In this document: in pieces, positions 1-41,302 of the stretch | Numbering within the stretch: position 1 is the stretch's first letter | Layout of the letters: the number at the start of each line of letters is the position of its first letter | NCBI GenBank assembly: GCA_964484395.1 | Contig: CAZAFM010000003.1 | Location: 1-41,302, forward strand | DNA length: 41,302 nucleotides | Source: an uncultured Campylobacterales bacterium | GTDB lineage: Bacteria; Campylobacterota; Campylobacteria; Campylobacterales; CAZAFM01 | Direction of reading: 5' to 3' | Position numbers and translations under genes: made by a program | The notes under the pieces: generated by a model | The model's input: only the letters and a program-made list of their open reading frames with translations | What the model was told of the DNA's origin: nothing | Databases searched by the model: none

Positions 1-1437
1 GTTGTAGAGCAGGCAAGAGAAGAGATTAAGAAGAGTGGTGCATCTAGGAGAGATATATTGAAACTATCTGGTATTGTTGGTTCTCCAATGATGACGGCCG
101 GCGTTACATAAGCAGCTGACGTTGCTACAAAAGCACAAGCCGCAGTTAGTTGTAGAGTTGTAGTAAGTAGTGGTGGTTTTGCTGGGCTGTCATTTATCAA
201 CTAATTCACAGGTCTAGCAGATGGTGCAAGCATAACACTTATTGAACCAAGTGAGACTTGCTACTATCAGCCAGGTTATACACTAATTGCAGCAGATGTA
301 TATCAGCCAGATGATGTTGTTTATAACACAGCTGATTATGTACCAAGTGATGTTAAGTGGCTAAAAACATCTGTAACTGAGTGTCATCCAGATGAGAACT
401 ATCTAGTTACGCAAAATGGTCAAAAAGTTGAGTATGACTACCTAGTAGTTACTCCAGGATTGCAGTTAAACTTTGATGGAATAGAGGGCTTTAGTGAGGA
501 TGTAGTTGGTAAAAATGGTATATCTTGTCTATATACTTGGGATGGTTCTCAAAAAACTGAAGAACTTATGATTCGCTTCTGCGAGCAGGGTGGAAAAGGT
601 GTTTTTACTCACCCAAATACTCCAATTAAGTGCGGTGGTGCACCTAAAAAAATACAGTTTTTAACAGATGGTTATGCTAGGAAGATAGGAACTAGAGATA
701 AAATGACTCTTGATTTCTATGCTCCTGGTGGCGGATACTTTGGTGTTCCTGAGTATGCAAAACTTATAGAAGATGAGTATAAGAAGAAAGATTTAGGTGC
801 TTACTTTAAGCATACACTTACATCTATAGACCCAAGTAGCAAAGAGGCTACTTTCTCTCATGCTGTTGAGACAATGGTAGATGAGTATGACCCAATTCTA
901 GAAGAGACAGTTAAGGTTAAGAAGACTTCAACTGAAGTGGTAAATGTTCCTTTTGATTTTATACATGTTACACCTCCTATGAGTGCTCCTGATGCAATTA
1001 AAAGTTCTAAACTTGCATGGCAAAAAGGTAGTGCAGCAAAAGGTGGTTGGGTAGAGCTTGAGCCTCAGACACTTCAGCATACTAGATATCCAAATGTATT
1101 TGGACTAGGTGATGTAGCTGGTATCCCTCTGGGTAAAACAGGTGGTAGTATAAGAAAGCAATACCCAGTAGCAGCTCAAAACCTAGCTGATGTAATGGCT
1201 GGTAAAGAACCAAGTGCTAAGTATGATGGATATACTGTTTGTCCACTTATTACTGATTATGGTGAGGTTGCTATGCTTGAGTTTGATTGGACAGACCCTT
1301 CAGCTGGTGTTTATTCAGGTAAAATGGCTCCTTCACTTCCACTAAACCCACTTGAGCCACATTGGTTATATTGGGTACTTAAGGTATATATGCTAAAACC
1401 AATGACTATGTATGGTATGCTAAAAGGTATGGCGTAA
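1..1437 (+). pseudogene. sqr: Tat-exported type II-like sulfide:quinone oxidoreductase (FAD-dependent), 5'-truncated, with two in-frame stops (pseudogene or sequence error)
   Basis: Frame 1 from base 1 reads VVEQAREEIKKSGA-SRRDILK (Tat motif, 43-63), AQA, a damaged Rossmann motif VVVSSGGFAG, then YYQPGYTL and YDYLVV, and runs into the 460..1437 ORF. That ORF has PIKCGGAP, FGLGD and YDGYTVCPL, the two catalytic Cys motifs of type II SQR. TAA stops at 109-111 and 202-204; the frame is open from 205 to 1437. Confidence 0.75.
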
Positions 1438-1441
1438 TCTA

Positions 1442-1675
1442 ATGGCAAAACTGCTTCTCAAAGAGATAGCGGTTTTTGCCGCTATACTCCTTGTTCTTGC
1501 TTTTTTGATTCATGGAGGAAGCTTACCTGAGAGAATAGAGATGGTAATTGGTACACCTTCAAAAATTGTCCATGCATTTATCTGGGCGGGTTTTGCTTAT
1601 ATGCTTGTATTTCTTTTTAGGGCAGTTTTTAAGGTTATTTTTATGAGAAAAAATGAGAGAAGAGAGAGCAAGTAG
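1442..1675 (+). CDS. Small two-TM membrane protein, probably co-transcribed with sqr
   Basis: 77 aa with two hydrophobic segments and a basic C-terminal tail; starts 4 bp after the sqr stop. Confidence 0.7.
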   Translation: MAKLLLKEIAVFAAILLVLAFLIHGGSLPERIEMVIGTPSKIVHAFIWAGFAYMLVFLFRAVFKVIFMRKNERRESK

Positions 1676-2450
1676 TTTTGATCATCTACTAGAGCTTCTT
1701 TATGAAGGCTCGTTCAAAAGTGATATACACCGCTTTAGGTCTGATTTTGTTTTTAGGGGACTCTCAAGTAGTGGATATGGATTAAAAACATCCATCATGA
1801 GACTTGGAGGAGACTATAAACACTTAGAAAAACATCTTCTTAGAAACTTCAAAAAATACGCTCACAGAACTGCATTTATGGATGAAAACATCTGGACTTG
1901 GCTCTCTTTAGCTCAGCATCATGGACTGCCTACAAGACTGCTTGATTGGACTTATTCTCCATATATTGCACTCCATTTTGCAACAGCAAATATAGACGAA
2001 TATGAATTTGATGGAATTATTTGGTGTGTAGATTATGTAAAACTACACAAAAGACTTCCTAAAAAGCTAAGACTACTTCTAGAGAATGAGGGGTGTAATG
2101 CCTTTACTACGGGGCTTTTGAATGATGGTGCAAAAAGTCTGCATGAACTAGAGTCGCTTAGTAGTGATGAGTTTGTACTGTTTTTTGAACCACCATCTTT
2201 GGATGATAGGATAGTGAATCAGTATGCACTTTTTTCACTCTCTTCTAGCTCTTCACTCCTACTTAGTGAGTGGCTTAGAAGTGATGAGAGCCTATATAAA
2301 AGAGTTATTATTCCAAGTGAGCTTAAGTGGGAGATAAGAGATAAGCTAGATCAAGCAAATATCACTGAGAGGGTGCTTTTCCCCGGACTAAGTGGGCTAT
2401 GTAGTTGGCTTAAGCGACACTATGCTCCACACCCAAAGAAGAAGTTCTAA
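1653..2450 (+). CDS. FRG domain protein
   Basis: Signature motifs FVFRG, LAQHHGLPTRLLDWTYSPYIALHFA and RIVNQYALF; overlaps the upstream ORF by 23 bp. Confidence 0.9.
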   Translation: MREERASSFDHLLELLYEGSFKSDIHRFRSDFVFRGLSSSGYGLKTSIMRLGGDYKHLEKHLLRNFKKYAHRTAFMDENIWTWLSLAQHHGLPTRLLDWTYSPYIALHFATANIDEYEFDGIIWCVDYVKLHKRLPKKLRLLLENEGCNAFTTGLLNDGAKSLHELESLSSDEFVLFFEPPSLDDRIVNQYALFSLSSSSSLLLSEWLRSDESLYKRVIIPSELKWEIRDKLDQANITERVLFPGLSGLCSWLKRHYAPHPKKKF

Positions 2451-2554
2451 CGCCCTCCCTCCTCCTCTTTTTGTTTAAAAAGATAGAGTGTGTATATTAT
2501 TGTTAGCAGAGAAGTTGTGAGTACAAGCACTAAAGAACTATTCATATATCACCT

Positions 2555-3196
2555 TTAAAACATATTTTTAAACGCGTCTTTTGAGAAGCTTCCAAAATCT
2601 TGGCTAGCACCACCAAATTGTTGCTGGGCTTGAGAAACTGAGTTTGTAATATCAACTATTGCCCCTTGGATTTGCCCTATGGAGCTGCTTGCTTCATCAA
2701 AAATTTTTTCTATAGATTCACTATTTAGATTTTGAGGTAGGTTAGGTGCTTCTACTTTAAACTCTATACTTCTACTTCCAACAGGAATCTCAATAGAGGA
2801 GCCAAAAACCTTTTTTCCCATAAAAGATGCATTATCAAGTAGGCTCTGCATTTCTGAAGCCATATTTCTTCCCTCAGCGGTTATATCTCTTTTTTCTTGA
2901 TCACTTATGTTTGGGTCTTGTTGTATCTTAGCGACCCATTCCATATTTTCTTGAAAGTTCATAACCTTCCCAAGAGTCTTTTTGGCACTTTGTAGTAGCC
3001 CTATGGCTTCATTACTGTTTTGTGCATTTATACTAAAGGCTTGAGCCTCAATTTTTTTACTGTTTCCAAAAACAGCACTATCATTCTTAGTAGCCTTACT
3101 CTCTTGTGCTGGCTTTTCTGTAGCCTCTTTTGGAGCTAATCCACCTAAGTGCTTATTGAAAATAGCCATCATTGATTCATTTGCATTAACTTGCAT
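2555..3196 (-). CDS. HP1076-family flagellin-like FliS export co-chaperone (213 aa)
   Basis: FNKHLG, NSNEAIGLLQ and LLDNASFMGKKVF resemble H. pylori HP1076 and flagellin N-terminal helices (recalled similarity, not searched). Start moved to ATG 3196 because of the AAGGAGG RBS and the upstream sigma54 promoter. Adjacent to a csd4 homologue, as HP1076/HP1075 are. Confidence 0.75.
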   Translation of the reverse strand: MQVNANESMMAIFNKHLGGLAPKEATEKPAQESKATKNDSAVFGNSKKIEAQAFSINAQNSNEAIGLLQSAKKTLGKVMNFQENMEWVAKIQQDPNISDQEKRDITAEGRNMASEMQSLLDNASFMGKKVFGSSIEIPVGSRSIEFKVEAPNLPQNLNSESIEKIFDEASSSIGQIQGAIVDITNSVSQAQQQFGGASQDFGSFSKDAFKNMF

Positions 3197-3239
3197 AGTG
3201 CCTCCTTGCAGATGCTTCTGTTCTAAATTATCAATACTT

Positions 3240-3257
3240 AAGCACATTTTGTTCCAA
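3240..3257 (-). promoter_or_regulatory. Sigma54 (RpoN) -24/-12 promoter of the HP1076-like gene
   Basis: Minus strand reads TTGGAACAAAATGTGCTT with exact GG-N10-GC spacing, about 45 bp upstream of the ATG. Confidence 0.8.
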
Positions 3258-3381
3258 AGTTTTTAACCGACCTTACGCATATTATGAAATCAGTTGATAC
3301 TATATTTGACTAAGGTCAGTTATAAATTAGAGTTTATGGGGATTGATGATATTATTTGATAAATTTTTAATAGGATGTTTG

Positions 3382-4701
3382 TTGAAAGTAGTTGTAGTTG
3401 TAGTATTTTTTATAGTTTCACTTTTTGCTATGCCAAAAAGCTTCTCGTTGATAAAAAAAGGGAGTGATGATAACTCTTCACAAGAGGGAAACACTCTTCT
3501 TATCATCTCTGGTATTCAAGGTGATGAAGATGGTGGATATATGGCATCTAACCTACTATCAAAAAGATACAATATAGAGGGAGGAGAGGTCTGGATAGTT
3601 CCTAATCTAAACTATAAAAGCATACTTGAAAACAGCAGAGGCGTATATGGTGATATGAACAGAAAGTTCAAGAATATTAGCAGAGATGATCCGGATTTTG
3701 AGTTAGTAGAGAGGATTAAGTCTGTTATTTTAGATGATGCTGTAGATATGGTATTACACCTACATGATGGGAGTGGTTTTTATAGAAAAGAGTACATTGA
3801 CTCTAAGCTAAATCCGCAAAGATGGGGGCAGAGTGTCATTATAGATGCAGTAGAAGTAAATGCTTCTAAGTATGGAGAGCTAAACACTATCGCTCAAGAC
3901 ATTACTGAAAATATCAACGACCACTTACTAGATGAAACTCACAAATTCCATATAAAGAACACAAACACATCACTTGGAAAAACATTTGAGCAAAAAGAGA
4001 TGCTAAAAACTCTTACCTATTTTACTATAGAAAACAGCAAAGCAGCTCTAGCAAATGAAGCTAGTAAAGAGCTTCCACTTGAGGAGAGGGTTTATTACCA
4101 CTTAAGAGCTATAGAGTCTTATATGGACTATCTTGGGATCTCATATACAAAAGACCTTGAGCTAACTCCTGATGCTATAAAGGAGAGTTTTTATAAAAAT
4201 ATTGAGATTGACATTAATGATAAAAAGATAGTTTTTCCCACCGCAAACATTAGAAACTATCTAGGATATGTACCACTTAAAAAAGATGATAATAACATAA
4301 CATCACAAACACCTCTAATTATTAGCAAAAAAGTTGGAAAATTCTATGATATTTATTATGGGGCAAACAGACTAACTAGGCTCAGCCCACAGTACTTTGA
4401 GTATTGTGATATAGGTAGAATTGAGGCAGTAGTAGATGGAAAAACAAGAGTCTATGAGAGCGGAGATATTGTAGAGATAGATGAATATGTAAATATCAAA
4501 ACCAAAGATGAGTATAGAGTCAATGTTATAGGCTTTATCAAAGACCCAAACAACCTAAAAGCAAGTGAAGACAGCGTGGACATCTATAAAAAAGAGTTTA
4601 TAAAGCGCTTCTCTATAGATACAAAAGGGGAGTTATATAGAGCAGAAATATACAAAGATGGAAAGTATTGCGGTATGCTTGTACTCAATTACAAAGAGTA
4701 G
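3382..4701 (+). CDS. csd4: M99-family peptidoglycan DL-carboxypeptidase (Csd4/Pgp1-like cell-shape determinant)
   Basis: GIQGDE and LHDG Zn-ligand motifs, DMNRKF, N-terminal signal peptide. TTG 3382 preferred as start because AGGA lies at 3372-3375 (ORF track gives 3343). Confidence 0.85.
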   Translation: MKVVVVVVFFIVSLFAMPKSFSLIKKGSDDNSSQEGNTLLIISGIQGDEDGGYMASNLLSKRYNIEGGEVWIVPNLNYKSILENSRGVYGDMNRKFKNISRDDPDFELVERIKSVILDDAVDMVLHLHDGSGFYRKEYIDSKLNPQRWGQSVIIDAVEVNASKYGELNTIAQDITENINDHLLDETHKFHIKNTNTSLGKTFEQKEMLKTLTYFTIENSKAALANEASKELPLEERVYYHLRAIESYMDYLGISYTKDLELTPDAIKESFYKNIEIDINDKKIVFPTANIRNYLGYVPLKKDDNNITSQTPLIISKKVGKFYDIYYGANRLTRLSPQYFEYCDIGRIEAVVDGKTRVYESGDIVEIDEYVNIKTKDEYRVNVIGFIKDPNNLKASEDSVDIYKKEFIKRFSIDTKGELYRAEIYKDGKYCGMLVLNYKE

Positions 4702-4853
4702 ATATAGTGTGGCATAAGGTAACAAGTACTTGATTAAATATAATTTAGTAGGTTGATTAAGTTTTTAGAAGACCTTTTTAAGATGAGTTTGGTACTAATA
4801 ATAGAGAGTATATAGTTAGATTGTTACGATATGTATCGCATTAAAACAGAATA

Positions 4854-4937
4854 TGTTACATATAGTTACATATAAGAAGAATTTACACCACTAATCAAGG
4901 TTCATATCTTCTTTATTGTGTGTTGGTTTGATACAAT
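4854..4937 (+). promoter_or_regulatory. icd promoter region: tandem TGTTACA/AGTTACA direct repeat and extended -10
   Basis: TGTTACA-tat-AGTTACA at 4854-4870 (10-bp period) and TGaTACAAT at 4929-4937. Confidence 0.5.
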
Positions 4938-5025
4938 ACTGAATATAAACATTTTGAGTGGAGGCAATTAGCCAAACAATCTTAGGAGTGTTTATAAAAC
5001 TCAATTTATCAAGGAAGGAAGAAAA

Positions 5026-6483
5026 ATGGCAAAGACAACAATTACAGTAGCAAGAGGTGATGGTATTGGTCCTGAGATTATGGATGCAAGTATTAGAGTG
5101 CTTGAGGCTGCTGGTGCTGAGGCAGAGTGGGAGCATATTGATGTAGGAGAGAAAGTTTATCTTTCTGGAAATACTTCTGGTATTGGTCAAGAAGCTTGGG
5201 ATTCTATCAAAAAAAATAAAATTCTTTATAAAGCACCTATCACAACACCTCAAGGTGGTGGATACAAAAGCCTAAATGTAACAATAAGAAAAACTTTAGG
5301 TCTATACGCTAATGTTCGTCCTGCTATAGCTTACGATCCATTTATACCTTCAAGATATCCAGGTATGAATGTTGTAACTATTCGTGAAAATGAAGAAGAT
5401 TTGTACGCTGGAATAGAGCATCAGCAGACTCCTGAGGTAACTCAGTGTCTAAAGCTAATAACTAGACCTGGTTGTGAAAGAATATCAAAATACGCATTTG
5501 AATATGCAAGAGCGTATGGTAGAAAAAGAATTACTTGTATGATAAAAGATAACATCATGAAGATTACTGATGGTCTTTTTGTAAAAGTATTCTATGAAGT
5601 AGCGAAAGAGTATCCTGATATTCAAGCTGATGATTGGATTATTGATATTGGTATGGCAAAGCTAGTTGACGCTCCAGAAGATTTTGATATGGTTCTTATG
5701 CCAAACCTATATGGTGATGTTGCAACTGATATTCTAGGGCTTATGACTGGGTCTGTTGGTATTGCTCCGGGTGCAAATGTTGGTGATGATATTGCTATGT
5801 ATGAAGCAATTCACGGCTCTGCTCCAAGACATGCAGGTCAGAACAAAGCTAACCCTTCAGGTCTATTACTCTCTGGTGTTATGATGATGGTTCAAGTAGG
5901 TCAACCACAAGTTGCTGAGAAAGTTCACAACGCATGGCTTAAAACTATAGAAGATGGTATAGTAACTTATGACCTTGCTAGAAAACTAAAAGCACAAGGT
6001 AAAGAGCATACTGAAGTGGGAACTAAAGAGTTTGCTGATGCAATTATTGAAAGAATTGGTCAAGAGCCTTCAACTCTAAAACCTGTAAGATATGACAAAT
6101 GGATTCAGATTAAAAAACCTGAACTTACAAATGTAAGAAGCCAAAAAATGGAACTAATTGGTGTAGATATCTTTACAAGAGATGATTGTGATGCAAACAC
6201 AATAGGTGATAAACTAGTTGAGATTGCAAAAGATACAGGATTAGAACTTAAGATGATCTCTAATAGAGGACAAAAAGTATATCCAAGCGGCCACCCTGAA
6301 ACTTTCTTAACAGATCATTGGAGATGCAGATATTATGCTAATAACCAAGGTGATGTTATCAAAAACTCTGATATTACAGATATGATGAACAGAATCTCTG
6401 ATGCTGGTATTGAGGTTATAAAAACGGAGAACCTATATAAGTTAGAAGGTGAGAGATCATACTCTCTAGGACAAGGTGAGTAA
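5026..6483 (+). CDS. icd: Isocitrate dehydrogenase, oligomeric type with C-terminal extension (Thermus/alphaproteobacterial-like)
   Basis: GDGIGPEI, KAPITTP, SLNVTIRK, IRENEEDLY, KDNIMK, PNLYGD, EAIHGSAP, ANP; about 120-aa C-terminal domain (LKMISNRG..HWRCRY..GQG); strong RBS. Confidence 0.93.
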   Translation: MAKTTITVARGDGIGPEIMDASIRVLEAAGAEAEWEHIDVGEKVYLSGNTSGIGQEAWDSIKKNKILYKAPITTPQGGGYKSLNVTIRKTLGLYANVRPAIAYDPFIPSRYPGMNVVTIRENEEDLYAGIEHQQTPEVTQCLKLITRPGCERISKYAFEYARAYGRKRITCMIKDNIMKITDGLFVKVFYEVAKEYPDIQADDWIIDIGMAKLVDAPEDFDMVLMPNLYGDVATDILGLMTGSVGIAPGANVGDDIAMYEAIHGSAPRHAGQNKANPSGLLLSGVMMMVQVGQPQVAEKVHNAWLKTIEDGIVTYDLARKLKAQGKEHTEVGTKEFADAIIERIGQEPSTLKPVRYDKWIQIKKPELTNVRSQKMELIGVDIFTRDDCDANTIGDKLVEIAKDTGLELKMISNRGQKVYPSGHPETFLTDHWRCRYYANNQGDVIKNSDITDMMNRISDAGIEVIKTENLYKLEGERSYSLGQGE

Positions 6484-6537
6484 AAAGCTCCCAAATAGTA
6501 AAACTAATTTTTTAGATAATATTTGGTAACATAACCG

Positions 6538-6566
6538 TCTCCCTCCCTTAAAGGAGGGGAGATTTT
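6538..6566 (+). terminator. Imperfect GC-rich hairpin with short T tract between icd and sbtA
   Basis: TCTCCCTCCCT-taa-AGGAGGGGAGA (about 10 bp including one G-U pair, plus one mismatch) followed by TTTT. Confidence 0.5.
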
Positions 6567-6583
6567 CTAGAGGAGGGTGCGCT

Positions 6584-7564
6584 ATGAGCATTGACTTGAT
6601 TATCCAAAATTTTCTTAATCCCCCAGTTTTATTCTTTTTTCTCGGGATGCTGGCAGTCTTTTTAAAGTCAGAACTAACAATACCGCAACCACTTCCAAAA
6701 CTTTTTTCACTATTTTTGATAATAGCTATCGGTCTTCATGGGGGGTACGAGCTTTCAAAAAGTGGTCTAAATGCAACAGTTCTTACAGGTCTAGGTCTTG
6801 CAGTTTTTATGGCATCTATTGTTCCAATATATAGTTATTTTATTTTGCGTGCAAAACTTGATACCTATAATGCCGTAGCGCTAGCTGCAACATATGGCTC
6901 TATTAGTGCTGTTACATTTATCACTGGTGTTACTTATTTGCAGACACTTGGGGTTGATTATGGTGGTTATATGGTTGCTGCTATGACACTCATGGAGTCA
7001 CCAGCTATTATCATAGGGCTAGTATTTGCTGCTATGTTTGCAAACAAGGGTGAGGGCAAAGAGAAGAAAAAGACAGATTGGGCTGAGATTGGTAGGGAAG
7101 CATTTTTAAATCCTTCAGTATATCTTTTAATGGGTGCTCTAGTGATTGGTATTTTAACAGGAGAGAGAGGTTGGAGCTCTATGGAACCAATGTATGGTGA
7201 CCTCTTTAAAGGTATGTTGGCTCTTTTCTTATTGGATATGGGTCTAGCAGCTGCTAAAAGAATCGGGGAGCTAAAAAAGCTTGGTTCATTTTTGATTATA
7301 TTTGCTATAGTTATGCCTATAGTAAATGCTTGTCTATCCATAGCTCTAGCGTACTTATTTGGACTATCAAAAGGTGATGCTTTTTTGCTTTCACTACTAA
7401 GTGCAAGTGCTTCATATATTGCTGTCCCAGCAGCTATGAGGCTATCAGTTCCTGAGGCAAATCCAGGTATATATCTACCTCTTAGTTTAGCAGTTACCTT
7501 CCCTTTCAACATATCTTTAGGTATACCACTATATTATTTTATAATTAACGGAATATGGGGGTAA
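6584..7564 (+). CDS. sbtA: SbtA-family sodium-dependent bicarbonate transporter (DUF897)
   Basis: About 10 TM segments; family motifs IGLHGG, ATYGSISAVTF, LMESPAII, FLLDMG, SASYIAVPAA, TFPFNI. Confidence 0.92.
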   Translation: MSIDLIIQNFLNPPVLFFFLGMLAVFLKSELTIPQPLPKLFSLFLIIAIGLHGGYELSKSGLNATVLTGLGLAVFMASIVPIYSYFILRAKLDTYNAVALAATYGSISAVTFITGVTYLQTLGVDYGGYMVAAMTLMESPAIIIGLVFAAMFANKGEGKEKKKTDWAEIGREAFLNPSVYLLMGALVIGILTGERGWSSMEPMYGDLFKGMLALFLLDMGLAAAKRIGELKKLGSFLIIFAIVMPIVNACLSIALAYLFGLSKGDAFLLSLLSASASYIAVPAAMRLSVPEANPGIYLPLSLAVTFPFNISLGIPLYYFIINGIWG

Positions 7565-7567
7565 GCT

Positions 7568-7858
7568 ATGGTAAGTATGAAAAAAGTGGAGATTATATTT
7601 GAAGCAGTCTATCTAACTAGACTGCTAGAACTTTTTAAGAGACATAATATCAAAGGCTATACTCTTATAAGAGAGATAGAGGGCTGTGGAGCACATGGTC
7701 TTATGTCTGCTGATGTAGGATTTGATGTCTCAAGTAATGACTATCTCTATACAGTTTGTGAAAATGATAAATTTGAAGAGATGAAGGAGGAGATTCGCTC
7801 CTTTACACATAAATACGGTGGAAAATGTTTCGTAACTGATGCAATGATGCTTAAATAG
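7568..7858 (+). CDS. sbtB: SbtB-like P-II family regulator
   Basis: MKKVEII..GYT....GCGAHG..GGKCFVTD P-II-like pattern; 3 bp downstream of sbtA. Confidence 0.88.
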   Translation: MVSMKKVEIIFEAVYLTRLLELFKRHNIKGYTLIREIEGCGAHGLMSADVGFDVSSNDYLYTVCENDKFEEMKEEIRSFTHKYGGKCFVTDAMMLK

Positions 7859-7867
7859 AGTATTTCA

Positions 7868-9019
7868 GTGCATAAAGATTTTAACTACTCAGGATTAAAA
7901 CTTGGTATTATAGGTGGAGGACAACTCGGAAAAATAATGTCTTCTGAAGCAAAAAAGATGGGCTTTGTCGTCACCATCTTAGATCCTACTTACAACTCAC
8001 CTGCAGCGCAAGTCTCAGATAAACAGATAGTTGGTGGGTTTTATGATAAAGAGAAGCTTGAGCAACTAGTCCAAGAGAGTGATGTAACAACTTTTGAGCT
8101 CGAAAATGTAGATACCACCATCTTAAAAGAGCTCTATGATAATGGTCATCACATCCACCCCTCTCCATATATTATAAGCCTCATACAGAACAAATATGAA
8201 CAAAAAAGACTTCTACAAAGCAGAGGTATCCCTGTCCCAAAGCTAAAAAATGTAGTTAATAAAGATGATCTTGAAAGTTTTGGTTTTCCGGTAGTTCAAA
8301 AAGCAAAGACTGGTGGATATGATGGTAGAGGAGTTTTTATACTCAAATCAAAAGATGATATTGTAAACTCTCTAGAGGGAGATAGCTTCATAGAGGAGGT
8401 CGTGGATATTGACAAAGAGCTTGCTATTATTGTCGCTAGAAATATAGAAGGGGAAGTCTCTTGCTATCCTGTTGTAGAGATGCTATTTGATGAGCGTGTC
8501 AATATATGTGATAGTGTAATGGCTCCTGCGCGCATTAGTAGTGAGGTTGAGCAAAAAGCAAAAGATATTGCAAAAAAAGCTATAAAAGTACTTGATGGGG
8601 TTGGTATTTATGGAGTTGAACTCTTTTTAACAAAAAATGGTGAAGTTTTGTTGAATGAAATCGCGCCAAGACCTCACAACTCCGGTCACTACACACTTGA
8701 AGGGTGCATGACATCTCAGTTTGAGCAGATAATTAGAGCTGTCACAAACCTCCCTCTAGGTTCGACAAGGCTAATCTCCCCTTCAGTTATGGTCAATCTA
8801 CTAGGAGAGAGTGGTTATGAGGGTGAGCCGGTTATTGAGGGACTTCATGAGGTTCTAGAGATTGAGGGGCTATCTTTTCATTTTTATGGTAAGTCTTTTA
8901 CAAAACCTTTTAGGAAGATGGGACATATTACTGTTTTGGATAGCTCTTTAGATGAAGCACTAAGAAAAGCCCTTGAAGCAAAAGAGATTTTAAAAGTCAA
9001 AGGGAGTAAAAGAGTATGA
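7868..9019 (+). CDS. purK: N5-carboxyaminoimidazole ribonucleotide synthetase (ATP-grasp, uses HCO3-)
   Basis: [34 protein letters not shown]; GTG start. Confidence 0.95.
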
Positions 9020-9540
9020 GTAAGCCATTAGTAGGAATTATTATGGGGAGTGACTCTGACCTTCTTGTTATGCAACAAGCAGTGGATATATGTGAGGAGT
9101 TTAGGATTGAGTATGAGGTAAGTATAGTTTCAGCCCATAGGACACCAGAGCGTTTAGTTAAATACGCTAAAAGTGCAGAAAATAGAGGCTTAAGAGTGAT
9201 TATTGCAGGAGCAGGAGGTGCGGCTCATCTACCCGGAATGGTAGCTTCTTTAACTCCTCTACCAGTAATTGGTGTTCCAGTTAAAGGCTCATCACTTGAA
9301 GGAATGGATTCCCTGCTCTCAATTGTTCAGATGCCAGGAGGTGTTCCGGTTGCAACTGTGGCGATAAATGGAGCCAAAAATGCTGGAATATTAGCTGCTC
9401 AGATGATTGGGATTAAAAGTCTTGAAATCCGCAAAAAAGTCAAAGCTTACAAGAAAGAGCTACTAAACCAAGTAGAGGCTAAGATAGAGAGGCTAGAGAG
9501 TATGCCTTCTTCTAAGTACCTACAAGAAATGGGACACTAG
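9016..9540 (+). CDS. purE: Class I N5-CAIR mutase
   Basis: [24 protein letters not shown] (class I signature), QMPGGVPV; ATGA overlap with purK. Confidence 0.96.
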
Positions 9541-9833
9541 TCCCTAGGACTCTCACTTCCATCAAACTGAATTTTAACAGGGTTCCTTGAGAGTAGTTTG
9601 TGGATATCCACATCCTCATCACTATCTTCAGGACGAAGTATACTGTGGATAATGATCTCATTACCATAATCAATCGCTTCAAAGTAGTGCTTAAAGCAGA
9701 ACTCTTGATTCATTCTGCATTCAATAACTCTAGCCTTCATTAGGGCTTCTTCTTTATCTTCAAACTCTAGATTATTTACAAAGTTACTCTTTTTAAAGCA
9801 ACTACACTCTTTTTCAATGATGATTTTATACAT
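9537..9833 (-). CDS. Small hypothetical protein with CxC...CxxH motif
   Basis: 98 aa, [17 protein letters not shown]; AAAGGA RBS; stop codon shares CTAG with the purE stop. Confidence 0.75.
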
Positions 9834-9886
9834 CTTTTATTCCTTTCATCTATAAATCTCCTTTCAGTCGATTATTTATACACCTT

Positions 9887-10011
9887 TAGGAAGTGAATTC
9901 CTAGCCTTAAGCTAACGCTGAGTTCTCTTCGGCAGAGAGCCCTCACGACCTTGTAGCTCTAATGAAACGCTTAAGATTTTTATATTTATTTGTGTTTTTG
10001 AACTGAGCGTT
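9887..10011. ncRNA. Candidate structured RNA / cis-regulatory element between dabA and the 98-aa gene
   Basis: GC-richer than other spacers; nested inverted repeats TAGGAA/TTCCTA (9887-9903), CTTAAGC/GCTTAAG (9906-9912 with 9969-9975), and TGAG-TTCTCT-tcggc-AGAGAG-cc-CTCA (9919-9945). No family recognised. Confidence 0.35.
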
Positions 10012-12884
10012 TAATTAAGCTCTTTTATAACCTTGAAGTCACCATCTTCATAAGAGTAGACTTTTTTAGCCTTCTTATCAATGATTATAGGGCGTATCCA
10101 CTCATTTAAGATAAATGTTTTTGCTACTGAGTTTTCCACAGCTTTTCCTACTATCTCAAGAGGTGCTTCCATATAGGTTAACAGTCTAACAGGCTCATGG
10201 TAGGCTTTTCCTTCTAATAAAACTGTTTGAGTAGGAAGACCTATTTTTAAATCACTATAGTTCCCGCTATATACTCCAACCTTAGAAACTATGTTGTGAT
10301 AGACTTTTGAGCCTGCTCCGTATGTGTGATTATCTACAGTTGAGAAGTAGTGCTCTAGATTAATCCACTCACCAACAACAAGAGGTCCATTAAAAATTCT
10401 TGTTAGTATATCTGCATTTTCATTATCAATACTCCAATCATAAGAGTGCATAAAAAGTCGATTATTAAAAGCTAGATGCTTAGTAGCCCTCCTAGGTCCT
10501 GCAAAAACACCCATATTTTGAGCCAACCCCCACTCTGGACGAGTCTCAGACCAGTCTTTAGTTTTTATGTTTAGGTCTTTTTCTGTATGGGTATATGGTA
10601 GTGAGACTACTCTCTCTTGCTTAGAAGATTGAGTAGCCCTATTAAAATCAACTATAATGTTTTTAAACATCTCCATTTCATCACTAGTTAGAATATCTTC
10701 ATCATAGAACTCTATCTTATCTGTTGTAGTGGTGTGAACACCGGGTATGAACTTAGTGCTCTCTGGAATATCTATCCCTTTTTCCTTGATTTTCTCTCTT
10801 ACAGAAGCTGAGTTTGCTATCATACAAAGAGTTCTAGCATTTGGTAAGCTAGAGCTTCCTCCACACGCTCCGCAATCTAGAGCTGATTCAAATGGGTTAT
10901 TATCAGATATACTAGCATGACCTAGAATCAAGGCAAACTGTGGGAAGTTATCTACTTGTCCTATCATGGTTAAATAGTTGTACAAGTAGTGAACCTTCTC
11001 TTCAAGTGTGAAGCCAACTAGTGAGAGCTTGTTTTTTTGAAATTCATAATCTTTTGGGGTGATATGATGCTCTGATGTAAGCTTTTGTAGTGCATCTTCT
11101 GGTATATCTAATACTAGCTCATCACCAAAAACAAGATGTCTCCAAACCTCCTCACACTGCTTTTGTATCGACTCATGAGCTAGATAGTTATGAAGATGCT
11201 CTGAGATAATGTTTATATGTAGTTTTTTGACATAAAACTCTATCTCTGTTTCTGAGAGCTTATCAATAGTAAATGTAGTTTTTGGTTTGATTGGCTTAAG
11301 CTTTTTGAAAAGCTTCTCAGTCTTTTCAGGTGCAAATGTTTTACCAAAAAGGTTAATCCCAAAAATCCAACCTATTGCTTCAACCATGATAAAAGGGGTG
11401 TATGGGTTGTTTTTAAGATCACTTAAGACTTTTTTAGTTGTTTTGTTTATACCTTTTTTGGATTGAAAGCTAATCACACACTCTTTAGGAATCTCAAAAA
11501 CAACATTTTTAGGCTTGATAACTGCTGGGCATAGAAGCTGTTCATGTGCTTTGTCAAACTCAACAAAAGCAATTGGAATACCCAAAAAGCCACCAGCACC
11601 ATAGGTTTTGTATGGACCCTCATTCTCTATATTTCGGCGTATAACTTCTGAGCGAACATCTAGGCAAAAAGTAGCTGAAGCAACTGACTTCTCCTCCTCT
11701 TTTGGCTCAAACTCAGTGACATCATCAACAAACCTTTTTATATATGTGTCTTCAAGTGACTTGAGCCAGATATAGCCCTCTTCATCTCTTAGTTTTTTGA
11801 TAACTGAAGCTAGGTCTATTAGGGGTAGCTTACTTTGAAGAACCTCCTCGCAGTGCTGAATCTGAAAAGCATCTAGACTTAGCTCATTAGTAATGTGCTG
11901 CAAGAGTACATTGTCTGTCTTTTCGTCGTTTTCTAGTGCATCAAGACATCTTCCATATAGTCTGTTTTTGTCTTTTAAGAGCTTCAAAATGACCTCACTT
12001 CTCTTCTCTTGTGCATATACTTCAAAGATTTTGAAACTACAAATCGCTCTGTTTCTAACTGCTTCAAGCTCATAATAGAGTCTAATAGCCATATACTCTA
12101 TAAGTGAGGAAGGATGTTGTTGTTGTGAAAAATAATCAGGGTCTTCTGAGCGGTACTTGATAAACCCTGTCCAACCATGAAGCTTGTGTAGATGGGTAAT
12201 GAAGTAGGCTTTGATATCTGTAACTTGAAGTTTATTAAGAGCCTCTTCTACAAAAGAGTTTGCATCTTTTTCATAAGTGAAGTTTTCATAAAGTTTAAAA
12301 GCCTCAAACATACCTCTTTGTCGGTTTGGCATAGTCATTGTTGTTTGGTCTTCATCTAAGAAGCGAGATATAAACTCAATGATGTTTTTTTGAATCTTGC
12401 TTCTCTCATCAGTATCAAAAAGTACATCATTAATCTCATATAGTGTCATATTTTTTGTGAGACTATCTAGCCACCTTTGTTTATCATTGTAGATTGAGTT
12501 CTTTTCTAGGTGTGAATAAAGTTCAGTATCAGCCTCTTCTTGTTTATATAAAAATTTTCTTCTAAGGTCATCCCATTGTGGGCTAACCTCCATCATAAAT
12601 TTTTTGATAATCTCTATAGGAATATCAAAGCCTAAATCACTTAGGTTATTATTGATATTTTCTTCTAAAATTTTTTCATCTATTTTTCCTTGATTGTATA
12701 GCTCCATAAAATAAGAGGAGTCCATATATGTTCTACCACCAAATATCTGCTGAGCCCTTTTTAGCCCCTCTTTAAAATGTAAATCCTCAAATCCTTTAAG
12801 TGGGTTGTGATGGATAAATGAGCCTATTGGCCAGTAGTGTGGAAATGTATCCTTGATTGAATCTAGTTTTTGTGCGACGCTCAT
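10011..12884 (-). CDS. dabA: DabA (DUF2309) beta-carbonic-anhydrase-like cytoplasmic subunit of a DIC-accumulating complex
   Basis: WPIGSFIHHNPL N-terminus; Zn-ligand motifs FCLDVRSE (C,D), LGHAS (H), LDCGACGG (C); DWSETRPEWGLA; HEPVRL. Confidence 0.95.
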   Translation of the reverse strand: MSVAQKLDSIKDTFPHYWPIGSFIHHNPLKGFEDLHFKEGLKRAQQIFGGRTYMDSSYFMELYNQGKIDEKILEENINNNLSDLGFDIPIEIIKKFMMEVSPQWDDLRRKFLYKQEEADTELYSHLEKNSIYNDKQRWLDSLTKNMTLYEINDVLFDTDERSKIQKNIIEFISRFLDEDQTTMTMPNRQRGMFEAFKLYENFTYEKDANSFVEEALNKLQVTDIKAYFITHLHKLHGWTGFIKYRSEDPDYFSQQQHPSSLIEYMAIRLYYELEAVRNRAICSFKIFEVYAQEKRSEVILKLLKDKNRLYGRCLDALENDEKTDNVLLQHITNELSLDAFQIQHCEEVLQSKLPLIDLASVIKKLRDEEGYIWLKSLEDTYIKRFVDDVTEFEPKEEEKSVASATFCLDVRSEVIRRNIENEGPYKTYGAGGFLGIPIAFVEFDKAHEQLLCPAVIKPKNVVFEIPKECVISFQSKKGINKTTKKVLSDLKNNPYTPFIMVEAIGWIFGINLFGKTFAPEKTEKLFKKLKPIKPKTTFTIDKLSETEIEFYVKKLHINIISEHLHNYLAHESIQKQCEEVWRHLVFGDELVLDIPEDALQKLTSEHHITPKDYEFQKNKLSLVGFTLEEKVHYLYNYLTMIGQVDNFPQFALILGHASISDNNPFESALDCGACGGSSSLPNARTLCMIANSASVREKIKEKGIDIPESTKFIPGVHTTTTDKIEFYDEDILTSDEMEMFKNIIVDFNRATQSSKQERVVSLPYTHTEKDLNIKTKDWSETRPEWGLAQNMGVFAGPRRATKHLAFNNRLFMHSYDWSIDNENADILTRIFNGPLVVGEWINLEHYFSTVDNHTYGAGSKVYHNIVSKVGVYSGNYSDLKIGLPTQTVLLEGKAYHEPVRLLTYMEAPLEIVGKAVENSVAKTFILNEWIRPIIIDKKAKKVYSYEDGDFKVIKELN

Positions 12885-13612
12885 ATTAAAATCTCCTTGA
12901 GCCCAAATATGCTTAAAACAAGTAGTAGGGCAACCACACCAATATGTGCTAACTTCTCTTTACTGGTTAGTTCAACATAGTGTATATTTGGGTTTGGTTT
13001 GCCAAAGAGTGACTCTTTGACTACCTTCATAGCTAGTAAAAAATGACCAAAAAAGAGAACTATTACGACTAAATATCCTATAAAATTCAAATCACTAAGT
13101 AGTACATAGTTTAGAAAAAATAGCGAATTAGGAAATGGAGGATATAGTGCTACTGATATTAGATAGATAGTCATAAAAGTCCCAATATAAGGGGTTGTAA
13201 GTGTTATTCCTCTTATGTAGTGATAGTTCGCACTTCCGTAGTTTTTCTCATAATTATAACCAATCAAAAAGATACCTATTAAAGCTACTAGTAGTGAGAG
13301 GCTATAAAGTGCACCCTTCTCTTCAAAAAGAACAAAAAATGGGGCGTTAATATATATAAGATAGTAGCCTAGCTTGTAAAAGTTGGTAGTCTTAGTTGCC
13401 TTGTATATAGCAAATATAGAACTAGCAAATGATACTAGTACAAGTACCATATAGTGTTCATTATGGATAAAAAGAGATAATACAATAGCGCAAAAAAGAG
13501 AAAATCCACTTATTAAAAAAATTAATTTACTACTAAACTTCTCGTTTTTTTCTAGAAAAACAAAATATGGAAGACCAGCAGCTAGCAAAAAAAGTAGTAA
13601 GTTTGATATCAT
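12881..13612 (-). CDS. Second, truncated antiporter-like membrane subunit of the DAB/DAC complex
   Basis: 243 aa, about 7-8 TM; IRGITLTTP..LYPPFPNS resembles the C-terminal half of NuoM/N-type subunits; ATGA overlaps with both neighbours. Confidence 0.7.
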   Translation of the reverse strand: MISNLLLFLLAAGLPYFVFLEKNEKFSSKLIFLISGFSLFCAIVLSLFIHNEHYMVLVLVSFASSIFAIYKATKTTNFYKLGYYLIYINAPFFVLFEEKGALYSLSLLVALIGIFLIGYNYEKNYGSANYHYIRGITLTTPYIGTFMTIYLISVALYPPFPNSLFFLNYVLLSDLNFIGYLVVIVLFFGHFLLAMKVVKESLFGKPNPNIHYVELTSKEKLAHIGVVALLLVLSIFGLKEILI

Positions 13613-15219
13613 AATTTACCCTTTGTAAGCCATCTGTGTAGCTCAAAAAAGTACCCCTCTTTTACCAAAAATCTATAAAACAGCCACTTTGCCTTGTTTG
13701 GCTTGGTACTATCCTCAGGATTAGCACTATAGTGTTGCCTATAGGTAAACCACCATCCAAGCATCATAATAGCAGCTAGGATTATAAGTGAAGTTATAAG
13801 AGTTATATTTAGAGTGGCAGCTTGATAAAAAAGTAGCGCATGAGGTCCATATAAGAAGTGCTCAAGTGCTAGTCCCACAAACTCATAAGTAAATAAGACA
13901 ATAATAAATGAACTTACAAGCCCTATTATGACCTTAATTGAATCAGCCTTAGATACTTTAAAAAACGATAAAAAGAGTTGTGTTCCAGTAAGCCAACCAA
14001 ATGCTAAAATAATAATTGCAGCATTAAACTCAAAAAACTCCTCACTAAGTATGAGTTTAACTCCAACAAATATCAAAATAGGCAAAATAGTAAATAGAGC
14101 TATGTAGTTAAACATCTTATTACTTCTTTTTTCAATCTTCTCTTCCCAGAAGAGCTCATAAGATAGTCGTTTAGGAATATTTGATTCATGACGGGCAAGT
14201 CTAATAAGTCCACCTGATTCTAAAAAGAGAGTAGCTTTAAATATCCCATGAACAATGAGGTGATAGATTGCTAGAGAAAAAGCCCCAAGTCCCACTTCCA
14301 TTATCATATACCCCATCTGTCCAACTGTTGAGTATCCTAGAGAGCGTTTGATATCTGATACTACTAGCATAACAAGTGAGGCAAAAATAGCAGTAATAAG
14401 TCCTAATACAAATGCAATATTTAACACCGTAGGTGTAAGTAGAAGCAAGTAAGCCATCTTATTTAGTAGAATACCACCAACATTTACTACTCCAGCATGC
14501 ATTAGAGCTGAGACTGGCGTAGGTGCCTCAGAAGTATATGGAAGCCATATATGAAAAGGAACAATTGCTGATTTCATCATAGCAGCCATTAGATACAGTA
14601 AGCCAATAACAAAAATCATAGGATTATCAACAGGAGTTACAGACATCTCTAGCCAAGTATCTCTAAGTGTGGCTAAATCAAAACTTCCAAATGTTTTATA
14701 AGTTAGTATCACAGCAAATAAAAAGATTAAGTCAGCCCCTTTATGAACAATCATAGTCCACTGAGCATTTTTCACTGCTGAGTCTGAACCAACATTAAAA
14801 GAGACTAGTAGATATAGAGCAATACTAAGCATCTGCCAAGCTAGAGCTAGAACGATAAGATTATTACTCATAACTAGTAGATAGATAGCCGAAAAGATGA
14901 AGTTGATTAGTATAAAAAAGCGTTTATATCCTGGCTCATCCCACATATACTTACTAGCGTATTTACGAATAACTAGTCCTAGAATAGCCACATAAGGTAC
15001 TAGTATAGCTGAGAGTTCATTATAGATAAGTAGTCCCTCAAACCCAACAATTGCCTCATCAAAACTGATAACATGATATGTTCCATAAAGTGCCAGTAGA
15101 GCTAGCATACTTGAGAAGAGGATATTGATTTTGGGGATTAACTCTTTTTTGTTAATAAAAGCTATAAATATTGCAATTACAATGGGAATAAAGGGGATAA
15201 ATAAAATCAATTTTTCCAA
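13609..15219 (-). CDS. dabB: DabB, NuoL/MrpA-like proton-translocating membrane subunit
   Basis: KSAIVPFHIWLP..EAPTPVSALMHAGVVN, DIKRSLGYSTVGQMG, HLIVHGIFKATLFL; upstream of dabA with no other nuo genes; TTG start. Confidence 0.92.
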   Translation of the reverse strand: MEKLILFIPFIPIVIAIFIAFINKKELIPKINILFSSMLALLALYGTYHVISFDEAIVGFEGLLIYNELSAILVPYVAILGLVIRKYASKYMWDEPGYKRFFILINFIFSAIYLLVMSNNLIVLALAWQMLSIALYLLVSFNVGSDSAVKNAQWTMIVHKGADLIFLFAVILTYKTFGSFDLATLRDTWLEMSVTPVDNPMIFVIGLLYLMAAMMKSAIVPFHIWLPYTSEAPTPVSALMHAGVVNVGGILLNKMAYLLLLTPTVLNIAFVLGLITAIFASLVMLVVSDIKRSLGYSTVGQMGYMIMEVGLGAFSLAIYHLIVHGIFKATLFLESGGLIRLARHESNIPKRLSYELFWEEKIEKRSNKMFNYIALFTILPILIFVGVKLILSEEFFEFNAAIIILAFGWLTGTQLFLSFFKVSKADSIKVIIGLVSSFIIVLFTYEFVGLALEHFLYGPHALLFYQAATLNITLITSLIILAAIMMLGWWFTYRQHYSANPEDSTKPNKAKWLFYRFLVKEGYFFELHRWLTKGKL

Positions 15220-15269
15220 TACAGACCCTTAGAGTATGAGTTGACTAGATAATAACAGGCAGAAGGGAT

Positions 15270-15497
15270 TTATTCCTCCTTAGCCTGCGCCATAACCATT
15301 GAGATACAGCCTCTATTAAGTAAGTCTGTGCAGACATAGACACATAGAGCGCACCCCTTGCATCTATCACTATCAACCCAAGATGTATTGTTCTCTTTAT
15401 CGAACATAAGCGTATTTGCTTCTGGACAATAAAGTGTACACATATTGCATTTATGCTCAGCACATTTGTCCGAATCGACTTTTGCTATATAATACAT
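15270..15497 (-). CDS. forE: Ferredoxin-like epsilon subunit of five-subunit 2-oxoacid:ferredoxin oxidoreductase (copy 1)
   Basis: CxxxxCxxCxxxCP and CxxCxxCxxxC cluster motifs; last gene of a D-A-B-G-E order. Confidence 0.85.
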   Translation of the reverse strand: MYYIAKVDSDKCAEHKCNMCTLYCPEANTLMFDKENNTSWVDSDRCKGCALCVYVCTDLLNRGCISMVMAQAKEE

Positions 15498-15500
15498 AGT
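15270..15500 (-). repeat. Direct repeat copy 1 (partner 23691-23921)
   Basis: 15286-15500 is identical to 23707-23921 (215 bp); three synonymous differences in the last five codons. Confidence 0.95.
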
Positions 15501-15511
15501 AATCCTTTCTT

Positions 15512-16210
15512 TTATACTGTCGGTCTGATTATTAGCTCATTAGTGTTGAGATCTAAAGAATCAGCCATTTTGAATGTTTTGTTGATCACCTCCATATTTT
15601 TTGCAAGCAACTCCTCTTTTTTCTTGTACTTCTTCTCAATAGCAGAATCAAGAGCAGCAGTACCACCAGAAGTGATAAAGGACTTCCCAAGAAATCTCTC
15701 TTTAACAGCATTTTCTATATGACCTTCATTTACAAGCTTAGTGATACCTAGAAGCATACCCATCATTGCCATGTTTGTAGCAAGCTCAGTCCCAGCAAGT
15801 TGTAAGGCAAGATCTGTAGCATCAAACTGTACTACTTTTGCATTTAGCTCTGTTAAAACTCTAATATCTTCAGGCTCAAGAAGATCTCTATCTGTGTTTA
15901 TGATAACAAGACTATTCTTTTTTAAACCTGTGTAAAAAGGCATTGTATAAGACTTACCATGAGTAACAACTTGTGGGTGAAAAATCATAATAATATCAGG
16001 ATAAACAACCTCACCAACTTCATAAATAGGCTGCGTAGAGGCTCTTACATAAGCCTCAACTGGAGCCATTCTCTTTTCAGAGCCAAAAAACGGAACCAAA
16101 GAGGCGTAATTTCCCGCATTGTCCATACATGACCCAAGTATGTGCGCTGTTGTAACAACACCCTGTCCGCCGAGCCCTGAAACCCTAATGTTATATCTTT
16201 TCTTTTCCAT
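15512..16210 (-). CDS. forG: 2-oxoacid:ferredoxin oxidoreductase gamma subunit (For type)
   Basis: GLGGQGVVT, FFGSEKRMAP, NMAMMG. Confidence 0.85.
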   Translation of the reverse strand: MEKKRYNIRVSGLGGQGVVTTAHILGSCMDNAGNYASLVPFFGSEKRMAPVEAYVRASTQPIYEVGEVVYPDIIMIFHPQVVTHGKSYTMPFYTGLKKNSLVIINTDRDLLEPEDIRVLTELNAKVVQFDATDLALQLAGTELATNMAMMGMLLGITKLVNEGHIENAVKERFLGKSFITSGGTAALDSAIEKKYKKKEELLAKNMEVINKTFKMADSLDLNTNELIIRPTV

Positions 16211-17122
16211 TTAGTTCACAGCCTCCTCTTTGTTTGCTTCTTTTTTAGCTTTTTTAGCCGCTTTCTCTTCTGCTTCTACTCTCTCTATGACCTTTCTTGC
16301 CTCATCGCTCATATACTCTTCAAAAGCAAATCTTCCCTTTTCTTTCTCTTTAGCATCTTTTAGCACATCTTCTGTTGGGATAGAGTACTCGATGTTACAC
16401 GAAGTATAGACATGAATAAATGTAGGCCCAACTTCTCTAGCTACAAAAATCGCTCTTCTGATAACTTGTGCTGCTTTTTTAACATTTGTTGGTGCTAGTT
16501 TTACGACATAGACGCATCCTGCTGTCTTTGCAAGTTCAGTTGCAGGCATCTTATCAAAATTTTTACCATTTGGTGCCATTTTAAGAACAGAGCCTCTTTG
16601 AGACATACCACTCTCTTGACCACCAGTGTTTCCATAAACTTCATTATCTAGCATAATGGTAGTAAACTTCTCACCTCTAATCCATGAGTGCATAGTCATA
16701 CTAAAACCAATATCCATAGTTCCGCCATCACCAGCCATGGTAATAACATCTTTTTTCTTATTTGGAAATCTCAATCTAAAAGCACGAGTAAGACCAGAGG
16801 CCATAGCGTTTTGGTCTCCATAGTTTCCGTATATAAATGGAACTGCTGCTTGAGATATGGCAAGTCTACCACAGCCCGCAGTTCCTAATGTAACTGTCTC
16901 TTCTGGTTTTGGAAGTGATGCAAAAACCACTCTTATAAAGTATGCCATCCAGCAACCAGCACACATAGGGTGCTCTTCTAGAAGCTCTTTATACTGCCCC
17001 ATATTGTGGACACCAGCCTCATCAAAGTCCTTTCCAAAAGGACCATAATCAACTAATTCTACATAGTCTTTAGGCAAATATTTTTTAAATTGTTCCGCAG
17101 GAGTAATATATTTTAAACTCAT
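16211..17122 (-). CDS. forB: 2-oxoacid:ferredoxin oxidoreductase beta (TPP-binding) subunit (For type)
   Basis: CAGC, GTAGC, GDGG...DNEVYGNTGGQES, TSC. Confidence 0.85.
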   Translation of the reverse strand: MSLKYITPAEQFKKYLPKDYVELVDYGPFGKDFDEAGVHNMGQYKELLEEHPMCAGCWMAYFIRVVFASLPKPEETVTLGTAGCGRLAISQAAVPFIYGNYGDQNAMASGLTRAFRLRFPNKKKDVITMAGDGGTMDIGFSMTMHSWIRGEKFTTIMLDNEVYGNTGGQESGMSQRGSVLKMAPNGKNFDKMPATELAKTAGCVYVVKLAPTNVKKAAQVIRRAIFVAREVGPTFIHVYTSCNIEYSIPTEDVLKDAKEKEKGRFAFEEYMSDEARKVIERVEAEEKAAKKAKKEANKEEAVN

Positions 17123-17137
17123 GGTTTTCCCCTTTTC

Positions 17138-18328
17138 TTATAGTTTTAGATCTGATTCAACACCAAGTGTGTCATAGATCTCTTTCATGATTAGCTCAAC
17201 AGGTAGTGTCATACCACCAAACACTCTAGGTCCTTCTATAACAATTCCACTATTAGGAATAGCAGCTTTTACCTCTTTACATAGCCAGCCAATAATATTG
17301 TGCTCAGGAACTATTAAGTGTTTTGCATTTTTAGTTGCTTCTTGAATCTCTTCAATAGGGAAAGGTCTTATAGATCTAACCTTGATAAAGCCAACACTCA
17401 AATCCTCTTCTTGAGCATATCTATGCGCTTCCCTTGCTTGTGCAGCAGCACATCCAGAAGCAACAAGCATAACTTCAGCATCAGGATTTATCACTTCAAT
17501 TGGACCACCTAGATACTCATATATGTACTTCATAGCTCTTCTGTTTGAATCCCATATCTCTTGTTGCCATACAGCATGTATTAGGTGACTCATAAAGTTT
17601 GATTTCTGAACAGGAGCATCTCTTTGTATTCTAGCAGGAGGTGTCTCATTATCCATAGCAGGAACAGGAGCAGCACTCGGGTCAAATTCGCTTAGTGCCA
17701 TATCTTCAGGTGTCATCTCAACATAGCCTTTAGCATGTGTTACAAAGAAGCCTTCTGTTGCTACAGCAGTTGGTATATATACATCAACTTTTTCTGAGAT
17801 TGCAAATGCAGCTAGAGTCATATCAAATGTATCTTGTTGGTTTTCAGCATGCAGTACTACAGCTCCGCAGTGCATAAGGTATGCCATCTCTATGTTATCA
17901 GGCTGAATAGATAGTGGTGCATTTATAACTCTTGTAAGCACACCTAGGACTGCTGGTATTCTATGTCCAGGCCATGAAGCAATAGCCTCTAAACCTCTAA
18001 GAAGTCCAGGACCTGAAGTTGCAGAAAAGATTCTTACACCAGCTCTTGCTGCACCTGCAACTGCTGACATAGTCCCTAGCTCTTCTTCTGCTCTATAATA
18101 CTCTTTTATGTGACCTTGTGCATATATATCGCCAACAAGGTGCATTACCTCAGATTGTGGTGTAATAGGATAAGCGATTGCCATATCAACGCTTGAGCGT
18201 TTAACAGCTTCAGCCATAGCTTGTGCACCTGTAATGAAGCACTTTTCTCTTGGGGCTTCTTGTAGAAGATATTTAGCATCTACTAGTTTTTTCTCTATTT
18301 TTGGTGTTGAGGTTACATTTTCACTCAT
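17138..18328 (-). CDS. forA: 2-oxoacid:ferredoxin oxidoreductase alpha subunit (For type)
   Basis: YPITPQSE, ATSGPG, EGFFVTH, RPFP. The 2-oxoglutarate assignment rests on the DABGE order known from Hydrogenobacter for genes. Confidence 0.85.
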   Translation of the reverse strand: MSENVTSTPKIEKKLVDAKYLLQEAPREKCFITGAQAMAEAVKRSSVDMAIAYPITPQSEVMHLVGDIYAQGHIKEYYRAEEELGTMSAVAGAARAGVRIFSATSGPGLLRGLEAIASWPGHRIPAVLGVLTRVINAPLSIQPDNIEMAYLMHCGAVVLHAENQQDTFDMTLAAFAISEKVDVYIPTAVATEGFFVTHAKGYVEMTPEDMALSEFDPSAAPVPAMDNETPPARIQRDAPVQKSNFMSHLIHAVWQQEIWDSNRRAMKYIYEYLGGPIEVINPDAEVMLVASGCAAAQAREAHRYAQEEDLSVGFIKVRSIRPFPIEEIQEATKNAKHLIVPEHNIIGWLCKEVKAAIPNSGIVIEGPRVFGGMTLPVELIMKEIYDTLGVESDLKL

Positions 18329-18338
18329 CTTAATCTCC

Positions 18339-19052
18339 TTATTCAGTTTCAGTTACTATCTCATCTTTTTGAGCCATGATGAGACTTCTATACTCTCCAT
18401 AGTCAAGAACACTGATAGACTCATAGTTCTCATAATCCATAGAGGAATTTTCAGGTGGTAGTTTTTTCTCCCACTTGATACCTAGTTTATCTCTCTCCTC
18501 GATGAGTATATTTTTAAATTTTACTATATCATCTGCATGCAAGTCACGGATAGAAGCCATTGCCTCTTCATGTCCCATATAAGCACAGAGTGCTATAGTG
18601 TAACAATCAGCCCCAGCTCGAATCATTCTTAAAGATAAGTTTGCATAGTGGCAGTGAACACCTACAAAAACACACGCCTTTATTTTATTCTCAATAATTG
18701 TTAAATTCGGGTGATTTGGATTGATTTCTGCTTTAACATCAATCTTTGGATATTTTGGTCTATAATCAGGCATTGGAATAATTTTGCAGTTTGGTATCTC
18801 AGATGCCAACTCCAAAATCGCTGCTGCTTTTTCTGCAACATCTGCTTTCCAATCCCACAACACTTGTGGACCTGGGAAGATAGTTGGATTCTCTCTAGTA
18901 AGAAGTGCTCTTGCAGCATCTCTCATCGCCTCTTCTTCTTCTACTTGGTTACCATACAGCAGAGCTTTTCCCTCTTCAGAGAGCTCAACTCCCATAGATA
19001 CTGCTGATTTAGGCATATAGCCAACTGGACCTACTGATATTTTTTCTTTCAT
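18339..19052 (-). CDS. forD: Delta subunit of five-subunit oxidoreductase (For type)
   Basis: PTIFPGPQVL, DYRPKYPKI, INPNHPNLTI, FVGVHCHYAN; paralogue of 23068..23637. Confidence 0.8.
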   Translation of the reverse strand: MKEKISVGPVGYMPKSAVSMGVELSEEGKALLYGNQVEEEEAMRDAARALLTRENPTIFPGPQVLWDWKADVAEKAAAILELASEIPNCKIIPMPDYRPKYPKIDVKAEINPNHPNLTIIENKIKACVFVGVHCHYANLSLRMIRAGADCYTIALCAYMGHEEAMASIRDLHADDIVKFKNILIEERDKLGIKWEKKLPPENSSMDYENYESISVLDYGEYRSLIMAQKDEIVTETE

Positions 19053-19075
19053 ACTAAACTCCTTGTCACTTATGG

Positions 19076-19207
19076 ATTATACAAATTTACACAAAAGTAG
19101 CATTGAAGCATTTTAAAAGTGAGATTATTCTATGAATAGATTTGTATGTGTAACATTTTGTAACAATAAAAAACTTGATAGAACATTAATAGTAATGATA
19201 TGTAACA
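19076..19207 (-). promoter_or_regulatory. forD promoter: TATAAT with upstream TGTTACA repeats
   Basis: Minus-strand TATAAT at 19081-19076; TGTTACA-aaa-TGTTACA at 19165-19149; a third TGTTACA at 19207-19201; AAGGAG RBS at 19064-19059. Confidence 0.6.
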
Positions 19208-19252
19208 ACTATGTAGAGTATAGGTATATAGGCAGTATGACCAATATTTCTA

Positions 19253-20209
19253 CTACTCTTGCATTTTTAGAAAAGAGAAATTTTTACACATATTTGATAC
19301 ATCATCTTCTATATTAAAACCAATACATATTAGAATAGAGGGTTTATCGTACTCAGCAAGCTCCTCATAGGATATATCACCAAAAGCGTAGTTTATAATT
19401 AAGGGCTGTGGTATGTCCTCTAGTTTTACAACACCCTTAACTCTAAAAATAGATTTAGGAAGCGCTTTTAAAAGTCTTTCTAGCTCTTCAAAGCTACATG
19501 GACTCTGAATATAGAGTGGTTTTTGGGTGATTGAATCTCTAGTGGTATGGTCATGATGGGTATGGTCTTTTGCTATGTCTTGAAGTTCATCAACCCTATA
19601 TATTCCTTCAAAAAGCTCTTTTTCTACATAACCTTTTGAGGTGCAACTCAAAATAGTGTTATTAAATACTGTCTTTCCTGTGAGGTTGTTTTTGATAGTA
19701 AACTCTTTATGTATATCCATAACCTCTTTTTTAAGCAACTCTAGGCTATCTTCTTTGATGAGGTCAATCTTGTTGATGATGATTATGTTAGAGCCACCAA
19801 GTTGATATTTAGCTGTTTGATTATCCCTATATATAGCAAAGTTTTTAGCATCTACTACACAGATAATCCCTTCTACTATGATGCCAAGGTTTTTTAGAGA
19901 TAAAAATATAGGAAAAGGCTCAGAGGCACCTGATGTCTCAACAAAAATAACCTCTGGATTATAGTTTTGGATTATCTCTATTACGCCTCTTTCAAACTCT
20001 TCTGCAAGTTTGCAACAAATACACCCCTCTGAAATTTCAAGAACTTCACTATGCACATTTTTTAGGATTTTACCATCTATGCCAACCTCTCCAAATTCAT
20101 TGACTATAATTGCAACCTTTTTGTCTTTGAAATGCTCTCTTACTGTATTTGTAAGCATTGTTGACTTCCCAACACCTAAAAATCCAGTAATTACAAAAGC
20201 GTGTATCAT
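19253..20209 (-). CDS. COG0523/CobW-family G3E GTPase metallochaperone
   Basis: TGFLGVGKS (Walker A), NEFGE, GCICC metal motif, VETSG, NKID, His-rich HTHHDH, RVKG. Confidence 0.93.
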   Translation of the reverse strand: MIHAFVITGFLGVGKSTMLTNTVREHFKDKKVAIIVNEFGEVGIDGKILKNVHSEVLEISEGCICCKLAEEFERGVIEIIQNYNPEVIFVETSGASEPFPIFLSLKNLGIIVEGIICVVDAKNFAIYRDNQTAKYQLGGSNIIIINKIDLIKEDSLELLKKEVMDIHKEFTIKNNLTGKTVFNNTILSCTSKGYVEKELFEGIYRVDELQDIAKDHTHHDHTTRDSITQKPLYIQSPCSFEELERLLKALPKSIFRVKGVVKLEDIPQPLIINYAFGDISYEELAEYDKPSILICIGFNIEDDVSNMCKNFSFLKMQE

Positions 20210-20239
20210 AGAATCATCCTTGAGGTATTTAGAGTGTTA

Positions 20240-20264
20240 AGGGTAGCAAGGGAGTTGCTACCCT
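20240..20264 (-). terminator. Perfect 10-bp hairpin between porG and the COG0523 gene
   Basis: AGGGTAGCAA-gggag-TTGCTACCCT; no clear U tract, so a weak terminator or an mRNA-stabilising stem. Confidence 0.55.
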
Positions 20265-20294
20265 AGAAATTTGTACTAAAGTTACTAAGAGTAG

Positions 20295-20996
20295 CTATCT
20301 CTTTGGAGCATCAAGAATCTGCTTAAGTCCTACCTCTTTGCACCACTGCTCAGTCAAATCATAAGCTGATGATGCTGTTTGTAGGTTTTTGTCAATAAGT
20401 TCCATCTTCTTCTTGAACTTCTTCTCAATAGCTGAGTCAAGTGTAGCTGTACCACCAGAAGCGGTGTATTTTTTCAAGAATCTATCTTTTATACCCTCTT
20501 CAATAGCTGGTTTATCAACAGTACCTAGTGCTCCAAAAAGTGCACCTAGCATCGCCATATTAGTAGCTAGCTCTGTTCCTGCAAGATCAATAGCGAACTT
20601 TGTAAAGTCTTTTGTAAGCACTTTAACATTCAAGTCATCTAATCTTTTCTTATCAGAGGCTGTTAATAGCTCAGTGTCACTATTGATAATTACAAGACCA
20701 TCCTCTTTGATACCTGAGTAAAAAGGCATTGTATAGGATTTACCCATTGTGATAACTTGTGGATGATATACCATTATAATGTCAGGATATATAACTTCAC
20801 CCCTATCATATACTGGAACAGTTGCAATCCTAGCATAGCTCTCTGAGGGTGCCATTCTCTTTTCAGCACCAAAAAAAGGATTTGAAACTGCATAGTAACC
20901 TACTGTGTCTGCTGCAGTAGCTGCGATATGGGCAGCTGTAACTGCTCCTTGCCCACCAAGTGCAGGCATTCTGATTTTAATTGAATCTTTTGCCAT
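20295..20996 (-). CDS. porG: 2-oxoacid:ferredoxin oxidoreductase gamma subunit (Por type)
   Basis: ALGGQGAVT, FFGAEKRMAP; start moved to MAKDSIK at 20996, overlapping the porB stop. Confidence 0.85.
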   Translation of the reverse strand: MAKDSIKIRMPALGGQGAVTAAHIAATAADTVGYYAVSNPFFGAEKRMAPSESYARIATVPVYDRGEVIYPDIIMVYHPQVITMGKSYTMPFYSGIKEDGLVIINSDTELLTASDKKRLDDLNVKVLTKDFTKFAIDLAGTELATNMAMLGALFGALGTVDKPAIEEGIKDRFLKKYTASGGTATLDSAIEKKFKKKMELIDKNLQTASSAYDLTEQWCKEVGLKQILDAPKR

Positions 20997-21865
20997 TATA
21001 AAAGTCCCTCTTCTTTGCATTTTGCTATATTTTTTTCTGCTTCAGGTGAAAGATGTCTAAAAAACTGAAACCTATCTTTATCTCTAGCCTTCATCTCTCC
21101 TAAGCCCTCATTTGCACTCAAGCCTATCTCAAGTATACAAGGAGTGTGTAGGTTTACAAAACTAGGACCTACCTCTCTAGCTGTCAAAATCGCTTCTTTA
21201 ATCACTTTTGCAACTTGCTTAGGGTTCGACCCTGTTAAGTTAGCAGAGTAGTGGCATCCAGATGTTACTGCTATATCCCATAAAGGAACTTTGTCAAACT
21301 GCTTACCTTTAGGTGCCATTTTAAAAACATGACCCTTTGCAGTCGCACCACTCTCTTGACCACCAGTATTTGCATATACTTCATTATCAAAACAGATTGT
21401 AGTTATCTTCTCTTGTCTGAAAAAAGACTGGAGTGTGTAATCAAGTCCTATATCAACAGTAGCACCATCACCAGCAAGAACAACAACATCTTTAGGCTTA
21501 TCAGGAAATCTCCACTCTAGAACTCTTTTTATTCCAGATGCTACTGAGTTTTGGTTTCCAAATAGTGAGTGCACAGTATGGAGTGCAATATGTGGGAACA
21601 TTAGTGAAGTACAACCTGTTGAGTTGACTATAATAGTCTCTTCTGGATTTGGAAGGGCTGCTAGGACATATCTTATTGTTGCAGCTTCTGGGCATCCTGC
21701 ACAGAGTGAATGCTCTTCTATAATCTCTTTTGAGATAGGTAGCTCATTTATCCCTCTTGGCTTATCTTGTTTACAAGCCCATGTAGCCCTCTCCTCAAGA
21801 TCTATAATCTCCTGAGGCATAATATCTCTAAATTCTGGGTTGATTTTATACATATCATAAGACAT
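20996..21865 (-). CDS. porB: 2-oxoacid:ferredoxin oxidoreductase beta subunit (Por type)
   Basis: CAGC, NSTGC, GDGA...DNEVYANTGGQES, TPC. Confidence 0.85.
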   Translation of the reverse strand: MSYDMYKINPEFRDIMPQEIIDLEERATWACKQDKPRGINELPISKEIIEEHSLCAGCPEAATIRYVLAALPNPEETIIVNSTGCTSLMFPHIALHTVHSLFGNQNSVASGIKRVLEWRFPDKPKDVVVLAGDGATVDIGLDYTLQSFFRQEKITTICFDNEVYANTGGQESGATAKGHVFKMAPKGKQFDKVPLWDIAVTSGCHYSANLTGSNPKQVAKVIKEAILTAREVGPSFVNLHTPCILEIGLSANEGLGEMKARDKDRFQFFRHLSPEAEKNIAKCKEEGLL

Positions 21866-21866
21866 C

Positions 21867-23066
21867 TTAAGCTCCTTTACCAGTGTTTACTACTTCCATA
21901 ACTTCAGCGATAATCGCTTCAGCAGGCATACTCATACCACCGGCGACTCTTGGTCCAGCGATAACCTCTGCATCACACTTTCTATATAGTGATGCTTTGA
22001 CTTCGTTTGCAAGCCAACCAACTACATTTAGCTCAGGTACAAATGCATACTTAACACCCTTCATAGCTTCAAGAAGCTCATCATGTGGAAAAGGTCTTAT
22101 AGTTCTTAACTTGATAACTTTAGTTTTAATTCCCAGTTTTTCTAGCTCTCTTTTTGCTTCTTTTGCTTGGTTTGATGCTGTTCCACATGCAATTAGTGCA
22201 ATCTCTGCATCATCTTCTCCTACAGTGTGGACTAGTCCACCTAGGAAGTGTTTTGTGTATGGTATTGATCTCTCTACTGCTGATCTTATCTCCCACTGCC
22301 AGCTAGCATGCGTTGCATAAGATATGTAGTTTGACTTCATTACAAATGGGTCTCTTAAAAATCTACCAGGTGACATCTCAGCATCTATTGGAGGAAGTGG
22401 AGCTTTGTATGGTTCATAAGGTTTAAGTGCAATATCATCACTTGGAATCTCAACAGCTTCTCTAGTGTGAGATACAAAGAACCCATCAATAACTGTAATA
22501 ATAGGAACATGAACATCTGGTTTCTCTGCAACCTCAAAACCAGCAATAGTCATATCAAATAGTTCTTGCACATTCTCAGCATACCAGATAATACAACCTG
22601 TCTCTAGTAGATAGAAAACCTCTAAGTTATCTGGCTGAATTGTAAGTGGTGAGTTGATACCTCTTGCCATAAGTATTAGTTGAACTGGAATTCTAGTTCC
22701 TGACCACATAGCAAAGTTTTCCATAGCTCTCAAAGTTCCAGGTCCAGAAGTGGTCGTAATAGTTCTAGCTCCAGCCATTGCACAGCCTGCCACTTCAGAC
22801 ATTACACCAAACTCGTTTTCACCTCTAAAGTATGTACCAACATAGCCATCTCTCCACAACTCTCCTATAAGGTGAGCTCCCTCTGATTGTGGTGTGATAG
22901 GATATGAAACAGAAGCATCAACAGTACATCGTTTAACCGCTTCTTGTAGGATTTCTGATCCTGTCATGAAGTGTTTTGTTCTAGGCGCCTCAAATAGCAT
23001 ATAATCGGCTGTCACTAGAGTCTGTCCGCTCCAATTTTTTGTATCTGTCATTTTATTTCTACTCAT
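21867..23066 (-). CDS. porA: 2-oxoacid:ferredoxin oxidoreductase alpha subunit (Por type)
   Basis: YPITPQSE, TTSGPG, DGFFVSH, RPFP. The pyruvate assignment rests on the EDABG order known from Hydrogenobacter por genes. Confidence 0.85.
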   Translation of the reverse strand: MSRNKMTDTKNWSGQTLVTADYMLFEAPRTKHFMTGSEILQEAVKRCTVDASVSYPITPQSEGAHLIGELWRDGYVGTYFRGENEFGVMSEVAGCAMAGARTITTTSGPGTLRAMENFAMWSGTRIPVQLILMARGINSPLTIQPDNLEVFYLLETGCIIWYAENVQELFDMTIAGFEVAEKPDVHVPIITVIDGFFVSHTREAVEIPSDDIALKPYEPYKAPLPPIDAEMSPGRFLRDPFVMKSNYISYATHASWQWEIRSAVERSIPYTKHFLGGLVHTVGEDDAEIALIACGTASNQAKEAKRELEKLGIKTKVIKLRTIRPFPHDELLEAMKGVKYAFVPELNVVGWLANEVKASLYRKCDAEVIAGPRVAGGMSMPAEAIIAEVMEVVNTGKGA

Positions 23067-23067
23067 T

Positions 23068-23637
23068 TTATCTCCCTAGCTCTGCTTTTACTTCTTTGGC
23101 AATTTTAATAAACTTCTCAAGCTCTTCAGCGTGTTGGTCTCTCAAAGTAGCCATTGCATCCTCGTGTCCTGATAAGCCACAAATCGCGATAGTATAACAA
23201 TCAGTCTCAGCACGCACTATTTTGAGTGCGACATTAGCATAGTGACAGTGGACACCAACAAATATTGCTGCTTTAATATCGTTATGCCAAATTGTTAAGT
23301 TCGGATGATTTGGGTTTATCTCAACTTCTGGGTTAATTTTTGGATATTTTGGTCGGTAATCATACATTGGAATCATCTTTGCACCAAGTATGTCAGCTAT
23401 CTCTTTAACCAAAGTAGCTTTCTTTTTTGCTTCTTCACTCCAACCATAGAGCACTTGCGGTCCTGGGAAGATTGTTGCATTATCTCTTGTAAGCATAACC
23501 TTCGCAACCTCTCTCATTGCAACCTCTTCATCAACCACCTCTTCTAATAGAAGTGCTTTTCCTTCTGGTGGTGTGATGATACCTTCATAAGTAGCCACCG
23601 GATATGGTGAGTAATACGCTGGGCCAATGTTTGCCAT
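23068..23637 (-). CDS. porD: Delta subunit of five-subunit oxidoreductase (Por type)
   Basis: TIFPGPQVL, DYRPKYPKI, NPNHPNLTI, FVGVHCHYAN. Confidence 0.8.
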   Translation of the reverse strand: MANIGPAYYSPYPVATYEGIITPPEGKALLLEEVVDEEVAMREVAKVMLTRDNATIFPGPQVLYGWSEEAKKKATLVKEIADILGAKMIPMYDYRPKYPKINPEVEINPNHPNLTIWHNDIKAAIFVGVHCHYANVALKIVRAETDCYTIAICGLSGHEDAMATLRDQHAEELEKFIKIAKEVKAELGR

Positions 23638-23690
23638 AAATTCTCCTATAAAGTAATTTTCACATTAATAATGAGCTAAAGCTTTTTAGC

Positions 23691-23918
23691 TTACTCTTCC
23701 TTAGCTTGCGCCATAACCATTGAGATACAGCCTCTATTAAGTAAGTCTGTGCAGACATAGACACATAGAGCGCACCCCTTGCATCTATCACTATCAACCC
23801 AAGATGTATTGTTCTCTTTATCGAACATAAGCGTATTTGCTTCTGGACAATAAAGTGTACACATATTGCATTTATGCTCAGCACATTTGTCCGAATCGAC
23901 TTTTGCTATATAATACAT
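23691..23918 (-). CDS. porE: Ferredoxin-like epsilon subunit (copy 2; protein identical to copy 1)
   Basis: Same 75-aa sequence as 15270..15497; first gene of the E-D-A-B-G order. Confidence 0.85.
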   Translation of the reverse strand: MYYIAKVDSDKCAEHKCNMCTLYCPEANTLMFDKENNTSWVDSDRCKGCALCVYVCTDLLNRGCISMVMAQAKEE

Positions 23919-23921
23919 AGT
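23691..23921 (-). repeat. Direct repeat copy 2 (partner 15270-15500)
   Basis: 225 of 228 coding bases identical to copy 1; offset 8421 bp. Confidence 0.95.
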
Positions 23922-24082
23922 TCCACTCCATGTTGTAAATTAATCTACTAAAACTCCACTAAAAAGAAGCAAGCTAGAGCAGATCTTCGTAATGCTACTA
24001 AATAGATAAAATTGTGTTGAGGTCATATACACTTCATTAATGCATAGTAGCTCAACTTCAAGACTATCTACTTTGAAATAAG

Positions 24083-24162
24083 GTTATACCAAAATTTACT
24101 TTAGAATTATTTTAGACAACCTATTTTGTGTAAAATCTTGGTGTTTATTACAATCTATTACC
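24083..24162 (-). promoter_or_regulatory. Putative porE promoter: extended -10 and degenerate 10-bp-period repeat
   Basis: Minus-strand TGgTATAAC at 24091-24083; GGTAATA-gat-TGTAATA at 24162-24146. Confidence 0.4.
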
Positions 24163-24178
24163 AATAAAAAGGCAGAAC

Positions 24179-24676
24179 CTAGAGAGCTTTTAGTGCATCC
24201 TCATAGTCTGGCTCTTCCGTGATTTCTGGCACTATCTGCTTGTAAGCAACTTTACCATCTGTATCAATAACTAGTATTGCTCTACAAGTAAGACCAGCTA
24301 GAGGACCATCAGTTAGTAGCATACCGTATTTTTGTGCAAACTCTTTATTTCTAAAATCAGAACAAACTGTAAGGTTTTCTATACCCTCAGTGGTGCAAAA
24401 TCTAGTTGCCGCAAAAGGAAGATCCATAGAGATAATAATAACCTCTGCATTACTAACTGAAGCTGCTTTTTCATTAAACTTCCTAGCTTCAGCTGCGCAA
24501 ACAGGAGTATCTAGTGAAGGGACTGCTACAAGAACTTGCTTTTTATCACCCTTGCCACCGATTTTCTTATCACTAAGATTACTTGCCACTAGTGTTACTT
24601 CAGGTGCACTATCACCTACATTTACTTCACTACCACCTATGTTTACTGTTTTGCCTTTTAGCTTTGTCGTTACCAT
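24179..24676 (-). CDS. tpx: Thiol peroxidase (atypical 2-Cys peroxiredoxin)
   Basis: VPSLDTPVC, ISMDLPFA..RFC, EPDYE; start moved to MVTTKLKG at 24676 behind an AAGGAG RBS. Confidence 0.95.
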   Translation of the reverse strand: MVTTKLKGKTVNIGGSEVNVGDSAPEVTLVASNLSDKKIGGKGDKKQVLVAVPSLDTPVCAAEARKFNEKAASVSNAEVIIISMDLPFAATRFCTTEGIENLTVCSDFRNKEFAQKYGMLLTDGPLAGLTCRAILVIDTDGKVAYKQIVPEITEEPDYEDALKAL

Positions 24677-24808
24677 CAACTCTCCTTGTTTGAATTTATG
24701 AAAATCTCTTAATGAGATAACTCTACTCTTATTTGTCTTAAATATACAAATAGAGTTCATCTAGAAGGATATATCAGAGGCTAAGAGCTACTCTTAGAGT
24801 GGGAATTA

Positions 24809-24824
24809 TGGAATAGTTTTTGCA
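24809..24824 (+). promoter_or_regulatory. Sigma54 -24/-12 promoter upstream of a small ORF
   Basis: TGGAATAGTTTTTGCA with GG-N10-GC spacing; palindrome CTAAGAG-cta-CTCTTAG at 24781-24797 just upstream. Confidence 0.65.
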
Positions 24825-24859
24825 TATATTAAGAGCAGGAAAGCAAAAAAGGAAGCTCT

Positions 24860-25006
24860 ATGGAGATGATTACTACAATAATAGGTGTTATTATAGTTAT
24901 AGGTGTGTTGAAGTTTCTAAAAGGGCTAAATCACAAAAAACATAGTAGCAACGGTCATTCACACATTATAAATAACTACAAATACAAACTTACAGATGCT
25001 GATTAG
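24860..25006 (+). CDS. Unannotated 48-aa single-pass membrane protein
   Basis: MEMITTIIGVIIVIGVLKFLKGLNHKKHSSNGHSHIINNYKYKLTDAD; AAGGA RBS; sigma54 site upstream; stop overlaps the stop of the convergent EAL gene. Confidence 0.6.
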   Translation: MEMITTIIGVIIVIGVLKFLKGLNHKKHSSNGHSHIINNYKYKLTDAD

Positions 25007-27123
25007 TCTAGGTTTATAGAGACATCTATAGTTCTTTTTGGCTCACCAATAAAGTAGCCTTGTGAGTAGTCAACACCAAACTCATTTACTGCTTCAAATA
25101 CCTCTTTAGAATGGACAAACTCCGCAATAGTCTGGATATTTAACCTTCTTGAAAAATCAACAATAGTCTTAGAGATAATCTGAGAGTTTTTATCTCTATC
25201 TGAGTTTTTGATGATTGAAGAGTCAATTTTGATAAAGTCAATATCAAGGTTTATGATGTGGGCGAAGTTAGAATAACCACTACCAAAGTCATCTATTGCG
25301 ATTTTACAACCGTATGATTTGACCATTGAGATAAAATCAGCTATGGACTCATAGTTTTTGATATGTTCTGATTCTAGTATCTCAAAAATCACTCTATTTG
25401 AAATCTCTTGACCTTCAAATCTATCTTTTATAAAACCGATAGTCTTCTCATCAACTATGTCTTCTATGGAGAGGTTTACAGAGAAAAGATAGTCTGTATC
25501 TACGAAGTTTTCAATAGCGTTATCTATAATGTTTCTTGTGATGTTTTCATACAGTCTTGAGCGTTTTGATATGTCTAAGAAGAAAAAAGGAGCGTATACA
25601 TTTCCCTCTTCACTTATTAGTCTTGCAAGGCACTCAAACTTGTTTATCTTTTTTGTTTTATTATCTATAATTGGCTGAAAGAACGCTACAACTCTTCTAT
25701 CCTCAAGTGCGTTTTTGAGTATTTTGAGCCACTTTAGGTTCTGTTCATACTCTTTTACAACCATCATTGATTTATCATAAAACAGAAACTGCTTCCTAAG
25801 TTTTTTTGCTCTTTTTAGTGCCATATCGGCTCTATTAATGATATTGTCTTTACTTCCTCTAGCAATACCTGCTGTAACATTTAGATGTATTTTTTGCTCA
25901 TTTGCTATAAAGAGATGTCTCTCTATGAAGTCATGAATGTGTTGAATAAAATCCTTTAAGACATTGTGTTCCAAATCTTTTGCAGAAAACATAGCATACT
26001 CATCAGCTTGTAGGCGATATAGAGTAAAAAGCTGCGAACTCTCTTTAATATGACCATCTATAATTCTAGCAATTTCATTTAATATCTGATCACCTACTTT
26101 GTTCCCATAGAAGTCATTTATCTCTTTAAATGAGTCTATATTTAGAAGAATAACAATAGTATCTTCTTTAGCCTCATCTATGTCTTTAAGTAGTTTTGCT
26201 CTATTAGGAAGTCCAGTTAGCTTATCATTATAAAGCTGTGTATGTAGTTCTTCATTTTTCTCTTTTATAATAAGAATATTCTGTTTTAGTTTTGCATTTA
26301 ACTTCTCAAGTTCTAGTCTTTTTTCTTCTAGTTCATCTTCAAACCACTTCCTATCTGTAATATCAGTCCAGTTTGATATAGAAACACTTTCATCTTTATA
26401 TGTTATGGTGTTTGAGATGATATCAAGATATTTTTCATTTCCACTTTTGGTAGTAACTCTAGCTTCTTGAAATCTAGAGATAAATTTCTCTCCAGCTAAT
26501 CTTCTTTTTTGGTTTTCTCTAAAAGATATCTCATCATCTTTGTTCTCAAATGTAATGTTTTCAAATGGGTCTTTTGAGTAGAGCTCATCTTTACTAAAGC
26601 CAGTTATCTCTTCTATGGCTTTGTTTACATATAAAAACTTATCTTTTATGATACAGATACCACTTGGAGAGTCCTCTGCTACTGTGCGAAAGAGCTCTTC
26701 ACTCTCATTTAGCTTTTTTTGAGCATCTTTAAACTTCGCTCTAATAGCGCATTTGTAGAGATTAGAGTGGAGTTTTTTACTATCTACAGGCTTATTTACA
26801 TAGCTCTCTACCCCAATATTTATAGCTTCTAGTAAGTACTCAATATCATTAAAAGCACTTACTACAGCAATAGGTGCATCAGGGTCTATCTCTTTTATCT
26901 CTCTACTCATATCAAGACCATTTTTTTTAGGCATCTGTATATCAGTCATTACAATATCTGGGTTTTTATCTTTAAAAACTTCTAAGCCTACTTGCCCATT
27001 TTCAGCACTATATACCTCTTTGAAGCGTCTTTTCAAAAAGTCTACTAAAGACTCCCTAACCCACTCTTCATCTTCAACGCAGAGTATGCTAAGGTCTTTA
27101 AAAATCTCTCTATCTGTACTCAC
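25003..27123 (-). CDS. REC-PAS-GGDEF(degenerate)-EAL response regulator, likely c-di-GMP phosphodiesterase
   Basis: VEDE..TDIQMP..KP receiver; PAS ending TDITDRK; DKLTGLPNR with QADEY in place of GGDEF; ECLAR, DDFGSGYS, IKID, IAEFV, QGY. Confidence 0.92.
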   Translation of the reverse strand: MSTDREIFKDLSILCVEDEEWVRESLVDFLKRRFKEVYSAENGQVGLEVFKDKNPDIVMTDIQMPKKNGLDMSREIKEIDPDAPIAVVSAFNDIEYLLEAINIGVESYVNKPVDSKKLHSNLYKCAIRAKFKDAQKKLNESEELFRTVAEDSPSGICIIKDKFLYVNKAIEEITGFSKDELYSKDPFENITFENKDDEISFRENQKRRLAGEKFISRFQEARVTTKSGNEKYLDIISNTITYKDESVSISNWTDITDRKWFEDELEEKRLELEKLNAKLKQNILIIKEKNEELHTQLYNDKLTGLPNRAKLLKDIDEAKEDTIVILLNIDSFKEINDFYGNKVGDQILNEIARIIDGHIKESSQLFTLYRLQADEYAMFSAKDLEHNVLKDFIQHIHDFIERHLFIANEQKIHLNVTAGIARGSKDNIINRADMALKRAKKLRKQFLFYDKSMMVVKEYEQNLKWLKILKNALEDRRVVAFFQPIIDNKTKKINKFECLARLISEEGNVYAPFFFLDISKRSRLYENITRNIIDNAIENFVDTDYLFSVNLSIEDIVDEKTIGFIKDRFEGQEISNRVIFEILESEHIKNYESIADFISMVKSYGCKIAIDDFGSGYSNFAHIINLDIDFIKIDSSIIKNSDRDKNSQIISKTIVDFSRRLNIQTIAEFVHSKEVFEAVNEFGVDYSQGYFIGEPKRTIDVSINLD

Positions 27124-27867
27124 TTATACCTCTTTTGAAAAATCGTACTCTACATTTTGGTTTTGTAACTTCAGTCTAAACTCATGTAGTAGGTTTTTAA
27201 CAAATTTCTTATCATTTACATAAAAAAGAGCCTTTGGTGTATCAAAAATATCCGCAGGTCTTACTTCAAGAAGTCCTTCTATATCATAACCCATAAGCTT
27301 AGCTTCTTTGGTTATGAAGCTTTGAAGATTCTCCCCTATACCTATTAAATCTTTTTTTTGAGATATTTTGTATCCACTTAGGTCAAATTCCATAAACGAT
27401 GAAGCGTCTATAGTATAGAGATAGTACTTTAGTACTTCTGAAGAGCTTGAAATTACAAAGTTTGTATCAATATTTAGTCCAAAAAGTAACTCTTTATCGC
27501 TTGTTATCTCTCTTTGTGTTCTTTGTGTTGTATAATCTTTTTTTATATCACCACTTTGTAGTCGCTCTTCTATTCTATAAATGAGCTTATCAAACTCACT
27601 ATTGAACTTCTCAATCTCTTCATTTACTTCTAGTATAGCACTCTCTTTTTCTTTGATGATACTATCTTTTATGCCAAGCTCACTCTCTAGTACACTAACC
27701 CTTCTTGTGAGCTCATTTATCTTTTTAAGACTATACTCAAACTCAACCTTAAGGGCTGATATATCCTCTCTAAGAGCGCTGTTTTGTTCTTTTAAAGTTT
27801 TATTCTCTTTATTTACAAGCATAAACTGCTGCTTGTAGTGCTCAGCACGAGTGTTATGGACTCTCAT
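27124..27867 (-). CDS. Hypothetical protein with long N-terminal coiled coil
   Basis: 247 aa, E/K/L heptad pattern over roughly the first 100 aa; AAGGA RBS; abuts the EAL gene. Confidence 0.75.
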   Translation of the reverse strand: MRVHNTRAEHYKQQFMLVNKENKTLKEQNSALREDISALKVEFEYSLKKINELTRRVSVLESELGIKDSIIKEKESAILEVNEEIEKFNSEFDKLIYRIEERLQSGDIKKDYTTQRTQREITSDKELLFGLNIDTNFVISSSSEVLKYYLYTIDASSFMEFDLSGYKISQKKDLIGIGENLQSFITKEAKLMGYDIEGLLEVRPADIFDTPKALFYVNDKKFVKNLLHEFRLKLQNQNVEYDFSKEV

Positions 27868-27961
27868 CTAAGATCCTTAAAATCATTTATTTAGATAGAT
27901 TTGTAATAGTAGTATAGTGTGTTGTTGCTTTTCTTTTGATAAGATGGATTAGGTTAGCATA

Positions 27962-27988
27962 GCTTTAAGAAGCTTGACTTCTTAAAGC
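27962..27988 (-). terminator. 11-bp hairpin downstream of flgH
   Basis: GCTTTAAGAAG-cttga-CTTCTTAAAGC perfect inverted repeat; weak U tract. Confidence 0.55.
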
Positions 27989-28017
27989 GTATCATGACTT
28001 CTGAAAGAATTCTAATA

Positions 28018-28743
28018 TTAAAACGGCCAGATAGACTCTACAAGGCGAGTTCCCCATCTTTTTTCTGTAGCCTTCCTTAGTTGACCCTCTGTGTTGTACA
28101 TTATTTTAGCATCTGCTATATATTGTGAATCTATAGAGTTTGCAGCACTTATATCCTCAGGTCTAATAACCCCACTGACACGGATGTTTTGCTTCTCACC
28201 ATCTATAAGTATCTCTCTTCCACCCTCTATGAAGTAGTTTCCGTTGTTTAGGATTTTGATAACCCTAGCTGAAACTGTTGTTGTAAAGCTCTCTTGTCTT
28301 TGTTGAGAGCCTGAACCATCAAATTCACTTGAACTATCAAGCTCCGCACCTATGTTTGTAATACCATTTATGCTATTCATAGCTCCACTTACAGCTGCAT
28401 TTATTGCATTACCTTCTGCATTATAGCCAGTATTTAGTCCACCTAGACCTAGTGCTGCATTGTAGTTAGTTGATTTTGAACGGTCTGAGTTTTGAGTAGC
28501 AGTCTCTTGAATTACCACTGTTACTATATCATTTACTGACATAGCTTTTCTATCAGAGTAGAGCGGACTATCACCTTGATTAAAAAGGCTCCCCGCGTTT
28601 CCAAGCTCATACTCCTCCTCACGAGAAGGTAGCTCCTCAACATACTTAGGTGGAGCAAAGCTTATTGCAGGGTCTTGTCTAGTTGTACATCCACTAAAAA
28701 AAAGCATCCATGCTATTAGTGTAAAAGTTAAAATCCATCTCAT
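28018..28743 (-). CDS. flgH: Flagellar L-ring lipoprotein
   Basis: Lipobox FFSGC, GSLF, DRKA..VNDIVTV, NGNYFIEG, SGVIRPEDI, IADAKI, WPF end; start moved to MRWILT at 28743 behind AAGGA. Confidence 0.95.
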   Translation of the reverse strand: MRWILTFTLIAWMLFFSGCTTRQDPAISFAPPKYVEELPSREEEYELGNAGSLFNQGDSPLYSDRKAMSVNDIVTVVIQETATQNSDRSKSTNYNAALGLGGLNTGYNAEGNAINAAVSGAMNSINGITNIGAELDSSSEFDGSGSQQRQESFTTTVSARVIKILNNGNYFIEGGREILIDGEKQNIRVSGVIRPEDISAANSIDSQYIADAKIMYNTEGQLRKATEKRWGTRLVESIWPF

Positions 28744-28765
28744 ACAAATGTCCTTATTTGAGTTT

Positions 28766-28774
28766 TGGTATAAT
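28766..28774 (+). promoter_or_regulatory. Extended -10 (sigma70) for the YqeY gene
   Basis: TGgTATAAT about 30 bp upstream of ATG 28803. Confidence 0.65.
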
Positions 28775-28775
28775 A

Positions 28776-28793
28776 AAGCAAATATAATTCCAA
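28776..28793 (-). promoter_or_regulatory. Sigma54 promoter of flgH
   Basis: Minus strand reads TTGGAATTATATTTGCTT with GG-N10-GC spacing; flgH is RpoN-dependent in Campylobacter. Confidence 0.8.
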
Positions 28794-28802
28794 AGGATGG
28801 AG

Positions 28803-29249
28803 ATGTCTGAACTAAAAAACAGAATAAACAGCGAAGTAAAAGAGGCGATGAAAAACAAAGATGCCCAAAAAAGAGATGCCCTAAGAATGCTAACAAGTGC
28901 TATAAAGCAAGTAGAGGTAGATGAGAGAAAAGAGTTAAAAGATGAAGATGTAGTCAAAATAATCCAAAAAGCCATAAAACAAAGAGAGGATGCAGCTACT
29001 CAGTATAGAGAAGGTGGACGAGAGGAGCTAGCAAGTAAGGAGGAGGCTGAGATTGAGATTTTTAAGACCTACCTACCAGCACAATTAAGTGATAAGGAGC
29101 TTGAAGAAAAACTAAAGTCAATTATAGATAGTGTTGGCGCTACAAGTATGAAAGATATGGGAAAAATCATGGGTGTTGCTACCAAAGAGATAGGTAGTAG
29201 TGCAGATGGTAAAAGAATAAATATGGTCGTAAAAAAACTACTCTCATAG
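28803..29249 (+). CDS. GatB/YqeY domain protein
   Basis: KEAMKNKD..LRML, YLPAQLS, MKDMGKIMG, ADGK; start at 28803 behind AAGGA. Confidence 0.93.
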   Translation: MSELKNRINSEVKEAMKNKDAQKRDALRMLTSAIKQVEVDERKELKDEDVVKIIQKAIKQREDAATQYREGGREELASKEEAEIEIFKTYLPAQLSDKELEEKLKSIIDSVGATSMKDMGKIMGVATKEIGSSADGKRINMVVKKLLS

Positions 29250-29948
29250 ACTACTATAGTCAGTTTTTGATTTCTGCTCAATAAGTAGGTAGTTTTGGGT
29301 ATCAAATCTATTATTTTGATACTCAAAAACCCCTGCACTTAGTTTGTTTCCATATACACAGCCTGTATCTAGTCCTACTGAGTTTTTTAGGACTTTTGCA
29401 CTCTTAAAAACCTGATGACCATAGACTACAAATCCTTGCTCTCCACCATATTGCTCAGCCCAGAATGTATCTCTTTTGTCTTTTTGATCTAGTGATATAA
29501 ACTTTCCATTTTTATCTAGATATCTAGTATGAACAAGTTTGCTAAAACCATATCTATCAAGCCTATCTACCCTAGCTCCTCTCCATAAACCACCGTGCAA
29601 AACTGTGATGTTCTGGACTTTTATGTAGTATGGAAGTGTTGAGAGGAAGAGAATGTCTTCACTATCAAGTTCTGTAAAAAGAGCCTTTTGTTTTTGGTTA
29701 AGGTTTAGGGTTTGAGTGTTTTTTTTAAGGGAGTTTTTGTATTTTAAAAACTTCTCTTCATGGTTTCCTAGAACTGTTTTTATGTTGTTGTTTTTTATGA
29801 ACTTTATTAGTTTTTTAGAGTATAAGCCTTTGTTGATAATATCGCCTACACATATCTCTAAATCACCTTTTTGTGGCTTTATCTTCTCTCTTAGTGCTAA
29901 AAACTCCTCAAAGCACCCATGCAAATCACCATAAACTATAAGCCTCAT
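29244..29948 (-). CDS. Calcineurin-like metallophosphoesterase (ApaH/PrpE-like)
   Basis: GDLHG, VGDIINKG, LGNHE, LHGG, YGH, LDTGCVYG; start moved to MRLIVYGD. Confidence 0.9.
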   Translation of the reverse strand: MRLIVYGDLHGCFEEFLALREKIKPQKGDLEICVGDIINKGLYSKKLIKFIKNNNIKTVLGNHEEKFLKYKNSLKKNTQTLNLNQKQKALFTELDSEDILFLSTLPYYIKVQNITVLHGGLWRGARVDRLDRYGFSKLVHTRYLDKNGKFISLDQKDKRDTFWAEQYGGEQGFVVYGHQVFKSAKVLKNSVGLDTGCVYGNKLSAGVFEYQNNRFDTQNYLLIEQKSKTDYSSL

Positions 29949-30111
29949 AAAAGCTTCCCTCTCCTTCCTTCTAAGCCATATCTGAAACAAATCAAACAAA
30001 TTTTGTGTGATTATAGCATATTGGGTGATTTTTTTATAAATATATTCGTAATACTATTGTATCATAGACAGATATAGAGTGTGCTACCATCTAAATAAAG
30101 AGAGGATTTTG

Positions 30112-30615
30112 ATGAAACCAAGTCCAAATGACAATGAGCTTAGCTTCTCAAGTAGTGAGATAATCGTATCAAAAACTGATACAAAAGGGAAAATTACTTA
30201 TGGTAATAAGCTGTTTATTGAACTATCCAAGTATAGTGAGAGTGACTTAATAGGTAAACCACATAGCACTATTAGGCATCCTGATATGCCTAGGACTATA
30301 TTTTGGCTTTTGTGGGATAGAATTCAGAATGGGAATGAGATATATGCGTATGTAAAAAATCTCTCAGCTGATGGGTCATACTATTGGGTTTTGGCAAATG
30401 TTACACCATCCTTTGACCCAAAAGGAAGTATTATAGGTTACTACTCAGTAAGGCGAAAACCAAAAAAGGAGTTACTAAGTAGTGAAATTATTCCACTTTA
30501 TAAAAAACTTCTAGAGGTAGAGTCAAATGGTGGACTAGATAAAGGAAAAGAGTTTCTAGATGATATGTTAGAAAATAAGGGAGTTAGCTATGATAAGTTC
30601 ATCCTATCTTTATAG
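30112..30615 (+). CDS. Stand-alone Aer-type PAS sensor (CetB-like)
   Basis: [47 protein letters not shown]; ATG 30112 behind GAGGA. Confidence 0.9.
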
Positions 30616-32011
30616 AATAGAGGTTATTTGTTATGCATTAATTGGACTTGGAATTATAGGTGCTATAAGCAGTGTCACACTAGGACTAAACTATGTAGCA
30701 CTTGTAGTTTTTCTTATCATCATCATCGTAGCTATCCCTCTTAAGTTAGTAGTAGCAAATCTTAAAAAAGAGCTTGTAAGGGTTTCAGAAATTGTATCAG
30801 ATGCCTCAAAGGGAAACTTTGAGAGAAGAGTTACTTTTGTCAAAGGCGGGGAGGAGATGAGTAAACTCTCTTGGGGAGTGAATGACCTATTAGATCAGAT
30901 GGAGACATTTATAAGAGAGATTACAACCTCTATAAGCAAAGCCTCAGAAGGTGAGTTCTATCGAAAGGTTGACGAACAAGGACTTAATAGCTCACTTATT
31001 CGCTCATCAACACTCATTAACCAGTCAATCAATCAGATGGAAACAAGTTATGAGAAGATGCAAAGAGAGGAGCTAAATATGGCACTCTCTAAAATAGATA
31101 GAACAAAAGAGCAGATTCAGTTAGTCCGTGAGGGTATGAGTAAGGATATTAAGGTTCTAGATGTTCTAAGTGCAAAAATAAAAGAGGCAGCAGAGCTCTC
31201 AAATCAGAGCAAAAAAGAGACAGAGGATGTAGTTGAGAGTCTACATGAGCTAGTAGGTATTATAGCCGGAAATAATGATGCAATAACTTCACTAGCTAGT
31301 AGGGCGGTTGAGATAAATAGTGTTGTTCAGCTAATTACTGATATAACAGAGCAAACTAACCTTCTAGCTCTAAATGCAGCCATTGAATCAGCAAGAGCAG
31401 GGGAACATGGAAGGGGGTTTGCAGTAGTTGCTCAAGAGGTTAAAAAACTAGCTGAACGAACACAGAGGGCTACTAGCGAGATTAGCCTACAGATAAAGAC
31501 ACTCCAACAAGAGACTGATGATATTCATGGAAATTCTGAAAATATGAATAACATAGCTCAAGAAGCAGAAAAAACAATCAAATCTTTTGAAACAATCCTT
31601 ATGAAGCTTAATAAAGAGAACAATGAAGTAGCTCTTGAAACAAAAAGAGTAGAGAATGCAATATTTGGAAATCTTGTCAAAATAGACCATATTGCATTTA
31701 AATCAGATGCTTATGGTGCCTTTTATGTAGGTGATGATAGTAAGAAGTTTGATGATGCTAACAACTGTAGGCTTGGTCAGTGGTACAACACAAAGGGCAA
31801 AGATATGTATGGAAACCTACAGTCTTACAAAGAGTTAGCAGCTCCACATCAAGAGTATCATGATAGTATCATAGAAGCTGTTGAGTACCTCAAAAACAAA
31901 ACTATTTTTGAACATAGAGATGAGGTTATTAGTAAGTTTGAGAACTCCGAGGCGCTTAGTAAGAGAGTATTTGGCTTGATTGATAAGATGCTAGATGAAT
32001 CAAACAGCTAA
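30590..32011 (+). CDS. Methyl-accepting chemotaxis protein (CetA-like) with C-terminal CZB zinc-binding domain
   Basis: N-terminal TM hairpin, HAMP-like region, [27 protein letters not shown]; CZB motifs DHIAFK, CRLGQWY, HQEYH. Confidence 0.92.
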
Positions 32012-32021
32012 TAGCTTCTAA

Positions 32022-32288
32022 TTACTTACTAAAAGAGAACTCCACTTGAGGGGTTCTTTTTGGAATTGATGGTTCTGTTGCATCATTTCCTGGGTATAGG
32101 TTTTTAGGTCTAGTTTTATCTCTTTGAAGCTGTTCATCATCCTCTCTTATCTCTTTAGAGTTATCTTTTACACTTAGGTGGCTATTGCTCTTCTTAGGAA
32201 CAGGAGGCGGAGCCTCTGGAAGCTCTATTTTTTGTTCTGCAAATGCAATAGATAGTAAAAAAACTGTTGATATAATTAAAAACTTCAT
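32022..32288 (-). CDS. Small secreted Pro-rich hypothetical protein
   Basis: Signal peptide MKFLIISTVFLLSIAFA, low-complexity body; AAGGAG RBS. Confidence 0.7.
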   Translation of the reverse strand: MKFLIISTVFLLSIAFAEQKIELPEAPPPVPKKSNSHLSVKDNSKEIREDDEQLQRDKTRPKNLYPGNDATEPSIPKRTPQVEFSFSK

Positions 32289-32315
32289 TTATAAATCTCC
32301 TTGTATTAGCATGAA

Positions 32316-35300
32316 CTATTTTATGCTTTGCTCTCTGTTTTTGTATGCAAGTCCTATAAGTAAAAATAGTACCGCCACCATCACATATACAAAGGTAGGT
32401 ATAGGGACAGGATCACCCTTAGCGTATGAGTGAAGCCCACTTAAGTAGAAGTTCACACCAAAATAAGTCATAAGAACTGAGAAAAATGCCACTATTGAGC
32501 CTATATTAAAGGTGTAGAAACTATAAAGACCTTTTATAAATCTCATATGAATTACAAATGCATACACAACTATTGTTATAAGAGACCAAGTCTCTTTAGG
32601 GTCCCAGCCCCAGTATCTACCCCAACTCTCGTTTGCCCATACTCCACCTAGAAAGTTTCCAATAGTAAAAAGCACTAAACCTATAATAAGTGTTATTTCA
32701 TTTATGTATGTCAGCTCTGCTATGCTTTTTTCTAGCTTCTGTTTTGAAGATGGTCTTTTAAGTGCCATAAGTATAAGTGTGATAATACCAAGCAAGGCTC
32801 CAAGTCCAAAAAACCCATAACTAGCAGTAATAACTGAAACATGTATAGTCAGCCAGTATGAGTTGAGAACAGGGATTAGGTTTGTTATTTGTGGGTCCAT
32901 CCAGCTAAGATGAGCTACAAAAAGAACAACAGCACTCAAAAATGCAGAAGCTCCAAGAGCTAGGGGGTTGTTTCTAACCAAAAGAAGTCCAGCTAGTATG
33001 CTCGCCCATGCTATATATATCATAGACTCATACCCATTACTCCAAGGTGCGTGACCGGATATATACCATCTAAGCCCTAAGGCAAAAGTCTGGATGATAA
33101 AAGCTATAATAAAAACAGCCTTTGCACTATTTAATATAATGTGCATTTTTGATATAGGCTTTATGATGTTAATTACTCCTATAATCATTAAAAGCAAGCC
33201 AAGTAAACCAAAAACAGGCATAAGCATCTCAAAAAAGTTGTAGTTATAATAGAGTATTTCAGCATCAATCTTTGCTTCAGAAGGGATGATAGATACTCCA
33301 TAGAACCTCTGAAATTCATCTATTCTTCCTAAGGCTTCATCAGCTAACTCCCACTCTCCAGTATTCATACCTATCTCTACAGCTTCAAAGTAACCATAAG
33401 TTAACTCTTTTACCTTATCTGAAAGCTCTTTAGGAAAGCTCTCTATTGCCTCTATAGGACTAAACCACTTTTTGGCCTTATCTCCTGGTAGGGGGTATAT
33501 GCTTAAAATAGAGCCTGTATAGACCATATAGGTAATATTTAGCCTCTCATCTGCTTTTATTGCTTCTTTGTCAAGTTTACTCTGATAAGCTGGTCTTTTC
33601 TGGTTAGCTTTTTCAAGAATATCTGCTATCTTATAGACTCCGCCTCCATGACCATCTGTGTTAAAAAAGTCAATAAACGCAGCATATTTTTGAGACTCCT
33701 TTAGTCCTAAGACCTCTCTTAGTTCAGGGTGCTTAACAGATATAAACTTAACCTTCTCCCATGCATCAGGTCTTACAAGCATTCCAAGAAGTACTTGAGT
33801 AGGATGAAGCCCATGAAAAGAGCTATCTTGATGGACTTTGTTCACCATCTCAAAGGCCAAAGTCTCTATAGGTTTAACCCTCCCACCTACATCTTGAACT
33901 AGAAGTTTTCCAAGCTTTTTTGAGTGCTCTAGACTTACTGAATCTATAGCTTTTAGTATATCTTCAGGGGTTTGTGCGTGTAGTGTATTTGGTTGTAGCA
34001 GTGCAAATAGCGCTACTGTGGCTATGAATAGAGCTTTTAGACTTTTTATCTTAGAAGAGAGTCTTAGTATCCTCCCTTTTGGTAGAAAAATAGCAGCTAA
34101 CATACCAATTGAGAGTAAGAAGTAGCCTATGTATGTAACTAAAGTTCCCCAGTAGTCGTGGTTTACACTCAAAATAGTTCCTTTTTCATCCATATCGTAT
34201 GATGCTTGATAGAATCGGTAGCCTTTGTGCTCAAGTATGTGGTTCATATATATAGAGTAATCAAAGCTTTTGTTAAGACTATCAATAACCCTTACTTCAC
34301 TTCTGTATGAAGCTGGCGCCATAGAGCCTGGGTATCGCTCTAGGATAAAGTCATTTAACTGCAGGGCAAAGGGTAGGGTTATTGTTTTTGAGCCATATCC
34401 TAAGGCTATATTTAGTCCACCTACTTGAGCTGTTTTAAAGTTGGTTTGTGCCCCCTTTTTTCCAAAAACGAATATATTTTTACTATCTCCGTTGTACTCT
34501 ACCTTGAACTTCAAGAGATCTGGAATCTCCTCACTTTGGGATTTAGGAGCACTTTTGTATGTTGTATCTGCACTCTCTAGATACTCTTGTAGTACAAACT
34601 GCTTATCTCCTGAAGTGTATAGTTTCTTTTTTTCAAAGGGTATTTCAGTCTGTGGCTCTATATCTTTTTGCTCTTGAGTATCCATATCAAGAACAGACAT
34701 AGTAGCAGCCCCTCTAATCATAAGCTCCCCATCTTTCTTGTATACAATAATCTCACTCAAAGCATTAGGCTCAAAAGCTATACTTAGTCCTTGTGGATAT
34801 TTGCTCTCACCCTCTTTTATAAGTACACGAGTAGGAGCACTCTCTTTTGCTACTACTAAAGATATTACCCCCTCTCCATCACTACTTGGGGTCATCTCTT
34901 CAACTGCTGAAGGTATGTAGTTTTCTAGTGATATTTTAAGCTTGTTTCCACTTAAGTCCAGCTCACTATCAAAGTCATTACTACCAAGTGCACTAAAAAG
35001 AACAGGACTCTCAAACTCATAATGAGTGCCATCTTCTTGTACCTTTAGCTCTACATAGGCTCTTTCACTTAGCATAGTATTAGTTCTCTCACCCTCTCTA
35101 ATATGCATTATACCTTCAAAGCCAAAAAACCGAGTTATTGCAGCTCCTAGAAGTATAACCAAAAAAGATATGTGAAATAAGAATATTGGAAACTTATCTT
35201 TTTTGTACATTTTGTACTTGAAGATATTAAAAAGTAGATTTAGTGCTAGTAGAAAAAGTAGAGCTTCAAACCATCTTGCATTATAGATTAGTGCTTTTGC

Positions 35301-35429
35301 ACTCTGTATTCCATAGTCATTCTCTATAAAGGTAGCAACTGCCATAGCTAATGCAAATATTATAAGCAGTAAACCAGTTGTTTTCATTGAGACAATTGAG
35401 TTTTTTAGGTTATTTATGAAGTTTTGCAT
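32316..35429 (-). CDS. ccsBA: System II cytochrome c synthase, fused CcsBA (NrfI/CcsA type)
   Basis: FHISF, FYQAS, HAPWSNGYES, IHVSVITASYG, WANESWGRYWGWDPKETW (WWD domain), GLHSY. Confidence 0.95.
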   Translation of the reverse strand: MQNFINNLKNSIVSMKTTGLLLIIFALAMAVATFIENDYGIQSAKALIYNARWFEALLFLLALNLLFNIFKYKMYKKDKFPIFLFHISFLVILLGAAITRFFGFEGIMHIREGERTNTMLSERAYVELKVQEDGTHYEFESPVLFSALGSNDFDSELDLSGNKLKISLENYIPSAVEEMTPSSDGEGVISLVVAKESAPTRVLIKEGESKYPQGLSIAFEPNALSEIIVYKKDGELMIRGAATMSVLDMDTQEQKDIEPQTEIPFEKKKLYTSGDKQFVLQEYLESADTTYKSAPKSQSEEIPDLLKFKVEYNGDSKNIFVFGKKGAQTNFKTAQVGGLNIALGYGSKTITLPFALQLNDFILERYPGSMAPASYRSEVRVIDSLNKSFDYSIYMNHILEHKGYRFYQASYDMDEKGTILSVNHDYWGTLVTYIGYFLLSIGMLAAIFLPKGRILRLSSKIKSLKALFIATVALFALLQPNTLHAQTPEDILKAIDSVSLEHSKKLGKLLVQDVGGRVKPIETLAFEMVNKVHQDSSFHGLHPTQVLLGMLVRPDAWEKVKFISVKHPELREVLGLKESQKYAAFIDFFNTDGHGGGVYKIADILEKANQKRPAYQSKLDKEAIKADERLNITYMVYTGSILSIYPLPGDKAKKWFSPIEAIESFPKELSDKVKELTYGYFEAVEIGMNTGEWELADEALGRIDEFQRFYGVSIIPSEAKIDAEILYYNYNFFEMLMPVFGLLGLLLMIIGVINIIKPISKMHIILNSAKAVFIIAFIIQTFALGLRWYISGHAPWSNGYESMIYIAWASILAGLLLVRNNPLALGASAFLSAVVLFVAHLSWMDPQITNLIPVLNSYWLTIHVSVITASYGFFGLGALLGIITLILMALKRPSSKQKLEKSIAELTYINEITLIIGLVLFTIGNFLGGVWANESWGRYWGWDPKETWSLITIVVYAFVIHMRFIKGLYSFYTFNIGSIVAFFSVLMTYFGVNFYLSGLHSYAKGDPVPIPTFVYVMVAVLFLLIGLAYKNREQSIK

Positions 35430-35528
35430 ATTGTGATAAAGTCCTCTTTTTGGGGATTGTAACTAGTTCTTGGTCAAAAAAAAGTGCCTATTTTAAACTA
35501 AAATATAGTTTTAAATTTGCTTCAAGTT

Positions 35529-35771
35529 CTACCTAAAAGTTAGAACTTCTTTTTTTATCTTTCCTAGAGCATCAATTGCCTCTTTTAGGTGCTCTACCTC
35601 TATATCTATAGCCTGGATACTCCATTCACCGACACTCTGGGGTGGTTTCATCTGACCTCTTTTTATCATTACATAGTCAATAAACGAGATATGTGCCATA
35701 TTAAGCAAGATATTTATCTCTTCATTTGAGTTTTCTATCTCTCTTAAAATAGAATCAATCTTCTCAAACAT
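35529..35771 (-). CDS. DUF2443-like small helical protein
   Basis: MFEKI..IL..IE..EI..LL....DY..IKRG pattern matches the Helicobacter DUF2443 family as recalled; AAGGAG RBS. Confidence 0.7.
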   Translation of the reverse strand: MFEKIDSILREIENSNEEINILLNMAHISFIDYVMIKRGQMKPPQSVGEWSIQAIDIEVEHLKEAIDALGKIKKEVLTFR

Positions 35772-35833
35772 CTCAAGCTCCTTGATCGTGGATAGAAGAT
35801 TTTTACATCTTTAAGTTAAAAAAGAGATTATTT

Positions 35834-36610
35834 CTACCTTAGAATGAGGCTAAGAGTGCCAAAATACTCTTTTAGTGCTACAAAGCTTCCATTAAATCCA
35901 TTAGAACTAGGAAAAAAGTCTCTAAAACTATAAGCTATACCATCTGATTGAAAATCAGCACCATATCCTAGAGTATTAAAACCTAATGAGTTAAATATAG
36001 TTGTAGCTCTATTTAGATGGTAAGCTGAGCTAACAAGGGCTACTTTTGGTCTCTCTATTCCATAGCTTTCAAACATCTCTTTTAGGTATTTTGCGTTTTG
36101 ATAGGTGTTTAGGCTTTTTGATTCTATTAGTAGATAAAAACCACTACCCTGAAGTGAGTCTTTAAGCTCTATACTTATACCAAATGGTTTATATACTCTA
36201 TTTATATCCTCTATGAAGCCATGAGCCTCTAGTGTTTTCTTATTTCCACCACCACTATATACAAGAGGTATATTACCACCTTTTGCTAACTCTACCCCAA
36301 GTAGTGCTCTTTTTAGCGCTCTGGGACTTAGCTTAAAATCAACATCCTCAGAGCCAACACCACCTCCTAAAACAACTACAAAATCAGAATTTGCAAGAGG
36401 CTTGTGTATTCTATATGGCTCTTCAAGTGGGTAGAGTAGCAGTGAAGCAAAAAACGATGAAGATAATACCCAGAAAAAAACTACAAGAAAAAGAGTAAAT
36501 TTTCGCAGGTTTTTTATAAAGAGGTAGCCAAACAAAAGCAGTGTGACAAAAAGCCCAGGTGGTAGAAAAAAGGTTATAAATATTTTTGAAACTATATAAA
36601 AAAAACTCAC
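35834..36610 (-). CDS. YdcF/ElyC (DUF218) family envelope protein
   Basis: Two N-terminal TM segments, VVLGGG, SGG, ESKSLNTYQNA, VSSAYHLNRA, LKEYFG. Confidence 0.9.
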   Translation of the reverse strand: MSFFYIVSKIFITFFLPPGLFVTLLLFGYLFIKNLRKFTLFLVVFFWVLSSSFFASLLLYPLEEPYRIHKPLANSDFVVVLGGGVGSEDVDFKLSPRALKRALLGVELAKGGNIPLVYSGGGNKKTLEAHGFIEDINRVYKPFGISIELKDSLQGSGFYLLIESKSLNTYQNAKYLKEMFESYGIERPKVALVSSAYHLNRATTIFNSLGFNTLGYGADFQSDGIAYSFRDFFPSSNGFNGSFVALKEYFGTLSLILR

Positions 36611-37287
36611 CCTTCAAACCTCTTTCTCATCATATTTTCAAGCTCATCATACCAGCTTTCACTTTTAAAATCAGGTCTATAAGCCTCTAGAAACTCTACA
36701 CTAAACTTTTTTTTATTAATCTTAAAGTTTTTGGGATCAAAAACCTCTCTACTTCCTTTGATAATAACTGGTTGTATTTTAGCATTTGCTGTTGAGATGA
36801 TGGCTTTTACACCCTCTTTGAAAGGAAGTAGTTTTTTTCCATCACCTCTAGTGCCTTCTGGAAATATACAGATAACTCTACCCTCTTTTATCCTCTCTTT
36901 GGTAGTTCTTATCATCCGGATAATCTCTTTTTTGTTTTTTCTATCTATTAAAATCATCTTTGGAAGCTTGAGAGCAAGCCCAAAAAAAGGTATATCTCCA
37001 AGCTCTTTTTTAGCAACCCAGCAAGGGTTTGCATCCAAAATATACTCTAAAAAAATAATATCTAAATCACTTTGATGGTTTATTACAAGTATTTTAGCAC
37101 TATTATCAAAACTCCCCTTTACCTCAGCTCTAAAAGGAAAAATATTTACTAGAATATTGACAATTGCTTTTCTAATAGTTCTTATTTTGGAGTCACTATT
37201 TTTAAAAACAGCCATAAAAAATATAGAAATAGTAAAAATCACCATCAAGAGTATATAGAAAAAAAACATCCTAATTTTTGGTATCAC
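36607..37287 (-). CDS. plsC: 1-acyl-sn-glycerol-3-phosphate acyltransferase
   Basis: NHQSDLD, AKKEL, IDR, FPEGTR. Confidence 0.93.
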   Translation of the reverse strand: MIPKIRMFFFYILLMVIFTISIFFMAVFKNSDSKIRTIRKAIVNILVNIFPFRAEVKGSFDNSAKILVINHQSDLDIIFLEYILDANPCWVAKKELGDIPFFGLALKLPKMILIDRKNKKEIIRMIRTTKERIKEGRVICIFPEGTRGDGKKLLPFKEGVKAIISTANAKIQPVIIKGSREVFDPKNFKINKKKFSVEFLEAYRPDFKSESWYDELENMMRKRFEG

Positions 37288-38308
37288 TTCTTTTTATCCA
37301 TCCAATTTTGTTGTCTAACTCTATTTTGATGTATTGACCCTTTTTGGCTAGTAAATCAGCTTCTGCACTAGTTGTAGTAGTATGAAAAACAGTGGAGTTT
37401 GGAGTAGGTAGAATCTGTATTTTAGCTCCTTTTTTAACTACAACACTCCCCTTTTCAAAAAGAAAAAACAGCATAGCAACACCAACTAAAAGTGCAAGAA
37501 GTAAAAATATCTTTTTTCTTTTGAAAACAAAAAGAGCTACAAAAAGAGAGACAAGAGATACGCTAAGAATTATTTTTGTGAAAAGAAATGTATTTTTAGG
37601 TTTCAAATCACTCTGCGTGCTTACCCGTTCGTCAGTTGGCTTGTTTTCAAATACTATCTCTTCAAATCTCTTTTTTTGTGTATTGAAGTATTTGAATTCT
37701 ATCTCTTTTATGTTTTTGTTAACTACTACATAATATATGAGCTTCGAATCATAATAGTCCCCCTTATAAGATTCAAGACCTTGCTTTTTATACTTCTTTA
37801 GATGAAAATCCTCTAGGTTTGAGTTTTGTGCATTTAGTTCAAATATCATAATATTGTGAGAGTCATCAAAAATAGCAGATCTAAACTCATCAGTTTTTAG
37901 CTCTTGTGCAAACACCCCACTAAAATTCTCAACTTCTACGGGAATAATATCTATATCTTCAGAGTCAAGTGAAATAGTATCTAGTGTAACTCCTTGATTT
38001 ATAAGTGATATGTCAATAGCTGGTGTTCTAGCATCTTTAGATAAAGCTTTTATAAGATATGTAGTTGAGTATAGGTTATCTCCTTGACTACGCCATTTTG
38101 GATTTTCATCTAGAGCTTCTAAGCCTTGAAGTGATAGCTCACTACTAAGAGTACCCTCTTCAAGCACTAAAAGCTTGACCTCTATAGGAAAGACTGAGCC
38201 TTTATAGGCACTACTAGGAGTAGAATACTCTTTTAGATAAAGAAGCTGAGGACCACTAGCTCCTACAAGCGTAAAGAGCAGAAAAAAAAGGAGTAGTGCA
38301 ACCCTCAT
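37271..38308 (-). CDS. Conserved exported/membrane protein with C-terminal SH3-like domain
   Basis: Signal peptide, two TM segments near the C-terminus, ILPTPNST...KIGWIK; lies between purQ and plsC as in Campylobacter. Confidence 0.75.
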   Translation of the reverse strand: MRVALLLFFLLFTLVGASGPQLLYLKEYSTPSSAYKGSVFPIEVKLLVLEEGTLSSELSLQGLEALDENPKWRSQGDNLYSTTYLIKALSKDARTPAIDISLINQGVTLDTISLDSEDIDIIPVEVENFSGVFAQELKTDEFRSAIFDDSHNIMIFELNAQNSNLEDFHLKKYKKQGLESYKGDYYDSKLIYYVVVNKNIKEIEFKYFNTQKKRFEEIVFENKPTDERVSTQSDLKPKNTFLFTKIILSVSLVSLFVALFVFKRKKIFLLLALLVGVAMLFFLFEKGSVVVKKGAKIQILPTPNSTVFHTTTTSAEADLLAKKGQYIKIELDNKIGWIKRSDTKN

Positions 38309-38310
38309 AT

Positions 38311-38964
38311 CTATCCTAGAAGGGAACGGAGCATCAAGACACCATCATCTGAGCCTAAAGGCTTCTCCATAGCCCTCTCTGGGTGGGGCATTAAACCAAA
38401 TACATTTTTGTTTTCATTACATATACCTGCAATATCTTCTAGTGACCCATTTGGGTTGTTTATGTATTTTAGAAGTATTAAGTCCTTATCTTCTAGCTCT
38501 TTTAAATCATCTTCTAAACAGTAGTAGTTCCCTTCTGCATGAGCTATTGGGATATTGATTTTATCGCCCTGCTTGTATGGGTTTAAAAATCTGTTATTAT
38601 TGTTTACTACTTCTAGCTCTTGATGCTTTGAGATGAAGTGTAGATTTTCATTTCTCTTCATGGCACCCTTTAAAAGTCCTGCTTCAAGTAGTATCTGAAA
38701 GCCATTACATATTCCAAGTACCCTGCCACCTTTGTTTGCAAACTCAACAACAGCATTCATAATAGGGCTAAATCTAGCAATAGCACCACTTCTAAGATAA
38801 TCACCATAACTAAACCCACCAGGAAGTACTACTAGGTCAATTCCACTAGGTAGACTGCTATCTTTGTGCCATATATATTGAGTTTTTACACCTATTTTGT
38901 TGTATGCATACTCCATATCAAAGTCACAATTAGTTCCAGCAAATCTAATAATAGCTACAGTCAT
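38311..38964 (-). CDS. purQ: FGAM synthase glutaminase subunit
   Basis: GTNCD, PGGFSYGDYLR, GICNGFQIL, MPHPER. Confidence 0.97.
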   Translation of the reverse strand: MTVAIIRFAGTNCDFDMEYAYNKIGVKTQYIWHKDSSLPSGIDLVVLPGGFSYGDYLRSGAIARFSPIMNAVVEFANKGGRVLGICNGFQILLEAGLLKGAMKRNENLHFISKHQELEVVNNNNRFLNPYKQGDKINIPIAHAEGNYYCLEDDLKELEDKDLILLKYINNPNGSLEDIAGICNENKNVFGLMPHPERAMEKPLGSDDGVLMLRSLLG

Positions 38965-39203
38965 TCTACAATCTCAATTTCGTAGTTTTCTATAACTGTA
39001 TTTGCAAGTAGGCTTTCACACATCTGTGAAGCTTGTTTTTTTGCTTCTTTACTACTATCTGTATCTATGTCTAGCTCTATTCTCTTTCCAACTCTTACAT
39101 CACTAGTTGAGCCAAAGCCCATAGTGTGAAGTGCGTGCTCTATAGCTTTTCCTTGAGGGTCTAGTACTCCCTCTTTTAGAGAGATATTTACAAAAACTTT
39201 CAT
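38961..39203 (-). CDS. purS: FGAM synthase subunit PurS
   Basis: VLDPQG, VRVGK, LLANTVIE; GTG at 39206 is an alternative start. Confidence 0.95.
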   Translation of the reverse strand: MKVFVNISLKEGVLDPQGKAIEHALHTMGFGSTSDVRVGKRIELDIDTDSSKEAKKQASQMCESLLANTVIENYEIEIVE

Positions 39204-39916
39204 CACTTCTCCATTATTCTTCTTAGAATCTCTTCATAAGCGGCCTTTACAGGGGCGCTTCCTTCTCGAAAGAGGTCTTTATCTAACTTCTCTTTTGTCT
39301 GCTTATCCCAAAATCTACAGCTATCTGGCGTTATCTCATCTGCTAGTATGATATTTCCATCGCAGTCTCGTCCATACTCAAGCTTGAAGTCCACTAGGAT
39401 AAGTCCTTTTTTGTCAAAGTACTCTTTTAAGATAGTGTTTATGGTTCTGGATGTTTTTTTTAGAAGCTCTAGCTCATCTTGGTTATTGACTAGCTTCATT
39501 ATTAGTGCATGCTCATCATTGATAATAGGGTCATTTAAACTGTCATTTTTATAACAAAACTCAACTAGAGCAAAGGGAAGAGAGGCTCCATTCTCTATTC
39601 CCAATCTCTTAGTTAGACTTCCTGTAGCTATATTTCTAGTAATAACCTCTATAGGAATAATATCACACTTTTTTGTTAGCATATGGGTTGAGTCTATCTG
39701 ATTTATGTAGTGAGTAGTTATTCCACTATCTTCTAGTAACTCAAAAATCTTTGTAGCTATCATACAATTTAGTGAGCCTTTTCCCTCTTCATTTGATTTT
39801 TTTTGTGCGTTGAAGGCAGTTAGGTCATCTTTGAACTCCATAATGACCTTGCATCTATCCTCTGTGAGGTATAGCTTTTTTGCCTTTCCTTCATAAAAAA
39901 ACTCACCCTTTTTCAT
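39203..39916 (-). CDS. purC: SAICAR synthetase
   Basis: [39 protein letters not shown]. Confidence 0.97.
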
Positions 39917-39917
39917 A

Positions 39918-41228
39918 CTATCTCCTGCTATTTAAGATTTCCCATGTTTTTATTGCATCAAGTGCGCTCTTTAGCTGAATATCACTATTTATGTTTTCTG
40001 TTGTTACAGTATCTTTGTTCTCCTCTTCTTTCTCTCTCTCTTTTTTAGGCAATGGCTCTATTTTTTCTAGTTCACCTTCTAGGTGTTTTTTGAGCTCAGC
40101 CTCTTTGACGCTGAAGCTATCACTATCTGCAGGAACCTTTCCTTGAGCTATCTCTATATCTGGTATTACACCAACTGCTTGGATAGTCCTACCACTTGGT
40201 AGATAGTATTCAGCAACTGTAAGTCTAAGTGCTTCTTTATTATTTATTGGCAGAATTATCTGAACACTTCCTTTTCCAAATGTTTCTTCTCCAACTACAA
40301 CTGCTCTTTTGTGATCTTGCAAGGAGCCACTAACAATCTCACTTGCACTTGCACTTCCCTTATTTACAAGGACTGATATTGGAATATCTTTGATTGTTCC
40401 TTTTGAATTTGCTAGAAACTCTTTATCCTCATTTTTTATTCTACCTCTTTGAGAGACTATCACTCCTTCATCTACAAAAAGATTAGTCAAACCAACTGCT
40501 TGATCTAATAAACCTCCTGGGTTATTTCTAAGGTCAAGAATTACCCCTTTGAGATTTTTCTTGTCTTTTAGTGCTTTTTTTACATCCTCAACAACATGCC
40601 TATCAAAGGACACAACCCTAATATATAGTATTCCATCATGGTCTTCTACATCTTTTGTATATACTGACTCTACTGTGATTATGTCTCTGATGATTTTTTT
40701 GACAAACGGCTTAGTTGCACTCTTTCTTACAATAGTGAGCTCTATTGGTGTTCCGGGCTTCCCTCTCATAAGGTTCACTGCCTCATCAATAGTCATATTA
40801 AGAGTTGAGTGGTTATCTATTTTTAGTATAATATCTCCAGCTTCTAGCCCAGCTTTATCAGCGGGTGTACCCTCTATTGGAGATATAACTGTTAGTGCTC
40901 CATCTTTTATTCCAACTGTAATCCCAAGTCCACCAAACTCTCCTGAAGTCTGAATTTTAAGCTCTTTGTACTTTTTTTCTTTCAAAAAAGAACTGTGAGC
41001 ATCTAAGTTTGACAAAAGTCCCTCTATAGATTTATCTACCAAATCCGAGATATTTACATCATCTACATAGTATTTTTCTACGATATTTATCACTTTAGTA
41101 AACTTTGTAAGTGACTCTACTCTATCTTGTGACTGGTCTGCTTCATTTGCATTTAGTCCAGCAACAACTGCAAAAAGTGCTAAAAAAGATAACACAAAGC
41201 CAAAAATCTTAATCCCTCTATCTTTCAT
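39918..41228 (-). CDS. ctpA: Carboxyl-terminal processing protease (S41A, PDZ domain)
   Basis: [37 protein letters not shown]; TATAAT at 41270-41265. Confidence 0.95.
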
Positions 41229-41302
41229 ATTCTCTCCATAAACATCAATTTAAATTCAAAAGATATTATATATAGTTGTCGCTAAATGTTGTATGAAGAA
41301 GG

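Follow-up and report, generated by a model that had tools for sequence, protein, structure and literature searches.

The 20-kb region studied here probably consists of two separately inherited modules for supplying inorganic carbon, lying tail to tail beside icd in the window, that is, the whole 41,302-nucleotide stretch of DNA that was analysed. Module A would be the supercluster porEDABG-COG0523 / forDABGE / dabB-dabC-dabA-orf98 on the minus strand. Module B would be the plus-strand operon sbtA-sbtB-purK-purE, in which a Na+/bicarbonate symporter and its PII-like regulator stand ahead of the only purine enzyme to use bicarbonate. The same moderately favourable judgement covers the working of the modules that is set out at the end; their transport activity and co-expression are what we infer. 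Open reading frames together with Pfam and NCBIfam searches confirm every gene, the order and the strands given in the earlier note, which had treated the region as a single module.

A bicarbonate transporter gene precedes purK and purE

The plus-strand genes begin with icd (5026-6483), which encodes an NADP-type isocitrate dehydrogenase of 485 residues with the bacterial C-terminal domain (PF00180, 296.6 bits; PF18324, 129.9 bits; NCBIfam NF006673, 681.5 bits, cut-off 509). Running in reverse, isocitrate dehydrogenase catalyses the C5-to-C6 carboxylating step. Its one paralogue in the genome is weak (31% identical, on contig C4). Downstream lies sbtA (6584-7564), whose 326-residue product is an SbtA-family Na+/bicarbonate transporter with seven hydrophobic segments, matched over its full length by PF05982 (397.2 bits) and present in a single genomic copy. 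After a gap of 3 nt comes sbtB (7568-7858), encoding the PII-like SbtA partner (96 residues; P-II, PF00543, 54.3 bits), and after a further 9 nt purK (7868-9019; PF02222, PF22660, PF17769), the N5-carboxyaminoimidazole ribonucleotide synthetase, which also consumes ATP. purK overlaps by 4 nt the N5-CAIR mutase gene purE (9016-9540; PF00731, 226.4 bits). The available text of Scott 2024 gives bicarbonate as a PurK substrate.

Two five-subunit oxidoreductase clusters adjoin a DAB1-type pump

On the minus strand we find two five-subunit oxidoreductase clusters, porEDABG (20295-23918) and forDABGE (15270-19052). These labels are right under the Hydrogenobacter/Aquifex naming, in which the CO_dh-like subunit is called delta and the ferredoxin epsilon. 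The por cluster comprises porE (23691-23918; epsilon, a 75-residue 2x[4Fe-4S] ferredoxin), porD (23068-23637; delta, 189 residues, PF02552), porA (21867-23066; alpha), porB (20996-21865) and porG (20295-21020), the last three identified with Pfam. The for cluster comprises forD (18339-19052; delta, 237 residues, PF02552), forA (17138-18328; alpha, PF01855 with PF17147), forB (16211-17122; PF02775), forG (15512-16210; PF01558) and forE (15270-15497; ferredoxin, epsilon). The porE and forE genes form a 231-nt direct repeat, 99% identical, with three mismatches, at the 3' end.

Gene order and delta sizes suggest that por encodes a pyruvate:ferredoxin oxidoreductase and for a 2-oxoglutarate:ferredoxin oxidoreductase. 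As described in the accessible literature, the A. aeolicus PFOR cluster has the same epsilon-delta-A-B-G order (delta 21.3 kDa, alpha 45.1 kDa), and its OGOR cluster, for which an in-gel assay demonstrated activity, the same delta-A-B-G-epsilon order (delta 27.6 kDa, alpha 42.7 kDa). In line with the earlier note, both enzymes are of the five-subunit Aquificota type. In a tree, the two alpha subunits form separate clades (support 100/100). Aquificota-type five-subunit enzymes are reported to be oxygen-tolerant in Hydrogenobacter, and those of the present genome may share this property. Five-subunit Por/Oor enzymes have already been published for Campylobacterota (Molari 2023).

Between the clusters stands a gene for a COG0523 protein (19253-20209, minus strand), a CobW/ZigA-like GTPase metallochaperone (PF02492, 149.6 bits; PF07683, CobW_C) that contains the motif GCICC and a stretch rich in His; all its NCBIfam matches fall below their cut-offs. 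The gene lies 3' of porG here and in 11 of the examined relatives. The minus strand also carries, 5' of porE, a tpx-like thiol peroxidase gene (24179-24760; Redoxin, PF08534, 102.2 bits), which the earlier note left unnamed and within which its end coordinate, 24676, falls. Searching related loci by tblastn gave no match to this gene, and its position is not conserved.

DAB1 pumps hydrate CO2 that diffuses inward, yielding cytoplasmic bicarbonate, with a cation gradient as the driving force. The pump genes follow forE by 50 nt on the minus strand. dabB (13609-15219) encodes the NuoL/Mrp-like cation-translocating membrane subunit (536 residues; PF00361, 153 bits; PF00662), 70-80% identical to the versions of relatives. 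The next gene, called dabX in the earlier note (12881-13612, 243 residues), shares a 4-nt overlap with dabB and another with dabA and is most likely dabC, encoding the small third membrane subunit of a DAB1-type pump. A Kyte-Doolittle scan of its product shows six hydrophobic segments, a Pfam scan gave no match, and a profile search matched only 33 representative clusters. Distant matches include PF00361 proteins, a 247-residue protein named at source NADH:ubiquinone oxidoreductase subunit M and a 251-residue cluster with Aquificota members. dabA (10011-12884) encodes the cytoplasmic beta-carbonic-anhydrase-like subunit of the CO2-hydrating pump (957 residues; PF10070, 687.7 bits). It aligns with DabA2 (PDB 9rd0; E 2e-79), including the zinc-site motifs (Cys/Asp, His and Cys), which occupy residues 406-413, 655-658 and 669-676. 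A DW(xxx)RPEWGL motif lies at 777; the published text available describes this motif for DabA of Thermocrinis albus, an rTCA bacterium whose DAB1 rescues a carbonic-anhydrase-less E. coli strain. DabAB is described as abundant in A. aeolicus membranes.

After dabA comes orf98 (9537-9833, minus strand), absent from the earlier list of genes, which overlaps the end of purE. It encodes a small soluble protein of 98 residues, probably a metal binder, with a Cys-x-Cys...Cys-x-x-His set whose C10, C12, C46 and H49 do not vary across 12 sequences. Pfam and NCBIfam scans gave no match, and the Atlas returned only hypothetical proteins of Campylobacterota. A homologue lies directly 3' of dabA at every relative locus covering that stretch, often with a tandem paralogue that has a Cys/Gly-rich tail at its end.

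The host genome carries ATP-citrate lyase genes and lacks RuBisCO and shell matches

In the 98%-complete host genome, aclB (contig C21; PF16114, 279 bits) adjoins a 605-residue aclA, and searches for RuBisCO (PF00016) and BMC shell proteins (PF00936) gave no match, in keeping with the rTCA setting that had been supposed. This gene content marks the host as an rTCA autotroph that has neither RuBisCO nor a carboxysome. It belongs to Campylobacterota, and among named relatives Sulfurovum MAGs stand closest to it. The earlier statement that soluble carbonic anhydrase and shell genes are missing holds within the window; genome-wide, alpha-, beta- and iota-carbonic anhydrases were not found either, and there is one gamma-class candidate (C41:319-843), which scores 204.8 bits, under the NCBIfam cut-off of 250. 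The genome also encodes PycB (NF006761, 683 bits) and a PycA-type biotin carboxylase (NF006287, 804 bits), and thus a two-subunit pyruvate carboxylase, as well as a second biotin carboxylase; OadB was not found in it.

The two modules occur apart in relatives

Searches with the delta subunit, a query independent of DAB, found it in 2 of 301 genomes sampled from the order, 2 of 32 from family f19, 2 of 401 from the phylum and 12 of 171 from family f15, giving 15 distinct genomes. In twelve of these (G000, G175, G305, G525, G582, G589, G608, G626, G634, G652, G662 and G666), dabB-dabC-dabA-orf98 and a por or for cluster are no more than 2.3 kb apart, and the arrangements fall into at least five gene layouts. 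In the order, phylum and f19 samples, a close DabA (54-67% identical) occurs in exactly the genomes that hold the delta subunit, and five further Sulfurovum MAG loci, reached through DabA, have the same neighbours. The linkage of DAB with the oxidoreductases (OFORs) is conserved beyond chance and not incidental, a point on which the earlier reading is supported. One 14.7-kb contig (G567) has both OFOR clusters and purK-purE and no dab gene. Published A. aeolicus locus tags place the DAB genes (aq_863/866) far from the OFOR clusters (aq_1166-1200), which indicates that adjacency is unnecessary for function.

The sbtA-sbtB-purK-purE order is kept in all three SbtA-bearing genomes among the 301 sampled from the order. 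In two of them, G002 and G228, where sbtB again lies immediately 3' of sbtA, it stands as a unit, and DAB1 and the delta subunit were not found. Conversely, SbtA was not found in 3 of 5 relatives carrying the por/dab/for group. These distributions do not support the earlier idea of a single co-regulated 20-kb module in the form in which it was put.

Alternative explanations

It is possible, though we consider it rather unlikely, that DAB1 and SbtA do no more than replace carbonic anhydrase: they would make bicarbonate for ATP-dependent carboxylases and nothing for POR, OGOR or IDH, and DAB-OFOR would be one co-transferred island. The enzymes so served would be PycAB, PurK, carbamoyl-phosphate synthetase and acetyl-CoA carboxylase. 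The host's lack of detected alpha-, beta- and iota-class anhydrases agrees with this. Likewise, beta-carbonic anhydrase had no match in 6 of 8 examined DAB1-bearing genomes and was found in 27 of 30 f19 genomes without DAB1 (not found in 3), a contrast that also favours the two-module reading and that is drawn among related MAGs with one comparison family and with completeness unstated for four. The published excerpts available describe DAB operons rescuing anhydrase-less E. coli by supplying bicarbonate for central metabolism, and the partner of sbtAB is purKE, which serves a bicarbonate-consuming reaction, rather than any gene of the rTCA cycle. Co-transfer fits a report that five-subunit OFORs are scattered in Campylobacterota and thought to have spread horizontally (bioRxiv 2026, in the part available), as well as our PorA tree, in which f19 rows nest among f15 rows. 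The DabA and PorA trees disagree on the placement of G305, which weighs against the two-module reading. However, G304 and G305 keep beta-carbonic anhydrase beside DAB1, and the DAB-OFOR adjacency has outlasted at least five rearrangements, beyond what simple hitch-hiking predicts. Moreover, the boundary between housekeeping and autotrophy is blurred, because PycAB performs an rTCA-linked carboxylation.

That icd, sbtAB, purKE, DAB, for, COG0523 and por form one 20-kb regulon, switched on together when CO2 is low, oxygen is present or the pH is high, is improbable. Everything does lie inside 20 kb with short spacers or overlaps, and the window DNA was detected in microbial-mat and hypersaline-lake metagenomes, from sites that may be DIC- or pH-extreme. 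Yet the two halves, found apart in other genomes, lie on opposite, converging strands, so one shared transcript is impossible, and icd adjoins sbtA in one relative only, G303. Neither a regulator gene common to both halves nor a repeated operator was identified. A promoter scan did not exceed the level of shuffled sequence (72 hits against 64.1 +/- 7.9); a terminator-like hairpin is present in the icd-sbtA spacer, and the terminator total is no higher than the shuffled level (10 vs 10.2).

We checked the junctions against assembled contigs from public sequencing runs of two studies. Contigs of two runs each bridge cobW-forD (X2 record 14, X4 record 29) and dabB-forE (X1 record 4, X2 record 12); X2 record 9 spans icd-sbtA-sbtB, and X1 record 2 spans purE-orf98. 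Incidental clustering, or misassembly through the repeated epsilon gene, is hardly credible: although none of the contigs listed bridges 9872-9914 in the orf98-dabA spacer, and one X3 contig departs from the window by joining forG-epsilon-porD through the 215 nt common to both epsilon copies, the window order is by our reasoning, given the cobW-forD and dabB-forE junctions, the sole linear path that uses every junction once, G608 and G567 repeat the por-cobW-for order with two epsilon copies, and DAB1 is linked to a five-subunit cluster in 12 of 15 genomes.

Proposed working of the two modules

We return to the reading of two separately inherited modules. Where outside CO2 is scarce, both transporters would raise the cytoplasmic bicarbonate pool. 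Bicarbonate would pass directly to PycAB, for the C3-to-C4 step, to PurK and to other ATP-dependent carboxylases. CO2 for POR, OGOR and IDH would come from dehydration of the pool, uncatalysed or through the gamma-class candidate, and DAB would recapture CO2 that otherwise leaks out. The COG0523 protein and the Cys3His protein of orf98 may, as a guess, take part in handling the module's metal, such as zinc for DabA.

The puzzle noted earlier, that the pumps supply bicarbonate whereas these carboxylases use CO2, is real and is raised in the accessible part of Scott 2024 ('Further questions'); according to Scott 2026, also available in part, CO2 and not bicarbonate is the substrate of POR, OGOR and IDH. 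A CO2-hydrating pump could starve these enzymes unless dehydration keeps pace, and the gamma-class candidate, if it is an active anhydrase in the cytoplasm, would create a futile cycle beside DAB. In other organisms, strong co-expression of a transporter and a cytoplasmic anhydrase is described as useless or harmful (Scott 2024). The puzzle is softened by the gamma-class candidate and by the bicarbonate users PycAB, PurK and the second biotin carboxylase.

In Nitrospirota, Aquificota and Campylobacterota, DIC transporters and carbonic anhydrases are commonly co-located with genes for OFOR and IDH, according to Scott 2026 (in the part available), and for DIC transporters in Campylobacterota this also appears in Scott 2024. 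The earlier caution that some of the parts were already known is right, and it holds more strongly than was supposed. To this published pattern our results add the tight tie to the five-subunit enzyme type, which is reported to be oxygen-tolerant. Settings low in CO2 tend to hold O2, and we propose that oxygen-tolerant carboxylases and the pump would therefore be selected, and inherited, together.

Gene organization of the cluster

Open reading frame listing and profile searches recovered the genes, in the order, that the earlier note had read from the sequence. On the plus strand, icd (5026-6483) is followed, after 100 nt that include a terminator-like hairpin, by sbtA, sbtB, purK and purE (6584-9540), which are spaced by 3 nt, 9 nt and then a 4-nt overlap. 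These genes converge on a minus-strand series that starts with tpx (24760-24179), the most upstream minus-strand gene of the cluster, and continues with porE, porD, porA, porB and porG (23918-20295), a COG0523 GTPase gene (20209-19253), forD, forA, forB, forG and forE (19052-15270), dabB, dabX and dabA (15219-10011, overlapping by 4 nt each) and a 98-aa ORF, orf98 (9833-9537). The frame at 24179-24760 was considered as an extra por subunit and dropped, as tpx encodes a peroxiredoxin.

The cluster is flanked by flagellar, cell-shape and chemotaxis genes and by a PAS-GGDEF-EAL response regulator, and since these are unrelated its limits are clear. The response regulator (25003-27123) precedes tpx and por at a short distance, in the same orientation, and is a possible candidate for a redox- or O2-linked regulator. 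Promoter and terminator scans of the window returned sites no more numerous than in shuffled sequence and therefore do not define operons. With Rfam, the window had zero matches at gathering scores and the orf98-dabA spacer zero at E <= 1. The source genome (2.13 Mb, 140 contigs, 98% complete) is the sole member of its GTDB family in the genome set searched, and the closest named relatives of its DabA are found in Sulfurovum MAGs (59-71% identical).

The sbt-pur genes form a separate module

SbtA matches PF05982 with 397.2 bits and has seven hydrophobic segments, the criterion of Scott 2026 (PMC13147460) being PF05982 with 5-10 transmembrane helices. The product of the next gene matches P-II with 54.3 bits (SbtB). 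We read the pair as a predicted bicarbonate transporter with its PII-like partner, in the same arrangement as cyanobacterial SbtA-SbtB. In contrast to the cyanobacterial carboxysome-based system, the source genome lacks a carboxysome and RuBisCO, and the operon runs into purK-purE.

SbtA was found in 3 of the 301 genomes of the order sample, and all three keep the order sbtA-sbtB-purK-purE. In two of them (G002 and G228) the searches matched neither DabA nor the CO_dh-like delta subunit of the 2-oxoacid:ferredoxin oxidoreductases (OFORs). Among five relatives bearing DAB1, SbtA is present in two, one of which (G303) has icd and then sbtA at a contig end. The earlier note had taken 4854-24676 for one co-regulated module of about 20 kb. 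This claim is not supported in that form: because sbt-pur and por/for/dab occur apart in other genomes, the 20 kb are two modules side by side, not one inherited unit.

The DAB operon

dabB, dabX and dabA form an apparent operon for a predicted DAB pump. DabA belongs to PF10070 (687.7 bits against a cut-off of 25, residues 8-930). Scott 2026 (PMC13147460) recognizes DAB by the zinc-site Cys, Asp, His and Cys of a beta-carbonic-anhydrase-like centre, and the DabA zinc-site motifs align with DabA2 of PDB 9rd0 (residues 406-413, 655-658 and 669-676). The protein also carries DW(xxx)RPEWGL, a motif described for Thermocrinis albus DabA (PMC13684180). DabB is a PF00361 membrane subunit (153 bits).

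The third gene, dabX, encodes a 243-aa membrane protein with six hydrophobic segments and no Pfam match. A profile built from six homologues was run against 1.84 billion cluster representatives and matched only 33. The distant matches comprise three PF00361 antiporter-like proteins (E 1e-8 to 1e-4), a 247-aa protein named NADH:ubiquinone oxidoreductase subunit M in its source and a 251-aa cluster that includes members from Aquificota (E 6e-4). A protein search with the profile returned solely Campylobacterota hypothetical proteins among the best 120 of 551 matches. Against PDB sequences the matches were at chance level (best E 0.04). By hhalign, dabX is unrelated to DabB (probability 0.4%), and its similarity to the 245-aa ORF that takes its place in a distant DAB operon (locus L014) is not significant (5.8%). 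Candidatus Sulfurimonas marisnigri, a possible cultured carrier, has genomic homologues of forA and also of dabC, the name under which we read dabX.

The operon resembles the DAB1 of T. albus and Halothiobacillus neapolitanus, as described in the text of PMC13684180, in having three genes, a NuoL-like DabB and a DabA with both the beta-carbonic-anhydrase zinc site and DW(xxx)RPEWGL. It differs from that description in that dabX is a candidate DabC only and in the downstream Cys3His gene, which the description lacks. The same source reports that the DAB1 of an Aquificota member using the reverse citric acid (rTCA) cycle works in E. coli and that its structure is solved.

Some observations concern relatives. 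In locus L050 (G634:C63, 4121-6989) the dabA match lies in two pieces abutting at 5301-5302, which may reflect a frameshift or faulty assembly. Two ORFs that are conserved 5' of dabB (L003 and L004) matched no Pfam family, leaving a globin identity for one of them unsupported. The "Dabb" of a 2023 brine-pool preprint is an unrelated protein family.

Two five-subunit oxidoreductases

Both OFOR clusters encode all five subunits: alpha, beta, gamma, a CO_dh-like delta (PF02552) and an epsilon with 2x[4Fe-4S]. In Aquifex aeolicus, PFOR and OGOR were identified by in-gel activity and mass spectrometry (PMC10052474). There the OGOR genes run delta (CO_dh-like, 27.6 kDa)-alpha (42.7 kDa)-beta-gamma-epsilon (ferredoxin, 9 kDa) and the PFOR genes epsilon-delta (21.3 kDa)-alpha (45.1 kDa)-beta-gamma. 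The first cluster of the window has the PFOR order, epsilon-delta-A-B-G, with a delta of 189 aa; the second has the OGOR order, delta-A-B-G-epsilon, with a delta of 237 aa. Because gene order and delta size match the A. aeolicus clusters, we name them porEDABG and forDABGE, with substrates predicted from synteny and size only. These are also the labels of the earlier note. The gene types, including the CO_dh-like delta, and the gene orders are likewise those of POR and OGOR of Hydrogenobacter thermophilus and A. aeolicus.

The por and for alpha subunits are 46% identical and fall into two separate clades (support 100/100). NCBIfam models could not separate POR from OGOR, every match lying under its cut-off, and a homologue search with forA reached just close Campylobacterota relatives with generic names, from which a substrate is not assignable.

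The source genome holds further OFORs, namely a four-subunit porGDAB type (contig C68) and a two-gene KorAB-like enzyme (contig C58). The alpha subunit of the latter (C58:11210-14646, locus L031) is 862 aa long; TIGR03710 covers residues 308-856, and about 300 N-terminal residues lie outside the OFOR model. Hydrogenobacter possesses OFOR isoenzymes for differing O2 levels (PMC13147460; PMC10066037), and by analogy the coexistence of ordinary and five-subunit OFORs here would fit that precedent.

DAB and the five-subunit oxidoreductases are linked across families

The query for synteny, the delta subunit, presupposes nothing about DAB and had matches in 2 of 301 genomes of the order, 2 of 32 of family f19, 2 of 401 of the phylum and 12 of 171 of family f15, f15 and f19 being Campylobacterota families. 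These samples overlap and together give 15 distinct genomes, whose flanking regions were fetched and compared with the window proteins. In 12 of the 15, at most 2.3 kb separate dabB-dabC-dabA-orf98 from a por or for cluster; these are non-independent events, since the genomes are related. Of the three exceptions, G574 has forD at a contig end and G643 is in contigs of 1-2 kb; G567 carries both OFOR clusters on a 14.7-kb contig, then purK-purE and no dab. In G567 (locus L042, G567:C145) purK-purE (1035-3137) stands directly 3' of forE and is co-directional with it, an independent second link of bicarbonate-using purine genes with the OFORs.

The layouts vary. The dab genes are co-directional after forE in the window, convergent on COG0523 in G305 and four Sulfurovum MAGs, convergent on forE in G608 and also in G525 (with two unrelated genes between), divergent from porE in G175 and G582, and placed between por and for in G589, G626, G634, G652, G662 and G666. 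The adjacency persists through many rearrangements, which argues for selection on the linkage. Clustering of DAB with OFOR genes, as the earlier note supposed, is thus more than incidental.

In the three samples searched with both queries, the genomes with a close DabA (54-67% identical) are precisely those with delta. Five-subunit OFORs are missing from the surroundings of another, distant DabA lineage (32-36% identical); at the one locus checked (L014) this lineage has its own 245-aa middle gene, and at four loci a PII-like gene follows dabA. That gene (L014:11503-11808, with equivalents in L015-L017) stands where the OFOR-linked lineage has orf98. A PII-like gene is also found between dabB and porE in G175 (L018:3350-3739).

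In the PorA tree, f19 sequences nest among those of f15 (G305 with G608, 94/93; G175 with G567, 89/83), which agrees with the horizontal spread proposed in bioRxiv 10.64898/2026.09.02.748891. The DabA tree has some groups in common with the PorA tree and places G305 elsewhere.

A GTPase gene follows por and a Cys3His gene follows dabA

The COG0523 protein of the window, a GTPase of metallochaperone type, matches PF02492 (149.6 bits) and PF07683 (31.9 bits) and contains GCICC, a CxCC motif; against the ZigA and CobW equivalogs it scored under the cut-offs. The gene follows porG in 11 of 11 relatives whose contig extends there, and at the position equivalent to window 19253-20209 it was recorded in loci L002-L004, L006, L018, L026, L028, L038, L040, L042, L043, L045 and L048. 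In these Campylobacterota it invariably closes the por operon, and it goes with por, not with dab.

The orf98 family always lies 3' of dabA, in the window and in relatives, and has no Pfam or NCBIfam match. Residues C10, C12, C46 and H49 (CxC...CxxH) are invariant, and judging from them the protein probably binds a metal. The gene is often tandemly duplicated, the second copy having a Cys/Gly-rich tail; members were located at L002:11084-11637, L003:12877-13430, L004:12970-13562 and L029:3919-4668.

One epsilon sequence, apparently for both enzymes

The epsilon genes at 15270-15500 and 23691-23921 are direct repeats 8421 nt apart that differ at 3 bases; the identity ends at the gene borders, and the two proteins are identical. 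Among two-copy loci, epsilon proteins were compared for the window and G525. The G525 copies (L028:4781-5002 and L029:6731-6952) differ at about 9% of bases and encode the same 74-aa protein. Four MAGs have one epsilon gene only, flanked by forG and porD. The por and for enzymes appear to share a single epsilon sequence, unlike those of A. aeolicus, for which PMC10052474 describes distinct Fd2 and Fd3.

Four public DNA runs (X1-X4), which come from two metagenome studies covering microbial mats and hypersaline lakes, contained 0.73-0.95 of the sampled words of the stretch, and a fifth run 0.29; no RNA run was among the matches listed. The cobW-forD and dabB-forE junctions are each bridged by contigs in two runs. 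In run X3, the contig of record 21 follows a forG-epsilon-porD path through the repeat, at window 15286 / 23706. Given the other junctions, either the assembly went astray in a collapsed repeat, or some cells carry a tandem copy of the 8.4-kb unit. The contig may be an artefact, or else a hint that recombination between the epsilon copies allows this por-COG0523-for unit to be amplified or excised. Depth across the region is flat, contig depth being a poor measure. In the orf98-dabA spacer (9844-9999), contigs of all four runs break or have unlike ends, and summed contig depth in this bin is higher in X1 and X2, an irregularity that may come from strain variation or a short repeat. Contig cover is absent at 9872-9914 and, in X4, in bin 23592-24255, to which we attach no evidential weight.

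Citrate cleavage and the use of bicarbonate

Citrate-cleavage genes, which the earlier note had asked to see confirmed, are present: contig C21 encodes an ATP-citrate lyase (PF16114, 279.4 bits) and an adjoining 605-aa AclA-like gene. Its reading of a system without a carboxysome is also borne out, as the BMC shell (PF00936) and RuBisCO (PF00016) had no match in the 98%-complete genome, in searches whose controls responded.

No alpha-, beta- or iota-class carbonic anhydrase was matched in the source genome. A 174-aa protein (C41:319-843) aligns with PDB 9qev, "Carbonic anhydrase, family 3" (E 3e-56), including the histidine-containing blocks, and scores 204.8 bits against the gamma-class model NF050158, under the cut-off of 250. 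We regard it as a candidate gamma-class carbonic anhydrase. The bicarbonate users of the genome are PycB, a PycA-type biotin carboxylase and PurK. The sodium-pumping oxaloacetate decarboxylase was rejected as a further user, OadB not being found there. Beta-carbonic anhydrase is present in 28 of 32 f19 genomes compared with 2 of 7 DAB1-bearing relatives. In G305 a second, distant DabA (C19:6299-12402, a 1110-aa open frame) lies about 2.6 kb from that genome's only beta-carbonic anhydrase gene.

The earlier note had pointed to a puzzle, that the pumps supply HCO3- and the carboxylases are thought to use CO2. The puzzle stands, and Scott 2024 (PMC10880623) had already posed, under "Further questions", how a bicarbonate pool serves CO2-using enzymes. 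It is softer than had been stated, because some of the carbon is required as bicarbonate and the genome has a candidate enzyme for the interconversion.

Relation to published work and significance

Transporters of dissolved inorganic carbon (DIC), both DAC (= DAB) and Sbt, were described within ten genes of OFOR/IDH in carboxysome-free rTCA autotrophs, and DIC transporter and carbonic anhydrase genes as commonly co-located with OFOR/IDH in Campylobacterota, Aquificota and Nitrospirota; co-expression, it was proposed, could aid the carboxylases (PMC10880623; PMC13147460). Our locus shares with these the placing of DIC transporters beside rTCA carboxylase genes without a carboxysome. The main texts of Scott 2024 and 2026 do not state five-subunit partner OFORs, which Fig. 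3B and Table S4 of Scott 2026 (PMC13147460) may show, and are silent on the sbtAB-purKE operon and on the conserved genes for COG0523 and the Cys3His protein.

Five-subunit Por/Oor in Campylobacterota were reported as close to each other and patchily distributed, as here, with hemerythrin and globin as neighbours (PMC10066037; bioRxiv 10.64898/2026.09.02.748891). Relative to those loci, ours have COG0523 after porG and DAB1 adjoining or between the clusters. The main texts of both sources contain no DabA, DUF2309, NuoL, CobW, bicarbonate or carbonic anhydrase; DAB beside five-subunit por/oor may appear in Extended Data Fig. 6 (PMC10066037) or Table S7 (the 2026 preprint). In the published text searched we did not find the five-subunit pair as partner of DAB, the conserved COG0523 and Cys3His genes, the shared epsilon or the sbtAB-purKE operon, which supplements or figures may show. 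The observation is confirmed and its interpretation partly supported, and what we add is several modest new details on an already known pattern.

A bolder reading, which we offer tentatively and consider rather doubtful, is that por-COG0523, dabB-dabC-dabA-orf98 and for make up a single transferable cassette for rTCA in oxygenated, CO2-poor water. DAB1 would then be the partner of oxygen-tolerant five-subunit carboxylases, giving carboxysome-free CO2 concentration, and the cassette would move between Campylobacterota families, its arrival tending to go with loss of beta-carbonic anhydrase. If so, COG0523 and the Cys3His protein would be its dedicated metal-handling parts.

The field has itself asked how rTCA autotrophs manage at low CO2 (Scott 2024, PMC10880623). 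sbtAB-purKE offers a neat, compact example of a transporter tied to the sole pathway enzyme needing its substrate, and dabBCA, orf98 and COG0523 beside por/for are a concrete experimental target in cultured carriers. Oxygen-tolerant five-subunit Por/Oor and carboxylase-adjacent DIC transporters, previously discussed apart, belong in Campylobacterota to one linked gene group. This bears on the parts needed by an engineered aerobic rTCA pathway, and on where rTCA carbon fixation can run in oxic seawater.
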